Positions 1-64,000 of a DNA stretch of 64,000 nucleotides are shown here, in pieces. The DNA is taken from contig NC_134032.1 in assembly GCF_964204645.1 (NCBI RefSeq), forward strand, positions 7,118,275 to 7,182,274, in the 5' to 3' direction. The position numbers and the translations under genes are program-made. This DNA is from Tubulanus polymorphus. Lineage: Eukaryota > Animalia > Nemertea. Position 1 is the first letter of the stretch, and each line of letters starts with the position of its first letter. Under the pieces are notes generated by a model. The model saw nothing but the letters and a program-made list of their open reading frames with translations. It was not told the origin of the DNA and did no database searches.

Positions 1-13
1 CAAAGCTGACCTA

Positions 14-604
14 ATGATATTATGTCGCTGCTACGGTATAAAATCAGTTTCTAAACTGAATAAGGTTGGCCTTGTAAACGCGCTGTTGGAAACCCTGTGT
101 GAACTAGAATCCATGCCGAACCCCGAATTTCTCGACCAACGTAGTATCTCTAGCAGCAAGGTGGTATTACAGCAACAGCAACACAGCATTGTTGCTGTTG
201 CTGCTGATACTGCTGCTGATGGTATTGAAGGTGCTTCTAGTTCGAAGGATTCTTCGGGATCAGAACAGAGAGGTCTATTAGCTCTGCCCATTGCAACATC
301 TGCAGACTGCCATAGCTCTATAAAGACTTCTTCAGGGAAGCGAAGTGTTCGTAGTGGAACGCGGGGTAAATCCGTGACCCGGAAAAAACCAAAAACAGAA
401 CCTGTTTATTCGTGCCCTATCTGTAAATTGGAATGGTCACTTTCTAGTAAGTTCAGTGATTACTGGCTGGAATGTGGAAACTGTTTGAAATGGATAGATC
501 CTAAATGTACTGGCCTTATTGTAGGCAGCCCTGAATGGTTACATATTACATCCGATCCTAACATTGAATGGCATTGTCAGTTATGTAAACCATCGACTTC
601 ATAG
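14..604 (+). CDS. PHD-finger protein (possibly a terminal exon or a transposon accessory gene)
   Basis: C-terminal CPIC...WLECGNCLKWIDPKC...WHCQLC fits PHD spacing, with the usual His replaced by Asp. The 5' end may lie outside the window. Confidence 0.55.
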   Translation: MILCRCYGIKSVSKLNKVGLVNALLETLCELESMPNPEFLDQRSISSSKVVLQQQQHSIVAVAADTAADGIEGASSSKDSSGSEQRGLLALPIATSADCHSSIKTSSGKRSVRSGTRGKSVTRKKPKTEPVYSCPICKLEWSLSSKFSDYWLECGNCLKWIDPKCTGLIVGSPEWLHITSDPNIEWHCQLCKPSTS

Positions 605-950
605 ATAGAAATTCATTTTTGAGTCCATGGTTGAATTTCATAAGACTTGGCTCTGTGCCAGTTTTATTGTACACAAATACTAGTGTTGCATAGCAACACT
701 GAATGTATTGATTTTATCTCAGTGCAAATGCAAAACATTATTGGACAGCTGTTGGTGCAAGGGGGGCTTTGCACAAGATCATATAAGATCATTGATGATA
801 TCAGTGTATGAAAAAAACCAGATCAAACAGTTCTCTACCACAAACACTGGTATCGTCCATGATCCTATGTCATCTTGTGACAGGCCCCAGGTGCTGGTTG
901 CATAGTCACGGTATAGATACCCGACAAGTAAGACTTAGTTCTAGGGGATC

Positions 951-1650
951 TGTGATGATGCACGGTATCATCGCACAATGCAGGAACTAGGTATAAAAAA
1001 CCGTGATCACGAACAAAGTCTTAAGATGTTCACTTTCCGTGTTAGAAGTCATTTATTTCGTCGTATAGTGTAAAATCCTTTTCACAGTCATATCATATCA
1101 AGTTGAAGTTTATTATTTAATTTTGCGTACAGTTACGGTAATAAAACTAACTGCAGATAGTGAAAATTAGTTTTAAATACAAGCGTTGGCTTTTCCAAAA
1201 ATCCAAACGAAACCAACCCCGCAAGTTAAGTGCGGGGGTATTTTATACCCAAATATCACATGACCAAGGGTCACGTGATTTTAACTAGTGATTTTAGTGG
1301 AGGAAAGCTTAGGAATGATATCATGATTTTGCAGCTCAGAAACTGGCATCCCTTCAAAACCCTGGAATCTTTAATTACTGGACCATGTCCGGTTGTTTGT
1401 TCAAACTGTACTGATATCAACAGGTTAACAGTACTTGGACACAGCAGTTCATTTGAACTTTACCTGTGAGGATAGTAAGAAGGGTTGCATCCATAATACT
1501 ATTACTTACTGTTGATATCAATGATATTAATTCCAAAAGATGCTTTATCATAATTATAATTCAATTGAAATGAAGTTAATAATTCCAACTATAAGTTAAT
1601 AATTTCAAATATCAAAATAAATTCAAAATGTCAGAACTGCGATCATGACA
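951..1650 (-). repeat. Candidate 3' LTR of the Gypsy element
   Basis: Minus-strand PPT AAGGAGGGGGAATA (1664-1651) is followed directly by TGTCATGATC at 1650. An imperfect inverted terminus TGTGATGATG lies at 951. There is no second LTR to confirm the left boundary. Confidence 0.45.
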
Positions 1651-1753
1651 TATTCCCCCTCCTTCGGAAAAGTTCACGTCCCCGTGAAAATTTAATTCCA
1701 CGAAGAGAAAAAAAAATAAGACAACGCCCGACTAAATTTTTCGACAATTAAAG

Positions 1754-3047
1754 TTACACAATCAGTATCGGTATCATGACTGTCGTCGGCAATTCAAATA
1801 CAACTTCGTCCCCCACTCTGATTTCGTCCCAAAGCTGCCACGTTATTTCAAGTCTATGCCGACAATTCGACTTATCCACGGGTATATCGGGCACTTTGAT
1901 CCCAGAGCAGTCGAGTTCAAGTGGATGATGCGGACAGGATCCCAGTGGTATAAATACACTGGTAGATCTGTCGCAGCATTCCAAAATTAAATGAGAACAG
2001 TTTCCCTTGTTCTTAACCTGCCATCCCGTATGTAAATTAGATAGGAACCGTCCCAGTCTACACAAGTCCAAAATTATAATTCTTGCAACCAAAATAACCC
2101 CAACCCCAAATGCAATCTCAATCAATGGAAAATCAGACAAATCGAAACGTTCCCTCATAACATTTAATATAACCGTATCGTTTTGCGCATCGTGCAATTT
2201 AAATTCATATGTTTGATTAGAGACGACGGTAAACCCATTCACGAGTGGAATTTTCGCAGATGTTAAAACTATAGTAGCCAACAACCCTCTCATCCTGTAC
2301 CAAAAATAAATTGCTAAACATATGGAAACAGCTGAGAGACACAAAGAGCATAAAGTCAAAATATTTGGAAGGGTGAATGGAAATAGATTGGTATTTGTGG
2401 TAACCTGAGAAATGTGGACTGAGTTTATCGCGTCCGCCTTAGTAGCGTATAAATCATTTCCGTCCTTTAAATTCTTTACCATTTTCTTGAAGGAAGTACT
2501 AAACGCTCTGTCTGTCTCTGCGACGTGTGACCAATTTCCCCCCTTTAAATTGAAATCTGGAACTTCAACGTTGACCGGTTTTGTAAAAGTTGTCGCCCCG
2601 TTTATACCCCTTACATCCTGTTTATTATAAACTTGCAGCAACACCGGTATATTCGGTCTATGCAAAAGAGTTGGATTATCATCAGTGACGCAAGCTGAAA
2701 TTTTAGGAGCCAGTTCAAAGTTGTCAGAAGACAATCTACAAGAACATGGAACTTTTAGCAAGCAAAAATTACAACTTGTGATGGCTTTTGGTACCCGTCC
2801 ATCACATGTCAGTGTCCAAGTGTCCTCTCGACCAGAAACTAAATAAATGCTGTCCCGGAGCTGAACGGCTCCCTCGAACAACCCATCAGTTTGATACTTA
2901 ACATCACACAACCTATCAACCAAGTGACTATTGTCCTGGAAAAGTGCAAAGGCGCAACTAGGAATATTTTGAGTACGGAGAGACATAGTAACCCCACATG
3001 ATTTGACTGCTTTTCCCTGACACGTTTGATACAATTTGTACGACATC
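1754..3047 (-). pseudogene. env: env glycoprotein, C-terminal half (interrupted by insertion)
   Basis: Cys-rich ectodomain (CNFCLLKVPCSCRL) with N-glycosylation sequons and a TM segment ILTLCSLCLSAVSICLAIYFWY. It joins the N-terminal half in frame once the 3048-9628 insert and one TSD copy are removed (HTEMSYKLYQTC). Confidence 0.8.
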
Positions 3048-3462
3048 AGTAATAGGGGTAATAGGCTTTCATACCAAAGGTCGAACGGTCGAGCCCATTA
3101 AAAAATGAAAAACATAAAAATAATAACAATTTCTACTTGAATTACTCGCGAAACTCATAAAAATGAAAAATAAATTCTCACACGCTCGAATTTATTTTTC
3201 ATTTTCTACTCGCTAAGAAAAAGTGTGAGTAAAGTGTGAGTGAAATAATTCATATTTTAACAGATTTCGAGTAAAAATATAAGTAAAATAAATGGATAAC
3301 TAAACGAATATAAAAGTGTGAGTAAAGTGTGAGTGAAATAGTTTATATTTTAAACATATTTCAATATTTATATTTGTATGAGTTAGATTTTTAAACATTA
3401 AAAGTGTGAGTAAAGTGTGAGTGAAATAATTCATATTTAGAACCGTGAACATTTATATTTGA

Positions 3463-4110
3463 ATGAGTTTTAATAAAAATTTTGTTATAAAAATGAAGAA
3501 AGAAGAAGAACCCAACTTTAAAAACGAAATCAATGAAACCAATAAATCATTTTCACAGTTTAACATTAAAAATTATATTTCAGCAACAAATTTAGTGTCC
3601 GCAAGGCATTATAAAATTGAAAATATTACTGTAATTAATCAAATATTATCAAATGAAACATATTTAATTACTAAACTAGTAGATACCTTTGATAATGGCA
3701 TTAAAAATCCTAAAATGTTCAATACAGTTTTTAATTTTAAAGGAACTTTAGATGAAAACATAATTAATATTCTTAAAACTCCTTTAAATGAAAGAAATGA
3801 TGATATAATACTTTCAAAAGATTACAATGATTTGATTAACTTAAGAATTGAAAAAAGACAATTATATTATTTCAATTTTGATAATAAACAAATTATCTAT
3901 AATGAAAATTCATCAAATATTGGTATTCAATGTGAATTAGATAATGAAAAATCATTTAAAGATATTGCAGTTCAATGTAATTTAGATAATGAATTTAGAA
4001 AATTCAATCCTAATGAAAAAGTGCATTGTTATTGCGGAGGTAAATATTTAAAATCACATAAATCAAAGCATTATGAAACAATTAAACATAAAAACTGGCG
4101 TAAAGAGTAA
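3463..4110 (+). CDS. 215-aa protein with C-terminal CxCG...H...H zinc-finger-like motif
   Basis: HCYCGGKYLKSHKSKHYETIKH motif, a type common in large DNA viruses and Polinton-like viruses. The true start may be the second Met (3493). Confidence 0.6.
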   Translation: MSFNKNFVIKMKKEEEPNFKNEINETNKSFSQFNIKNYISATNLVSARHYKIENITVINQILSNETYLITKLVDTFDNGIKNPKMFNTVFNFKGTLDENIINILKTPLNERNDDIILSKDYNDLINLRIEKRQLYYFNFDNKQIIYNENSSNIGIQCELDNEKSFKDIAVQCNLDNEFRKFNPNEKVHCYCGGKYLKSHKSKHYETIKHKNWRKE

Positions 4111-4167
4111 CAATTCTACATTATAATTATTGAATTGAGTTAAATGATTTAAATATCTAATAGAATG

Positions 4168-5015
4168 TTGAAATGATAAATTGTTTGACAGTTGAAATGA
4201 TAATTGTTTGACAGTTGAAATGATAAATTGTTTGACAGTTGAAATGATAAATTGTTTAACAGTTGAAATGATAAATTGTTTGACAGTTGAAATGATAAAT
4301 TGTTTGACAGTTGAAATGATAAATTGTTTGACAGTTGAAATGATAAATTGTTCGACTGTTGAAATGATAAGACAGTTGAAATGATAAATTGTTTAACAGT
4401 TGAAATGTTAAATTGTTTGACAGTTGAAATGATAAATTGTTTGACAGTTGAAATGATAATTGTTTGACGGTTGAAATAATAAATTGTTTGACGGTTGAAA
4501 TGATAAATTGTTTGACGGTTGAAATGATAAATTGTTTGACAGTTGAAATGATAAATTGTTTGACAGTTGAAATGATAAATTGTTTAACAGTTGAAATGAT
4601 AAATTGTTTAACAGTTGAAATGATAAATTGTTTGACAGTTGAAATGATAAATTGTTTGACAGTTGAAATGATAAATTGTTTGACAGTTGAAATGATAAAT
4701 TGTTTGACAGTTGAAATGATAAATTGTTTGACAGTTGAAATGATAAATTGTTTAACAGTTGAAATGATAAATTGTTTGACGGTTGAAATGATAAATTGTT
4801 TGACAGTTGAAATGATAAATTGTTTGACATTTGAAATGATAATTGTTTGACAGTTGAAATGATAAATTGTTTAACAGTTGAAATGATAAATTGTTTGACA
4901 GTTGAAATGATAAATTGTTTGACAGTTGAAATGATAAATTGTTTGACAGTTGAAATGATAAATTGTTTAACAGTTGAAATGATAATTGTTTGACAGTTGA
5001 AATGATAAATTGTTT
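4168..5015 (+). repeat. 24-bp tandem array, ~35 copies (GACAGTTGAAATGATAAATTGTTT)
   Basis: Directly visible. It produces the spurious TVEMINCL and SNNLSFQL ORFs. Confidence 0.97.
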
Positions 5016-5140
5016 GGCTGTAAATTTAATTGTTATTTGATTTAATCATTTAAAAGTTTAATATTTTTAAAATGATTATAAAATATTTAATTAAAAACTA
5101 GCAAATATTTCATTAACTGTTTAATTTTTCTCTTAAATAA

Positions 5141-5338
5141 ATGGATGGTTTCATCCCAACTGGGAAAAGTGATTTGAAACATTATCTTGTAGCAGGAGGA
5201 TTGATATTGACTGCGCTTTATTTATACTATGAGAATATTAGTAAGGATTTGATGAATGAAAATATAAAATTGAGCAAGAAATTGAAAAAATTAAATGGAA
5301 ATAAAAATAATCATAAAAAAGTTATTGAATCAGATTAG
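5141..5338 (+). CDS. 65-aa putative single-TM protein
   Basis: Hydrophobic YLVAGGLILTALYLYY followed by a Lys-rich tail. Start context TTTTTCTCTTAAATAAATG matches the Polinton gene-start motif. Confidence 0.55.
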   Translation: MDGFIPTGKSDLKHYLVAGGLILTALYLYYENISKDLMNENIKLSKKLKKLNGNKNNHKKVIESD

Positions 5339-5358
5339 TGAATTAATTAAATAAATAA

Positions 5359-5661
5359 ATGAGTGAAAATATATTAAACTTATTACATCTAATATATAAA
5401 AATCAACAGAATATTGAATCAATTATTATGCTTACAGGTTTATTTTCTTTTTCAATTTATAGTATAAAACAGTTGTTAGAATTCTATGATTGCTGTAAAA
5501 TTAGATACACTGAATTAATAGAAAATATGAATTATATTTCAGATAGATTGAATAATATTAAATGCTGTGAAAAATGCAATAAAAGATATAAAAATAAAAA
5601 GAGTTTGAGAAATCACTTGTATATTCATGAACTTGATGAAAAATTATATGAATCAAAATAA
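5359..5661 (+). CDS. 100-aa protein with hydrophobic segment and C2H2 zinc finger
   Basis: CEKCNKRYKNKKSLRNHLYIH zinc finger; TAAATAAATG start. Confidence 0.6.
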   Translation: MSENILNLLHLIYKNQQNIESIIMLTGLFSFSIYSIKQLLEFYDCCKIRYTELIENMNYISDRLNNIKCCEKCNKRYKNKKSLRNHLYIHELDEKLYESK

Positions 5662-7126
5662 GAAATCGACTGTTAAATTAGCTGAAAATATAAAATATAT
5701 TAGTTGAAATGTATGAAAATAAAAGTTAATAAAAAAAGGGGGTTGAGGTATCAATGTATTAGATACCCTATTAGATACCCTAATACCATGTATTAAATAC
5801 ATATCAAATACGTATTGATGGTATTAAATACGTATTAATGGTATTGAATACATATTATGCTTTATTTCTGAAAATGAAGTAAAAGAAGTAATTTATGTTT
5901 TAATTCATTCAAGTATGATATTGTAAATTCTTTACAATTGTATAGGATAATACAAGAGTGATATTAGTTAGTTGGCTTATTCAATAAGAGAAACAATGAA
6001 ATAATACAAGAGTGATACTAACAGTTAAAGTTATTGAATTTCTTGTTAAATCTATTTGAATAGAAATCCAAAAAGATTTAAATAAAAAAACAATAAGTTA
6101 AATAAGTTAGTATTAGATAAAGTAACTTATTGTTTTTTTATTTAAATCTTTTTGATTTCTATTCAAATAGATTTAACAAGAATATAAATTTATAAAATAA
6201 AATCCTAATTCAAAATATTATAGAATTCACTGTATATTGATGGATGAGTGGATGAGTTGGATGAATTGGAAGAGTGGATGAATGGATGAGTGTAATAATA
6301 TATATATTTTACTTTTTAACACATAAATTGGAAGAATAGTATGAGTATAAATATAATATTTATATTCTTTATTAAATTTAACACAATATATATATTGTGT
6401 TAAATAATATTTAAATATAATATAAAATTGATAAAATAACTTCAAATCAAACTCTTACTGTTTTAAAAATAAAAAACATATGTAAATTATATATTATTAC
6501 ACTCATCCATTCATCCACTCTTCCAATTCATCCAATTCATCCAACTCATCCATTCATCCATCAATATACAGTGAATTCTATAATATTTTGAATTAGGATT
6601 TTATTTTATAAATTTATATTCTTGTTAAATCTATTTGAATAGAAATCAAAAAGATTTAAATAAAAAAACAATAAGTTACTTTATCTAATACTAACTTATT
6701 TAACTTATTGTTTTTTTATTTAAATCTTTTTGGATTTCTATTCAAATAGATTTAACAAGAAATTCAATAACTTTAACTGTTAGTATCACTCTTGTATTAT
6801 TTCATTGTTTCTCTTATTGAATAAGCCAACTAACTTATATCACTCTTGTATTATCCTATACAATTGTAAAGAATTTACAATATCATACTTGAATGAATTA
6901 AAACATAAATTACTTATTTTACTTCATTTTCAGAAATAAAGCATAATATGTATTCAATACCATTAATACGTATTTAATACCATCAATACGTATTTGATAT
7001 GTATTTAATACATGGTATTAGGGTATCTAATACATTGATACCTCAACCCCCTTTTTTATTAACTTTTATTTTCATACATTTCAACTAATATATTTTATAT
7101 TTTCAGCTAATTTAACAGTCGATTTC

Positions 7127-7438
7127 TTATTTTGATTCATATAATTTTTCATCAAGTTCATCAAGTTCATGAATATACAAGTGATTTCTCAAACTCTTTT
7201 TATTTTTATATCTTTTATTGCATTTTTCACAGCATTTAATATTATTCAATCTATCTGAAATATAATTCATATTTTCTATTAATTCAGTGTATCTAATTTT
7301 ACAGCAATCATAGAATTCTAACAACTGTTTTATACTATAAATTGAAAAAGAAAATAAACCTGTAAGCATAATAATTGATTTAATATTCTGTTGATTTTTA
7401 TATATTAGATGTAATAAGTTTAATATATTTTCACTCAT
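7127..7438 (-). CDS. Mirror copy of the C2H2 protein (103 aa)
   Basis: Inverted copy of 5359-5661 with an extra ELD (9-bp duplication) and one E-to-K change. Confidence 0.6.
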   Translation of the reverse strand: MSENILNLLHLIYKNQQNIKSIIMLTGLFSFSIYSIKQLLEFYDCCKIRYTELIENMNYISDRLNNIKCCEKCNKRYKNKKSLRNHLYIHELDELDEKLYESK

Positions 7439-7458
7439 TTATTTATTTAATTAATTCA

Positions 7459-7656
7459 CTAATCTGATTCAATAACTTTTTTATGATTATTTTTATTTCC
7501 ATTTAATTTTTTCAATTTCTTGCTCAATTTTATATTTTCATTCATCAAATCCTTACTAATATTCTCATAGTATAAATAAAGCGCAGCCAATATCAATCCT
7601 CCTGCTACAAGATAATGTTTCAAATCACTTTTCCCAGTTGGGATGAAACCATCCAT
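7459..7656 (-). CDS. Mirror copy of the 65-aa TM protein
   Basis: Inverted copy of 5141-5338 with one T-to-A change. Confidence 0.55.
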   Translation of the reverse strand: MDGFIPTGKSDLKHYLVAGGLILAALYLYYENISKDLMNENIKLSKKLKKLNGNKNNHKKVIESD

Positions 7657-7781
7657 TTATTTAAGAGAAAAATTAAACAGTTAATAAAATATTTGCTAGT
7701 TTTTAATTAAATATTTTATAATCATTTTAAAAATATTAAACTTTTAAATGATTAAATCAAATAACAATTAAATTTACAGCC

Positions 7782-8510
7782 AAACAATTTATCATTTCAA
7801 CTGTCAAACAATTATCATTTCAACTGTTAAACAATTTATCATTTCAACTGTCAAACAATTTATCATTTCAACTGTCAAACAATTTATCATTTCAACTGTT
7901 AAACAATTTATCATTTCAACTGTCAAACAATTATCATTTCAACTGTCAAACAATTTATCATTTCAACTGTCAAACAATTTATCATTTCAACTGTTAAACA
8001 ATTTATCATTTCAACTGTCAAACAATTTATCATTTCAACTGTCAAACAATTTATCATTTCAACTGTCAAACAATTTATCATTTCAACTGTCAAACAATTT
8101 ATCATTTCAACTGTCAAACAATTTATCATTTCAACTGTCAAACAATTTATCATTTCAACTGTCAAACAATTTATCATTTCAACTGTCAAACAATTTATCA
8201 TTTCAACTGTCAAACAATTTATCATTTCAACCGTCAAACAATTTATCATTTCAACTGTCAAACAATTTATCATTTCAACTGTCAAACAATTATCATTTCA
8301 ACTGTCAAACAATTTATCATTTCAACTGTCAAACAATTTAACATTTCAACTGTTAAACAATTTATCATTTCAACTGTCTTATCATTTCAACAGTCGAACA
8401 ATTTATCATTTCAACTGTCAAACAATTTATCATTTCAACTGTCAAACAATTTATCATTTCAACTGTCAAACAATTATCATTTCAACTGTCAAACAATTTA
8501 TCATTTCAAC
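7782..8510 (-). repeat. 24-bp tandem array, mirror copy (~30 units)
   Basis: Reverse complement of the 4168-5015 array with fewer units. Confidence 0.97.
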
Positions 8511-8566
8511 ATTCTATTAGATATTTAAATCATTTAACTCAATTCAATAATTATAATGTAGAATTG

Positions 8567-9214
8567 TTACTCTTTACGCCAGTTTTTATGTTTAATTGTT
8601 TCATAATGCTTTGATTTATGTGATTTTAAATATTTACCTCCGCAATAACAATGCACTTTTTCATTAGGATTGAATTTTCTAAATTCATCATCTAAATTAC
8701 ATTGAACTGCAATATCTTTAAATGATTTTTCATTATCTAATTCACATTGAATACCAATATTTGATGAATTTTCATTATAGATAATTTGTTTATTATCAAA
8801 ATTGAAATAATATAATTGTCTTTTTTCAATTCTTAAGTTAATCAAATCATTGTAATCTTTTGAAAGTATTATATCATCATTTCTTTCATTTAAAGGAGTT
8901 TTAAGAATATTAATTATGTTTTCATCTAAAGTTCCTTTAAAATTAAAAACTGTATTGAACATTTTAGGATTTTTAATGCCATTATCAAAGGTATCTACTA
9001 GTTAAGTAATTAAATATGTTTCATTTGATAATATTTGATTAATTACAGTAATATTTTCAATTTTATAATGCCTTGCGGACACTAAATTTGTTGCTGAAAT
9101 ATAATTTTTAATGTTAAACTGTGAAAATGATTTATTGGTTTCATTGATTTCGATTTTAAAGTTGGGTTCTTCTTCTTTCTTCATTTTTATAACAAAATTT
9201 TTATTAAAACTCAT
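8567..9214 (-). pseudogene. Mirror copy of the 215-aa protein with a nonsense codon
   Basis: Left-arm ACT AAA CTA reads ACT TAA CTA here (9002-9004), which splits the ORF into 70-aa and 131-aa pieces. Confidence 0.75.
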
Positions 9215-9628
9215 TCAAATATAAATGTTCACGGTTCTAAATATGAATTATTTCACTCACACTTTACTCACACTTTTAATGTTTAAAAATCTAACTCATA
9301 CAAATATAAATATTGAAATATGTTTAAAATATAAACTATTTCACTCACACTTTACTCACACTTTTATATTCGTTTAGTTATCCATTTATTTTACTTATAT
9401 TTTTACTCGAAATCTGTTAAAATATGAATGATTTCATTCACACTTTACTCACACTTTTTCTAGCGAGTAGAAAATGAAAAATAAATTCGAGCGTGTGAGA
9501 ATTTATTTTTCATTTTTATGAGTTTCGCGAGTAATTCAAGTAGAAATTGTTATTATTTTTATGTTTTTCATTTTTTAATGGGCTCGACCGTTCGACCTTT
9601 GGTATGAAAGCCTATTACCCCTATTACT

Positions 9629-10691
9629 GACATCTCCGTATGAAGTTGTCCGTCGGGTGATACTCCCAAATAGTCAGGTAACCCATCCACTATGGTAACA
9701 TTGTGGGTTGTGGAATTACACGGAATCGGAAAACTGTGAATACTATACAGATTAAAATATGCGCTGTTTTGGCTTAACGGTATTTTAATCGAAATGTAAA
9801 GGTATTTATCAGATTTTGAAAACAAAACCTGGCGTCGTTGGTAATAATAAGCTGGAATGGTGTGTAATACACGATACAGGGGGTGTCTCCGTTCCAGCAT
9901 AGCAGACACAGTACTCACAGCCCTGGCAATATGTTCTGGGCCAACTAAACGTATTGGTATGTAACCCTCTAGTAATGTTTGCACATCCGCCACCCAGTCA
10001 TGTGATATTCGTTCAAGGTCTAACATCGCCGAAAAAGAAACCGTGATTTGTTGTAATAAAAGCGCCACAAATCGTATATTTTTGTTAAACCCTGAAGCGA
10101 ATCTAGCTACTCTCCCAGTCATATTTCTAATCCTTATATCATTTAGGTGCATGGCGGACACAGCATTTTCAATACGCTTATCGACAGCCCCTGCAAAAGA
10201 TCCCAACCGTTTCGTTAAGGAAAATATTTGTTTGGTGTTTAATTTCGTTAATTTTTCGACCCGATTTACATGATCCTGTACTTGCAGCACATCGTCCACA
10301 GATGCGGTGCCAAATAAAGACTTAAAGACACCTGCAAAAAATCCAGCAGTACGCTTAACTCTACCATTTTTCGGCGCGTCTCTACTCGGAATTAACTTCT
10401 GCACCGTTTTCATATTTGTGTGAACACTCTCGATTAACGCATTATGTTTGGTGACCAAAAATTTGAGTGTGTCCGTAAAACTACTACAAACGACATCATT
10501 ATCCTCGCACGTCGGGATATCCAAGTTGACGGGCTGAACCTTTATCCAGGGTATGACCATGGTGTGGAGCCAATCAGAATGACCATTGTCAATGGTGGCC
10601 ACCTTCTCGAACACCACACCATACCCTGGTCTCACAACCGAGTCGTCATCGCATTTACCGTTATTGAGCAATGGAGAAAGGACGAGGCAGC
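9629..10691 (-). pseudogene. env: env glycoprotein, N-terminal half (baculovirus F / errantivirus env-like class I fusion protein)
   Basis: Furin-like site RVKR followed by fusion-peptide-like TAGFFAGVFKSLFGTAS and a heptad region. It lies directly downstream of the integrase. Confidence 0.8.
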
Positions 10692-10772
10692 CTACAAAAC
10701 GTGGAAAGAAGAGGCACTTAGTGCAGGAATCGGTCTCATAATGACATGAGGATTATTTAGCCCGAACAATAT

Positions 10773-12293
10773 TTAATGTCTTTTTTTCTTCTTTTCATTA
10801 AACGCATCAATAACTGATTTGTCAAAAATATTCTCCTCCGGCTCCCACGTTCTGTACCTGGACCCATAGCCTTTCCAATGCACCAAATACTCGGTCTTGC
10901 CATTTCTCAGTCGCCTAGATCTGACTAGCCGATCTACGGTATATATATCAGAATCATCCTGAATAGCTGATTGGAAGTTAGATCTAATTGGATCGGTAAT
11001 ACTTTCTTTAGATTTGGGTTCTGGTAGGTTACTGTCAACTTGGACATGATCCGGTGGCAAATCATCCTCGTCAAAGTCACCGTCAACAGGCAAGTCCTTC
11101 GGTACATCTACCGGTCTGTCGTCAGGGTGTATATAAATTTTCATGCGATTTACGTGGATCACCTTGTCTAATAATTTATTTTTCTTAACGTTATGTACTG
11201 TAAACCCCACGTCAGACTTTCTTTCAATTAAAACATATGGACCGTAATATTTGTGCACAAACTTTTTCGCCTGTCCCTTTTTGATAGCTGGACAGTATAT
11301 CCAAACATATTGACCAACCTCAAACTTGTGTTGTTTTGCATTTCTATCATAATATGATTTTTGTTTCGATTGTGCTTCCCTAATGTTGTTTCTAGCAATA
11401 TTATGGGCTAGTTGTGTATTTTTGACTACCCGTGTTAAACAGTCTCGATCTGAACCCAATAATGTTGTTGTCTCCAACAACGAACAGTCGATTGGTAGCT
11501 TTGGCTCGCGACCGTATAGTGGATAAAATGGTGTGTAAAGAGTTGTCTGAGAACAGGGACTACATCTATAGGCAAAGACACAGCCAGGAACAAATTCGTC
11601 CCAGTCATTTCCCGCTGAATTTACGCACATTGACAAACTATTTACCAATGTTTTGTTAAACCGTTCCGTAAGTCCGTCACACCAGGGAGCGTATGGACTA
11701 GTTCGAATTTTTGATGCGTTGAATAACTTGCAGATTTCTAGTATTAATTTCGAATTAAAGTTAGACCCTTGGTCTGTGAGTAATGCTTTAAAGCAACCAT
11801 GTCGGACAACTATTTCATCGAATAATATTCGAGCTATCTTTGCAGATTCGATAGTTTCCAGACAGAAACATTCTACATACTTTGTTAAATACTCGGTGAT
11901 TACTAAAATGTATCTATTCCCTCGTTTCGTGACATTAAGCGGTCCTAGAATATCCGCGCCTATTAAGTCCCATACGTCATGTACTTCAATAGGTATCATA
12001 GGCGCTTTCTTTTTATTTGGTGCAGGCTTTCTTGAGGCACAAGCCTCGCAACTGAGACACCAATGTTTTACATCATAATACATGCCTTTCCAGAAATACC
12101 TCATTCTTGTTTTTAAGTATGTTCTCGTTACCCCAAAATGACCGGCAGCAAGGTCATCGTGCATTGCGTAAAGTATTTCCGAGCGCATAGTTTTAGGGAC
12201 TACCAATTGGTTAATCATCTCCCCGTTATTAAGATAAATGTGATATAAGATTCCTGATTCATTTAGAAAGTATTGGTCACTTTCCAACAACAC
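10773..12293 (-). CDS. pol: Gypsy-type integrase with C-terminal chromodomain (pol fragment)
   Basis: HHCC zinc motif (HDDLAAGHFG...CEAC), DDE core (GADILGP, LTDQGSNF, GLTERFN), GPY motif and chromodomain YTVDRLV...YLVHWKGYGSRYRTWEPEENI. Frameshifted upstream continuation at 12263-12724. Confidence 0.9.
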   Translation of the reverse strand: MLLESDQYFLNESGILYHIYLNNGEMINQLVVPKTMRSEILYAMHDDLAAGHFGVTRTYLKTRMRYFWKGMYYDVKHWCLSCEACASRKPAPNKKKAPMIPIEVHDVWDLIGADILGPLNVTKRGNRYILVITEYLTKYVECFCLETIESAKIARILFDEIVVRHGCFKALLTDQGSNFNSKLILEICKLFNASKIRTSPYAPWCDGLTERFNKTLVNSLSMCVNSAGNDWDEFVPGCVFAYRCSPCSQTTLYTPFYPLYGREPKLPIDCSLLETTTLLGSDRDCLTRVVKNTQLAHNIARNNIREAQSKQKSYYDRNAKQHKFEVGQYVWIYCPAIKKGQAKKFVHKYYGPYVLIERKSDVGFTVHNVKKNKLLDKVIHVNRMKIYIHPDDRPVDVPKDLPVDGDFDEDDLPPDHVQVDSNLPEPKSKESITDPIRSNFQSAIQDDSDIYTVDRLVRSRRLRNGKTEYLVHWKGYGSRYRTWEPEENIFDKSVIDAFNEKKKKRH

Positions 12294-12885
12294 TTTCCTA
12301 GCAAGCTTATCGTCTGTGGGTAGCTCCTGCTTAAGTAATAATTAATTATATTGCTCAGCTCATTATCGTTGCGTTGTTTTTCTTTTAATTTTCGTTTTGT
12401 CCCGTCGCCTCCACACGGCGGAGGTTCCACATTCAAATTACTACAATATGTGTCCTCATTTATTATAAATTCATCAGTAAAATATGTAAAATCGGGAGGG
12501 TGATCAAGTCCTACCGAAGTTACGTTTAATACGTCCATTTGAGGAACAAATTCATTTGCAAATGGTGACAAGGCTGTTTGGTCTCGTCGTTCATATCCAG
12601 AGACCATAATTTCTCTATTCCCCCCGCCCTCTGTTGTATATACGTCATTTTCTTCGCTCGAGTTGCTTAAAATTATTTGGTCTGTTAATACGAGACTTTT
12701 GTCACATGGACATCTCTGGTCCACTTTTGCTGCAGGTACATTACATTCTACTTTATTTTCATTTAATATCTCCCCATCCCCTTCCCCTCCCCAAATGCGT
12801 ACGTAATAAATGAATTAACCCTATAGCCAATCTACTTAAGACCACTTATGCACTTTTGGGTTTAAGCCATGACTGCAACAGGCTC

Positions 12886-13110
12886 CTCGTACGATTAATA
12901 TTTATATTTACACTGAACCTCATTCGTACGACTAATAATCTGAACCTCATTCGTACGATTAATATTTATTTTTACACCGAACCTCATTCGTACGACTAAT
13001 AATCTGAACCTCATTCGTACGATTAATATTTATATTTACACTGAACCTCATTCGTACGACTAATAATCTGAACCTCATTCGTACGACTAATATTTATATT
13101 TACACTGAAC
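12886..13110 (+). repeat. Minisatellite, 64-bp period (alternating 27- and 37-bp subunits, core CTGAACCTCATTCGTACGA)
   Basis: Core starts at 12913, 12940, 12977, 13004, 13041 and 13068. Confidence 0.9.
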
Positions 13111-13925
13111 TACAGTCACTAGATCTTAAATTCTGCATCCAACACGCCTAGGATTCAATGCTGAATCTTTTCGAACGATGGGGTAATCAGTGCCCGCTGC
13201 ATCAGCATTCGCTTTTCTTGAAATGCACGGATTACACAGGATGATTGATGTGGTAGATGCACAATACTGACCATAGTTTGGGTTAGCGTTTGCGCCATTA
13301 AACTTTGCTCATTGTTCGCAAAACCAATTTTCCTCTACGTCACTATTTATTATATTGGGGTTTATAAACCCACCTGCCTCTCTGTTTCTAGACGACAAAT
13401 ATCAATGAATCCGAGACAGCAGCTGTCCAAATCGTAGCGCGTTTGTAGTGACATAACATTGGTCTTGATGGATTTTGCCTTGCACGGTTTTATTTCTGCT
13501 GATTCCCATTGTTTAAAAAATGCATGGGCTTCCAACATTTTACACAATCTGTTGTCGGATGTACTCCTAATTGGACGTGGATCGCGAAATAATGATACCA
13601 GTTTGCTGGTAGCGTTAAGAAATTCGATGGTGCCCAACAATTTCTCGCTTTCAATCTGATCGAGGGTTTTTTGGAACATCTGCAATGCAAGAAGTAGTTT
13701 TATTAAAGTGGGAAAAAACTTGATCAAATTTTGTTGATGTGTCATTCACAAACGGATCTATTTGAAAATGTAAAGATCAGTTTATAATGACATCAACAAA
13801 ATATGAGTTTTTCCCATGATAAGCGATCATTCACTTAATAAACACACATAAAATTTGAATTTTCCCACGACGCAAATTCAGAAATTTTGTACTATTGTTT
13901 GAGCATTATACACAATTGCACTGAA

Positions 13926-14122
13926 GGGGTCATAAATTTATTACGTACGCATTAGGGGAGGGGAGGGGAGGGTAAGTGCAATCGTGTATTATTGCTTTAA
14001 GTACAGAAAAAATGGCAGATTTTGCGTGGCTGGGAGTTAATATTTTATGCGTGCTTGATGTGACAGATCCTTAGCCCCTCCCCTCCCCTCCCCTAATGCG
14101 TACGTATTAAAGAATTGACCCC
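13926..14122. mobile_element. ~160-200-bp MITE (TIR GGGGTCATTCATTTATTACGTAC)
   Basis: Terminal inverted repeats. Related copies at 15935-16090, 16555-16724 and 17029-17191, with partial or degenerate copies at ~12770-12822 and ~24880-25040. Confidence 0.75.
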
Positions 14123-17100
14123 TAATGAGATGTTGCATCAAAGTTGGTTGAAGAATTTCATGTATCATTGTCATCATATTTTTTGGATTTTATTCTATGT
14201 ACATGAATCACAAAATAAGAAGCATGTCGCCTTACTCGGACATGGCCAACTTGGACAAAAAAAGAAATTTTCCAATTCCTTACTCGGACTGCGCTTACCT
14301 CGAACTAAATTTGCCAATCCCAGTTTGTGCGTGTTAGACAAGGTTTTACTGTACATTGTATGTATTTTTCCATGATGATGATCCATGAAATAATAAGGCC
14401 AAGATTACCAGTACGCACTTTCATCAGATGTAACATATCGGAATCCAGAACTTGTTCCGCAAGGTAGTTCCTCATTTTTTCATTTTGATCTGGATTGATG
14501 TGTTTTTCTGTCAGTTTTCGGTGGATCCGTAGGGAATTGTTGTTAGTATCCCACTCATGGTCTGCTGCCCAGTGTTTCCATAGTATATCTCGATTGCCGA
14601 CGTTCAGAAGTCTAGTGTGGAATTTTTGATGACCACTTTTCAGAACATTGTTGCGGATCTTTTTAAACAGATGCTAGGATAGATAAATAACACCGTTATT
14701 AGTACTTGAAATCCCCTCAGTGAAAACTGGTAAGTACCCTAGTAAATAACTTGTTTCATTTATCCAGATAAAAGTTAATTTGTTTTGTTTTTTCTTTAAT
14801 TTACAGCTCTTACCGATGGGTCCAATAGAAGAGGAAGTGGCTTATGTCCGAAAGGATTTAAAGTCGTAAACTTTCCCTCAATAGGGAGCATCATTTTCAT
14901 CAATGTGCGATTACATTGCGCTCCATCCATACACATGTATGTCACCTGAAAAGTTACCATACAGCTTTTCAATATTTTTATACATTTACCGGGTGATATT
15001 TTAGGATGTATTATAATCTACCTCGAAACCCCAATTCCCTAGTTCGCAAATAATTTCAGATAAGATCATATAGAGTTCAGCAGCACTAGCTTGATCAGTT
15101 GGATAACTAGCAATTGTCAATCGGAAGCCAGTGTTTCCCATGAATGTGAGCTGCAGGACGTGGTTTGCAATTTTAGGCTCGTACTTTCCTACAATGATAA
15201 AAAACTATATTTTACAGAATATGGTGGTGGATGAGGACAAGCAGCAGTTGGTGTCTTTGAGGATTTAAGCAGAAGAAATTTTAATGGGAAACATTTCAGG
15301 GAATTACTTGCCAGGAGCGCCCTTAAATGATTTCCAGCATCGCCCATATCAACGAACCCTTGAAGTATAGCGCGGCCATTTTTGTAAGTAATTTGTAGGT
15401 CTTCCTATTTAAAAAAAATGAAATGTAAACAAGTGGTATCATTTTTAACCCATTAGCACTCAGGAATTGCACTATGTTCTGTCTATAACTCCTCAGAAAA
15501 TTCAAGGGAAAATCCAAATTCATCACGATACAGAATAGCTCATTATGACATTGATTGAATATTCCTGTGGTATTTCTTTTGATAGATTTTGTCTATTCAA
15601 TATTTTTGTCAATGTTTCATTTTAGGCGTGGATCTTGATTCAGTACCTGTATTGACATTTCATCGAAGATGAGACCGCCACGTTTTGCTTCATCCGGTAG
15701 ACGTAATCGTTCGCTTTCTTGAGAAAGCCACATCAACAGAGCGGTGTTGTATCCAGTGCCATGGCTAACTTGGCTTTTATAATAATGTAACAGCCGTCCG
15801 GATGGCAGTCGGAACATGCTACTTGCTTTCATGTCGGCAAACGCTTAAGGCGACTGACACCAAAGTCTGAGACAAAACGCGATAAGTCTGAAATGTAAAC
15901 AAGATTGATTGTAAATAGAAATAAGTTTTGCTATGGGATCATTCATTTATTACGTACACATAAAATTTGACTTTTTCAACCCCCTCTGTACACAAATCGG
16001 CCATTTTTTCACGTATATTTAGCATTGCAGTTCGCAATTGCACTTACCCCTCCCCCTCCTCTAGTGCGTACGTAATAAATAAATGACCACTATTGCAGCT
16101 ATCAATCTTGATCTATGTAGTTCCACAGTAGTCGATTAAAGTCATACTTAAAACATTGACAAAATTAGTTTCAAACTGTTTTAAGAATCTAATTTGACCG
16201 GCTACTGCGGCACTGCACCGATTTTGTCTACGCACTGTACCTAAGACAGTCAAATAGATTACAAAATCAGATCGTCTAGGCATATATCAAAAATTATTGT
16301 CTAAGGTACAGGCAGCAGATTGGTACCTGCATATATGCTATCCTTGCTTGGCAGGGTTTAATTGCCTGCTGATCAAGATCATGCCCACACTAACTGTGGC
16401 CGCAGATCATTCATCAGTCTATTACACAGTCCAAGATTTCTTAGGGAGACAAATTGCCGCTGAGCGGCCACCAGTCTATATACTTAGTCAGTCGAATGCA
16501 TCCTGCAACTGACGTTTATGGCAAACTGGCTTCTGATTTCAAATTGCTAGTTTAGGGTTAATTCATTTATTACGTACGCATTAGGGGAGGGGAAGGGGTA
16601 AGTGCAAATTTGCATGTCACTGTAATGCTCAATGTATATGTAAAAATAGCCGATTTTGCATACATGGGGGGGGGGGAGTTGAAAAATTCAAATTGTATGC
16701 GTACGTAATAAATGAATAGTCCCCAACTAATCAAGCTAGTGCCGCGGAACTTTATATGATCTTATGAGAGGGATAATTTGCAAACTATCAAATTGGCTCA
16801 ATACAAACAATGTATCTGATTGGCTAGATATATAGACTTGTGGTAGTCAAGTGGCAACTTTTCCGCTCAAGAAATCGGTGCCATGTAAAAGATTTATGAA
16901 GGAACTATGGCCACGGTTAATGTTAGCATGAATGAGCTTTGGCGGGAGGTAATCAAACGCTGGCAAGTGAGGATTTTTAGGTCATAATTGAGAAGGGATA
17001 CTAATTTTTTAAAGCCCACTTAGGGCTAGGGGTCATTCATTATTACGTACACATCAGGGGAGGGGGAGGGGTCAGTGCAATTGCGTACTGTAATGCTTAA

Positions 17101-17606
17101 TTTATATGAATCAATGGCCGATTTTGCGTACAGAGGGGGAGGCAGGTTGAAGAATGTAAATTGTATGCGTACGTAATAAATGAATGATCCCTAGCGGTTG
17201 AATGAACTTACTTCGGGTGCCATTTCATCTGTCTCTTGTCTTGGCATGATAAACTGTCATTTTCGACACGTAAGAACAATTTCAGTGCTTCATTGTCAGG
17301 AATTTTTTCCAAATAGTCGTCCAGCAACTTGATCAGGTCATCGCTATCTTTTTCGCTTAATTCCAGTAAGTCTTTTTTAAGCATTTTGAGTGTTCGTAGT
17401 ATTTACAATATTTACACGTTGAACATTTTGTTCCGACGTCCGAATGAATTATGCGACAATTAATTGATCTTAATCTGGTTTTATCAATCATGCTTTTATA
17501 AGAGGTGTCAGTCGATGTACATTTTTTGCAAGAAGGTAGAAATCCATTACAAATTATCTAACGAATTTTCAGTGTGAACCTGATCATTGATTTTGAACTC
17601 TATTAG

Positions 17607-18034
17607 TGTGAAGATCAACCGATACGTAAGATTCATGTTCCGTGGCAAAAAATCATTAGGACATTTATTTTCAGACGTCACAAACACGGATGCACGATTA
17701 ACTACAAACAAATAGAAAATTACCATAAATAAATTTGTATAATTATTGACATAAGAGAATATCTTTATATTGGCAATTTACCGTAATATTTGGCTGTCTA
17801 AACCTTCAATTTAAATCTTCACCCTTTACTCAAATACAGCAACACAACCTTACAGGTCTAAATCCATATAACAAGTGACCAAAAATCTCAAAATCTGATA
17901 TATCTATTGAACTATACAAATTCTCAGGCTATAGAATTACCATGACCAGAAACCATGAAATAACAACCATAGAAATATATCAAATACAGTATACAGAATA
18001 CAATAAAGCAGAATTTCAGGAATTATTCCTTACA
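17607..18034 (-). repeat. BEL 3' LTR
   Basis: Direct repeat of 23993-24420; only 3 substitutions found by eye. Confidence 0.96.
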
Positions 18035-18143
18035 TACCCGCCCCCTAATTGAGAAACTCAATTAACATAATAACGATAATGTCCAAAAACAAAAACCTAT
18101 TCTTGACTGTTAAGCACGATGAATCTAAAGTAACAAAGAGAAT

Positions 18144-20120
18144 CTAAAGTTTAATTTCATTTTCGACGAGAACGCACAGCTTATCAATAGGACGCTGAAA
18201 AATAGTACCCTTTGCCGTTCTTACTGAAGCCGAACGAACAAAACCTTTTCGATCACGATGGACTTCTGAAATACGCGATAGAGTCCACGAGTTACGGATG
18301 GATCCATCGACGATGAAGACAATATCTCCAACACATACGTTTCGTTTCGCAGTATTCCATTTACTGCGAATCTGCAGGAGATGCAAATACTCAGATGTCC
18401 ACCGCTTCCAGAAAACATTCGCAATATGCTGAACTTGCCTCCAACGACGTCGAGTATATAAATCGGATTTGTCAAATAGTCCGGGAGGAAAAGTAGATCC
18501 TTTGTGTAACAGTAATAGGTGATTCGGGGTTAAAGGTTGTAGATCATTTGGATCATTTGATAACGTAGATATAGGTCGACTATTCAAAATCGACTCGACC
18601 TCACAGAACAATGTGGATAAATTATCATCATTTAGATTTGAACCTTGTTCTTTCATCAATGAAAACAAGATTTTACGGACGGAACGAATGAGGCGTTCCC
18701 ATACACCTCCAAAGTGACTCGCACCTGGAGGATTAAAAATCCACTTGACATTGTTCTGCAATAAGAAATCATGGATTTGGTCCTTATTCCAACAATCAAT
18801 ATTCCTCTGTAGCTCTCGATTGGTTCCAACAAAATTGGTTCCATTATCAGATCGAATTAGACGTACATTTCCACGTCGTGCGATAAATCTGCGATAAGCG
18901 TTAATACAACCAGATGTGTCCAGAGTAGGCGAGACCTCCAAATGAACAGCCCTAGTTACCAGGCAGGTGAAGATAACACCATAACGCTTCTCAATACAAC
19001 GACCCCGTTTTACCTCAAACGGGCCAAAGTAATCTGTTCCCGTATTAGTAAATGGCGGATTGTCAGGCAACAATCGCTCTTGAGGAAGATCTGCCATCTT
19101 CTGATTACAAACTTGACCACGGTACTTTTTACATAAAACACATTTCCTCGTTATATCCTTAACCAGTTGATTAGCCCTTAAAATCCAGTAACGCTCGCGC
19201 AATCGGGCTAACATTGAGCTTTTACCAAGATGCCCGACCGATGCATGAACACTCAACAATATCAATTTCGACACATGAGAACATCTAGGCAATACAACCG
19301 GATGTCGTTGTTCATATTCAAGAAAATATGCTTTTCTCAGCCGACCACCAACACGGATTATATCGTCTTCTAAAACAGGATCTAGTTGATACAATTGACT
19401 ACCTCTGGGAATCAACTTTCTATCATTTGAACGGAGAATCACTAATTCTTTCCTGAAATAATCTTCCTGTACGCATTTAATAATTGCCAGCTCGGCTCTT
19501 TGAAGATCATCAGTACTCAGCTTATTGGTATTCAATCGTTCAGCATTAGCGTTTTCACCAGAAAGACGTTTACTTACTCTCAACAGCAAACAATCTTTCA
19601 ACCTTAAAAACCATGCAGCGGCACGTTTGAGTCTATGCCAGCTTGAGTAGTAGTTAAATAGATGTTTTATAGGATCATCATCAGAAACCGAAAGTACAGC
19701 ATTAGAAGTCTTCTTCAACTCAACATCATCATCACTCAGGGACCGTAAAACACCGTGTTGACATGGCCACTCAGATATTGGCTTCCAAAGGAACTCCGGG
19801 CCGTGTAACCATACTACTGAGTTTTGTTCTATACAATCCAGTGACAAACCCCTAGACGCATAATCTGCTGGGTTCAGATGACCATCTACAAACTTCCACT
19901 GCTGAATACTTGAACCATCTCTAATTAAATTCACTCTATTCGCTACGAAAGTGTGATAACGAGCAGTCTCATTAGCAATATATTTCAGTACTGCAGTGCT
20001 GTCGCTCCAAAAATATACATTTGAAACACTGTACTCCAATTCTTCCAACATCATCTTATTCATCTTAATCAGTAATGCAGCTGCAGCTAATTCCATCCTA
20101 GGAACTGTCATTTTCTTCAA
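18144..20120 (-). CDS. pol: BEL/Pao RNase H-integrase portion of polyprotein
   Basis: VPRMELAAA, FWSDSTAVL, NPADYASRG, TGTDYFGP, RSDNGTNF and GGVWERLIR motifs. Frameshifted from the RT ORF near 20170. Confidence 0.92.
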   Translation of the reverse strand: MKKMTVPRMELAAAALLIKMNKMMLEELEYSVSNVYFWSDSTAVLKYIANETARYHTFVANRVNLIRDGSSIQQWKFVDGHLNPADYASRGLSLDCIEQNSVVWLHGPEFLWKPISEWPCQHGVLRSLSDDDVELKKTSNAVLSVSDDDPIKHLFNYYSSWHRLKRAAAWFLRLKDCLLLRVSKRLSGENANAERLNTNKLSTDDLQRAELAIIKCVQEDYFRKELVILRSNDRKLIPRGSQLYQLDPVLEDDIIRVGGRLRKAYFLEYEQRHPVVLPRCSHVSKLILLSVHASVGHLGKSSMLARLRERYWILRANQLVKDITRKCVLCKKYRGQVCNQKMADLPQERLLPDNPPFTNTGTDYFGPFEVKRGRCIEKRYGVIFTCLVTRAVHLEVSPTLDTSGCINAYRRFIARRGNVRLIRSDNGTNFVGTNRELQRNIDCWNKDQIHDFLLQNNVKWIFNPPGASHFGGVWERLIRSVRKILFSLMKEQGSNLNDDNLSTLFCEVESILNSRPISTLSNDPNDLQPLTPNHLLLLHKGSTFPPGLFDKSDLYTRRRWRQVQHIANVFWKRWTSEYLHLLQIRSKWNTAKRNVCVGDIVFIVDGSIRNSWTLSRISEVHRDRKGFVRSASVRTAKGTIFQRPIDKLCVLVENEIKL

Positions 20121-20125
20121 AGGAG

Positions 20126-22696
20126 CTACTCTGCTTTTAGCAAATATAAAACAACAATGTACTTGACCATTTCATCTTCAAGGCGCAAATATGATACAGT
20201 GCCGTACCCAACATCACTTGCGTCCGCAAAATGATGCAGCTGACAAGATTTCGAAGAACCATGAAACCATTGAGGTTTGAAGCATCGTGATATAGCCAAC
20301 TCTTCAAGGCCCGGTAAACCTTCCTGCCATTTCTCCCAAACTTTCAGATATTTTTCAGGAATTTCTTCATCCCATGAAAGCTTCTCTCTACATAAGTCCT
20401 GTAGCAGAATTTTCACCGGCAGTTCATATGGGGCAGCAATACCCAAAGGATCATAGACTGTGCTGACCGTTGACAAAATCCCTCTGCGTGTATTTGGTTG
20501 ATGCTTAGAAGTTATCCTGAAGCCATAAGTGTCGTTCTCTATATTCCAGTGGACGCCCAATGCTCTTTCTGTTGGCGAACCAAAATCCAGACTCTTCAAC
20601 TCCTTGCAAGATTTAGCAAGCTCTTCTTCTGGCAAACTTTCAATTACAGAACGATCATTACTTACAAACTTGGTGAGTCGAAAGCCCCCTTCTTTACACA
20701 GAGATATCAGTTTCATCACAAATTCTGGATTTTGACCATCTTGTACACGAGACTTCAAACAGTCATCAACATAGAAGTTTTTCAAGACTGTATTGGTAAC
20801 TTCTACTTCATACTTGCTAACGTTGTCAGTGGCTGTCCGGCGTAAAGCCCAGTTAGAACAACTCGGGGATGAGATTGCCCCAAATAAGTGAAATAACATA
20901 CGGAATGGTATGGCTTTCTTGTTCAAATCACCATCCGGCCACCATAAGAATCTCAAGCAGTCTTTATCATCCGGTGCAACCCTTACTCTATAAAACATAG
21001 ATTCTATATCTGCCATTATTGCGGTTCTTTCTTGTCTGAAACGTATCAACACACCAACCAAAGTGTTAGTCAAATCTGGCCCTTGTAACAATTGAGAATT
21101 CAAAGACACTCCACCATAAAGTGCAGGACAATCGAAAACGACACGGACTTTTTCAGGTTTTTTGGGGTGATATACCCCGTGATGAGGTATATACCATATA
21201 CGACCATTTTCCAAACGCAAATCTTCATTAGGAACCTGTTCCGCGTAGCCTTTAGCCAATATATTGTCCATAAAGACATTATAGTCATGTCGAAACTTGT
21301 CATTTTTCAACAGCTTATTTTCCAGATTTGACAGTCGTTTCTCAGCATGCCGAATATTATTGGGAAACCTCAAATTCTTGTCACGCCATGGCATTGGTAA
21401 TTGGTACTGTCCATTCTCTATTTTTACATTGGACTCCATCATCGTCATAAATTTATGATCTTCAACTGACCATTGTTTTTTATCTTCAGCAATTCGCTCA
21501 GGAAAGTCAAAATCTATAGCTTCCTGAACCAATTGATCAAGAGAACTCACAGCACAGCTGATTTTGTCAACAGTGTCGGTAACTATATCATCGTCTTCAT
21601 CACCAGATCTAATAACATTCCAGGCGACCCATCCTAGTCTAGTTCTGGAAGCATGTGGTGATCCAGCTGGGCCTGTCCGTAACTCGAACGGTGTGTATGC
21701 ATCCGCAATATTATTGCCAATCAACAGACCAATTTCTGCATCTATCTTAGGCAATTTAACATCACTCATGTGCGACCATTTACGGATGTCATCTTCTGTT
21801 GGCACATGCAGTGGTGAAACTGGCATCTGCTCTGTAGTATAAACAGCAGGCATGAAAACTACGTCTTCAGTTTCCAAACCTCTGACTTCTAAACAATGAA
21901 CAATCTGAGTATCAAGCATTGTAGACCTCGCCATAGTGTCGAGATTCAATCTCACTTTCTTGCCAATACCGCCGATCTGCTTCAACAACGACGAAGTACA
22001 AAAAGAAATACTACTTCCAGGATCTAGGAAGGCGAAAGTTATCACTTCTGGAATTCTTCCCTTCACTTTCACTCTAACTGGAAGTATAGCCATAGTACAG
22101 AATCCATCTGTCTTCTTTTCACCATCATTTATGGCGCCACAGGGAATTCCATCTTTTACATCTGATATCGTGTTCTGATTATGATCTCTTCGTGTCATAA
22201 TTGCTGGGTTTTCAGGAAGTGACCTAGAATCATCATGCAGTACACTTGGATGCAACCGTTTACATATATCACAGTTCATCTTCAATCTACAATTTCTCTT
22301 CTGATGTCCAGATCGGAGACAACCCCAACAGAGGCCTTTTCTTTTAAGAAAAGATATTTTTTCTTCAAAGACCACATTAGACAGGTCTTTACAATCATTT
22401 AATACATGATCGCCAGCGCAGTATATACATGGTTTCTTCAATGCAAGATTAAATGAGTTTTGTTGATTCGTATGAGAAATGCTCCCCGTCTGTGCAGCAA
22501 CAGTATTTCGGCTACCCTGTGATATTCGCAGAGACTTTTTGTCTTTCTTCTGATCTAACGCAGCAGCCATCATATCTTTACCAAAAATCGGGTCGTTCAC
22601 CTTTTTTGACTCCTTCCGTACAAAACTCACTAAGGTATTCAGATTTATAGTATTACCAGCAGAGCGCGTTGTCTGTACTGTACTATAGTTCTCCAT
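20126..22696 (-). CDS. pol: BEL/Pao gag zinc knuckles, protease and reverse transcriptase
   Basis: CIYC/CWGC/CDIC knuckles, AFLDPGS protease, ADIESMF, LFGAISSP and FYVDD RT motifs. Confidence 0.92.
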   Translation of the reverse strand: MENYSTVQTTRSAGNTINLNTLVSFVRKESKKVNDPIFGKDMMAAALDQKKDKKSLRISQGSRNTVAAQTGSISHTNQQNSFNLALKKPCIYCAGDHVLNDCKDLSNVVFEEKISFLKRKGLCWGCLRSGHQKRNCRLKMNCDICKRLHPSVLHDDSRSLPENPAIMTRRDHNQNTISDVKDGIPCGAINDGEKKTDGFCTMAILPVRVKVKGRIPEVITFAFLDPGSSISFCTSSLLKQIGGIGKKVRLNLDTMARSTMLDTQIVHCLEVRGLETEDVVFMPAVYTTEQMPVSPLHVPTEDDIRKWSHMSDVKLPKIDAEIGLLIGNNIADAYTPFELRTGPAGSPHASRTRLGWVAWNVIRSGDEDDDIVTDTVDKISCAVSSLDQLVQEAIDFDFPERIAEDKKQWSVEDHKFMTMMESNVKIENGQYQLPMPWRDKNLRFPNNIRHAEKRLSNLENKLLKNDKFRHDYNVFMDNILAKGYAEQVPNEDLRLENGRIWYIPHHGVYHPKKPEKVRVVFDCPALYGGVSLNSQLLQGPDLTNTLVGVLIRFRQERTAIMADIESMFYRVRVAPDDKDCLRFLWWPDGDLNKKAIPFRMLFHLFGAISSPSCSNWALRRTATDNVSKYEVEVTNTVLKNFYVDDCLKSRVQDGQNPEFVMKLISLCKEGGFRLTKFVSNDRSVIESLPEEELAKSCKELKSLDFGSPTERALGVHWNIENDTYGFRITSKHQPNTRRGILSTVSTVYDPLGIAAPYELPVKILLQDLCREKLSWDEEIPEKYLKVWEKWQEGLPGLEELAISRCFKPQWFHGSSKSCQLHHFADASDVGYGTVSYLRLEDEMVKYIVVLYLLKAE

Positions 22697-23976
22697 CTAT
22701 CTTGAAGCGACCATGGTAATTTACCCACCAACTTCCTCAGATTGTCAGGGTACTCAAGAAGTTTCAATGCATCTATATCTTTCACAGCATTCTCTACTTC
22801 TAACAAGAAAATCGAGAATTCGTCCAAGCCTTTACTGTTGTCTGACTTAATCATAGGCCAGTTTATAGCTTTCTTTAACAAAGCATTTGCAATGATCGCC
22901 GAGTCACCGTATCGTTCTTCAAACTCTGTAAGAACAGCTTGATATCCTCGTGTTGAACCAATATAGCTAAGACCTGTTACAATTCTATTTGCCTCACCAA
23001 TTGTGAATTGTTCGAGAAAGTTTAGCCGTTCATCGTCGTCGTCCGTATTCTCAGCAATTCTAGAATTGAACTGACGGATGAAACGCCGGTATTCAAGAGG
23101 ATTTCCGTCAAATTTTTTTATTTCAACAAACGGCTTTTTGATATGCTTCACAATCGAATCTAGACCTCTTGGTTCCGCATTAACAACGCTTCCGACATCA
23201 GATGGCATGAACGTAGTAGCACGTGGATTCAAAGGTCTGTAAGAACCATCATTTTCAGCTATTTCATTTTTCAGAAATGTAGGAAATGGTTCGGGAAGGA
23301 ACGATTTATCATCAATCATTGACTTATTCGATTCCCTATCTAAAAGTGTTTCAATCACGTTACTCTTCGCTTCACTAACTTCCAGCTGCGTATTCAAATC
23401 TAAAAACTCTTCTTGTTGTTTCAGCCGCAATTTCTCAAGCTCAAGAGTCTGTTTTTTCTTCATACTATTCAGCAAGACATTAAGCTCTGCTTTTCTCTGT
23501 TCTTCTTTCAAACGAGCAGATATTATGGAGCTACCCTTACTCAAATCAGAGCGTACTGAACTAGCTTTTGATCTAACAGACTTCCTGGATTCAGCAGACC
23601 GTTTCGATCTTGCGAGTACCGACAAAGTATTTTCAGCCGCCATTTTGACTTGGTTGAAGTATGTATTCATCTCGTTACTTTCGACCGACAAATTCTCTTT
23701 TTCTTTAGAACTGAGTAGAAGACAGTACTCATCTGAAACTTGCAAGAAATTCTCGTACGTCTTGATCCAGTCTTTGTATGAATTCTGGACAACATCATAG
23801 TCACTGTGCTCAATAACTGACAGAAGAGTACTAGACAGGTTGTTCAGCTTCTTCAGGAGACTTTTTCTATCTTTCAGTTTATTCTCCTTCTGGTATTCGA
23901 CACCTTTTTCGGTCAGCGACCTATTTCTTGTTTCTTTTGGCCTAACATCTTGTTGGCCAGTTGCTGCTGTAGCCAT
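22645..23976 (-). CDS. gag: BEL/Pao gag N-terminal portion
   Basis: Coiled coil followed by KFDGNPLEYRRF (DUF1759-like). Frameshift into the next ORF near 22680. Confidence 0.85.
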   Translation of the reverse strand: MATAATGQQDVRPKETRNRSLTEKGVEYQKENKLKDRKSLLKKLNNLSSTLLSVIEHSDYDVVQNSYKDWIKTYENFLQVSDEYCLLLSSKEKENLSVESNEMNTYFNQVKMAAENTLSVLARSKRSAESRKSVRSKASSVRSDLSKGSSIISARLKEEQRKAELNVLLNSMKKKQTLELEKLRLKQQEEFLDLNTQLEVSEAKSNVIETLLDRESNKSMIDDKSFLPEPFPTFLKNEIAENDGSYRPLNPRATTFMPSDVGSVVNAEPRGLDSIVKHIKKPFVEIKKFDGNPLEYRRFIRQFNSRIAENTDDDDERLNFLEQFTIGEANRIVTGLSYIGSTRGYQAVLTEFEERYGDSAIIANALLKKAINWPMIKSDNSKGLDEFSIFLLEVENAVKDIDALKLLEYPDNLRKLVGKLPWSLQDRWRTIVQYRQRALLVIL

Positions 23977-23992
23977 TATTACGTTAATAAAA

Positions 23993-24420
23993 TGTGAAGA
24001 TCAACCGATACGTAAGATTCATGTTCCGTGGCAAAAAATCATTAGGACATTTATTTTCAGACGTCACAAACACGGATGCACGATTAACTACAAACAAATA
24101 GAAAATTACCATAAATAAATTTGTATAATTATTGACATAAGAGAATATCTTTATATTAGCAATTTACCGTAATATTTGGCTGTCTAAACCTTCAATTTAA
24201 ATCTTCACCCTTTACTCAAATACAGCAACACAACCTTACAGGTCTAAATCCATATAACAAGTGACCAAAAATCTCAATATCTGATATATCTATTGAACTA
24301 TACAAATTATCAGGCTATAGAATTACCATGACCAGAAACCATGAAATAACAACCATAGAAATATATCAAATACAGTATACAGAATACAATAAAGCAGAAT
24401 TTCAGGAATTATTCCTTACA
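23993..24420 (-). repeat. BEL 5' LTR
   Basis: 428-bp direct repeat of 17607-18034. Confidence 0.96.
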
Positions 24421-25852
24421 ATTAGATTGATAGTCCGATGCAAAACCGTCAAAGTTACTTTGAAATCCGACTGAATGTTGATTTCTTTGCAGACTTTGGC
24501 TGCATTCGTTGAATTTCCGCAACAAAAAGTTCCGATATTCATATTGGTGACATTTTTCTCGAAGAGAAAATATCCATCAGGGAGCTCCACTGATTGCATT
24601 CGAAAATCACGTTTCTCATTTATCAAAAGCGATGGCGATTGTGTCTGCATCGTCAGACCAAGAAGATATTTGTACCTTTTTCCATTTTCTCTTAAACGCG
24701 CGATTTTAACTTGAGGATAAAGTTCCTTGACTTTTTTCGTTAACTTTACTGATGAACATGGAATTAGTTTTAAAATATCTTCGTATTTCAACTTCGAAAA
24801 ATTGCTTTCTTTACAATTTTTCAGCAACCTGTAAATTGTAAATACAGAGAAATGGGAAAATGCACAACTATGTATATATGGGTTCATCATTTATTACATA
24901 CGTGTGAGAGCATATTTTGTTACCACAATCAATTGCAAAGTTGTAGCTCATAGTTGAATATTGAATTTGTAAGATTGTTGAGCATTTCAACCCCTTTCCA
25001 AGTGACCCCTAGTTTACATAATGATAAATGAACGATCCCCAACTGATCAAGCTAGTGCAGCGGAACTTTATATGATCTTTTGCGTGCGAAATAAATGAAT
25101 GAACCCAAATCATACGCCTACTTGGTTCCATTGTTGTGAGATTGACTGAATTGATTGAATGGATATTCGAACAACAGTGGAATCAGAGTCGTGTATTATT
25201 TGAACCTGCAATAATTTTAAAAGTATTCGTGCAGGAAAGGAAACCAGCTGAGATAAAACCTGGTATAACAATACGTCCTCACTTGCCAGGGTTAGATTAC
25301 CTGCTGATGAAGATCATGTGAACAGAAACGTGGCAAACACTGGTTTTCGATTTCGAATTGCTAGTTATCCAACTGATAACTTGTGTCTTACAATAAAATG
25401 AAAATAAAGATATGAGAATTCTTGTGTTAAATCTTTTGATAAAACTTCAATGTATATAGGCCTACAGATCAAATGAGGATGCTGAAAGGTTGAGGAGTGG
25501 ATTTCTCCATATCAAAGTTCAGGCCTACACGCATGGTAGCATGCTCATGTAATGCCATGTGCTGAAACTTGGTAAAGTTGACTCGTCGTTTTCAAATGTT
25601 CATGGACTTGCCTCGGACACCGATTACTAGTGAAGTTTGAACTTGTTGGATACAACCGACCACCTCGTGCGCTGCGTCATTCCAAAATCCCGTTTCGAAT
25701 CCAACGGATTATTCAAAAGTGGCGCATGCGCAATAATAAAAATTAAAATCCCGAAATAGATAAAATAGACCGTCAGGTAGCGACTCCTGGCATTACAATT
25801 GTAGTTACGTGTTCTCGAACGTAGGAGAGATCGTCTGAAGTATCAACGATGA

Positions 25853-26353
25853 AAACTATAACACGGAAAATATTTGAGAATAACTTTCATTCAAATGCAA
25901 TTCTTAATCTATGAATTATATAATTGATCATAATTTATTCTTATTAAGTTATTAATTTCATATGAATCATAATTTGACAATGAATATCGGTCTGTGAATG
26001 TGTTGACTTTTCATGTTGAAGTTTTAAACATGATGACGTCATCAGGATGTCACGTGACTGTCCCAACTTTCTGGCTGAAAATTTAAGTACAGCGGAGGCC
26101 TGGCGTTTCATCCCTTGTGATTTTATATAGTAAAGCGTGACGACCGTCTGATACTGACCCTTATCAGCCAATTGTTTATCGGAACTTAATAGCGGATAAA
26201 TATACAACATTAACACAAGGTATTTCTGTGATATTTTGAATTTATTTGCAGTTCATATTTAGCGCCATTCTCGCGAGATTATTAACAACCCGGAAGTAAA
26301 ATCCAAGCAACCACATAGAAAACACGATCCAAGCCCATCGCCAAACCCCTGTG
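25853..26353 (-). repeat. Terminal region/TIR (CACAGGGG...) probably forming the 5' end of the P-like element
   Basis: Closely similar to 51458-51927 of the 8-bp-TSD element. It ends ...CCCCTGTG at 26353, lies upstream of the transposase, and truncates the adjacent integrase gene. Confidence 0.65.
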
Positions 26354-27121
26354 TGTAATAGCCGTCATCTTGTAGCCTTTTAAATAGATCCAACCAAAAG
26401 TTAACGCTTTCTTTACGTAGAATACCCCACCACATCTCTATTATCTGGTTTGCTGTGCTTTTGCCCCTCAGATAACTGTGATGTTCAGCATATCATTCGT
26501 TGTGATCGCTTCTGAGAAATATTTGCATTTGCTGGATAAAAGTATTCTCCGTTCCATCATCTGCCCTTAATCTAGATGGGCAACCGCCTTTGGACTCTAT
26601 TGCCTCTAAGAAATACCCAGATATGACACGGGGATCGTTGTTCGTTGTCCAAACTTCCAACCAGATAACTAATCTTGAGAATCCATCAATGGATCCACTT
26701 ACACAAAAACAAAACGGTTTAAGCTTATCATATCCGTGGACATGCCAAATTGCGTTAGGCCCAGGATTTTCATACTAACGCCGCTGGAGTCGTTTTGTTA
26801 TTCTTTGCTTCACTCCTTCTGGGTCTAATATGCCAAGCAGCAGTCGCACCATGCAATTCTCAGGCCATGTTGTGTACACTTTAAGTGCATCCATCGATAT
26901 CCATGTAAATGACCCGATTTCTGCAACTGATGTATGATATACAGAGCTACGGTGATGATATCGGAGTAATCTTTTCTGCGGAACAAACCCAACTGAGCTC
27001 CTATCCGTCGCACAGTACGGTTACTAATTTTGATATCAAAATCCTTACACAAACAGTATTGTATTTCTGCGTTGCTGAAACCCAGTAGAAAAAGTTTCCT
27101 AAATATCTCATGGCGATCCAT
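26354..27121 (-). pseudogene. IS3EU/IS481-like eukaryotic DDE transposase (HTH + integrase core), truncated
   Basis: N-terminal HTH ISNRTVRR...LGLFRR, then after a frameshift GPNAIWHVHGYDKLKPF...IDGFSR, RADDGTEN and STANQIIEMWW. Stops are present and the gene is cut at 26353. Confidence 0.7.
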
Positions 27122-27979
27122 TACAGTTAGTATTACGAAATGGGTACAGCGTCTACTCTTTCTCTTAAAGGCCGAGGAGTATGGATGCTAGTTAACCGGG
27201 TGGCAAATACTTGAGATCGGCCGTCCCACTAACTACAGTATCTTGTTTATAATGTTTAGAGTGAGCGAGGTTGGCACACAACAGAAAAGCAGGTCACACA
27301 CAGTTAAATTTGACAAATTCATAAAAGTTTTCATATCAAGTTCTAAACTAATTTTAAGTAATCTAGTCATAGTGGGAATGAAAATCTGATGCTAGCGATC
27401 TTTTTTTGAAGAGATAGGGCCAAGATTAAAGATTTTAGAGACATTTCAAATTTTTTGAAAATCATTAATTTTTATCCGATTTCGATGAAATTTGGACACA
27501 ACATTGATGGTAGATAGCTAAACAAGTGTACGAAATTTCAGACTGATCCATTGACCATGAAAAAAGTTCTGATGTTGCCAAATTTTGGTACTATGAATGA
27601 GGCTATGTTTTGTTTATGTATACTGATGACAATAGGTATCAAATTACTGTTCATGTGCTCTGTGAGCTACACTAATTCACTGGATAACTCCTCCCTCTAT
27701 GTCATTCAAAGATTCAAATTTTGAAGGAAATACCAACTAAAAAGCTTAATTTCTCGTAGAGGAGGGCCTAAAACACATTTTTGACTGCAGAAATGAATAT
27801 ATTACACATTAATACATATGTCTGACAAAAAGGAGGGTCCAAATCGGATAACTGACAGAGAAAATAGGAGAATTCCAGTTTCAACCGTTGGAGCTCTCCA
27901 CTGCACTATTGCTTCATGGGTACTGCCATCTTTGACATTGATTGGGCTTTTATACTGCTCCTCGGCCTTTAATATAACA

Positions 27980-28288
27980 ACTCGAAAAGTCATTTTGTGA
28001 AGTCGACTTACAAACTCGAAAAGTCGACTTTTTAAAGTCGAAAGGTCGACTTATTAACTCGAAAAGTCGACTTTTTAAAGTCGAAAAGTCGACTTTTCGA
28101 ATTTATATTTTTTAATATTTTAATAACTCGAAAAGTCGACTTTTCAAAGTCGAAAAGTCGACTTATTAACTCGATAAGTCGACTTTTTAAACTCGAAAAG
28201 TCGACTTAATAGCGCGAAAAGTCGACTTTCTAAGCCGAAAAGTCGACTGAAAATAAAATGTTGTCATTGGCCGCATTGCTCTTCCGTA
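27980..28288 (-). repeat. Subterminal array of palindromic AAAAGTCGACTTTT units ending in a TACGG terminus (IS3EU-like end)
   Basis: About 10 GTCGAC-cored units with ~21-bp spacing. CCGTA ends at 28288, upstream of the integrase gene. Confidence 0.55.
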
Positions 28289-29137
28289 ATGATCCGTGTA
28301 TACTGTAGATAAATGAAGAAATCCCACACTTCCCCACTAGAAGCAGTGTGTCAAAACTAGATAAACAGAAACCACAGCAATTCTAAACATTTCAGAGTAA
28401 AAACAAATTACATGAATGTAACTAAGTGAAGTGGACTGAAAAGAGGGTGGCGATAACAGAGTGACACATAGTGACCCAAATCTAATAAAGAGTTGATGTG
28501 TCTGGATAATAATTGGTTATGTGGAGAAAAACCAGTATTTAAATTGGAAGATAAATTTGATTTCGTAAGTGTTAAACGTATTTACATTATATTGTATAAT
28601 CAATTGTGTTTTTGCACTTGAAATTCATTAAAGTTGATAAACCAATGATTACGCGGATACGTGTTAGTACAGTTCTTATTATGTATCCAATCAACCATTA
28701 ATCATGTTATTTGTAACTCAAGTGCATATTTCTATAGATATCCCACCAAGCGTTAACGCTTACAGACTAAGTAAGTAAATCTTAGTATTTTTGTCTATAA
28801 AAGAAAAAACTGTATTTTCCGTCGCTTTCCCCATCAGTGAATTGTATATAAGACCCTACCACTACTTGAGAACGAAATCGGTTTCAGCTATGTCTCGCTT
28901 TCTACGTTCAAAGGTAACTGCTGTGTATTTTATAGGTGAATCAAATCAATGGGACAAGCCAGACCGAACCTAGTAATGAGGTATCTATCGATAATGTAAT
29001 CCTCAAGTTGTTTCAAAAGACATCGGGAGCCACAACAACAGTCAGTTTTGGTAGTATGTACTTGACATGTGTCAAAATGATCAGCATGCTAAACCAGAGA
29101 AATAAAATATCGATTCTCAATCCATCCTGTACTCCAT

Positions 29138-29250
29138 GGCCCGATTTTATAGACTGGTATTAATTAACTTTAACCCGGGGGCTAACTCAATTGAAATTGA
29201 ATTGAGTTAGCCCCCGAGTGAAAGTTAATACCTGTCTATGAAACTGGCCC
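29138..29250. mobile_element. Small palindromic MITE
   Basis: CGGGGGCTAACTCAATT...AATTGAGTTAGCCCCCG stem with imperfect outer inverted repeats. Confidence 0.5.
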
Positions 29251-29905
29251 CAGGAGTTGAAGAATTGCATAAAATTCTTTTCACAAGGTGAATCAGAGAA
29301 AAAGTGACTCCAGCCGTAAATCAAGTTTGACCCATATATACCTATAAGGACATTGTTAAACATTAGAAAACAATTAGGTTTTTCTTCATTTAACAAAAAT
29401 GAAACTGCGCATCTGTGCTGGTCATTTTAACACCTTTATCAGGTGAACTAATCCAGTTATGGCAACCCGGCTTCCTTTCAAACGTCAAGTCGAAATTTGT
29501 GCTAATGGCAAATTGCATCGAATTTTACAGGTTGTTACACAACAGCTCGTTACAGAGCTGAGGGAAAAGCTTGCCATCACTGAGAGAAGGCTTAAAGATA
29601 TTGAGATAAGGTTTGCGTACTTGATAACAATGAAAATCATCTAAAACATGTATAAACAGTAAAACCCGTGATCACACGGGGACGATTTTGGCCGTGCTAA
29701 AATTTGACTCGGGCCTGCTCCGACGTTTTTGGTCGGATAAAATTTGTCCCGGGTCTAAAGCTGGGCGCACACCTTTGCGATCATCGCATGCGATGATACG
29801 ATGACACGATGAAAATCGCATCATCCCCGCATACCTTTGCGATTTTTATGAGGGCCTCGAGTTGGATTCAATCACGTGACTGATAAAAGCCATACGACTG
29901 AAAAA

Positions 29906-32900
29906 ATGGCTTCGTATAATTTGAGAAGAACGATCTTCATTTTAATTTTGTTAAGAAGATTACGCAGACAGCGACAAAGGTGCCAACAGGCCAATAGAAC
30001 ACACTGGGCACGGTCGTGGATGCAGAGGCGGGAAAGGTTGGGGGCAGTTCCGAATTTGCAGCTGGAACTGCAGTTAGAAGATCCGGAGAGCTTTAGGAGA
30101 TATTTGCAGATGTCCTCGGGCACCTATGCGAAGCTTTTGGAGATCGTTGGGCCTCATATCACGAAAGAGGAGACGTTTATGAGGTCTCCTATCAGTCCAA
30201 ACACAAGACTGTCATTGACCTTGCGATTTCTGGCAACAGGTGGGTAAAAAAACAAATTAACATATAGAACTTCTAGCCCTCAAGCTGCCCTGTGTCTATT
30301 ACTCCTCAAACCACCCCTTGCTCGTCTGCGCCACGAAAACGGTTTCAGCGGGAATCGAACCCAAGTGCAAAGTCTCTTTGGTGGATAGATGGCGCCACTG
30401 TACCAGTGCATTTGCTGGCAGAAATTTAGTAGGTATGCTACTCGTGGACAGTGGTGTGGAGTGGCTAGTGATAGCTAGTGAAGACTTGAATCATCCAGCT
30501 GACAAGAAGATTAGTCTCAACAGTTGTCTATCTACAGACAAGAAGATTCTTTTGAAAAGTGCGTTCCTTCACAGGGGCTCGTATCAGAGTTGTAGGTACT
30601 GTAAAAACGATAATCTCTTAATCCAATGTGTATAGTATATTTTGAGATGCTCCCTAAAGATCTATGAAAAAGACTTAATAAATTCAGCAGCACACTAGTG
30701 TACAGCTTACAAGAAGTAACCTACAGAGGAGAATAAGAAATGTACATGAAAACTATAATAATATTATCATTTGGGTTTCAAATTAGCCTTAAACTAAAAA
30801 ATAATTTCATTCATTTCACTAATCATAATAGCCTTAAAGCTAATTAATGTCTGGGTTAAAAGATGATTAGATGGTCACTTGATGCATACAAAGGAAAGTT
30901 ATTTTGTAAATGTACACACTTTTGTTTCGTTTCAGATACGAATCATATAACTGCAATCAGACTAAAATATCCATGAAGTCGAATATTCGTACTGAGATCG
31001 ACATCTTTCTATTTGAAATTCTCGAGTGTTTGGGATATTATGAACATGACAGAACCGAGCAATGTTGTAACCGTTACAACAGATCATGAAAACCATATGG
31101 CCAGTCTGTGCATACTGGGAACCTCGCATAATCTGAGCCGTGAGACTATCATCAACATCGCTAACCGGATTCTCCAGAAATGGCCACATGTCGGGTCTAT
31201 ACAGATCGCATAATCGAATAGCCCTCCGCCATGGTCAAGCGTGTTTTAGGACTGTGTCTGTTTTCTTTAAAATGGTAACATTTTGAAAGTTTTGTATCAC
31301 TCAGAACAGATTGTAATCTTAATTAGTTTCCTACCAGTTTTGTACAAAAATTCTGTTTTACCGTATATCTGAATTACTGTATCTGAACCTGAATGCATTT
31401 ATGTCTCTGCTAAATAAAATTGACAGTTATTGACTCTGAAGAAAGTCTTCAATTTTTATGTTTTATATCGAAGAACAAGGCAAGGATCTCTCGCTCTGCT
31501 GTTTCACTACCTGAATGCACTGGTTGGCTGCCCTCGCTGTTTTTTTTTCTGATTTCAAACATTTTTGGTTGCCTACTTGATAAAACTTTTCAAATCAAAC
31601 TTAAGGACAATTCAAAACCAAAACCTTCGCCATAGACTACCCTCTTTCAAGCAGGTCATGATAGATTTTGGGGGTCAAAAGGTCATACCTAATCAAATCT
31701 TATAGGTATATTGAAAGTACTTATTGTGTTGACTGCAAAATAACACAAACTGATAGGGGGTATTGGTAATACATGCAGTGTTTTCAATAAGAGCCAGGTC
31801 TCAGACCCGTCTGTCATTTGTAAAGGACCCGCCTGTTTTTTCCAAACCGCTTTCGTTTCAGGGACTGTGACATATTATGGGACCCTCCTGTTTTTCACAA
31901 GGGACCCGACTTGTTAATTTCTTATTGAAAACACTGACATGTATAGGAAAAACGGCTTGAGATGAACTATGAGGATTTTTTTCTGAGGAGTAATAGACAC
32001 TACATAGTGTTGAACACTAATAGGTTAATAGGCCTATCATGTTCTGGCAAGACAGCTAGGGCTCATGTTTATCATTTAGCTATGGTACACTTAACAATCT
32101 ATAATAATGAACTGCCATGAAATAAAAAAAAAGTATTTGTTTGAGCTCCAACTCAGGCCATGAAAGTGAAAATCCTAGTCGCGGAAACTATGATATTCTA
32201 TGAAACTAAGACAAAGCTTCAATTATGTAAAAAAAGGTCTAAAATTAATTTTTCTACATTTCAGGCGCTTCTTTCAGGGATTTATCATTTGTGTACAGAG
32301 TTGGTGAGCGAACAGTTTCCGAAATCATCAAAGATACCACTGTTGCCATAGTTAAAACCATGAGAGATAGGTATTTGAAGGTAATTCTCAGCTTTAATTG
32401 TAGAAAATCTCAGAATTTAGAATACAAATCTAAATTGTAAAAATATAAAAACTATAACTTGTAACTATATAAATTAACATTAACGCCGAACAGATAATAC
32501 GAATTTGGCATTTTAAACAAAAGTTCAGTATGAGTTATGAGCATTTAGCACATGCATAAAGCTACCATATATAGGTTCTGGCTCGGAATTTCGATACTGA
32601 TGGTTGTTGTGTTGCTGTTGTAATGGCTGACAGTTTGTTGCTGATGACTGTTCTGTTGCTGTTGGCCTGGTAGCTGGTTCATTTCTGCCTTGTAGAGTAC
32701 ACTCTGAATTTCATGTTTCACTATTGTCTTAGTGTGTTTGTCCATTTCCTTCATGGTTGCATGAACGTATTTGGAAAAAGCTGAAATGTCATCTTCTTCA
32801 GTTTTTCTTTTGTTGACACCTTCATTTTCGGACTTCATGTCATTTGATAAAGATTTCAGGAGCTCCAGCTCACATTCATCACGTTTCTTTTTAATTTGCT

Positions 32901-35900
32901 TAGCACTAAGGGGGCGTTTCGTTTCAAAAGGTCGTTTAGTCGATGTTGGTGTTGATTCTGGCACTTCATTGAGTGAAACTGAGTAATTAGGAAAGTAGGC
33001 TTTCAGGCCAGAGGGCGAGAGGGCGAGACACCACTCATCACCACAAGTAATTTTTTTTTCCTACTCATCACCACAAGTAATTTTTTTTCCTAATAAATGG
33101 GAGATAGAAAAGCATTCTTAGCAACAATAAATAACAGAATAAAACCAGCAAAAAAACAATTTGAAATAAAAAAGTTAGTTTATGTTACAAAAGAAATTGA
33201 ACATAAAATATTGAAATTAGAAAAGATAAAAACTAAATATGGAGAGAAAGTATCAGCTAATTTAAGCTACTGTAATGTTAGTACATCACGAGAATTTAAA
33301 GTGTTTTTACCTGATAAATGGGTTTCATTGAGTACGGAGGAATTGAAAGATTTAGTAGGATTTAAAATAATATATCATGGGAAAAATGAAGACGGTCATC
33401 ATGATTTAGAAATTGTTGATTAAATTTTTAAAAAAATAAATTAATAAAAATAATGAATATCTAGAATCCGAAATGACTTATCTGGACAATTTAATTGCTC
33501 CGCATAGATGGTGCCATAAACAGCACCAACACAGTGATAGACAAAAGTAGTGAGATATTCAATTAATATTCAATTAATTAAAAAAATTATTTTTTTTGCT
33601 TTTTTTCTAAAATATTAATCCATTTTTTTTATTATTAATTTTGGAATTTCAGAAGTATTTTCATTTTTGATAGCAGTTGGTTCAGAATTACTAATATCAT
33701 GAATTTTATTTGATTTCTTATACCAATTACACCCAATCAAAATGAATACAATTACAAATCCAACTGTAAAATATAAATATTTATTAAATATTCTACTATC
33801 AGAAGGAGTAGAAATAACAATATTTTCACCATTTTTATTAACATTTTTATTACTTATTTTTTCTTTTACAGCTTTTTTATATTCTTGTGATTTAATTCCT
33901 AATTGTCGAGACCATTCAATTTGTTTCTGAGTTCTCGGTTTTTTCTTCACTTCTTTCACCTCGCTCATTTATTATAGAAATATTTTTACTTTCAATATTT
34001 GAAAATGTTATAACTCCAGTTGATAATAATGTCATAAATCCACCTAATTGAAATGATAAATATCCAATCCATTTATTTAATTCGGTCATAACTAAATAAT
34101 CATTTTTTAAATCGGAATATAATCTATTTTCATCTTCAATTGGTAGTATATAATTACATAATTTACTATAACCTTTTACTACATTTTCTGATATCGCGTC
34201 ATTAATTCTAGCTGTTCTCGCGGCTTCATAAATCTTAAATAATCTAATAATTTCATCTGATTTCATTGCGTCTAATTCATTATAAGTTAAATTTTTACTA
34301 ACAAAATTTTTACATTTTCCAGATGCTATTAATATTTCTAATTGATGTTTACAATAAAGATAATATTCATAATTATTATTTGTTGTAACATTATTTAAAG
34401 CACCATCATCTGGAATTAATTTTGTTTCTGTTATTCCTAAATCATCTAAAGTTTTTTCAATTGGAACATCACCATTTTTAGATTTTATTTTCTTTTCACC
34501 TCCCATTTATATAACAAAAAAATTAATTGTGTGATGTTGCAACTAGAATTTAACTAGAATGTAACTAGAATTCAACTAGATTAACAAGCTAGTTGAAATA
34601 TTGTTGTTTTTATTTATTTCTTGTTAAATCTAGTTGATTTTTGTTTCAACTACTAACAACTAGAATTCAACTAGAATGTAACTAGAATTAAAATAGATTA
34701 ACAAGCTAGTTAAAATATTGTTAAATCTATTTGATTTTTGTTACAACTACCAATAACTAGAATTCAACTAGATTAACAAACTAATTGAATTTAAATAAAT
34801 TCATATTTAAATGGGTGTTGTAATCTAAATAGTAATTTTGATCTTTTAATATTTTTCAACTCATCCATATATTCATTATGTAAATCATGTGGAATAATAT
34901 CATTTTCCTCAAGTGCATTTTTCATCGATTTTCTATCTTTATTGTAGAATAAAACTAGAAATCTAATGTTTTCTCTAAAGTCTTTAACAATTGAATTATA
35001 TTTTTGATTTAAAACCCAAGTTGTTATCCCAAAATGTCTCCCAGAGAAAGCTAAATAGCATAACTCACTTTCTCTAACTTTTGAATCATGTAGATTAGCA
35101 CAATCATCTATAATGAATAATGTATTTGATCCTTTATAAATATCAATTGCTATTTTTATACAATTATCTAAATTTTCTTTTACTGTTTTAGGATCTAATA
35201 TAATAAATTTATTATTCCTAGTGATATTTTTATCATAAGTTTGATTAAATTCATATGTTGGACAAAATAATACTATATTATCAAAATAGTTTTCATAAAC
35301 AGTTTCTAATAAATGTAATATAAAATAAGTTTTTCCACAATTTGTTACACCAGAAATTAACATATTATGAGGCTCAAATATGAATAATTCCTTATTCATT
35401 TATATATTTTTAATTTTACTTGATAATATCCATTCATTAAATTTATCTGGCCATCCAACCCATTTTACTAAAGAATATTTTTTTCTTTTAATAGTTTTTG
35501 TTTTTAATACTTTTTCAATTTTATATTCTTGTTCTAGATTTTCAGTAGTTAAACTTAATTCTTCTTCGTAAAAGTAGCCATCAACTTCTTCACCATCTAA
35601 ATCTTCTAATTTATAGACATATGGTTTTGTTGTTATTACCTTTTTTATTTTATATATTTCTCTAGTAAAATTTCGATCGTATCCTTTATCAAATATCTTT
35701 TTATACTTAGAAATTCTAACATTTTGACCAACTTTAAATTTAGGTTCACCAAAATCATCTATAAGAAATGCTCCATATAAATTATTCCAAACAATTTCAG
35801 CATTTTCAGGTTTTCTAGCATCAATAGGTTTCATTCCAATAGAAGAATGATAAGAATTATTATATCCTTCTATCAATTTTGGTAAAACATCAATCCATTT

Positions 35901-38900
35901 AAAAGTATTATTTGCTGTAAAATATTTCCACATTCTTGTTCTTAATGTTCTATTAAATCGTTCAACAACTGCTGCTTTTTTATCTGATTTTGTTGAAAAA
36001 TATTTAATATTATGATTATCTAAGAGTTCATGAACAAGTGAATTATCAAACTCTTTTCCATCATCAAATTGTATTTTTTCTGGTTTTAGTTTATCATCCG
36101 AAAGAAATTTTCTTAAAACATGTGATGTTTGTGCAGCATCTTTTCTATAAAGTGGGAAACTCCATACATAACGACTAAAAATATCAATTATATTCAATAA
36201 CCACCAATAATCATCATTATCTTTCTTAACATTTTTCATATCAATTAAATCTCCTTGCCACTGTTGATCTACATAACTTACCATAGTTTTACGAGTTTCA
36301 TATTTTCTAACAATTTTTTTATGTGTTGTATATGTTGGTTGTTCTAACATAAATTCATTTATATCTTTATATTTAACTAAATTTTGTGGGATTATCTTAT
36401 CTAATTTATCTTGTTTTACTTGACGCCATATATGTTTGGTAGAAGAATAAGCAACCGAACTCTCAGGGTTGTAATATAAATTTCTTAAATATTGTTCTTT
36501 AGTATTAGGAGATTTTTTACCACCCATTTATATACGCTTAATTTTAACTTTATATTTCTAATATTGAATACTATCTAATTGTGAATTTACAATATTTAAT
36601 TGCGCATCAGATATAATATAAATGTGCATTTTAAAATTTTTGATTCCTTTATTCTTTTTCATGAATAATTGTATTCCATCTTTTGTATTTTGTAGTTTTT
36701 TTCCAGAACCATGTAATGAATTATCCTCTGTTGTTCTAAAATCTAACCATAATGCATATTTATTACCGGTATAATAATCAATTTGATTAATGTTACAATT
36801 TTCAAATGATTTCACTTTTTCATTCATAAAATGTTTTCTAATTTCTGGCCATTGATCTATCATTCTCATTCCTTGACAAAATATTTTATTCGCTATACCT
36901 TCGATAGTTATTTCTACTTTTGTTATTTCAGGATTATAATAATTATCAACATTTATTGCACCATTAGAATATGTTGCAATAGTAAAAAATATTAATATAC
37001 CTTTAATAGATCTTCTAGGAAAGTTAATATTCTCATTAATTATTTCATCATTTGCATTAATAGTTACAGTTTTAAATTTATCAATATAATCATATAATAA
37101 TGAAAATCCTTGATTGTATTGAGTTTGAATTGTGCTAGCAATATTTTCATTAGTTACTGTGTTATATTCTAAACATATATTTGATAATTTATAACCCATA
37201 TCTTTAACAACGCTAGATAATACAATTTCATTTACAGGAGCAAATGTTATCTCAAATATAATATCTTCTTGAATTGCATATTTATATAAAGGTGCATTAT
37301 TATTTATCAATTCAAAGTCTAATGGAATTTTATATTTGCTTCCATAAATCTTTTTAATCAAATTATCTGTGGCACGAGTTACTACTGCATTATTGGCTTC
37401 AGATCTTAATTTATTATGGTTTTCTGATTGGATGCCTTGAAATATCATATTATTTCTATTTTCTTTAGTTAACCATAAATCTTTATAATGCATAAATAAA
37501 TTATAATCATCTAATGAGAAAACTGTTTCCGGACCAATCTTTATAGTTAATTTTTTAATCAAATATCTTCCAACATTATCAACAACATAATTGTTATCAT
37601 GGCCAGTTACTTTTATATCGGCTGATAAATAAATACTGTTTGGAACATAAAAAGTATTTTGTGTTAATCGAGGGATTCTAACGTATAAAGTTTCATCGGG
37701 ATTAATATTAGAAGGGTTATGAGTAATTATATGATGTGATCTCTCTGCTTTAATAGCATTAGATATTCTATGATTCTTCGAAGGACTTATATAACTCCCA
37801 CTCATTTATTTAACAAAAAAATTAATTATTTATTTTTTGATATTTTTTGATATCATGGTTTACTTGATATTTTTTGATATCATATTTACTAACCCAAAAA
37901 TAATAGCACTTACAACTGTAATTAAAAATAAAATAATATGTTCAGCAGCAAAGTTAAGAATATTACCTGCAGATTTCAATATAAAACCAACAATTGAAGC
38001 AATAACTCCTGGCAATGCTGCAGCAGATTTTTTAGATAGTTCCCATAAATATTTTGCTAATTTCTTTAAACCATCTTTAACTTTATCTTGTATAGAATTA
38101 TTACCTGGAGGTTTATCTGGTTTATTGGGAGTGGGAGTAGGAGTAGATTTCAAAGCATTTGATATTGCTAAACCAATTGTTGTAAATAACATAGTTACAG
38201 CTGTTACAATTGAAAGAATTGTTATTCCTTCTAATTTAAATAATAATCTTATTCTGTCTTTTAGTGATATTTCAGAATTTGGTTTAATCAACAAATCTTT
38301 AAAAATAACTTTTAATCTATTTATATTATAATCATATGATTTTAATAATAATTTAATTTCTTCTTTTTGTAATTCTATGTTATATTCTAAATCATCAATT
38401 TCTTTTTCTAAATATGCATTTCTTTTTTTAAATTCAATTTCTTCAATAACTTTATTATCTCTATCTAATTTTAGTTGTTCTATTTCTTTATTTTTATTAG
38501 TACTATCTTTTTCTAAAAATCTAATTTTAATATCTCTTTTACTTTTTTCACGCGCAATTTTATCAGCTGATTCTTGCGTACCTTTAATTTCTCTACGTGC
38601 TTGTTCAGGAAATGATTCTAATTCATCATCAGTTAAATCAAGTAATCCTTTTTCTAGTAAATATTGCAGTCGATTTATTCCAGCACTATTCATCTCTTTT
38701 TCTGAATCTCTTAATCTATCAATTTGTTTTTCTAATTGTAATTGTAATTGTAATTGACTTGAATCATTATCAATTGGTTGAGTGTCTCTTCTCGATGTTT
38801 CGGGTGTTGAAGATCTTAATTTATCTAATCGATTTCTATTCTCTTCCATTTCTGGTTCTAAATTATCATAGATTTTCTCAAATAACTCATTAATTCTTTG

Positions 38901-41900
38901 TTTAAATAATTTTTTAAAGTTATCTATTTCTTCTTTTGTTACATCTTCTAGTTTATTATTATAAATAATTTTCTTAATTCTATCTGGTTCTAACTTAAGC
39001 AAAGTTGATTCTGCCAATATTTTGTTTTGATTTTTATAAGAGATATTAATATAATATTCGCCATTTAAATTATCACCATCCAAATAATAATAATATTCAC
39101 CATCTAAATATTTTAAATCTTTTACTAAAAGTCTAGCGCCTCTTTCATTTATATTATAACCAGATTCTTCAAATAAAGGTTTAAAATCATCAATAAATTC
39201 ATTATAATTGTATTCTTTTTCTGTTATTTCTGGTACTTCATTTTCAATACTTATCATTTAACGTGCTTTGTCAATAAATTGGGGTGTAGTTAAATTAGAA
39301 TTATATGTTGTTTCATTACCATCATTAAAACTTGTTTCATCAAAATTAGGTGGTTGTTCATCACTTATACCAGGTTCATCTAAAGGATCCAATGGAATAT
39401 TTTCTACATTCATTTATATAATAAAAAAATTAAAATTTAAAATATAATATTCCTCCAATTACAATTCCTATACAAGTTATAGCTAATTTAGTATTTTCAT
39501 GTGATTTATTATCATTATCAGTTTTAATTATATCATGTTGAATTTTATCAGTTTTTATATTTTCTGATGTATTGTAATCTTTTATTTTGGAATCATTATT
39601 TAATTTAATATTCTTAGTTTTAGTTTCTGTTGATTGAATATGTTTTTTATTTTTTTCACCTTCCATTAATTTTGGAGCAGTAATAATCTTTTTATTTATA
39701 TCATTTAATCCAAATGAATTATTTATTGTTGCAGTTTTAATTAGATTATTATAACCAATTATATTTCCCATCTTTAATACTAAATCATTAGAAATAATTA
39801 ATAGATTAGGGCCTATACAATAATTAAGTCTTACATGAGATTTATCTAAATAATTTTGATATCTTATAATGTTTTCTGGAATCGATCTATTTTTATCATT
39901 ATGAATTGAATCTTCAAATAAAACTTTAAATTGTTTTTGTGTATCGAATGATGTATTCAAATTTCCAATTATTGGGGATCTTGTTTCAACTTGCGCACCT
40001 AAAATACAAATCAAATAAGTTCTAATAGATTGATTTATTCTTTCTATACCTGATTTAGTAAAACCTTCACTATTTTCTAAAATAAAATAAACCCAACCAT
40101 TATTGTTTTCTTGTTTTAAATTATCATAAAATTTTGGTAATTTATTGAAATTTAATGTTTCTAAATCTTTTGTTTCTATTTTACCATAACCTAATTTTTT
40201 ATTATAGATATTATAAAAACTATTAGATGGTATAGGAAGTGCACAATATTCTGCAATCTTTCTAGGGCAAGGAAGTGATCTTATTGTTCCAATTTTTATT
40301 CTAAAATCAGAATTATTTATATCTATATTAAATTCATTGCAAATTTTATAAAACTTAGATAAATTAATATTATTATCCAATTCTTTAAAATATCTAGATC
40401 CTGGTAAAGCGCACTCTAATTCATTTAATATTATTCTGATTTGAAAGTATGTATGAAATCTAAATAAACTTTGAATTAATTTATATTTAGAATTATTCAA
40501 ATGATCATTCCAACTAATTCCACATCCTGTTGTTGCACAATAAACAGCAAAATTTAATTGGTTCTGCCAATACTTCATATTAGATTTTAATAACCATTGT
40601 TTTTCATCTTTCAATTTTTTAAAATCAATTAAATATACATGAAATATATTTTCCATCTTTGCATTAAAATTATTAGTTTCAGTAACATAAATATATAAAT
40701 CAATTAATGAATTTAAAACTTCATTTCTATATGTAATATCTTTATCAAAATCTATTGCTGGAATATTATATTTAATTGATTTATTATATTGGAAAGCTTT
40801 TGGAAACCCCATTTATATAACTAAAAAATTAATAATTAACTAATTCTTTTAATAATTTATCTTGTTCTTCAACTGTTATATGACCATTTAAACTTATTAT
40901 ATAATCTAGTGTATTCTTTAATTTATTAATTTCTTTTATATTAGTTTTAATTTTTTCTTTATTACTTTTTATATTTAATTTTGAACTTATACCAGTTAAA
41001 ACGCTTGAACTTAATCCTAATACGCCAATTGATATAGCTAAAGGTGTTAATGGACTGAATATTGCTAGAAATGTTATTACAGAACTAATTGTAACCGAAC
41101 CACTTATAATCAAATAATATATAATTTTACTTTTTAAATATCTTTTCTTTTTTATCTTTAGGTCACTTTCAAATTCTAATATTTGTTTTTCTAAATATGT
41201 TTTTAATTTAGTTTTATTTATATTATGAGGAATAATATCAATACTATCAACTTTATCTTCCATTTATTTAGAAAAAAAATTACTAATTAGTAAACTTATA
41301 AGCAACAAATATAACAATAACTGTTCCACCTAAAATCCATATTATTTCATATTTCTGTTGTTCTTTACTTGGGGTATAATAATCTGATAATTTAGGTTTG
41401 TATAGATGTAATTTTTCTTTATTTGTTACTGCGTTATATAAACTCATTGCATCATCAACTGATTGAAAATCTCTATGTGAAATCTTCTGATCATATAATT
41501 CTTTGTTAATATAATCCATAGTTTTGTCGTTTTTCTCTGTATTCTTCTGCTGCTTTATTATATTTCTCTAATGCTAAATTATGTCTTCTTTGTTCTCCTA
41601 ATGAACTATTTTTATCAATATGTTTAAATAAATAACCACCACCTGTAAATGCTAAAGCGTTAACAATTGCCGATCCTATAATAGTTATAATTGCAGAAGC
41701 CATTTATTTAGCAAAAAAATTATGTATTTATATGGGAGGAATATATTTTTGTTTTTCCAAATAATCAATTGTTAAATTAGATAAAGTAACTGCTAATGTT
41801 AATTTTAGAATATCATTGATATCAAATCTATCAACATTAACACTTCCCATTTTGAATACTTTTTTTAATACCATTGAATAACCAACAGTTCCAACTGATA

Positions 41901-44900
41901 GTAAGGCGCCATTATATAATCCAGTTATTATCCACTTATTATCACTCATTTATTAATCAAAAAAATTACTATCATCAAAATATTTAGTTAACTTAGTGAT
42001 GATTAATTCAACATTTATTTTATTACTAGTTTCATTTGTATATATTTCAATTATTATTTTTTTGATATCATCGATGATAAAATCTTCATCTAATTCATAA
42101 AATCTTAAAGATTCTCTAATTAAATTAGTAATCTTTTCTACATTAAAAGTTTCTTTATCTATTGTTGTTTCATACTCAAATGTTGTTTCATTAGAAAATG
42201 CAATATTTTTGATGTGTAATTACATCATTCATATTAAATTTCATTTCTTTCTCACGTTTAAAATCAAAACCAAAACATATACTCGGTCCAACAGTTATAT
42301 TCATTTATATAGGTGAAAAATTACTCTTTACATCTTATAACTAATTCATAAATTACAGGAAAGTTATTCAAATCAATTAAGTATCCATTATGATTTCTTA
42401 TTTCTAATTTAAAATTATTAAATTGAGGAATACAAGGTTTGAAATCACATTCTGTTAAATTATAATTTATTTGCGTTCCAAATTCTTTAACATTCTTTAA
42501 TGGTAAAATGTTTAGTAAACCAGAATTACAAGTTATATCTTTAGTTGCTTCGAATGTTTTTGTAGGATCGATTAAATTACAATAAATATAAAAATGTGTA
42601 AAAGGCATTAAGTTTGATTTACCTTCTGCGTATGCTGTAACAATATCAGGGGTAATTCCTAACAGTTTACCTAAAGGTTTTCTTACTGTAAATTTAAATT
42701 GTTCGTCTAACCTAATCTTTATTTTATTAGAACTAGCACTTTTTAAAATTCTAATATTAAATCCAGAATCACTTCCTAATTTAGCTCGAGCTTTTCTATT
42801 AATTTCTTGTGCTAATGTATTTAAATTATATAATCCTGGTTTTAAATATATAAAAAACCATTTATTCCTTTTTTTATAAAAGATTGAAAAAATTAAATGT
42901 TCAAGACTTTTATCCGTTACATTGTAAAAAGAATTACATAAACTAATATTTACTAATTTTAAATCAAGGCAATTCTTAAATTCTCTATCTAATTGTATTA
43001 TTAAATTATGAGATTTATAATTTGTAAGCCTTCTAGAATCTACAAATATTCTGTATTCTTTTAATTCTACCATTATTTATAACATAAAAAAATTACCGCT
43101 CATCACTAAAAATTAATTTTAATAAAATTTTTCCTTAATAAATGGATGAGAAGATAGCATGCGAAATTTGTGGTGAACTTATCAGAAAAAGTAATATGGC
43201 TCGACATATGAAAAAACATGATGAAAATTATAAACCCCCTAAAATAAACTGTCCAAAATGTAATAAATTATTCTCAAGAAATTATGTTAAAAAACATTCA
43301 GAGAAGTGTAGAATTAATGGCGCAACGGCTAATGTTGATAGTAAATCTGCCGAAGTTGAACCTGAAGTTATTTGGAAAAGACCTTTCTTATTCTATGATA
43401 AGGATAATATAAAAGATCATTTCTGTGAGCCTTGTCGAATAAAATATAACCCTGAAAATATAGAAGATTGGGAGAATCATCAATTTCGTAAAGCACATAT
43501 AGATAAAATTTCTAATAAATTTGAAACTGAATTCAATGAAAGAAAAAATAATTTATTAGAAAAAATAAAATATGAGAAAACGTTACCAGATAACGAAGAA
43601 ACAGTTGAAAAGTTAGAAAAACAATATAATGAATTAACAAGAAAAACATATTATTGTAAATATTGTAAATTGATTATTACAACAAGTAATTCAAATCTAC
43701 ATAATAGAACAATAAAACATAAAGAAAACGTAAGAAAATACCAAGAGCTTAATGAAGATCTATTACCAGTAAATTATAAACAAAAATGCCCACAATGTAT
43801 TTATGCGACCTTAAGACAAGAAGGTGCTGTGTTATTTTGTGTTGAATGTGGATGGCAAAAGAATTTATGGGGTGAAGAAAAAACTAGAGATTTTCTCATA
43901 GAACCAAAATTAAATTATCTAGATGAAATTTTTAAAATATTTTCTATAGAAGATCATACACCAGAATATATGCAATGGCTTGAAAAAATGAAAATAATAG
44001 AAAATAAAAATGGTGAAATAACTAAAAAAGATATTATAAAAACAATTATTCCACCAACATTTAACACAAAACAAAAGAAAATGTATTTATATTTATTATT
44101 TAACGATTATTATGAAAAACCTAAATTAACAGAAGAAGATATGGAAAATATAAAAAAAATATTTAAACAAATATTAATGTATCATTTGGAAAATAGAATA
44201 ACAGATTCAATAAATTATGAATTCTTTTTGAATAAGATTGTAAATTATTTAAACCTAGATATTATAATTCCATTTGATGAATTAACAAACAAAAAGAAAC
44301 AAAGAGAGCGAGATGAAATGTGGAACAAGATAGAACTTTATTTAAATGAGAAAAATGGAATTGAAGAAGAACCTGAACAATTTTATGAAAATGAAGAAGC
44401 TAATAGTGATTTCGAGTTTGATGATATTGATTTTATGTTTTAATGGCCATAAGGTAATGTTTTTATACCATCATCTAAAATATGCCTTTTATCATCAAAT
44501 GGATTTAAACTAGTTTTTTCAATTTCATTTATATACATTTCATGATTTTCTGATCTTAAACAATTCATTTTGTGTTTCATTACAATTGATTTATATAAAC
44601 ACTTTATATAATCTTGAAATTCTATATGTTTATCAACCACATGTTTTGTTATTCCTTTTAACTTTTTAGCTTCATGATCTTTAGTTTTATATGAATACAT
44701 TTTACTTCTTATCCCAACAAATTCAATCATTTCATCACCTCCTAATTCATCTTTAAATTTACCAGGAATCTTTTTATTATCATTGCTAAATAGTTCATGA
44801 TCTTTAGGATAATTGCTAAAATCAAAATGATGTTTTAATGTTTTTAAGTCTTTTGTTATGTCATTTGTCTTGATTTTTAGTATGTAGGCATCCGTATTGA

Positions 44901-47900
44901 CCGCTATTAATGGAAATCCACAGTTAAATGTACCATCTTCAGTTGATAAATCATAAACATAATCTGTTGGGTTATATATTTCAAATAAATCTTTAACTTC
45001 TTCTGTTAACTCATTTTCTACATGGCTTAAATTAAAGCAATTTGGTTTAGATTTAATCAATCCAATATTCATATTAAATCCTAATGAACAACATAATATA
45101 TTCAATCCCGATATAGCAACTTTTCCTTTTTGAGCTAAAGATATTGTTTTGCGGTTTTTGAAACTTTTTGAACCATCTGCAGCATAGAATCCAATGAAGA
45201 ACCATTTTCTTAAATTATTTTTTGCATTTAATACATAATCTGGAAAAAAAAAATCTAATGCAACCAAATTGAAATGAAATATAATTTTCAGATGTTTTAG
45301 CTAATAGTTTAAAATCATATTTTCTTACATTTGCTTCATTCATAGCATTATATTCTTCTATTTCTTGATTAATTGCACCCAATTTTCCCGATAATTGTTT
45401 TATAAATAGATGGGTATCATATCCTGATAAATTATGAAATAATATTGGTACGAAATTTACTTTTATAGCTTGTAAATTGCAATCTTCATGAGCAGCTCCA
45501 CGATATTTTGAATTTAAATGATCATGATCTCTAACTCTTTTATCAAATGAATAAAAACGTTTTTCACAATAACAACAATGAGTTGTATAATTAAAATCAA
45601 TTTCATCTTCTTTTGTCATAACTATTCTTTTATTTTTGTTTAATAATTTTGTAAAATCACTTTCTAATTCAATCATTTTATCACAAAAATCATTAACTAC
45701 ATTTTCACCTCTAAAAGAAATATATTGACTTTCATATAATTCAGGATAATTTGATTTGATGTAAATTCCATAAGCAGCAGCTCTTTGATGAACTTTTTTA
45801 ATTGTATTTATAATTGGTGGGTCTTGTATTGTGTCTTCATTTAATTCATTTCCTTTATCCATTGATTTTAATAATTGTTTTTTGTTATATATTTCTTTTC
45901 TATCTTGATTAGTTAATTCTTTATTCAACGATTCAAAATCCCCATAAATTACAAATGGAACAATATTTTTAAATTTATGATTAGTAAATTTCAATTTATA
46001 ATCTTTTTCTGTTGGCATTATTAATTTGCAAAAATCTTTATTATCACATAATTCTTTATGTTTTAATAATGTATTCTCTGTCATAAATTTAGATAAACAT
46101 TTTCTACATAGATAAATTTTATTATGATGATCACTTTCTGTTCTAAAGAATAAATCAATTTGTTTTAACCACATATAATGTTCATTTTCATCTTTTTTGT
46201 AATATAACAAATCTATAGCATTTTCATCATCATAATATTCTGTTAAATATAAAGCTTCCAATGTATAATCTTTAATATTTTCACCTTTTGTCTTTGGTAA
46301 TTGCATTAATTCGAATACATTTATTTTTAAATTATTAATTTTTTCTATTTTGGGTATCATTTTTATAGTTACTGGATATTGATCAATTTTATATAATGTT
46401 TCATATTTCCGGTAATCTGTTATTCTATAAACATGTTCTTCTGTTGGATGTAAGCAACTAATAATTGACCATAGAAAACATTTATTATCTTCATTTTGAA
46501 TATTTATTACTGCTTTTGTTATAAATGGTAATTTGATATAACTTGATGCTTTCATATCTTTTTCTGTTATAAAGTTTGAATCATTTTTAAACATTTTATT
46601 ACTTTTTGATGTTTTATTTCTTTTTGTATTATAAACATTTAAATCTAAATATATAATTTCATTCAATGTTAAGCCAGAACCCTCAAAATATCTTTCTTCA
46701 ATATGACGTTTAAATTCATTTAATATTTTTTCTAACTTCTCTTTTATTTGCGTTTTTGAAATTATTTCTTCAGAGTGTGTTTGAATATTATAATCCATTT
46801 TTTCTTCTGACTTTATAAAACATACTTTCCCAGAGATACTAATTTTTGGATATTCAACATCTGTTATCAAATCTAGTATTTTTTCTATTATTTCATTAAA
46901 TTTACTATAATCTTCTATTGTTATACCTTTAAAAAATCTAAATATAATAGCTGCAGGACCAATTTTACTATGTAATGTTTCTAAAATTTCAATTGTATCT
47001 TTTATTTCTAGTGAATCAATATAATTTCTAACATTTTCCATGTAAGGTTTATTTGAAATGGATTTTGTTTTTGAAGTTGATTCTTTTACTTGTTGAGGTT
47101 TATTATCAAAATATTCTAATCCTAAAACATTTTATTTAAATTTTTATAATGTTTTTGTGATTCGAGATGTCTATTATAATTCCTTTTTACTATAAATTCG
47201 TTACAAACTTCACATTTTATTTCATCCACATTCATATTTTCTAATCGTTCTTTTCTTTCATTAGAATTTTCTGGAGTTTCAAAATCTATTACATTTTTTA
47301 TATGATTTGCAGTTTTTTCATGTCGTGTTTTATGAGATGTATCGATGTATTTTTTCAATATTGGCAATAATATTGATTTTTATTGACATTATTGTTTTCT
47401 GGCTGGTGTTCATTCTCCCCCATTTATAAGGAAAAAAAATTACTTGTGGTGATGAGTAGGAAAAAAAAAATTACTTGTGGTGATGAGTGGTGTCTCGCCC
47501 TCTCGCCCTCTGGCCTGAAAGCCTACTTTCCTAATTACTAAACTGTAGCCTCTACTCCCCGGGTACTAGTAGCAGGGGTATTAGGATGAGTGAAATCAGT
47601 TTCATCCGCAACATCATCTACATCGCCGTCGTCACTATTGTCATTCATCTCTCTGTCTGCAACATCCATCTCTTGATTTCTTGAATCCTGTTAATAGAAA
47701 AAATAATTTTGTTTTTCAGAGGCCTAATACTAGAGAAGAATGGACTGAGATTGCGAAGAAATTTCAAGATAAATGGAATTATCCATTCTGTGTTGGAGCT
47801 CTTGACGGAAAGCACATAAGTATAAGGCAGCCTGACAACAGTGGATCTTCATACTATAACTACAAACACTTTTTCAGCGTAATCTTATTAGCACTAGTGG

Positions 47901-48523
47901 ATGCGGATTACAGATTTATCTATGTTGATGTTGGGGCTGCAGGACGATGTGGTGATGCTGGGGTGTTTAATCAGTCAAGTTTGAAGGCGGCAATGGACAC
48001 AAACAACATAAATTTTCCAGAGCCTGGCTGTTTCCCGAGCGGTGAAGAATGTCACCATCACATTATCGGTGACGATGCGTTCCCCCTACGAAAGGATCTG
48101 ATGAAACCGTTTCCACATCGAAACTTGATGGATGATATCAAAATTTTCAACTACCGATTATCACGTGCACGACGTGTAGTTGAGAATGCGTTCGGCATTC
48201 TAGCCAACAGATTTAGGGTATTTCTGACTACCATTGCCGTGGAACCTGATTGTGTAGATTTCATAATACTAGCTGCCTGCGTTCTACATAACTTTTTAAT
48301 CGACGAAGAGTCAACAAATTATGCGTCTTCTAATTTTGTTGACCGCGAGGACAACGCCCACAATTTAGTTCAGGGTAACTGGCGATTGGATACTGGACTT
48401 CAGCCCCTGGCAACAACTCACAGTCGAAATGCCCGCCAGGAAGCTAAAGACCAAAGAGAAGCTATAAAAACCTATCTTAATTCTGCTGGAGCAGTACCAT
48501 GGCAAAATGATATGATTCGCTAG
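29906..48523 (+). CDS. Harbinger (HARBI1-like) transposase, 3 exons: 29906-30239, 32265-32380, 47720-48523 (417 aa, open)
   Basis: GT-AG junctions with compatible phases. Motifs LTLRFLATG, ASFRDL, GALDGKH, IIGDDAFP, RVVENAFG and LHNF. Confidence 0.88.
31776..31936. mobile_element. Short MITE with 16-bp TIR CAGTGTTTTCAATAAG
   Basis: Perfect TIRs with ACATG on both sides. Confidence 0.6.
32982..33101 (+). repeat. Polinton left TIR
   Basis: Inverted copy of 47419-47539. Contains two ~30-bp direct repeats (ACTCATCACCACAAGTAAT-Tn-CCT) and ends in an inward-facing TAAATGGG start. Confidence 0.95.
33097..33423 (+). CDS. 108-aa Polinton protein (possible small beta/OB-fold nucleic-acid binder)
   Basis: Starts inside the TIR at TAAATG. 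Pattern KTKYGEKV...KVFLP...IIYHG. The function is a guess. Confidence 0.6.
   Translation: MGDRKAFLATINNRIKPAKKQFEIKKLVYVTKEIEHKILKLEKIKTKYGEKVSANLSYCNVSTSREFKVFLPDKWVSLSTEELKDLVGFKIIYHGKNEDGHHDLEIVD
33615..33968 (-). CDS. 117-aa single-TM protein
   Basis: YLYFTVGFVIVFILIGC TM segment; TAAATG start. Confidence 0.65.
   Translation of the reverse strand: MSEVKEVKKKPRTQKQIEWSRQLGIKSQEYKKAVKEKISNKNVNKNGENIVISTPSDSRIFNKYLYFTVGFVIVFILIGCNWYKKSNKIHDISNSEPTAIKNENTSEIPKLIIKKMD
33916..34506 (-). CDS. 196-aa hypothetical protein with C-terminal hydrophobic segment
   Basis: WIGYLSFQLGGFMTLLSTGVITF; T-tract plus TAAATG start. Confidence 0.7.
   Translation of the reverse strand: MGGEKKIKSKNGDVPIEKTLDDLGITETKLIPDDGALNNVTTNNNYEYYLYCKHQLEILIASGKCKNFVSKNLTYNELDAMKSDEIIRLFKIYEAARTARINDAISENVVKGYSKLCNYILPIEDENRLYSDLKNDYLVMTELNKWIGYLSFQLGGFMTLLSTGVITFSNIESKNISIINERGERSEEKTENSETN
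34530..34790. repeat. Non-coding repeat region of the Polinton (AACTAGAAT units, duplicated ~120-bp block)
   Basis: About 10-bp CAACTAGAAT-like units and a duplicated TAGATTAACAAGCTAGTT block. Confidence 0.75.
34791..35399 (-). CDS. DNA-packaging ATPase (A32/FtsK-like)
   Basis: Walker A GVTNCGKT, Walker B LFIIDD, and the SGRHFGIT...Q motif. Confidence 0.92.
   Translation of the reverse strand: MNKELFIFEPHNMLISGVTNCGKTYFILHLLETVYENYFDNIVLFCPTYEFNQTYDKNITRNNKFIILDPKTVKENLDNCIKIAIDIYKGSNTLFIIDDCANLHDSKVRESELCYLAFSGRHFGITTWVLNQKYNSIVKDFRENIRFLVLFYNKDRKSMKNALEENDIIPHDLHNEYMDELKNIKRSKLLFRLQHPFKYEFI
35400..36527 (-). CDS. Polinton retroviral-like (c-)integrase with C-terminal chromodomain
   Basis: WQGDLIDM, IDIFSRY, QFDDGKEF and AVVERFNRT motifs; chromodomain YKIEKVLK...LVKWVGWPDKFNEWI. 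Confidence 0.95.
   Translation of the reverse strand: MGGKKSPNTKEQYLRNLYYNPESSVAYSSTKHIWRQVKQDKLDKIIPQNLVKYKDINEFMLEQPTYTTHKKIVRKYETRKTMVSYVDQQWQGDLIDMKNVKKDNDDYWWLLNIIDIFSRYVWSFPLYRKDAAQTSHVLRKFLSDDKLKPEKIQFDDGKEFDNSLVHELLDNHNIKYFSTKSDKKAAVVERFNRTLRTRMWKYFTANNTFKWIDVLPKLIEGYNNSYHSSIGMKPIDARKPENAEIVWNNLYGAFLIDDFGEPKFKVGQNVRISKYKKIFDKGYDRNFTREIYKIKKVITTKPYVYKLEDLDGEEVDGYFYEEELSLTTENLEQEYKIEKVLKTKTIKRKKYSLVKWVGWPDKFNEWILSSKIKNI
36558..37805 (-). CDS. Probable major capsid protein (double jelly-roll)
   Basis: 415 aa, beta-rich pattern (NPSNINPDETLYVRIP, YKIPLDFE, ICLEYNTV, ALWLDFRT), and its size and position next to the ATPase and integrase. The fold is inferred. Confidence 0.7.
   Translation of the reverse strand: MSGSYISPSKNHRISNAIKAERSHHIITHNPSNINPDETLYVRIPRLTQNTFYVPNSIYLSADIKVTGHDNNYVVDNVGRYLIKKLTIKIGPETVFSLDDYNLFMHYKDLWLTKENRNNMIFQGIQSENHNKLRSEANNAVVTRATDNLIKKIYGSKYKIPLDFELINNNAPLYKYAIQEDIIFEITFAPVNEIVLSSVVKDMGYKLSNICLEYNTVTNENIASTIQTQYNQGFSLLYDYIDKFKTVTINANDEIINENINFPRRSIKGILIFFTIATYSNGAINVDNYYNPEITKVEITIEGIANKIFCQGMRMIDQWPEIRKHFMNEKVKSFENCNINQIDYYTGNKYALWLDFRTTEDNSLHGSGKKLQNTKDGIQLFMKKNKGIKNFKMHIYIISDAQLNIVNSQLDSIQY
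37860..39257 (-). CDS. Coiled-coil protein with multiple C-terminal hydrophobic/TM segments
   Basis: Long heptad region followed by GITILSIVTAVTMLFTTIGLAI, ALPGVIASIVGFIL and IILFLITVVSAIIFGLV. An in-frame 51-aa ORF (39413-39258) precedes it. Confidence 0.75.
   Translation of the reverse strand: MISIENEVPEITEKEYNYNEFIDDFKPLFEESGYNINERGARLLVKDLKYLDGEYYYYLDGDNLNGEYYINISYKNQNKILAESTLLKLEPDRIKKIIYNNKLEDVTKEEIDNFKKLFKQRINELFEKIYDNLEPEMEENRNRLDKLRSSTPETSRRDTQPIDNDSSQLQLQLQLEKQIDRLRDSEKEMNSAGINRLQYLLEKGLLDLTDDELESFPEQARREIKGTQESADKIAREKSKRDIKIRFLEKDSTNKNKEIEQLKLDRDNKVIEEIEFKKRNAYLEKEIDDLEYNIELQKEEIKLLLKSYDYNINRLKVIFKDLLIKPNSEISLKDRIRLLFKLEGITILSIVTAVTMLFTTIGLAISNALKSTPTPTPNKPDKPPGNNSIQDKVKDGLKKLAKYLWELSKKSAAALPGVIASIVGFILKSAGNILNFAAEHIILFLITVVSAIIFGLVNMISKNIK
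39430..40812 (-). CDS. 460-aa hypothetical protein with C-terminal TM anchor
   Basis: WQNQLNFAVYCATTGCG region and C-terminal LAITCIGIVIGGILYF; TAAATG start. Confidence 0.75.
   Translation of the reverse strand: MGFPKAFQYNKSIKYNIPAIDFDKDITYRNEVLNSLIDLYIYVTETNNFNAKMENIFHVYLIDFKKLKDEKQWLLKSNMKYWQNQLNFAVYCATTGCGISWNDHLNNSKYKLIQSLFRFHTYFQIRIILNELECALPGSRYFKELDNNINLSKFYKICNEFNIDINNSDFRIKIGTIRSLPCPRKIAEYCALPIPSNSFYNIYNKKLGYGKIETKDLETLNFNKLPKFYDNLKQENNNGWVYFILENSEGFTKSGIERINQSIRTYLICILGAQVETRSPIIGNLNTSFDTQKQFKVLFEDSIHNDKNRSIPENIIRYQNYLDKSHVRLNYCIGPNLLIISNDLVLKMGNIIGYNNLIKTATINNSFGLNDINKKIITAPKLMEGEKNKKHIQSTETKTKNIKLNNDSKIKDYNTSENIKTDKIQHDIIKTDNDNKSHENTKLAITCIGIVIGGILYFKF
40829..41263 (-). CDS. 144-aa two-TM protein
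   Basis: Two adjacent hydrophobic helices flanked by Lys-rich coiled segments; TAAATG start. Confidence 0.7.
   Translation of the reverse strand: MEDKVDSIDIIPHNINKTKLKTYLEKQILEFESDLKIKKKRYLKSKIIYYLIISGSVTISSVITFLAIFSPLTPLAISIGVLGLSSSVLTGISSKLNIKSNKEKIKTNIKEINKLKNTLDYIISLNGHITVEEQDKLLKELVNY
41283..41519 (-). CDS. 78-aa C-terminal TM protein
   Basis: IIWILGGTVIVIFVAY. It overlaps the upstream ORF and lacks TAAATG, so it may be the frameshifted continuation of 41506-41703. Confidence 0.55.
   Translation of the reverse strand: MDYINKELYDQKISHRDFQSVDDAMSLYNAVTNKEKLHLYKPKLSDYYTPSKEQQKYEIIWILGGTVIVIFVAYKFTN
41506..41703 (-). CDS. 65-aa protein with N-terminal hydrophobic segment
   Basis: MASAIITIIGSAIVNALAFTGGGYLF; TAAATG start. 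Confidence 0.6.
   Translation of the reverse strand: MASAIITIIGSAIVNALAFTGGGYLFKHIDKNSSLGEQRRHNLALEKYNKAAEEYREKRQNYGLY
41728..41949 (-). CDS. 73-aa hydrophobic protein
   Basis: Two moderately hydrophobic segments; T-tract plus TAAATG start. Confidence 0.6.
   Translation of the reverse strand: MSDNKWIITGLYNGALLSVGTVGYSMVLKKVFKMGSVNVDRFDINDILKLTLAVTLSNLTIDYLEKQKYIPPI
41955..42304 (-). pseudogene. Small frameshifted Polinton gene
   Basis: TAAATG start at 42304 (MNITVGPSICFG...) stops after 37 codons; another frame continues with acidic sequence toward ~41955. Confidence 0.4.
42321..43073 (-). CDS. Probable minor capsid (penton, single jelly-roll) protein
   Basis: Pattern LVNISLCNSFYNV...LKPGLYNL...FYIYCNLID...LEIRNHNGYLIDLNN...YEL is typical of Polinton/virophage-type mCPs. 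Confidence 0.72.
   Translation of the reverse strand: MVELKEYRIFVDSRRLTNYKSHNLIIQLDREFKNCLDLKLVNISLCNSFYNVTDKSLEHLIFSIFYKKRNKWFFIYLKPGLYNLNTLAQEINRKARAKLGSDSGFNIRILKSASSNKIKIRLDEQFKFTVRKPLGKLLGITPDIVTAYAEGKSNLMPFTHFYIYCNLIDPTKTFEATKDITCNSGLLNILPLKNVKEFGTQINYNLTECDFKPCIPQFNNFKLEIRNHNGYLIDLNNFPVIYELVIRCKE
43142..44443 (+). CDS. Multi-zinc-finger protein with C-terminal VLTF3-like (poxvirus late transcription factor) domain
   Basis: Several C2H2-like fingers, a Zn ribbon CPQC...FCVECG, and SINYEFFLNKI...KKKQRERDEMWNKI resembling the VLTF3 C-terminal motif. Confidence 0.62.
   Translation: MDEKIACEICGELIRKSNMARHMKKHDENYKPPKINCPKCNKLFSRNYVKKHSEKCRINGATANVDSKSAEVEPEVIWKRPFLFYDKDNIKDHFCEPCRIKYNPENIEDWENHQFRKAHIDKISNKFETEFNERKNNLLEKIKYEKTLPDNEETVEKLEKQYNELTRKTYYCKYCKLIITTSNSNLHNRTIKHKENVRKYQELNEDLLPVNYKQKCPQCIYATLRQEGAVLFCVECGWQKNLWGEEKTRDFLIEPKLNYLDEIFKIFSIEDHTPEYMQWLEKMKIIENKNGEITKKDIIKTIIPPTFNTKQKKMYLYLLFNDYYEKPKLTEEDMENIKKIFKQILMYHLENRITDSINYEFFLNKIVNYLNLDIIIPFDELTNKKKQRERDEMWNKIELYLNEKNGIEEEPEQFYENEEANSDFEFDDIDFMF
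44440..47423 (-). pseudogene. Protein-primed family B DNA polymerase, internally deleted and frameshifted, with an intein remnant
   Basis: ATG at 47423 in the TIR and N-terminal zinc fingers. Motifs DNKCFLWS, ExoI VIYGDFES, RDHDH, ExoII FHNLSGYD; C-terminal GKFKDE, IRSKMYS, KKLKGI, DDKR, TLPYGH. ExoIII and Pol motifs A and B are absent. Confidence 0.9.
44896..45243 (-). other. C-terminal half of a LAGLIDADG-type intein inserted in pPolB motif C
   Basis: Block E PDYVLNA...FFIGFYAADG, block H QKGKVAISGLNILCCSLG, blocks F/G YVYDLSTEDGTFNCGFPLIAVN, followed by extein +1 T of TDA. Confidence 0.82.
47419..47539 (-). repeat. Polinton right TIR
   Basis: Inverted copy of 32982-33101. Confidence 0.95.
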
Positions 48524-51141
48524 TAAAAAAGTAGCATAGCTTATCTTAAATGTATTTAGAAATATCAATATAATCAAACCTGTACATATGCAATATATAT
48601 GCTATTTTCTAACAGTTATTAATCTCATATTTCAAACAATTAATCATTAATCGTACGGTATTATGCATAACGAGATAATATGTACCGATACATAAAATAA
48701 ACTGAAATTATCTTACTTGTTTTGTTCGCAATACTTACATCAAGGCTGGACAATGTTCCCCGCACAGTAATGAAAGGCTTTAAGAACTGCATCTTGTCAG
48801 CTACCCAAACATCCTTTTTTGAGGGGGTTTTTCTTCTGCTGCCTGACGGCGGTGCATTCTGAGTTTTCGTGTACTGAGTTCTCAGGCTAGTCATTCTAGT
48901 CTTGATTTTATTTACTGAAAATGAATAGCATAGTTTATTTGCAGATACTTCTAAATGTCTAAAAGTGGTTAGGCCTCATTCTTGAGTCATTTTAATTCCA
49001 TACAAATTCCGGGTTTTCCCACTTATAGTTCTTCCTTGAAATTTGCCTCAACGATTATACAACGAGCAATCTGATTGGTGCCGCCAGTTTTCGTTCGGAA
49101 AGCTGCGCATGTACCTGCGCACCCGGTCTACTGATGCAGGGGTTCGTGCGTGGCTGAGTGTAGCGATGCCATCAGGTTCGAGTCCCTGCAGAGGGAGGAT
49201 GTTTAAACCGGACCCTCTAGCTAGATACTAACCCAGGGATTTTGCTCTGCATTTTATAAATTCAACCGTCGGCGTCAGTCAATAAACGTACATTGAATTG
49301 AATTTGTATCGGTTTGGTTAAAAAAGAATTACCTGGTATGCCTATGGCAGTAGATATGGAGTCGAGGGCAGCTACTCTGGCTTCGCGCTTACTGTATTCT
49401 GGTGAGGTATGATCATAAAGGCAAGGATAAGCCTCCCAAAAAACAATCAAATCCAGCTCGCGTTGCTCTGTCCACGCTTCAGCCATTTTGAATTTTCGTT
49501 ACCCCCTACTTCAAACCGTGCGGAACAAAATTCAAATTCAAATTCAAATGGCCGACCGGTTCCGCACGGCTCCGGTCGGTTAGGAGCCGCCATTTTGAGC
49601 ATTATGTGACTGCTTCATCCTTAATTCTGATTGGCTACTAAAATTTTTCGTTCAGAACATCGGCAGCGTAGCCCGCAGACCTTTACGATTTTTATCGCAC
49701 GGAAAAATCGCATGCGAAAATATCAAACACGTTTGGTTTGTTGCGATGAAGCGATGATGCGATGAAATCGGCTCCAGCGGCCATAGCACACCTTTACGAT
49801 GATGCGATAAAACGATGCGATGAAGCGATCATACGATCAATCGCAAAGGTGTGCGCCGGGCTTTACTAGCGCGCGCCCATTTGTTACCCCTGTGAACGGT
49901 TATTCTTGGCCTAATTTGGCACCCGTGTGATATAATTGTACTTAATATAATTTTTTTTCAAATTTTGTTTAAAGATTGAAAAACAGTTCTCCACTAATAT
50001 GATACCGTACAAGGCTTAGAAGAAGAATTGTTGGAAGTAAAGGTCAGTGTCACCAAATCTTACTACAAATTTGCCAAACTACCGGGTACAAAAAGTATCC
50101 CATTTCATAGTCCTGTCCTGACCATGTCCTGATCTGAAATCTATGTATATTTTTGATAGAACTGTAAGGACTAGCGCACACCCTAGCGAATTTTCATCTG
50201 AGAATCATATCTTCATGGTTTTGTCGGCTCATCACCAAAGTGTGCGCTTTCAATATTGGCCGACGACTTTTTTGTACGATATCTTAAACATCGCGTGGGT
50301 GTGCGCCAGTAATCAGCAGTGGACTAACGTCGACATAGGCCTAACTAACGGCTTCATTGGTTTTTTTATTTATAGAAGTCTAATAAGGAACAAGAGCCCC
50401 AAGGGGCACAATGGCCAGCCTGTCAGATTTGCTTTTTATAAATGATGTAATCTGTGGGTTATATTTATCAATATACACTCCCTGCTCAATATCATTTACA
50501 TAGTAAAATCGTGTGTTAGCACAGACAGCAGGAACGAATGTAATATAGAAATACTAAGTTATTGTATTGTTCAACGCCCCCTGGTGGCCATAACAAAAAA
50601 CCAATGAGCTTGAAACTCACCTCGATCATAGAACATGTCATGAGCTACAACTTTCCAATTGATTATAGTAGTAAAATATGCTTAATTATCAATTATGATG
50701 TGGAAAAACTTTTTTTCCACCTACGAATGAGTACTGATGACCCCAAGATGGCCGCCAAGTGCGTCGTAATTGCCTGGTCAAAAATACCCTCTCGGATATA
50801 AAAGATCCCTTTCCAAAGAATACCCATTACAAATTGCAATGAAACATGGCGCACCATTAGAAAGCTACAGTACTCAGAATTCAGGCCAAAATGGACATTT
50901 TTGGGAACAAAAAAGGTCACAGTACGGCCATCTTGAGTCCGATCGACTCAATTTTTCTCATGCCGATGGGCCCTCGGGGGATACAAATATATACGAATGA
51001 TCAAGGTTATTGATAAAAGTGTCTTCAAAATTTCCCTCGAAAACTTCAAAAATGTGTAAAAAGTGCTGATTTTGGAGAACAACAATGGCTGCCAGTCGGC
51101 CATCTTGAATCTGACAGGGCCAGTTTTTGGCCTGAAGATGT

Positions 51142-51927
51142 CACAGGGGTTTGGCGATGGGCTTGGATTTTATTTCCGGGTTGTTGATAATCTCGCGAGA
51201 ATGGCGCTAAATATGAACTGCGAATAAATTCAAAATATCACGGAAATACCTTGTGTTTATATTGTTTATTTATCCGCTATAAAGTTTCGATAAACAATTG
51301 GTCGTTAAGAATCATTATCAGACGGTCGCCACGCTACTATATAAAAGAACAAGGGATGAAACGCAGTTCAAGTCGTGCCAGCCAGAAAGTTGGGACAGTC
51401 ACGTGACTTAACGCTTCTTATTTGACTGAATGCTAACCCGAAGCATCTAAGACGGAAACTATGATACGAAAAATATTTGAGAATAACTTACATTCAAATG
51501 CATTTTTTGACTATGAATTGTATATTTCATCATAATTTATTCTGTATAAGTTATTTATTTCATATGAATCATAATCTGACAATTGATATCGGTCTGTGAA
51601 TATGTTAACTTTTCATGTTGAAGTTTTAAATGCGATGACGTCATCAGAATGTCACGTGACTGTCCCAACTTTCTGGCTGAAAATTTAAGTATAGCGGAGG
51701 CCTGGCGTTTCATCCCTTGTTCTTTTATATAGTAGCGTGGCGACCGTCTGATAATGATTCTTAACGACCAATTGTTTATCGAAACTTTATAGCGGATAAA
51801 TAAACAATATAAACACAAGGTATTTCCGTGATATTTTGAATTTATTCGCAGTTCATATTTAGCGCCATTCTCGCGAGATTATCAACAACCCGGAAATAAA
51901 ATCCAAGACAATCGCCAAACCCCTGTG
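51142..51927. mobile_element. 786-bp non-autonomous TIR element (P-like), 8-bp TSD GAAGATGT
   Basis: CACAGGGG...CCCCTGTG with ~220-bp TIRs. TSD at 51134-51141 and 51928-51935; the empty site is visible in the sister repeat at 52848-52855. Confidence 0.9.
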
Positions 51928-52880
51928 GAAGATGTGTCTAGGGTAGATACACGTATACAAGAGCCCCAAGGGGCACAATGGCCAGCCTGTCAGATTAGCT
52001 TTTTATAAATGATGTAATCTGTGGGTTATTATATTTATCAATATACACTCCCTGCTCAATGTCATTTACATAGTACAATCGTGTGTTAACACAGACAGCA
52101 GGAGCGAATGTAATATAGAAATACTAAGTTATTGTATTGTTCAACGCCCCTGGTGGCCATATACAAAAACCAATGAGCTTGAAACTCACCTCAATCATAG
52201 ACCATGTCATGAGCTACAACTTTCCAATTGATTGTGGTAGCAAAATATGCATAGGTACGAATGTAATATAGAAATACTAAGTTATTGTATTGTTCAACGC
52301 CCCCTGGTGGCCATAAACAAAAACCAATGAGCTTGAAACTCACCTCAATCATAGAACATGTCATGAGCTTCAATTTTCAATTAATTATGGTAGCAAAATA
52401 TGCTTAAGTATCAAAATGATGTGGCAAAACTTTTTTTCCACCTATGAATGAGTACTGATGACCCCAAGATGGCCGCCAATTGCGTCATAATTGACTGGTC
52501 AAAAATACCCTCTCGGATATAAAAGATCCTTTTCCAAAGAATACCCATTACAAATTGCAATGAAAAATGGCACACAATTAGAAAGCTACAGAATTCAGGC
52601 CAAAATTAACATTTTTGGGAACAAAAAAGGTCACAGTACGGCCATCTTGAGTCCGATCGACCCAATTTTTCTCATGCCGATGGGCCCTTGGGGGATACAA
52701 ATATATACGAATGATCAAGGTTATTGATAAAAGTGTCTTCAAAATTTCCCTCGAAAACTTCTAAAATGTGTAAAAAGTGCTGATTTTGGCGAACAACAAT
52801 GGCTGCCAGTCGGCCATCTTGAATCTGACAGGGCCAGTTTTTGGCCTGAAGATGTGTCTAGGGTAGATACACGTATAAAC

Positions 52881-55800
52881 CAAATATCAAGACATTACCT
52901 TGAAGCGTCTTCAAAACTTTGGAACTCTCATGAACTATCTAGATTGTTATCTCTCGACTCAATAGCTTCAAGACCCATCTCAAAACAACTTTGTTCCATG
53001 CAGCATACCATTAACTCTCGGAAAGCGAATTGGATTTAACATTTTTTTTGGCAGAATAAAATTTGATTGAATTTACAATTCGAGCACATGGCTAATTAGC
53101 ATATCAAGTTCATACACTCGATTTGGGAAAAGAAATTTTTTGCGAACCTTGCGCAATTGTCAAGGATGAATTTTCTGTAGAGCAAATAAAAATTCCTCCT
53201 AAACACCAAATCAACTAAAGATTTCATAGAAATCGATCTTGAAATACGATTTTAAATCTTAAAATAAAACCCGGAAGTAAAACAATAGACGATACCGCGG
53301 GTTCACGTGAACACCTGATTTCTGTAAACGAAATGTTGGTTGTGACAAAATTGTTCAGACGGTTTTAGGTGGTAATAAGTACGGAAACGTAACGACCATG
53401 GTCGACTTATTCAGACTTATTATATGAAATCAGGCCTATGTGATATCCAAATTTTGACTTTTATATTCTCCAGACCTCCCTGATATAGAAATAAAAAATT
53501 TTGGTGGTACGAATAGTGCAATCACAGCGCCGACGGCGACAGAGCCGTGTCAGAGATCGGCGGAGTGAAAATTGCGGAGGTGGACGAACACGAAGAAGTA
53601 GGCTATTGAGCTACTTGAATCGCGAAAACTCCTGGCGCGGCCCCGACGCTTTTCGTTGATTAAGTAGTACAAATATCAACCAATGGGTTTTCACAATCTA
53701 CCGCCGGTGTTTACCGGATTTCAATATCACTCCAAAATTCAAAGAAACCTCGAAATATCGAACCGCAACACTTTCGGTAGATATCCGCAGCTGCCCATCC
53801 GGGAAACTTATTTGTTGATAGCATCGATAAAATCCATCATCTTCTCCCGTCAAGGGATTCGAACCCACTAAGCTAAAGCCGTGCCAGAATCGGGTCGGGC
53901 CAATCACAGCGCTTGTAACAAACCACATTAGGCTTCTGTGGAATTTCCCAGTAAATGGGCCAATCAGCGAACACGTAGCGAACGCGGAAGTATTGTCGCG
54001 TGTTGATACATGACGTCATGCGCAAAAGCGCCAGTAATGAAATCACGATAATTCACGTGAACAGCTGCTGATATTTTTAGATAAACCAATCACAGGGAAG
54101 ACACAACTTCCTGATTGGCTGATAAAAATTGAAATTTTCCCGATTTTATTTTCGTGAAAAATGCAGAAAACATTTTTATGAAAGCCTATTTCAAGATTCT
54201 GCTCGCTACGATTCTGAGAATGGATTACGCTTGAATACGTGATTTGTTCGAATATGCCCTCACTTGGCAAGCAAAAGAGCCTTTTGTGTGGAAACCATGT
54301 CATTTAAATTCGCTCCATTTGTATAGTAATAGGCTCAGCCTACGGCTGGCCTAAAAACAAATATCAAGACATTACCTTGAAGCGTCTTCAAAACTTTGGA
54401 ACTCTCACGAACTATCTAGATGGTTATCTCTCGACCTCAATAGCTTCAAGACCCATCTCAAAACAACTTTGTTCCAAGCAGCATACCATTAACTCTCGGA
54501 AAGCGAATTGTATTTAACATTTTTTGGCAGAATAAAATTTGATTGAATTTGCAATTTGGGCACATGGCTAATTAGCATATCAAGGTCATACACCCGATTT
54601 GGTAAAACCTTTTTTTCGCGAACCTTGCGCAATTGTCAAGGATGAATTTTCTGTAGAGCAAATAAAAATTCCTCCAAAACACCAAATCAACACAAGATTT
54701 CATAGAAATCGATCTTGAAATACAATTTTAAATCTTAAAATAAAACCCGGAAGTAAAACAATAGACGATACCGCGGGTTCACGTGAACACCTGATTTCTG
54801 TAAACGAAATGTTGGTTGTGACAAAATTGTTCAGACGGTTTTAGGTGGTAATAAGTACGGAAACGTAACGACCATGGTCGACTTATTCAGACTTATTATA
54901 TGAAATCAGGCCTATGTGATATCCAAATTTTGACTTTTATATTCTCCAGACCTCCCTGATATAGAAATAAAAAATTTTGGTGGTACGAATAGTGCAATCA
55001 CAGCGCCGACGGCGACAGAGCCGTGTCAGAGATCGGCGGAGTGAAAATTGCGGAGGTGGACGAACACGAAGAAGTAGGCTATTGAGCTACTTGAATCGCG
55101 AAAACTCCTGGCGCGGCCCCGACGCTTTTCGTTGATTAAGTAGTACAAATATCAAGCAATGGGTTTTCACAATCTACCGCCGGTGTTTACCGGATTTCAA
55201 TATCACTCCAAAATTCAAAGAAACCTCGAAATATCGAACCGCAACACTTTCGGTAGATATCCGCAGCTGCCCATCCGGGAAACTTATTTGTTGATAGCAT
55301 CGATAAAATCCATCATCTTCTCCCGTCAAGGGATTCGAACCCACTAAGCTAAAGCCGTGCCAGAATCGGGTCGGGCCAATCACAGCGCTTGTAACAAACC
55401 ACATTAGGCTTCTGTGGAATTTCCCAGTAAATGGGCCAATCAGCGAACACGTAGCGAACGCGGAAGTATTGTCGCGTGTTGATACATGACGTCATGCGCA
55501 AAAGCGCCAGTAATGAAATCACGATAATTCACGTGAACAGCTGCTGATATTTTTAGATAAACCACTCACAGGGAAGACACAACTTCCTGATTGGCTGATA
55601 AAAATTGAAATTTTCCCGATTTTATTTTCGTGAAAAATGCAGAAAACCTTTTTATGAAAGCCTATTTCAAGATTCTGCTCGCTACGATTCTGAGAATGGA
55701 TTACGCTTAAATACGTGATTTGTTCGAATATGCCCTCACTTGGCAAGCAAAAGAGCCTTTTGTGTGGAAACCATGTCATTTAAATTCGCTCCATTTGTAT

Positions 55801-57299
55801 AGTAATAGGCTCAGCCTACGGCTGGCCTAAAAACAAATATCAAGACATTACCTTGAAGCGTCTTCAAAACTTTGGAACTCTCACGAACTATCTAGATGGT
55901 TATCTCTCGACCTCAATAGCTTCAAGACCCATCTCAAAACAACTTTGTTCCAAGCAGCATACCATTAACTCTCGGAAAGCGAATTGTATTTAACATTTTT
56001 TGGCAGAATAAAATTTGATTGAATTTGCAATTTGGGCACATGGCTAATTAGCATATCAAGGTCATACACCCGATTTGGTAAAACCTTTTTTTCGCGAACC
56101 TTGCGCAATTGTCAAGGATGAATTTTCTGTAGAGCAAATAAAAATTCCTCCAAAACACCAAATCAACTCAAGATTTCATAGAAATCGATCTTGAAATACA
56201 ATTTTAAATCTTAAAATAAAACCCGGAAGTAAAACAGTAGACGATACCGCGGATTCACGTGAACACCTGATTTCTGTAAACGAAATGTTGGTTGTGACAA
56301 AATTGTTCAGACGGTTTTAGGTGGAAATAAGTACGGAAACGTAACGACCATGGTCGACTTATTCGATGAAATCAGGCCTATGTGATATCCAAATTTTGAC
56401 TTTTTCATTCTCCAGACCTCCCTGATATAGAAATAAAAAATTTTGGTGGTACGAAAGTGCAATCACAGCGCCGACGGGGACAGAGCCGTGTCAGAGATCG
56501 GCGGAGTGAAAATTGAGGTGGACGAACACGAAGAAGTAGGCTATTGCGCTACTTGAATCACGAAAACTCCTGGCGCAGCCCCGACGCTTTTCGTTGATTA
56601 AGTAATACAAATATCATGCAATGGGTTTTCACAATCTACCGCTGGTATTTACCGGATTTCAATATCACTCCAAAATTCAAAGAAACCTCGAAATATCGAA
56701 CCGGAACACTTCCGGTAGATATTCGCGATTGCCCAACCGGGAAACTTATTTGTTTCAATAGATATTGATAGGATCCATCATCTTCACCCGTCAAGGGATT
56801 CGAACCCACTAAGCTAAAGCCGTGCCAGAATCGGGTCGGACCAATCACAGCGCTTGTAACAAACCACATTAGGCTTCTGTGGAATTTCCCAGTAAATGGC
56901 CAATCAGCGAACACGTAGCGAACGCGGAAGTATTGTCGCGTGTTGATACATGACGTCATGCGCAAAAGCGCCAGTAATGAAATCGCGATAATTCACGTGA
57001 ATAGCTGCTGATATTTTCAGATAAACCAAGCACAGGGAAGACACAACTTCCTGATTGGCTGATTAAAATTGAAATTTTCCCGATTTAACTTTCGTGAAAA
57101 ATGCAGAAAACATTTTTATGAGACCCTATTTCAAAATTCTGCTCGCTACGATTCCGAGAATGGATTACGCTTAAATACCTGATTTGTTCGAATATGCCCT
57201 CACTTGGCAAGCAAAAGAGCCTTTTGTGTGGAAACCATGTCATTTAAATTCGCTCCATTTGTATAGTAATAGGCTCAGCCTACGACTGGCCTAAAAAAA
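52881..57299 (+). repeat. Three tandem ~1476-bp units
   Basis: Unit starts CAAATATCAAGACATTACC at 52881, 54358 and 55834. The third unit is more diverged. Confidence 0.95.
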
Positions 57300-60111
57300 C
57301 GAAAAGATTCATCTCTATGAACATGTATGCCAATTCGATTTTTTTTGTCTTGGAAAAAAGTATTTAATATGCTCTAATATGGGATGCTTCAACGGTGGAA
57401 AGCGATAATTATAACAGCTGTGCCCTTCAGTTACACTTCTATGGTTCCTGTGACCTTGGAGTAATCAGACTGATGAAATCAGAGTGTACGTTCACACACG
57501 TGTTAGTGAATTGGCTACAGCTAGACCACTGGTCCCGTAATTTATTAATGACTGCAGTTAATCATTGTCACCCGCACCTATACTCTAAAGATCAAGTAGC
57601 TGTAATGAGTGATGGATTACAGAAATATTTATGATTCAGAAGTGTAAATTTGAAGGATTTTTAAATCTTATTACTTCAAGATTTATCTAATCAAAAGTAC
57701 GCTTAGTTAAAAAATGGTGCTGATGAATACGCAATAGGGGCGATATGCTAAATTCACGTCAGTGTGAACTCCTAGCTACACACTGATATTCATTTCATCT
57801 ACCCAAAGTTTTAGTTATCCCTGTAGTAATTATCTTATCAAAAGTACGCTTAGTTAGTTAAACTCAGATGAACCAGCCCCAGGTTTTATGTAATGAATTT
57901 GAAAATGCAGTGGAAAATAATTTACCGTGATGGCTTTCTGTATTTAATGTTCTAATATTCATACAGTGAGCTTACATGTATTTCTAGGAATTGAAAAGGA
58001 TTCGGCATCAAAATCCACAAGATGTAAATTGTAAAGGTAGATCATTTTACTTTATTGAAGGCCCAATAAGCTGTTAATCGATTTGGATCCTTCTTTTCGT
58101 CAAACATGCATGTATTACTGTGCTATATTCATTTCTGTAATCAAAATGTGTTGAGATCATCCTCTTTTGAGAAATAAAGCTTTAGAATTTATCTCTTCAA
58201 AATCTATAAACTCCCTGCATAACATAAAGGGGGAACTAGCTTAGTTCAAATTCAGATTCAGATTACACATAAACAAAATATAGGCTAATTCAAAGTACCA
58301 AATTTTGACAACTTAAATACCCGTAATTATCATCATTATTGTTACTGTTACTCATTTCAAGTGCTGAAGTCACTTTGAACGGTCTTGTTAAAGTGCCAGG
58401 ATCCACTGCAATTAAGTGATCACTTGACACATGGCCAGTGGGTAGAATATTATTGAGCAGCTCCCCGTGAAAATAGATGGGTCTTAAGAGTATTATGAGT
58501 TTTCTTATGTGTCAGGTTTAACCGTGTTTGGCCTACAGTACTGTTGCGATCGCCATCCATTCTCGCTGTAAATATTATATAATAGGCTAACAGTAGCTAG
58601 AGGGAAGGCCTATTACTATTATCATTATTATAAGTTCATAGATATATACTGCAGTATTTGACAGATAATATGACTATTATACTGCTCCTCAGCCCACGTT
58701 ACTAACACAAACAATAGACAGACGATCATCTTACAAACGGTGAAGATGATGGCATATCTATCTAAAAAAATTAGTTGTAACTCCACTTTACGTGTTCAAG
58801 CTCAAATTTACGTGAAATATAAATTTTTCGTGAAATATTAAACATACCCCAGTATAGCTCTTATTAGTAAATATGAAATGATCCTTTATAATTTACACAA
58901 TTTACCGAAAAACTATCGGGCTAACATTAAAATGCATATGGTTTCAAATTGATATTTTCCAGCGAAAACGACAGACATATCACTGATTTCCCCAAATTTT
59001 AGTGATGAACTGCCATTAGTTGACATTCCCATGCAGACGAAGCAAACGGTTGGTTTTATAATACAACCCTGCAAAATCCCAAGTTCTGTTATTTTGTGTT
59101 AAAGAATATTTTTGGACTACATTTTTCCATCACTAAATAGAATGATCCCACCATCATGCAGGGACTTCTTCATTTATGAAATTCACGCATCTTAATTGAA
59201 ATACTGAATAACATTAACTTTCTAGTTCTCGGAAACTATAAATAGCTGCAATACGCATGCGTTCGACATGCACATTTATAAATATGCTGCTACTGCACGC
59301 TGGGTTTTGAAGGGTTAATGGGAATTAGCTATGTATATATCATTACGATTTAGATTTATTGTATTCTCTTTTAGTTCGATGAAGGCAACGTTCTCCTTGT
59401 CGACTGGACAAGATATGGAATATATTTGGCAGCAGTTGATTCCGCAAAAAATCTGATTTCCTGCCAAAAGCATCTATGCAAAAGACCGTCGCATAACTTC
59501 AGTGACGCCCTAGAAACAAGGGTCCTCAACAAAGAGGACGTGCAAAGCATGAAGTCGGTCGACCTGAAGATGGTCATTTGCCGAATGCCAGGCGAGAGGA
59601 CGACGCAATAGTTGGTGTAGATTATATTTGGCTACACGCCATGGTTAAGAAATATTCCTCCAAACATGCTTAAAAATTATTTTTCTCACATGAGGCTATA
59701 AGTGTCGTATGTTTTGTGTAAACCAAAGCACACAGTTTTTACAGTCATTGATTTACAGAAACATCCGGTTAGAGACGCTGAAATAAATAGTTCTGGTGAC
59801 TTGGTGACTCATATCTGGTTGACCGGTGATAAAACACCCTTAGTGTAGCTCAATTGTATGTCATACCCTATATACCCAAATGGTTAAACCCTTAGTGTAC
59901 CTCTAGGTATGGCATGCTCTATAAAGTGACTGCCCAGTATCCACAATTTTCAATATTCGAGTTTAGTTTTGTTATAGTTCATTCATTTCAACAGAAAAGA
60001 TTTTCCGAGCATAATGATATCAATATAAATTTCTTGTGATTGTGGCTATAAATTCAGTGCAAGGGGAACCTAGAAGGACAAGTTAAAAATGAGATAATTC
60101 TTTCTTTTCAA

Positions 60112-60303
60112 ATGTGGGCTAGGGTATATTGGAAGGAAGGCGCTCGAGAGATCGAGGGCACTGTTCCCATGAAATGGGTTCAGAAAAATAAACTTAGATG
60201 GCCGCCTGGTATTGATGGCACCAGATACATGACAGATATGACAGACCCTACGCAAGCGTGGCGAACATTTCCGATCACGAAAAGCAAGATTACATCAGAT
60301 TAG
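60112..60303 (+). pseudogene. First exon/fragment of a probable transposon accessory gene
   Basis: MWARVYW...TVPMKWV...LRWPP pattern, with likely further exon fragments at ~60528-60640. Confidence 0.3.
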
Positions 60304-61356
60304 TTGCCATTGAAAATTTGCAATTGAAATAGCCATTAAGATGAAACCCAGTAGATACAGATTTAAAACTTTAAAAACCAAGATTTATTCTATCAAAAGT
60401 TGAAATGACACAATTCTCACTATAAATCTTCGTCTGATTGTGACACCTCACAATGATCTCTAGTGTGGTAAATCTACCACTGCTGCTGTTTTCATTTTAT
60501 GAAAATGTTATCCACTTGTTTTTATAGGTGATCGTAAAGTTTGTGAAGAGTTCGATGAAACAACTGAAAATGAATCAAGTTTCTTCAAAAGGAAGGGTTT
60601 TGAAGAGAAAACGATTTGTTGACCAGCTATTATCAGGTAAATGGAATTATTATCGCACTCAATTGGTAAACCAGCCTGTGAAATTTCAATATAGAATGTT
60701 TGATGTTGAGGTTGTCAAATACTGAATTGCAAAATCACTTGCAGAGAAATCAATAACTAGGAATGATACGTTAGGCGCTTTTTGTGATGATTATCTTTGT
60801 AGATGATGAATGCGATGGTAGTGACACTGAGGGCATTGGTAAGCGTATTATAATTTCAATTATTGAATGTATGGAATACACTTTAAGCCCACCTTGGCCG
60901 TAAGCCCCAGCCGGCTATCAGATTTTGAAGCAGCTGACAACCATCATAGTTTCATTTCTTATTCATAGAACAACTACGACCATTTACATACTCTGACAAG
61001 CGAGTATTATGTTAGTTCAGAATTTCACCAACATCATTATAGGAGCAGCAGTAGTCAAATTGCAGAGCTGTAGTCAATTTCTACAATTGCTAAACTTTAC
61101 TGATTAAACTTTACCTTACTAATTACTTTCCTTAGTGTAGACCCTCTTGGTTATAATTACATGGAAATTATTATGAATTTATCTCAAACCAGTATTGTTT
61201 TAATTAGTAAAAATGATAGGGATTAGGTCTGTAAGTTTGTGTAATTGTATCTTTTAGGAAAGGAGAAAGAGAAAGACACCGCATAGGATAAGTCGGGAAA
61301 CACATGTGGTGACTCTCCCCAACTTTGATAGAAGTCTTCCTCATTAAATTCTCCAG

Positions 61357-63900
61357 ATGCAGACAACCAGACGGTGGATCCGAATCCAAAATCGGATTGG
61401 TATCGGCCTCCAAAGAAAAGGCTCTACGCAAGAGTGGCTTCATCTTTCGAAGTTCCAAGGGAAGTTGAAGTTTCTCTACCTCCTTAAAAAAGAAGCTACG
61501 CTAGAGAAGCCACTGACAGGGAACTCGATACCACTAAAGGAAAGGTATTATGCGAGAAAATGTGACACCAGCGAGGAAAACGTCAACGAAACTGACGATG
61601 ACGTCGAAAGTGTAGTTTCTGGTGATGTTGGTGACGTTGGCAGTCACGAGAAAGTGGAGAGTGAAGGTGACACCAGCGAGGAAAATGTCAACGAAACTGA
61701 CCATGATGATGTCAAAAGTGTAATTTTTTGTGATGCTGGTGACATTGGCTATCATGACAAAGTGGATAGCGAAACTGATGTTGGCGACGTTGGCAGTCAA
61801 GAGAAATTCGAGAGTGGAGGTGATGCCAGCAAGGAGAACAGCAGCGAAACTGATGGTGATGACATCAGCAGTGATGTTGGTGACGTTGGCAGTTACGAGA
61901 AAGAGGAGAGTGGTGGTGATGCCAGAGACGATAGTGAGAGAGAATTAACGTCCACACTATCCAAAGAGGAGTGGATGTCAGTGAAGCCATTTTGGAACGG
62001 AAAAAATGTGTTGAGATGTCTGAGGATGAATTGTCATATCCTTTCCAGAAAAAGATAGGACCTCTATCTATTTGCAAGGGGTGCGTATTTGCATTCAAAT
62101 ACAACCGAGTAAAAGCCCCTGACTGTAAAAAGGGTACTGCCCCTTTCTTCAGAGGTGGTGCGAAATGTAGGAGAAAACCATGTGAAAGACATGTTACGTT
62201 TCTGATTCATGACACTCCACCGAAAAAAGTTGATGGGAAGATAATTGTGTCGATGGAAATAAAAGGTACAAAAAAATCATCCAACGGAATCAGCTAGAAA
62301 TCTTTTAAATGGCTCGGACAGGATCAATATGGTGAATTAAGTGAAAGCAGATGGGGTCATGAATACTTACTATGTATGACAATCTGGAAAAGCCATCTGT
62401 TCTCGAAGCAGGAAATCTGACTGCAGTTCCCACTCCTGACGTTATACGAAAAGCAGTGTTAGAAGCCCTGCAAAAAGAGGTGCGTCCAGGCACTCATTCT
62501 TTTGAAGGAAGCATACCGCAATGATGATGAGAATCCTACTGGTCGCTACCCAGGATATATCCAGTACGTGGCTGTTGAACCATTTACTATATTTCTGTTC
62601 AGGCAACCTCAACTGCACTTATTACATGGGCGACTGGACTTGTATCTTGACGCAACAGGTACACTTATCAAGTCTTTTCCAAAACAAACGAGACCATATC
62701 TGTATAGTATTGTGGTGAGGCCTGATACAGAACTTCCACCTATTTCAGTAGCAGACATGGTGACAACTGACCACACGCAACCATCTAAAATACACTTCCT
62801 GGAATTTTGAAACGAGCTGTTAACGATTCGTCAAAGAGGTTCCAGCCAAGGAAAGTGGAGGTAGATTGGGGCTGGCCACTCATTAACAGCAGTATGAACG
62901 CATTTAATAGTTAAAGGTTTTAACACTAATAGCATGTGATATAGTACATCAGAAAATCGTCGGTGAACGTTTAAATCAATTTACCGTTGTACATATTTGT
63001 GTAGCGCACATGACCAAAATTTTCAGCCAGTATGTTCGAAAAGTTGCCGGAAGTTGTTAGAATTCATTATTAAGTCATTCACAGTGCTGTCTAATAAAAC
63101 TTCATTGAGCGATGCAAATAAAAACCTTAACTTCGCTTATGATAGTGCTCCTTAGTTCAGAATATGACGATGACGTGCGAGGTGCTGAGAAATACATAGC
63201 TGACAGTTACTCTTCATATCCAGAAATGGAACATGTAAAACTGGAATTCGATGATATCAATCAAGCAGAAAGTACTGAAGATACACCCACGTACACGGAC
63301 GAAGATACCTTAACTATTGCTGGAGTTAAAGGAGTTGAGATAACTGAAGAAAAATGGTCCAGGTAGAAGAAACCCAAGAAGAACCTATATCAACCCGACA
63401 AGACTCCGAAAAAGATGAAAACCAAACGACCACAAAAAGCTACTGATGTGAGAAAAAAAGAATGAAAAAAAAATGAAGAGAGGAGTATGCCTGACGAAAA
63501 CGAAAAGTAACAAAGAGAAATCTAATAAGGCTACTTTCACGGACAAGGCAAGAACGCTAAAGATGAGAAAGAGCCTGCGCATCAGAAAGAAACAAACAAA
63601 TCTGACCCGAAGTACCGATATGGCCCCGTTGGGGTGGGGAATCAAGTTCGGGGCATTATCTCAGCAATACATGAACTGTGAGAAATTTCTTGGCAATAAT
63701 GCATGTTACATCATCCGAGAATCCAGGCCGGTAAGAAAGTGTCACTTTTAAACATGCAACCATGGAGACCTTGTCAACTGCTTTAAATATCATGGCTAAC
63801 AAGCACTTCTCTGATGCTAAAGTGCTCTTGATCAGCCTGGTTGAATCGGAAATGGTGCAGAAAGCAGATATCGATACGTTCGGAGATGAATACTCCATGT
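61357..63900 (+). pseudogene. Decayed Mutator-like (NOF-FB/Rehavkus-type) transposase region
   Basis: Fragmented ORFs with acidic repeats, a Cys/His segment (61971-62297) and GYIQYV...PF...LYLDATG...YLYSIV...SVADMVT (62502-62810). Many stops and frameshifts. Confidence 0.5.
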
Positions 63901-64000
63901 TTGTTAGAAAGTTACAGGAAATGTTTCGATACGCTCGATATGAGAATTGCTACAACAGACACTGGTCACATCAGCGAGTTATGAGGTGTATGGTTGGATT

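What the first reader, a model, noticed from the sequence alone, without database searches (positions are those of the whole stretch)
3048..9628. A 6.6-kb gene-bearing perfect-fold-back element with Polinton-type ends
Seen: AGT...ACT termini, a clean 6-bp TSD (GACATC) in the middle of a Gypsy env ORF, and two ~3.2-kb inverted arms making up almost the whole element. Each arm carries three small genes (two zinc-finger-like, one TM) and a 24-bp array. It has no recognisable polymerase, integrase or capsid gene. Established: AG/CT termini with 6-bp TSDs are the Polinton integrase signature. Inference: this is a separate small replicon that single-stranded would form one giant panhandle and that borrows Polinton enzymes. 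It is not a simple deletion derivative, because its genes do not resemble those of the Polinton in this window.
Basis: partly seen in the sequence, partly recalled or inferred. Interest (0 to 1): 0.9.

Follow-up and report, generated by a model that had tools for sequence, protein, structure and literature searches.

The report
Gene-carrying palindromic satellite of Polintons
A 6.6-kb piece of mobile DNA made almost wholly of two mirror-image halves, each with three small genes, belongs to a many-copy family whose ends resemble those of a virus-like Polinton element in the same genome, and it likely spreads by borrowing a Polinton's copying and insertion enzymes.

Summary
The element is real. 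It spans 3048-9628, has a 6-bp target-site duplication and is 97% palindromic: 19 substitutions and 7 indels between arms, plus a 183-nt spacer. Its first 46 nt match the termini of the Polinton in this window at 34/46 (next best 25). In a second sample, 1,440 reads leave the terminus into unrelated flanks. Spacer depth is about half that of the inner arms, and both arms agree at 9 of 9 sites where family reads differ. The three ORF starts rank 1, 2 and 4 of 94 ATGs on the Polinton's gene-start motif. ORF2 variants are mostly silent (8 of 11). No homologue gives a function. Best reading (0.62): a helper-dependent fold-back satellite of a sister Polinton family. Replication in trans is inferred, and origin from a long-TIR Polinton is not excluded. 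No read spans the whole element. Eight literature searches found no description, but this scan noted similar elements in seven unchecked findings on other genomes.

The parts
3042..3047 (+). Left copy of the 6-bp target-site duplication (GACATC)
9629..9634 (+). Right copy of the target-site duplication
   Evidence: an X1 contig with 0 differences runs 9605-12813, with only 24 nt inside the element
3048..6304 (+). Left arm, 3,257 nt
6488..9628 (-). Right arm, 3,141 nt, inverted copy of the left arm
3048..3093 (+). Polinton-like terminus (46 nt), likely origin and integrase site
   Evidence: 34/46 identical without gaps to the termini of the Polinton at 32982-47539; next best site in the window 25/46; 0 of 20,000 shuffles reached 34
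9583..9628 (-). Polinton-like terminus, right end
3160..3205 (.). Subterminal 18-bp stem hairpin
3219..3438 (+). Three subterminal direct repeats (identical 29-mers at 3219, 3312, 3400)
3493..4110 (+). ORF1, 205 aa, C-terminal CxC..H..H zinc-binding motif; N-terminal part unassigned
   Evidence: Top Polinton start-motif score of 94 ATGs; 11 hits at E<=0.001, all over the C-terminal motif
4167..5016 (+). 24-bp tandem array, about 36 units, G-rich on this strand
5141..5338 (+). ORF2, 65 aa, short hydrophobic stretch then a basic tail; under purifying selection across the family
   Evidence: Second-best start-motif score; 8 of 11 listed family variants synonymous; no homologue
5359..5661 (+). ORF3, 100 aa, hydrophobic stretch plus C-terminal C2H2 finger
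   Evidence: Pfam zf-C2H2 E 0.0017, below the curated cut-off; one 66% identical relative on an unnamed 1-kb contig, P0012
6040..6182 (.). Internal 143-nt near-perfect hairpin (mirrored at 6619-6761)
   Evidence: -54.8 kcal/mol for 6030-6195 with DNA parameters, no shuffle control
6305..6487 (.). 183-nt AT-rich spacer, the loop of the predicted fold-back
   Evidence: present in all 4 runs laid, at about half the depth of the adjacent arm pair in X5
6376..6405 (.). 30-nt perfect palindrome near the spacer centre; not conserved in most X5 reads
   Evidence: 9 of 10 X5 reads differ at 6397
7127..7438 (-). Right-arm ORF3, 103 aa (in-frame 9-nt duplication)
7459..7656 (-). Right-arm ORF2, 65 aa
7781..8510 (-). 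Right-arm 24-bp array, about 31 units
8567..9184 (-). Right-arm ORF1, broken by a premature stop at codon 61
32982..47539 (.). Context, not part of the element: a Polinton with its own 6-bp duplication (AAACTG), ~110-nt TIRs, rve integrase, A32 ATPase and capsid; relative of the presumed helper

Best explanation
This is one integrated copy of a multi-copy, almost fully palindromic mobile element with Polinton-related ends, and it most likely lives as a helper-dependent fold-back satellite that is copied by a Polinton's protein-primed polymerase and inserted by its integrase. Shown: palindromic build, 6-bp duplication, terminal homology to a resident Polinton, many different insertion flanks, about one spacer per two inner arms, arms that share private variants, Polinton-type gene-start signals, and selection on ORF2. 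Inferred, step by step: (1) a Polinton integrase recognises the terminal ~46-58 nt, excises and inserts the element, and makes the 6-bp duplication; (2) a released or displaced single strand would snap back into a ~3.2-kb duplex with a 183-nt loop, recreating a double-stranded origin at the open end; (3) the helper polymerase primes there and copies round the loop, giving a 6.6-kb duplex with an origin at each end; (4) repair or fold-back priming in that panhandle would keep the two arms alike within each lineage while lineages diverge; (5) ORF1-3 would be switched on together with the helper's genes and modulate the helper or the host. The helper is likely a sister family of the Polinton in this window, not this copy.
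For: Terminus 34/46 identical to the window's Polinton (28/40 beyond the shared first six); next best site 25; 0 of 20,000 shuffles reach 34. A 6-bp TSD and AGT//ACT ends match the Maverick hallmarks in PMC8097293. 1,440 X5 reads carry loose letters beyond 9628 with agreement 0.35, meaning many different flanks; 786 reads share only the last 58 nt and then diverge together (agreement 0.9), so a second family uses the same ends. X5 depth: spacer 21.6; summed arm pairs 44-61 over the eight innermost bins, ratio 2.0-2.8. The arms differ by about 0.6%, while 914 of 1,081 X5 reads are only 90-99% alike, and the arms agree at 9 of 9 tested sites where many or most reads differ. All 5 coding substitutions between arms change or stop the protein, as expected of decay after insertion. 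A matrix from 14 Polinton gene starts ranks ORF1, ORF2 and ORF3 starts 1, 2 and 4 of 94 non-array ATGs; scores 7.4 and 5.8 exceed the best of 1,650 ATGs outside both elements (3.6); 9 host-transposon starts score -9 to -28. ORF2: 8 of 11 listed variants synonymous against 25% expected, P about 0.001. No catalytic gene of its own.
Against: No free molecule, terminal protein or mobilisation was observed. No read or contig spans flank-arm-spacer-arm-flank. Depth rises outward (spacer 22, inner arms about 57, ORF2-3 44-144, ORF1 250-290, terminus about 900), so most ORF1-bearing arms do not continue into this spacer at 90% identity and their interiors are unknown. ORF1 (2 of 6) and ORF3 (1 of 7) variants are no more synonymous than neutral. 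The variant tables are the tool's best-supported subsets (40 of 332 and 40 of 247 rows), and variants shared by descent are not independent. The start-motif score is helped by AT-richness, ORF3's score (0.7) is within the host range, a non-coding ATG at 3292 ranks third, and ORF1's start was picked after scoring. The internal motif shared with the Polinton is not significant (16% of 200 shuffles). The exact helper was not found, as no genome is held.
Confidence: 0.62

Rival explanations
1. Core-deleted remnant of a long-TIR Polinton. The arms are the 3.2-kb gene-bearing TIRs of an unseen full-length family, and this subfamily lost its core once and has since been moved in trans. It is still non-autonomous, but an ordinary deletion derivative and not a separate kind of replicon.
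For: Polintons with ~2-kb TIRs that hold genes exist in butterflies (10.1101/2025.02.07.637071, section 12 read). ORF1 and terminus depth are 5-15 times the inner-arm depth, so many arms lead into interiors that were not seen. Polinton-type gene-start motifs would simply be inherited.
Against: Inner arm to spacer depth is only 2.0-2.8, leaving little room for inner arms that continue into a core. None of the 6 X5 loose ends shown lies at the arm-spacer borders, though 246 rows were not shown. Reported TIRs are 46-1,447 bp in vertebrates and 100-1,500 bp in general (PMC10748475). The butterfly TIR genes are core genes (hexon, adenain), whereas these ORFs match no core gene. Variants with shorter arms still join to the same inner segment (joint 5662 to 6234 in X2 and X3).
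Confidence: 0.18
2. Integrase-only parasite. A Polinton integrase cuts and pastes the element as double-stranded DNA with no extrachromosomal replication, and the arms are kept alike by gene conversion in the chromosome.
For: All direct evidence concerns ends and insertion. Long TIRs are proposed to attract recombination and conversion in Galileo (PMC3573991, passages).
Against: The arms of this copy have accumulated 19 substitutions, 7 indels and a nonsense change without being corrected, so chromosomal conversion is not keeping pace. It also leaves unexplained why genes with Polinton start signals, one under selection, are kept.
Confidence: 0.12
3. A Foldback/Galileo-type non-autonomous transposon moved by an unrelated DDE transposase, with Polinton-like ends by coincidence.
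For: Long, internally repetitive inverted repeats with almost no interior are the classic Foldback/Galileo build (PMC3573991), and the arms hold a tandem array.
Against: 46-nt terminal homology to a Polinton far beyond chance; a 6-bp duplication against 7 bp for Galileo; Polinton-type gene starts.
Confidence: 0.05
4. Assembly or library fold-back artefact at this locus.
For: No molecule spanning the whole element was available.
Against: The arms differ by 19 substitutions and 7 indels, including whole array units. A clean duplication sits in frame inside one ORF. An independent short-read contig joins an element end to the right flank with 0 differences. The spacer is present in all 4 runs laid.
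Confidence: 0.03

Closest known systems
Polinton/Maverick elements (PMC8097293, passages and section 7 read; PMC10748475, passages; Kapitonov and Jurka 2006 not held, recalled)
   Same: 6-bp target duplication, AGT//ACT ends (5 of 6 letters of the (AGT)2 motif), terminal sequence homologous to a resident Polinton, low GC (22% vs 24%), shared gene-start motif.
   Different: 6.6 kb rather than 12.7-24.6 kb; no polymerase, integrase, ATPase, protease or capsid; inverted repeats make up 97% of the length rather than 46-1,447 bp.
Butterfly Polintons with ~2-kb gene-bearing TIRs (10.1101/2025.02.07.637071, section 12 read)
   Same: Long inverted arms that duplicate genes.
   Different: Those are full-length elements whose TIRs hold core genes (hexon, adenain); here the arms are the whole element and the genes are not core genes.
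Snap-back / copy-back defective viral genomes (PMC13506859, passages)
   Same: Reverse-complementary over nearly the whole length, two copies of one terminus, dependence on helper machinery.
   Different: Described mainly for RNA viruses, non-coding, transient and colinear with the parent. This is DNA, integrates, is inherited as a diverged family and carries its own genes, one under selection.
Transpovirons (PMC5499653, passages)
   Same: About 7-kb linear DNA with inverted ends, small genes including a zinc-binding protein, dependence on a larger virus, able to integrate.
   Different: Transpovirons encode a helicase, have ordinary TIRs and ride on mimiviruses; no helicase here, and the partner is a Polinton.
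Foldback/Galileo transposons (PMC3573991, passages)
   Same: Copies made almost only of long, internally repetitive inverted repeats.
   Different: P-superfamily transposase and 7-bp duplication for Galileo; here Polinton ends, a 6-bp duplication and genes within the arms.
Hybrid-ended linear plasmid pELF1 (PMC6863802, passages)
   Same: Structural analogy only: one hairpin end and one presumed protein-capped end, the shape the folded single strand would take.
   Different: Bacterial, 143 kb, unrelated, not integrating; its loop is 4 nt, not 183.

Membership tests
Polinton/Maverick (autonomous) | 6-bp target-site duplication | tested here: met
   GACATC on both sides
Polinton/Maverick (autonomous) | AG...CT end motif and terminal inverted repeats | tested here: met
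   AGTAAT ends; 34/46 identity to the resident Polinton's ends
Polinton/Maverick (autonomous) | Protein-primed DNA polymerase gene | tested here: not met
   Longest ORF 215 aa; no such hit
Polinton/Maverick (autonomous) | Retroviral-type integrase gene | tested here: not met
   No rve hit in the element; rve is found in the Polinton at 35400-36527
Polinton/Maverick (autonomous) | Capsid, ATPase and protease genes | tested here: not met
Non-autonomous Polinton-mobilised element | Ends homologous to a Polinton of the same genome | tested here: met
   74% over 46 nt; suggests a sister family as helper
Non-autonomous Polinton-mobilised element | Dispersed copies at many insertion sites | tested here: met
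   1,440 reads with unrelated flanks beyond the terminus; their duplications could not be read
Non-autonomous Polinton-mobilised element | Mobilisation by Polinton enzymes | not testable with these tools
   Inferred from ends and duplication only
Internal-deletion derivative of a Polinton | Colinear with both ends of a parent Polinton | tested here: inconclusive
   Not colinear with the window's Polinton beyond about 46 nt; other Polinton families of the genome could not be examined
Snap-back defective genome | Self-complementary over nearly the whole length | tested here: met
   97.2%
Snap-back defective genome | Sequence derived from one end of the helper genome; no coding capacity | tested here: not met
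   No colinearity with the available Polinton; ORF2 shows purifying selection
Transpoviron | Superfamily 1 helicase gene | tested here: not met
   No ORF above 215 aa and no helicase hit
Foldback/Galileo | 7-bp (Galileo) target duplication and P-type ends | tested here: not met
   6-bp duplication and Polinton-type ends
Satellite replicon | Free, replicating or packaged molecules | tested here: inconclusive
   No place where many molecules end was listed at the terminus in X5; contig depths in X1 are higher than X5 read depths imply, but the tool says they are no copy number

The most novel reading that the evidence does not exclude
A true satellite virus of animal Polintons: a 3.3-kb DNA hairpin replicon (one protein-primed end, one loop) whose 6.6-kb palindromic copy form is what integrates. 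It expresses its own small membrane and zinc-finger proteins from the helper's gene-start signal and travels in the helper's capsids, making it a heritable, gene-coding DNA counterpart of snap-back defective genomes.
Probability: 0.3. Interest if true: 0.85.

Novelty: new variant of a known kind. Interest (0 to 1): 0.62.

Why it matters
How Polintons replicate is still a model (a single strand folds into a panhandle and a protein-primed polymerase copies it; restated in 10.64898/2026.07.28.741278, Fig. 4 legend). An element that is almost all panhandle, keeps its two 3-kb arms alike within each lineage and has no enzymes of its own is a natural record of that step. It defines a minimal cis signal of about 46-58 terminal nt, the part shared with the Polinton and with a second abundant family. 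If the small genes are expressed under the helper's signal, these are satellites with functions and not just wreckage, which would add a layer of parasitism below endogenous animal DNA viruses. Such elements are easy to miss or to discard as fold-back artefacts in assemblies.

Tried and rejected
No genome is held, so no genome-wide census was possible. ORF1: no hit among 452 candidates; the full HMMER search gave 11 hits, all over the zinc motif, 2 of them GIY-YIG proteins and none with an informative name among the 9 proteins looked up. Atlas scores of 0.85 and 0.76 are leads only. The single-sequence AlphaFold model was unusable (mean pLDDT 37.9), so no fold search was run. My idea that ORF1 is an OB-fold protein like the Polinton ORF at 33097 found no support. 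ORF2: no homologue. Only lengths near the query were searched, so fused forms were not examined. No relative of ORF3 or of the Polinton integrase in viral contigs; no terminal motif in viral or metagenome contigs. Rfam: 0 matches at gathering score. The motif shared by the arm hairpin and the Polinton's 34.5-34.8-kb repeat was rejected as evidence (16% of 200 shuffles). The first start-motif run had one misaligned row and was redone. A profile of the ORF1 motif touches Polinton ORF 43142-44443 only weakly (E 0.0096). The array's open frame (MINCLTVE repeats) is not taken as a gene: 23-, 21- and 17-nt units break the frame and its ATGs score low. The central 30-nt palindrome was considered as a telomere-resolution-like site, but most reads differ there. 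No RNA holder was listed. The Polinton's polymerase pieces got no confirming hit in Pfam, PDB, phages or NCBIfam, so that label rests on recalled motifs.


Full report
OBSERVATION. The element runs from 3048 to 9628, begins AGTAAT, ends ATTACT and is flanked by GACATC on both sides. It interrupts an envelope-like ORF of a chromodomain Gypsy element; both halves read the duplicated hexamer in the same frame. The integrase upstream is firm. The env label is weak (E 0.07 to fusion protein F0) and otherwise recalled. Alignment of the halves gives arms of 3,257 and 3,141 nt with 19 substitutions and 7 indels, and a 183-nt spacer: 97.2% palindromic. From the terminus inward each arm holds subterminal repeats, ORF1 (205 aa from 3493), a 24-bp array, ORF2 (65 aa), ORF3 (100 aa), a 143-nt hairpin and short G-rich repeats; all three genes point toward the centre. 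Right-arm ORF1 has a premature stop. All 5 coding substitutions between the arms are non-silent, which fits arms that were identical at insertion and have decayed since.

IS IT REAL? No whole genome is held. Four of 10 listed runs hold part of the arm, all from one study; a raw-read DNA run (X5) comes from another study of the same species label. A contig of run X1 matches 9605-12813 with 0 differences at depth 18.3. It therefore joins an element end to the right flank, but only 24 nt lie inside the element, under the tool's 31-nt rule. An artefact is still unlikely, because the arms differ by whole array units and the spacer is covered in all 4 runs laid.

IT IS A FAMILY. In 12% of run X5, 1,440 reads run past 9628 into letters that agree only 0.35, so the terminus sits in many different flanks. 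Another 786 reads share only the last 58 nt and then diverge together (0.9), a second family with the same ends. Depth falls inward: about 900 near the terminus, 250-290 over ORF1, 44-144 over ORF2-3, about 57 over the inner arms and 21.6 over the spacer. Copy number cannot be fixed. The lowest continuous flank (13.06-15.2 kb) has depth 18-28 in X5; if that is a single locus there are at least some tens of elements with these ends, and X1 suggests that flank is itself about 4.6 copies, which would give a few hundred (my estimate). The inner arm to spacer ratio of 2.0-2.8 over eight bins says that elements with this inner arm mostly carry this spacer once. The steep outward gradient says that most ORF1-bearing arms have interiors that are different or more than 10% diverged, and I could not see them. 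Joints such as 5662 to 6234 in X2 and X3 show shorter variants joined to the same inner segment.

ARMS ARE KEPT ALIKE WITHIN A LINEAGE. The arms differ by about 0.6%, while 914 of 1,081 X5 reads are 90-99% alike to this copy. At 9 of 9 sites that I picked from the variant table both arms carry the same letter, including sites where nearly all reads differ (5573: 60 of 62 X5 reads, and all X1 depth). Some process therefore copies one arm from the other between insertions.

LINK TO POLINTONS. The window holds a Polinton at 32982-47539 with its own 6-bp duplication, rve integrase (1.6e-10), A32 ATPase (6e-13) and a weak capsid hit. The element's first 46 nt match its termini at 34 positions without gaps; the next best site on either strand has 25, and 0 of 20,000 shuffles reach 34. 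A 6-bp duplication and (AGT)2//(ACT)2 ends are the Maverick hallmarks in PMC8097293. Most of 14 Polinton genes have a T-run followed by an A-rich ATAAATG-like start (13 of 14 score positive when left out). A matrix from them ranks the starts of ORF1, ORF2 and ORF3 at 1, 2 and 4 of 94 ATGs in the arm and spacer outside the array, and the first two exceed all 1,650 ATGs outside both elements. Caveats: AT-richness helps, ORF3's score is within the host range, and ORF1's start was chosen after scoring. A further motif shared with the Polinton's non-coding repeat failed its control (16% of shuffles). At 74% terminal identity, and with its polymerase ORF in two pieces (polymerase label recalled from motifs, not confirmed), the local Polinton is more likely a relative of the helper than the helper.

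THE GENES. ORF1 has only a CxC..H..H zinc motif shared with 11 unnamed metagenomic proteins, two of them GIY-YIG nucleases. ORF3 has a sub-threshold C2H2 finger and one 66% identical relative. ORF2 has no homologue, but 8 of its 11 listed family variants are silent (P about 0.001), whereas ORF1 (2 of 6) and ORF3 (1 of 7) look neutral in this small sample. These tables are subsets chosen by the tool (40 of 332 and 40 of 247 rows). ORF2 is thus likely a working gene; my guess is a small membrane-anchored modulator of helper or host, with ORF1 and ORF3 as nucleic-acid-binding regulators. No function is shown.

MECHANISM. In the standing model for Polintons (Kapitonov and Jurka, not held; restated in the Fig. 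4 legend of 10.64898/2026.07.28.741278) an excised strand anneals its TIRs, is copied by the protein-primed polymerase and is reinserted with a new duplication. This element would do the same with borrowed enzymes. Its single strand would be a 3.2-kb duplex with a small loop, always presenting a double-stranded origin, and repair or fold-back priming in that state would explain arms that co-vary. I give this 0.62. Rivals: core-deleted long-TIR Polinton 0.18, integrase-only parasite 0.12, Foldback-type transposon 0.05, artefact 0.03.

COMPARISON WITH WHAT IS KNOWN. It works like a non-autonomous Polinton and is shaped like a snap-back defective genome (PMC13506859, passages). It fails membership of autonomous Polintons, transpovirons (PMC5499653, passages) and Galileo-type elements (PMC3573991, passages). 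Gene-bearing 2-kb TIRs are known in full-length butterfly Polintons (10.1101/2025.02.07.637071, passages and section 12). Passages of PMC6431247, PMC3014272, PMC10748475, 10.1101/2024.01.15.575659 and PMC6863802 were also read; none of those passages describes a whole-element palindrome with Polinton ends. Eight full-text searches showed no such description in their listings. I saw titles and abstract starts only, and not every match was listed (for example 25 of 45, 25 of 63, 20 of 93). Repbase reports and most subscription journals are not held, and I recall that Repbase lists non-autonomous Polintons whose structure I could not check; no supplements were read. This scan's notes hold seven similar findings from other genomes: 11-16-kb palindromes with Polinton ends that are gene-less, carry one small gene, or carry a polymerase only. 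They are unchecked AI notes and not evidence, but they suggest a recurring class. What this case adds is small size, three genes per arm with the helper-type start signal, and selection on one of them.

VERDICT. A real, multi-copy, gene-bearing palindromic element that very likely depends on Polintons. New variant of a known kind; interest 0.62.

Noticed in passing
window 32982-47539: Polinton with ~110-nt TIRs that include the start motif of the outermost gene at each end. Its polymerase-like ORF is in two pieces (44440-45072, 45215-47041) that look too short for a whole enzyme, and the small zinc-finger ORF at the right end is broken. It sits inside what looks like a Harbinger-type element (29906-30247, 32545-32838, 47993-48523; label recalled).
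   Followed up: partly
window 33097-47423: A strongly conserved gene-start motif (T-run, then ATAAATG) precedes most of 14 Polinton genes and recalls the poxvirus late-promoter core (recalled). A further strong site at 42304 (minus strand) marks a small ORF that I did not examine.
   Followed up: partly
window 34504-34811: The Polinton's one long non-coding stretch is a 97-nt-period repeat with an 18-20-nt motif in both orientations. The same motif forms the base of the element's 143-nt hairpin, but the match is not significant on its own.
   Followed up: yes
window 9320 and 9628: 44 X5 reads join position 9320 to an element terminus on the opposite strand, and 332 reads leave the arm at 9320: possibly a multi-copy nested insertion of one family member in another.
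   Followed up: no
window 9571-9628: 786 reads share only the terminal 58 nt and then agree with each other: a second abundant family with the same ends, not present elsewhere in this window.
   Followed up: no
window 5847-6035, 7629-7759: Single X1 contigs over the inner arm have 85-113 times the depth of the unique flank contig, more than X5 reads suggest. Library AT bias, copy-number difference between individuals or free copies could each explain it; other repeats are also inflated in X1.
   Followed up: partly
window 7440 and 5357: 31 X5 reads and an X1 contig show ORF3 behind a different upstream sequence, so the gene also occurs in other arrangements.
   Followed up: no
window 17607-24292: BEL/Pao-like LTR element with 99% identical direct repeats and three long minus-strand ORFs (label recalled).
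   Followed up: no
window 52877-57197: Three tandem copies of a ~1,476-bp unit, 94-100% alike.
   Followed up: no
window 15935-16080: End of another very abundant repeat: 1,505 X5 reads with unrelated flanks before 15935; related to 13926-14030 in inverted orientation.
   Followed up: no
window 12887-13110, 28000-28248, 51142-51927: A 64-bp array, a 22-bp array rich in a short palindrome, and a 223-nt inverted repeat with a 340-nt spacer.
   Followed up: no

Follow-up and report, generated by a model that had tools for sequence, protein, structure and literature searches.

A palindromic, gene-poor Polinton-type element tied to one AT-rich Polinton sub-clade

Introduction

Polintons raise two general questions: how they are copied, and whether those of animals depend on a helper virus. 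The stretch of DNA considered here, a window of 64,000 nucleotides from Tubulanus polymorphus (contig NC_134032.1), holds two elements whose ends look alike: a palindrome and a Polinton/Maverick. A preliminary description of the locus saw in them a candidate satellite and its helper, and proposed a large DNA virus as a possible third tier. Does the palindrome depend on a Polinton for its copying and insertion and, if so, is that Polinton the one in the window?

The palindrome and its genes

The palindromic element occupies 3048..9628 (6,581 bp, about 22% GC) and consists of a left arm of 3,257 bp on the forward strand (3048..6304), a unique and very AT-rich spacer of 183 bp (6305..6487), and a right arm of 3,141 bp on the reverse strand (6488..9628). 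The arms make up 97% of its length and are 99.4% alike, with 19 substitutions over about 3,120 aligned bases (0.6%) and seven indels between them. Each arm carries a tandem array of a 24-bp unit (4170..5020, forward strand), with about 36 units on the left and 31 on the right, and a nested hairpin of about 140 bp (6040..6181, forward strand). Open reading frames (ORFs) generated by the array are regarded as by-products.

Three further ORFs are found in the arm. ORF215 (3463..4110, forward strand) encodes an orphan protein with a zinc-finger-like C-terminal tail of the form C-x-C-G-G-K-Y...H...H, and its mirror copy (9214-8567) is broken by a stop. ORF65 (5141..5338, forward strand; mirror 7656-7459) encodes a small protein with one hydrophobic stretch, and the product of ORF100 (5359..5661, forward strand; mirror 7438-7127) combines a hydrophobic stretch with a weak C2H2 finger that falls below the Pfam cut-off; both ORFs begin with TAAATG. 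A Pfam scan of the palindrome's ORFs recovered no integrase, polymerase, ATPase or capsid gene, and the three ORFs have no match among 80 + 21 fetched loci. The searches for ORF65 and ORF100 covered Pfam and these loci, while ORF215 was also compared with two protein collections, giving zero matches in one of 5.8 billion proteins and 11 weak matches, nearly all confined to the zinc-finger tail, in one of 1.84 billion; a full-length relative is absent from both. The single-sequence structure model of ORF215 is uninformative (pLDDT 34), and its Atlas hits are all under 0.9.

Both the palindrome and the Polinton are real insertions. Each is flanked by the 6-bp target duplication that had been claimed for it, GACATC for the palindrome (left copy 3042-3047, right copy 9629-9634) and AAACTG for the Polinton (32976-32981 and 47540-47545), and in each case a reading frame continues across the insertion site. 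The palindrome interrupts an ORF (10752-9635 and 3047-1754) that lies beside the chromodomain integrase of an LTR retroelement and that we take to be env-like, this ORF having no Pfam hit. The Polinton interrupts an ORF that faces a DDE transposase frame in a head-to-head arrangement.

Terminal likeness of the two elements

The first 46 bases of the palindrome (3048..3093, forward strand) align without gaps to those of the Polinton (32982..33027, forward strand) with 34 identities, exactly as the preliminary description had it, and 28 of 40 positions are identical when the first six bases are excluded. Neither shuffled tips nor the one distant Polinton end available for comparison match equally well. 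The score of 28/40 was reached by none of 200,000 base shuffles, none of 50,000 dinucleotide shuffles, and none of a further 50,000 in which the length of the prefix was left free. When 127,910 positions of the window were scanned against the palindrome tip, the best one outside the four element ends reached 25/46. By itself, the tip match has a blastn E-value of 0.08. The end of one distant Polinton (locus L019, capsid 36% identical) matches both tips at 19/46; it is the only usable end among 80 metagenome loci, and hence the single outside terminus control. No position in these 80 related loci (402 kb) exceeds 27/46 against the palindrome tip. Searches with a terminus pattern returned 0 matches in viral contigs and 0 in genome contigs, and a looser pattern returned 16 viral loci, which lack Polinton genes and score no higher than 26/46 against either tip. 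The tip match is therefore above chance and not generic, but one control end cannot show how alike the tips of sister families are, and with L019 as the sole outside control, 34/46 may be the closest that any partner in the genome comes.

The likeness had been said to stop beyond the tips. At the element ends it does, as identity per 10 bases drops from 6-8 to 1-4 directly past base 50, and blastn and tblastx comparisons of the palindrome with the Polinton found no long DNA match and no shared protein. The sequence upstream of ORF215, however, also resembles the upstream regions of Polinton genes: the 33 bases up to its second ATG agree at 19-27 of 33 positions with gene upstreams of the Polinton and of a sister element, in a comparison of AT-rich sequence that had no shuffle control.

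The Polinton and its broken polymerase

The Polinton/Maverick in the window (32982..47539) measures 14,558 bp and has terminal inverted repeats of about 119 bp. On its reverse strand it encodes an A32-like packaging ATPase (34791..35399; Pox_A32, E 6e-13), an rve integrase with a chromodomain in an open frame (35400..36527; rve, E 1.6e-10), and a double-jelly-roll major capsid protein (36558..37805), whose structure model (pLDDT 90) matches capsid chains of PBCV-1 and an iridovirus at E of about 1e-16. One match to this capsid protein, 39% identical, bears a bivalve label, which together with the types of element present suggests an animal host; when viral contigs were searched for the capsid, no locus could be confirmed. 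On the forward strand, a zinc-finger protein (43142..44443) ends in a VLTF3-like domain, which scores 26.6 bits against a cut-off of 25 when the C-terminal 203 residues are used; the whole protein as Pfam query gave no VLTF3 match. No adenovirus-like cysteine protease had a Pfam hit among the 16 Polinton ORFs scanned.

The two tips of the Polinton are identical, and its integrase, ATPase and capsid frames are open. Nevertheless, this copy is defective. The gene that we take from its motifs to be a B-family DNA polymerase, with no Pfam polymerase match, lies in pieces at 44440..47423 on the reverse strand: it is broken near 45250, where the N-terminal part ends and another frame resumes within a probable intein, its centre is missing, and it is broken again near its 5' end. 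The element has additional frame breaks near 47350, 39260 and 42200. The element thus has the integrase and ATPase and the double-jelly-roll capsid of a Polinton/Maverick, but not an intact protein-primed B-family polymerase. Because the polymerase is broken and its centre missing, this copy cannot be a replication helper; intact copies of its family may be present elsewhere.

A side finding is the probable intein remnant within this polymerase. What looks like the C-terminal part of a LAGLIDADG intein (44905..45245, reverse strand) sits at polymerase motif C, and the frame ahead of motif C is 47% identical over 270 residues (E 7e-68) to P0132, presumably a B-family polymerase from its motifs, which has a complete LAGLIDADG intein at the same site that passes Pfam Intein_splicing. 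The remnant has Asn as its last residue, ahead of Thr, and shares 50% identity with the corresponding part of P0132; alone it falls below the Pfam cut-off. In the seven loci compared out of eight related ones, and likewise in L097 and L098, the match begins only past the intein, so the intein is sporadic. Homing nucleases in Polinton polymerases are attributed to intein invasions in passages of an earlier study (PMC11071308). A Polinton polymerase with an intein, in what is likely an animal genome, deserves attention in its own right.

A large family of palindrome tips

How common the sequence of the palindrome is can be gauged from raw DNA reads that come from a second individual labelled as the same species (12% of the run). 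Their mean depth is 1.96 on the left flank, about 417 over ORF215, and 3,472-3,649 at the tip, which amounts to about 210 and 1,800 times the flank, respectively, ratios that are rough since the flank is itself an LTR retroelement in another individual. Ahead of 3048, 2,071 reads run out of the element, and their flanks agree with one another at just 0.38, the pattern that many insertion sites would produce. The palindrome tip belongs to a large mobile family, with many insertions documented for the tip and palindromy for this one copy. Tip-bearing reads also depart from the arm early, 1,340 of them at 3104-3105 and 365 at 3205, and several sub-families accordingly have the tip in common; the sequence beyond these exits may include an autonomous element. 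A separate contig, possibly from the source sample, follows the flank without differences as far as 3071, with only 24 bases inside the element, too few to bridge it.

The same reads qualify the claim of a conserved terminal box. The box is present in the tips of both elements, but TAGGCTTTCA varies within the family to which the palindrome belongs, with a different base at 3063, inside the box, in 2,054 of 3,649 reads, and 412 reads match the tip only from 3067 onward.

Separate copies also differ more than the two arms of one copy do, since 8,377 of 11,017 reads are less than 95% like this palindrome, whereas its own arms are 99.4% alike. Bases in the two arms were compared for 26 of 40 listed variants, out of 263 in total. 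At 10 of the 13 listed sites where at least 75% of reads differ, the identical minority base occurs in both arms; these 13 comprise 12 compared sites, 10 of them concordant, and site 3217, which adjoins an inter-arm indel and was scored discordant. Among the 14 listed variants left out of the comparison, 3217 alone reaches 75%. Minority bases shared by both arms suggest fold-back copying, in which one arm is regenerated from the other. Arm identity could also fit gene conversion after insertion or one recent founder.

Link to an AT-rich Polinton sub-clade

Both elements had been said to use TAAATG gene starts. This describes the Polinton well (14 of 17 starts examined) and the palindrome in part, as two of its three ORFs start in this way against a background of 20 in 260 ATGs. 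Among the fetched relatives, TAAATG starts were found for 24 of 25 genes in the five loci with capsid identity of at least 70%, for 15 of 18 genes in nine loci at 45-70%, and for 9 of 200 genes in the 64 remaining loci, which include two AT-rich loci with none. Pooled, close and middle relatives have 39 of 43, against 9 of 200 elsewhere. The TAAATG start is thus a mark of one AT-rich Polinton sub-clade, to which the palindrome is genuinely linked.

Within the sub-clade, a second similarity points away from the window's Polinton. An AT-rich subterminal segment of the palindrome (3099..3129, forward strand) agrees in 27 of 31 columns with the start of L005, a sister Polinton contig with a 76% identical capsid. 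Such a match arose in 9 of 3,000 shuffles and in 2 of 514 windows from close relatives, and none of 232 windows from the window's own Polinton matches these 31 bases. The match is short and of low complexity, and L005, which derives from a different sample, is missing its own tip; the match is a weak hint that the palindrome's partner may belong to a sister family.

Which Polinton serves the palindrome?

The palindrome, unusual in its construction, is a genuine and recurrent non-autonomous element of the Polinton type, and its ends and gene starts connect it to a single Polinton sub-clade. What stands of the earlier proposal is a probable satellite of a Polinton clade, in view of the missing core genes, the Polinton-type ends, the target duplication, the many insertions and the gene-start signal of the sub-clade. 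What is not supported is the Polinton of the window as its helper, given a broken polymerase, tips that are 74% alike, and subterminal DNA nearer to a sister; a specific satellite-helper pair is not established. We consider it probable that this gene-poor, many-copy palindrome relies for its copying and insertion on an intact Polinton that acts in trans and belongs to the AT-rich TAAATG sub-clade, likely a member of a sister family rather than the broken copy in the window.

The favoured explanation starts from an element with AGT-type ends and a 6-bp target duplication that has no replication, integration or capsid genes and whose tip is nonetheless present at very many sites with differing flanks. 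The helper's integrase would insert the palindrome, and its protein-primed polymerase would initiate at the tips. The displaced single strand could then fold back into a hairpin of 3.2 kb, in which one arm would template or correct the other, and such a step would keep the arms within a copy alike while separate copies drift. The small ORFs would be read through the transcription signals that also serve the helper's genes, and the palindrome may also be packaged in the helper's capsid. The 34/46 match would then reflect common descent of end signals inside the sub-clade, rather than a one-to-one pair, and an autonomous helper with ends closer to those of the palindrome would be expected to exist.

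The best surviving alternative is a direct pair, in which the palindrome is moved by intact copies of the window's Polinton family elsewhere in the genome, whose enzymes would need no more than the 34 shared bases. It draws on the significance of the tip match, compared with 19/46 for L019 and nothing above 27/46 in the 80 related loci, and on two elements of the same species, one of which keeps open integrase, ATPase and capsid frames between identical tips. Yet the tips differ at 12 of 46 positions, the shared box is itself variable among members of the palindrome family, the window copy cannot supply a polymerase, and the subterminal DNA is nearer to a sister, which leaves this alternative unlikely.

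A second alternative makes the palindrome a plain fold-back derivative: the arm with its ORFs would be the end of a sister autonomous Polinton, doubled by a template switch, and the whole an amplifying defective genome instead of an independent satellite lineage. Gene starts and base composition like those of the sub-clade are consistent with this, as are the tip-bearing reads that pass at about 3105 (1,340) and 3205 (365) into other sequence, possibly that of an autonomous element, and gene-containing Polinton terminal repeats of about 2 kb are described in one account (10.1101/2025.02.07.637071). Against it, the three ORFs are unmatched in the 80 + 21 fetched loci and neither protein collection contains a full-length relative of ORF215, and we regard such an origin as having a rather small chance.

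Foldback elements have long inverted arms with internal tandem arrays, which the palindrome's build resembles. It is nevertheless very improbable that the palindrome is such an element from a different transposon superfamily, with a chance or generic likeness to Polinton ends, or an assembly artefact. The blastn E-value of 0.08 for the tip match alone stands against the shuffle tests and a match that falls exactly on the four ends, while the differing flanks, the target duplication, the split reading frame and the differences between the arms speak against a fold-back read artefact; chance and an assembly artefact were both rejected.

Comparison with known systems

Non-autonomous Polintons have reportedly been described, by Kapitonov and Jurka in 2006 or in Repbase, and long-armed forms may be covered there. 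The palindrome resembles them in having Polinton-type ends with a 6-bp duplication, no integrase or polymerase of its own, a tip inserted at many sites and, probably, mobilisation in trans. It differs in an interior of orphan ORFs and a tandem array, which is not a recognisable deletion of a partner, and in that the closest end seen for it, that of the window's Polinton, is not near-identical at 34/46. Snap-back defective genomes of linear DNA viruses, in which one end is mirrored, both origins are kept and a helper is needed, offer another parallel, but the palindrome is integrated, inherited and diversified into sub-families. Literature searches returned no title on palindromic Polinton satellites, with the proviso that earlier accounts of non-autonomous Polintons may include long-armed forms. 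Nor did any title returned deal with TAAATG starts in Polintons or with inteins in those of animals.

Compared with Polintons/Mavericks as characterised in passages of one survey (PMC8097293), both elements share the 6-bp target duplication, the AGT-type end motif and the terminal inverted repeats, and the window's 14.6-kb element, with its integrase, ATPase, capsid and polymerase genes, lies within the reported 12.7-24.6 kb. The ends here are AGTAAT, however, not AGTAGT, and the palindrome lacks the core genes and has 3.2-kb arms, longer than any terminal repeat in that survey (at most 1,447 bp). Transpovirons, to which the preliminary description had loosely likened the system, are linear plasmids of mimiviruses with six to eight genes and a superfamily 1 helicase, according to parts of their description (PMC3671162). 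Like them, the palindrome is a small linear element with few genes, one of them for a zinc-binding protein, and would depend on a virus system; it differs in being chromosomal, with three ORFs per arm and no helicase, and its gene content is not that of a transpoviron.

A third tier?

The suggestion that a large DNA virus stands above Polinton and satellite has hints in its favour, namely the VLTF3-like gene and the TAAATG starts. In poxviruses TAAAT serves as a transcription start element, and it is conserved in the late promoters of vaccinia (PMC4542343); VLTF3 genes have previously been reported in polintoviruses (PMC11131425). However, no large-virus sequence was recognised among the window ORFs read. 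Strict coupling of VLTF3 to TAAATG was not borne out: in a scan of 30 ORFs, 29 of which were taken from a list of 96, L043 gave a weak match to VLTF3 (E 6e-4, under the cut-off), and none of its six genes starts with TAAATG. The hints are real but fall short of showing virus dependence, and the third tier, which rests only on TAAATG and the VLTF3 gene, is unproven. It is improbable, though conceivable, that the germline houses a full three-tier system, in which an AT-rich Polinton sub-clade on poxvirus-type late transcription would need a large DNA virus and would be parasitised by self-renewing giant-hairpin satellites with orphan genes, outnumbering it by hundreds.

Implications

An element that is present in many copies and reduced to two mirror arms shows what the minimal end signals are. 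Comparing palindromes copy by copy could read out a record of fold-back copying, and the near-universal TAAATG start in one sub-clade offers a direct test of poxvirus-like transcription dependence.

Gene starts and a probable polymerase intein

The motif TAAATG stands at nearly all gene starts of the window's defective Polinton (within 33097-47423) and of its relatives in three metagenome loci (L001, L004 and L005), and this habit is restricted to one AT-rich Polinton sub-clade. The sister Polinton on L005 also carries a deoxynucleoside kinase gene (L005:10340-10981, minus strand; Pfam dNK, E 1.7e-31). At motif C of the broken polymerase gene in the window lies what is probably the C-terminal remnant of a LAGLIDADG intein (44905-45245, minus strand). 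A complete intein occupies the identical site in P0132, a related B-family polymerase, and among the matches listed for related loci no intein was found at motif C.

Neighboring elements

The Polinton is inserted in an ORF adjoining a DDE_Tnp_4 (PIF/Harbinger-type) transposase frame (47594-48523, plus strand), both being ORFs of one element. The palindrome interrupts an LTR retroelement (1754-3047 and 9635-12341, minus strand), in which a chromodomain integrase is followed by a long env-like ORF that contains a basic RVKR motif. Another LTR element (17607-24292), presumably BEL/Pao-like judging from its ORFs, has direct repeats 6,386 bp apart that are 99% alike over the 300 bp compared. The window also contains a tandem array of about three 1,476-bp units that are 94-100% alike (52877-57197), and an array of 21-22-bp units centered on a GTCGAC palindrome (27965-28250).

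Read junctions in the left arm of the palindrome

Raw DNA reads from another individual labelled as the same species switch strands within 3144-3250, at 3144/3205 (180 reads), 3191/3248 (59) and 3197/3242 (39), and these reads represent either short fold-back derivatives of the palindrome family or effects of the local hairpin. Further along the arm, 342 reads start at position 3357 and have the same loose end, while in another 44 the positions 3048 and 3357 are linked in opposite orientation. The junction at 3357 may mark a nested insertion from which a sub-family of the palindrome arose.

Follow-up and report, generated by a model that had tools for sequence, protein, structure and literature searches.

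A broken LAGLIDADG intein at motif C of a Polinton protein-primed DNA polymerase, probably in an animal chromosome

Inteins and nuclease inserts in viral-type polymerases

Among the closest described systems is the intein of mimivirus PolB, which is 351 aa long and lies at YGD/TDS (position III, pol-c; a slash marks a splice junction here and below) (Ogata, Raoult and Claverie 2005, PMC549080). The intein described here resembles it, and the archaeal pol-c inteins, in its site, its length (333–354 aa in complete relatives) and its endonuclease. Unlike the mimivirus intein, it is hosted by the protein-primed polymerase of an integrating Polinton, and its kinship is gauged on giant-virus MAG loci and on PolBs that are RNA-primed. 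Nuclear scaffolds of Klebsormidium, Tetrabaena and a labyrinthulomycete also carry inteins, in DNA polymerases of viral type (Gallot-Lavallee et al. 2023, PMC10710043). There, as here, the intein enters a eukaryotic nucleus within an integrated viral polymerase gene, but the hosts are algae and a protist, and the main text of that study does not use the words “animal”, “metazoa” or “Polinton”.

Nuclease domains within animal Polinton polymerases have been seen before, as HNH and VSR inserts in pPolBs (Jeong et al. 2023, PMC10748475; Krupovic et al. 2024, PMC11071308), and the latter authors suggest in one sentence that such inserts arose through intein invasions. The accessible text of Jeong et al. 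contains neither “intein” nor “LAGLIDADG”, and that of Krupovic et al. does not contain “Hint”. A splicing domain is unreported for these inserts in the same texts, whereas the Polinton intein has a full Hint domain and a LAGLIDADG domain and interrupts a catalytic motif.

In the open literature searched, no earlier description of a Polinton intein was found. The Iridoviridae are a virus family that infects animals. In a survey of inteins, DNA polymerases were the commonest hosts in eukaryotic viruses (67/136), the viral cases were all NCLDV or unclassified, and the nuclear cases were fungi and protists (Green, Novikova and Belfort 2018, PMC5784728). Iridoviridae carry 14 inteins in that survey, so inteins in viruses of an animal-infecting family were already known; animal-chromosome inteins are absent from its accessible text. 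A 2021 review describes metazoan genomes as being without inteins and rests on this its case for targeting inteins with drugs (PMC8529194).

Here, we describe a 64,000-nucleotide stretch of DNA (the window). On the sequence evidence, we consider it quite probable that the window holds the last third of a motif C LAGLIDADG intein in the protein-primed polymerase of an integrated Polinton, likely in an animal chromosome; that complete relatives likely splice and are predicted to home; that they share one origin, likely of giant-virus type; and that this copy is broken.

A dead polymerase copy inside an integrated Polinton

Polintons, or Mavericks, have terminal inverted repeats starting with AG and a 6-bp target duplication. 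The polymerase gene sits inside an integrated 14.6-kb Polinton with AG-start repeats, a 6-bp duplication, a protein-primed PolB together with an rve integrase, and a packaging ATPase (Table 1). The window polymerase is broken; its relative P0004 matches DNA_pol_B_2 (E=5e-17). The candidate capsid protein had no PDB sequence match, and its single-sequence model (pLDDT 31) is too low to use. Adintoviruses, as Starrett et al. are said to have described them in 2021, carry an adenain protease and an OTU domain on PolB. Neither domain had a Pfam match in the element's ORFs longer than 140 aa, a search at the Pfam level only, and the element is not classed as an adintovirus.

Table 1. Features of the Polinton and its interrupted polymerase gene in the window
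Feature	Position	Strand	Description
Target-site duplication, left	32976..32981	+	AAACTG
Left terminal inverted repeat	32982..33104	+	123 nt; begins AGTA
A32-type packaging ATPase	34791..35399	-	Pox_A32 E=6.2e-13
Retroviral-type integrase with chromodomain	35400..36527	-	rve E=1.6e-10, Chromo E=8e-4
Probable (candidate) major capsid protein	36558..37805	-	Capsid_N E=0.012 only
C-extein	44440..44895	-	Thr+1, TDA of motif C, C-terminal 151 aa of protein-primed DNA polymerase, stop; 74-82% identical to P0005-P0008
Intein remnant, last 116 aa	44896..45243	-	Second LAGLIDADG motif FIGFYAADG, block-H-like helix, C-terminal splicing region ending ...GFPLIAVN
Deletion junction	45244..45252	-	Within T run; exonuclease region joined out of frame to intein remnant
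N-terminal polymerase part up to exonuclease region	45252..47131	-	With endonuclease-VII-like insert; frame stops at 45215
Short frame like N-terminal leader of related polymerases	47122..47379	-	tblastn of P0007, P0008; different frame: second break or intron
Right terminal inverted repeat	47416..47539	-	124 nt; 97.6% match to left repeat
Target-site duplication, right	47540..47545	+	AAACTG

Translation of 45300-44443 on the minus strand gives FFIGFYAADG, a helix, and then YVYDLSTEDGTFNCGFPLIAVN/TDAYILK. Thus, the features from which an earlier note, made from the letters alone, had recognized an intein in a Polinton protein-primed polymerase are all present: block E, the block-H-like helix, the terminal Asn (44898-44896), Thr+1 (44895-44893) and a penultimate Val. 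The host gene is also as that note described it, judging by the surrounding element and by the C-extein's likeness to P0005-P0008, the four closest intein-free polymerases. These four read IMYFD-TDSYILK at the junction, which is therefore motif C, as had been proposed; the insertion point falls after the first Asp of the motif and before its Thr (the pol-c allele).

Is the segment truly an intein? Searched by itself against Pfam, the remnant gave a weak LAGLIDADG_3 match (E=0.018, under the cut-off) and no Intein_splicing match, and an NCBIfam search gave no match. A custom profile of 127 inteins from non-Polinton proteins matched the remnant frame at E=5.6e-27, against 0.24 for the next best of all 556 window ORFs, in a test that is not fully independent because its members were first collected with a profile that included the remnant. 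In addition, 53 intein-free polymerases continue through the motif C site without the insert. These two results bear out the identification as an intein. The remnant is 72% identical to P0003 over 116 aa and 60% identical to the full-length intein of P0004.

In class 1 inteins, a penultimate His is usual but not obligatory. The penultimate Val was seen only in the window copy (0/222 related inteins), and the commonest residues at that position in the 222 are Lys (127), His (78) and Ser (10); the 10 complete relatives have His (7), Lys (2) or Ser (1). A non-His penultimate residue is therefore common within this intein family.

The window copy has lost blocks A and B, leaving the second LAGLIDADG motif as the only one, and so is incapable of splicing in cis. 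The earlier note had recognized that the N-terminal part of the intein was gone, but the deletion is larger than it described, having removed roughly 238 of the intein's 354 residues (P0004 numbering) together with some 457 residues of the polymerase, motifs A and B among them (P0006 numbering). The two sides of the deletion are in different reading frames, and reads from related copies depart from the window sequence on both sides of the junction. The window copy of polymerase and intein is dead through this frame-shifting deletion. Upstream, the product of 45252..47131 is 59-61% identical to P0006-P0008 across about 630 aa, and its insert has a weak Pfam match to Endonuclease_7.

Complete inteins, homing and descent

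Both full-length and intein-free alleles, which the earlier note had proposed to look for, were found among related database polymerases. Ten other protein-primed polymerases hold a complete intein, each with the junction pattern D/SVxxD[TS]P...N/TDS, and intein-free sister alleles read YFD-TDS. Class 1 inteins have an N-terminal Ser or Cys nucleophile in block A and TxxH in block B. All 10 complete relatives have Ser1 and a block B TxDH (VTEDHS or VTKDHS), and they share the N/T C-terminal junction with the window copy. All 10 inteins scanned matched Intein_splicing (E 9e-5 to 8e-11), three of them reaching the curated cut-off. A structural model of the P0004 intein (mean pLDDT 65, with low confidence over the last 12 residues) matched TliVMA, PI-PkoII, PI-PfuI and PI-SceI in Foldseek (E 3e-12 to 1e-6) and also matched the Hint fold of the mini-inteins 5o9j, 4o1s and 9hth. 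The modeled fold and domain layout thus appear to be those of the first four proteins, which differ in their sequence (12-18% identity) and in their archaeal or yeast housekeeping hosts.

Most other carriers come from metagenome-type collections. A metagenome scan gave six loci, one of which, L001, is a Polinton-type polymerase with the intein, the end of the intein being in another frame. One carrier, P0249, a single sequence on a 5.3-kb contig, has the same intein (46% identical to that of P0004) inside a polymerase for which BLAST gives no alignment to the window type (best E 0.07). By sequence comparison, then, the intein occurs in two polymerase classes.

How would a complete allele work? 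Splicing would presumably follow the standard class 1 pathway. The polymerase would be translated as a precursor; Ser1 would perform the N-O shift, aided by TxDH of block B; Thr+1 would accept the ester; and the terminal Asn would then cyclise. Splicing would rejoin the catalytic D-TD motif, so the polymerase would presumably be active only once spliced. The two-motif LAGLIDADG domain would cut the empty motif C site in a second Polinton copy of that nucleus, after which repair would copy the intein into the empty allele. A Polinton family present in several copies, some filled and some empty, would itself provide the targets, with no giant virus needed, and gain, decay and precise loss would produce the patchy intein pattern observed. 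A bolder version is that a living homing-intein lineage occupies animal germline Polintons, splicing in animal cells, cycling between filled and empty copies, and having jumped from a giant virus to a Polinton and then between two Polinton polymerase classes. The rule that metazoans lack inteins would then be wrong; we regard the chances of this version as evenly balanced.

The phylogeny bears on both homing and descent. All 13 protein-primed-polymerase inteins form one clade (support 100/98) in a 57-row tree that took in 44 hand-picked viral-type inteins (29 near, 15 far), as do 9/9 in a 143-row tree; the intein trees leave out four near-duplicate cluster members and P0250, where the pattern was not found. 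In the extein tree, which was built without P0003 (too few columns) and without five later-found carriers, a 29-row clade has 9 intein rows interspersed with 20 intein-free rows, requiring five changes. The comparison of intein and extein phylogenies that had been suggested thus yields a single intein clade whose branching order broadly parallels that of the exteins. Placing the P0249 intein outside the others was not rejected by the AU test (p=0.089).

Plain inheritance with losses explains this agreement as well as homing does. It is possible, though we think unlikely, that the intein is real and splices but no longer homes, having entered an ancestral Polinton once and then been passed down and repeatedly lost. 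All carriers but one fall in one extein clade, and identity to the window is alike for intein and C-extein (60% and 59% for P0004; 50% and 48% for P0012). An idle endonuclease, however, would be expected to decay, and both LAGLIDADG motifs are kept in 10/10 complete inteins despite pairwise identities of 43-77%. Furthermore, P0249 requires at least one jump between polymerase classes.

Where did the intein come from? Of 16 near relatives scanned, 15 are in RNA-primed PolB (PF00136), and 4/6 IMG/VR loci carry a giant-virus MAG label, in keeping with the kinship to giant-virus-type polymerase inteins that the earlier note had drawn from this site. An IMG/VR scan with the window's own protein gave 0 loci, and a GTDB scan with the intein alignment gave 232 pattern matches and 0 relatives. 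The tree gives the Polinton clade no settled sister group. It is unrooted and midpoint-drawn, so the direction from giant virus to Polinton is read from the much wider diversity among inteins of RNA-primed polymerases. The opposite direction, or a third party, with both groups receiving the intein from Polinton-like elements or from an unsampled source, would fit a midpoint-drawn tree with no firm fork between the Polinton clade and the viral clades. We consider this improbable, given that RNA-primed polymerases hold a far larger share of the family (596 clusters at 50% identity reach E<=1e-30, and 1 of the best 150 scored as a window-type protein-primed polymerase) and that, among these matches, the family is also found at a second PolB site and in topoisomerase II. 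The Polinton inteins likely descend from a single transfer out of a polymerase of giant-virus type. A single old gain accounts for every Polinton case found, so the co-residence with a giant virus that the jump was said to imply need not have occurred in this or any animal; the kinship behind the proposed jump stands.

Host, copy number and significance

The window also contains a Pao retrotransposon (Peptidase_A17 E=1.5e-28), a type of element described as metazoan (PMC3118150), and the nearest clusters to a flanking Harbinger transposase are 99-100% eukaryotic, with Arthropoda commonest. These flanking elements suggest that the Polinton is likely integrated in an animal chromosome. The intein came into the chromosome with a viral gene of an integrating element, as that element's passenger, and not in a host gene; the idea of a route for inteins into animal chromosomes holds in that form, with no sign of an intein in the animal's own gene.

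Raw reads span the intein-extein junction. The sequencing runs listed as containing window sequence included no RNA run, which has no bearing on expression either way. In mapping that covered 44440-46300 only, run X7, from one species that carries the intein, gave an intein depth of 150 from 1934 Mb read. As a single copy, this would mean a genome of <13 Mb; hence, we read the intein as multi-copy. Depth over the intein is 0.32-0.43 of that over the exteins, a drop that could partly reflect reads missing the 85% likeness limit, and among the read ends listed (322 more fall outside the listing), none is loose at the intein 3' junction. Six of seven intein differences in run X7 are at third codon positions (P=0.007), the seven being those among 40 listed of 282 differences.

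A non-animal host, a contaminant or an assembly chimera is, in our judgment, very improbable. No host gene was identified within the window, and the best sequencing run contains 52% of the window's words, but the 6-bp duplication matches on both sides, the flanks have 38-45% GC, and these, the Pao and Harbinger neighbours and the reads across the junction all argue against such a reading. Finally, the sub-cut-off or nil Pfam and NCBIfam results might suggest a stretch of normal polymerase or a fragment of a stand-alone nuclease, a reading that has practically no chance of being right, as it is refuted by the intein-free polymerases and the intein profile match.

What would an intein in animal Polintons mean? 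First, an intein present in multiple copies in animal chromosomes would, even if it only travels with Polintons, be a counter-example to the reported absence of inteins from metazoans (PMC8529194). Second, it would make an old question testable, namely whether animals are without inteins through lack of exposure or through removal by selection. Third, the intein would preserve genetic evidence that Polintons and giant viruses have been in contact, a relation that has been proposed for protists but is hard to show for animal elements. Fourth, the jump between RNA-primed and protein-primed polymerases would be a clear homing-site switch across unalignable genes; Ogata et al. judged such switching implausible by direct homing (PMC549080). 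The junctions of the complete alleles use no cysteine (Ser1, Thr+1), and these inteins may prove useful as splicing tools.

Intein remnant in a broken Polinton polymerase

The element carrying the polymerase is an integrated Polinton/Maverick, with the terminal inverted repeats and target duplication that mark such elements. Many of its ORFs are preceded by a T run and then TAAATG, which also occurs in the terminal repeats and is probably a promoter or start motif of the Polinton; it resembles poxvirus late promoters.

Coordinates of the features in the window
Feature	Position (strand)	Details
Polinton element	32982-47539	14,558 bp; GC 20-26%; A32 ATPase, rve integrase with chromodomain, probable capsid gene (weak match)
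Terminal inverted repeats	ends of 32982-47539	123/124 nt; 97.6% match
Target duplication	flanks of both element ends	AAACTG
Polymerase before intein (N side)	45252-47131 (-)	
Intein remnant	45243-44896 (-)	last 116 aa
Polymerase after intein (C-extein)	44440-44895 (-)	
T run then TAAATG	33094, 34503, 40809, 41260, 41700, 43139, 47420	
Harbinger-type pieces	29852-30247, 32545-32981, 47594-49498	either flank of Polinton
Harbinger transposase	47594-48523	DDE_Tnp_4, E=1.5e-30
Pao retrotransposon	18144-24000	near-complete
Gypsy integrase	10773-12341	with chromodomain
Giant palindrome	3046-9630	AT-rich; arms 3046-4921 and 7781-9630, 97% complementary
Mirrored small ORFs	3463-4110, 5359-5661	inside palindrome
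Long ORFs	9568-10752 (-), 1754-3097 (-)	either side of palindrome

The remnant translates as PDYVL...FFIGFYAADG...YVYDLSTEDGTFNCGFPLIAVN, followed by TDAYILK and then polymerase (151 residues). The splicing-end and LAGLIDADG motifs reported in an earlier note are therefore present in the translation. The profile search proposed there gave a divided outcome: on its own, the remnant matches LAGLIDADG_3 weakly (E=0.018) and has no match to Pfam Intein_splicing or in NCBIfam. Against a profile built on 127 inteins whose hosts are non-Polinton proteins, its frame scores E=5.6e-27, with the runner-up among 556 window ORFs at 0.24; because these inteins were themselves retrieved with a profile that included the remnant, this test is strong yet incompletely independent.

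Full-length relatives match the N side and then resume at the remnant in another frame. What is missing between the two comes to about 457 polymerase residues, among them motifs A and B and the first Asp of motif C, together with about 238 of the 354 residues of the intein. The earlier note was thus right that part of the intein is deleted, but the loss exceeds the N-terminal half that it had proposed. On its sequence, this copy of polymerase and intein is dead. In X7, a sequencing run whose source may be a related species instead of the window's own, 107 reads track the remnant and then diverge from the window at 45245, while 255 and 212 reads track the exonuclease side and diverge at 45249 and 45251. 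Thus, many related copies lack the deletion.

Filled and empty alleles

How widespread is the intein among such polymerases? A complete intein is present in 6 of the 57 longer proteins retrieved with the window's frame and absent from 51. The four nearest by C-extein (74-82%) are all empty, with the junction YFD-TDS. Searching with the intein alignment added five protein-primed carriers among 120 matches listed of 1115: P0242, P0243 (136 members), P0247 (121 members), P0249 and P0251 (truncated). Including P0003, carriers make up at least 12 protein clusters (90% identity), of which 10 contain a complete intein (333-354 aa). All 10 have a Ser start, a block B TxDH, two LAGLIDADG motifs and an Asn/Thr end (slashes mark splice junctions). 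The predicted model of one, from P0004, resembles solved intein homing endonucleases, and the top match of the intein profile among PDB sequences is PI-PkoII (E=3.8e-10). The penultimate residue is His in seven, Lys in two and Ser in one. Among 222 related inteins, Lys (127) is commoner than His (78), so absence of His is normal within the family; Val, the residue in the window copy, occurs in none and may reflect decay. Another Polinton-type polymerase with the intein, at metagenome locus L001 (10-4198), has a frameshift within the endonuclease. At NCBI, the intein-bearing Polinton polymerase P0011 is entered under a clam-symbiont bacterial MAG and is probably host DNA binned into that MAG; if so, it is a second animal carrier.

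Judging from the conserved motifs and from how inteins generally behave, complete alleles probably splice by the class 1 pathway and spread by means of the LAGLIDADG domain. Splicing would rejoin the catalytic D-TD motif, the endonuclease would carry the intein into empty Polinton copies, and a multi-copy Polinton family would supply such targets within one nucleus. The main rival, an intein that splices yet rides as a non-homing passenger, seems unlikely. In a polymerase tree (62 rows, intein columns removed), nine carriers are interspersed with 20 empty rows in a single clade, requiring at least five changes. Extein and intein trees agree coarsely, and inheritance with repeated precise loss would fit as well as a homing cycle.

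Reads from X7 (1934 Mb) bear on copy number. On average the intein is covered 150-fold, against 463-fold for the C-extein and 347-fold for the N side; the intein value implies multiple copies in any genome above 13 Mb. Intein depth, a third to under half that of the exteins, fits a mixture of filled and empty copies, and sequence divergence could also reduce it. None of the loose ends listed falls at the intein 3' junction. Among 40 listed of 282 rows, 6 of 7 intein differences (P=0.007) and 11 of 16 C-extein differences (P=0.004) fall at third codon positions, a pattern that suggests purifying selection acting on the intein across copies.

Relatives and transfer

An exhaustive HMMER search retrieved 596 representative proteins at E≤1e-30. 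The best 150 of these include one window-type protein-primed polymerase (by score) and one intein-only fragment, the rest having mostly YGD/S...N/TDS junctions. RNA-primed PolB accounts for 15 of 16 relatives scanned, and 4 of 6 IMG/VR loci carry a giant-virus MAG label; the polymerase at one locus, L007, has the intein end GFPLIVKN/TDS, near the Polinton ending. None of the prokaryotic genomes scanned gave a relative. The insertion point is the one that defines the pol-c allele in mimivirus and in archaea, as the earlier note held and PMC549080 describes. All protein-primed inteins form a single clade, both with FastTree (9 of 9 in 143 rows, support 99) and with IQ-TREE (13 of 13 in 57 rows, 100/98). 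With no resolved sister group and an unrooted tree, the direction of transfer was judged from diversity. A single gain would suffice and may be old, not necessarily in an animal. Of the proposed giant-virus-type origin, kinship to inteins of RNA-primed PolB and giant-virus MAGs stands, and gain in an animal is not required.

The best sign of an intein jump is P0249, a lone sequence on a 5.3 kb contig. Its intein (1111-1460) clusters with the window intein (99/94). Its exteins give no BLAST alignment to the window type (best E 0.07), score E 2 (N side) and 3e-7 (C side) against the window-type profile, and match DNA_pol_B_2 far more strongly. An AU test does not reject placing its intein at the clade base (p=0.089); nested or basal, transfer between polymerase classes would be needed. 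The P0249 polymerase belongs to a second protein-primed class, unalignable with the window type, and has a cysteine motif that we take to be VSR-like. Other members of the intein family are found at a second PolB site (N/S...N/S) and in topoisomerase II, so site switching belongs to its history. In P0083-P0098 and P0244, related inteins occur twice per single PolB and twice in type II topoisomerase.

Precedents and chromosomal setting

As the earlier note supposed, no splicing-domain intein in a Polinton or animal chromosome is described in the literature searched; supplements, subscription journals and repeat databases lie outside it, so an earlier annotation may exist. In the portions available, Krupovic 2024 (PMC11071308) speculates that intein invasions produced HNH-type inserts, Jeong 2023 (PMC10748475) describes HNH and VSR inserts without the word "intein", and Starrett 2021 does not mention inteins. 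Likewise, Green 2018 (PMC5784728) lists inteins of fungi, algae and NCLDV, Gallot-Lavallee 2023 (PMC10710043) reports viral polymerases with inteins in nuclei of algae and a protist, and a 2021 review (PMC8529194) states that metazoan genomes lack inteins. The accessible parts of PMC12220804, PMC5718144, PMC2777158, PMC3671162 and PMC13768754 hold nothing further on the subject. The kind of intein and its site are known; in this host gene class and chromosomal setting, none was found described in that literature. The intein rides in a viral passenger gene, broken in the window; the host is likely an animal, and activity of complete alleles is predicted from sequence.

A Harbinger element seems to have been the insertion target of the Polinton. 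The nearest clusters to the adjacent transposase are eukaryotic, with arthropods dominant, and further flanking frames are presumably MADF/BESS-like. The Pao group is described as metazoan in the available text of PMC3118150. Together, the Pao element and the Harbinger neighbour make an animal chromosome the likely setting. The palindrome contains tandem repeats and the mirrored small ORFs, and shows no match to the Polinton terminal repeat. The long minus-strand ORFs on either side of it may be one envelope-like Gypsy gene that the palindrome interrupted.
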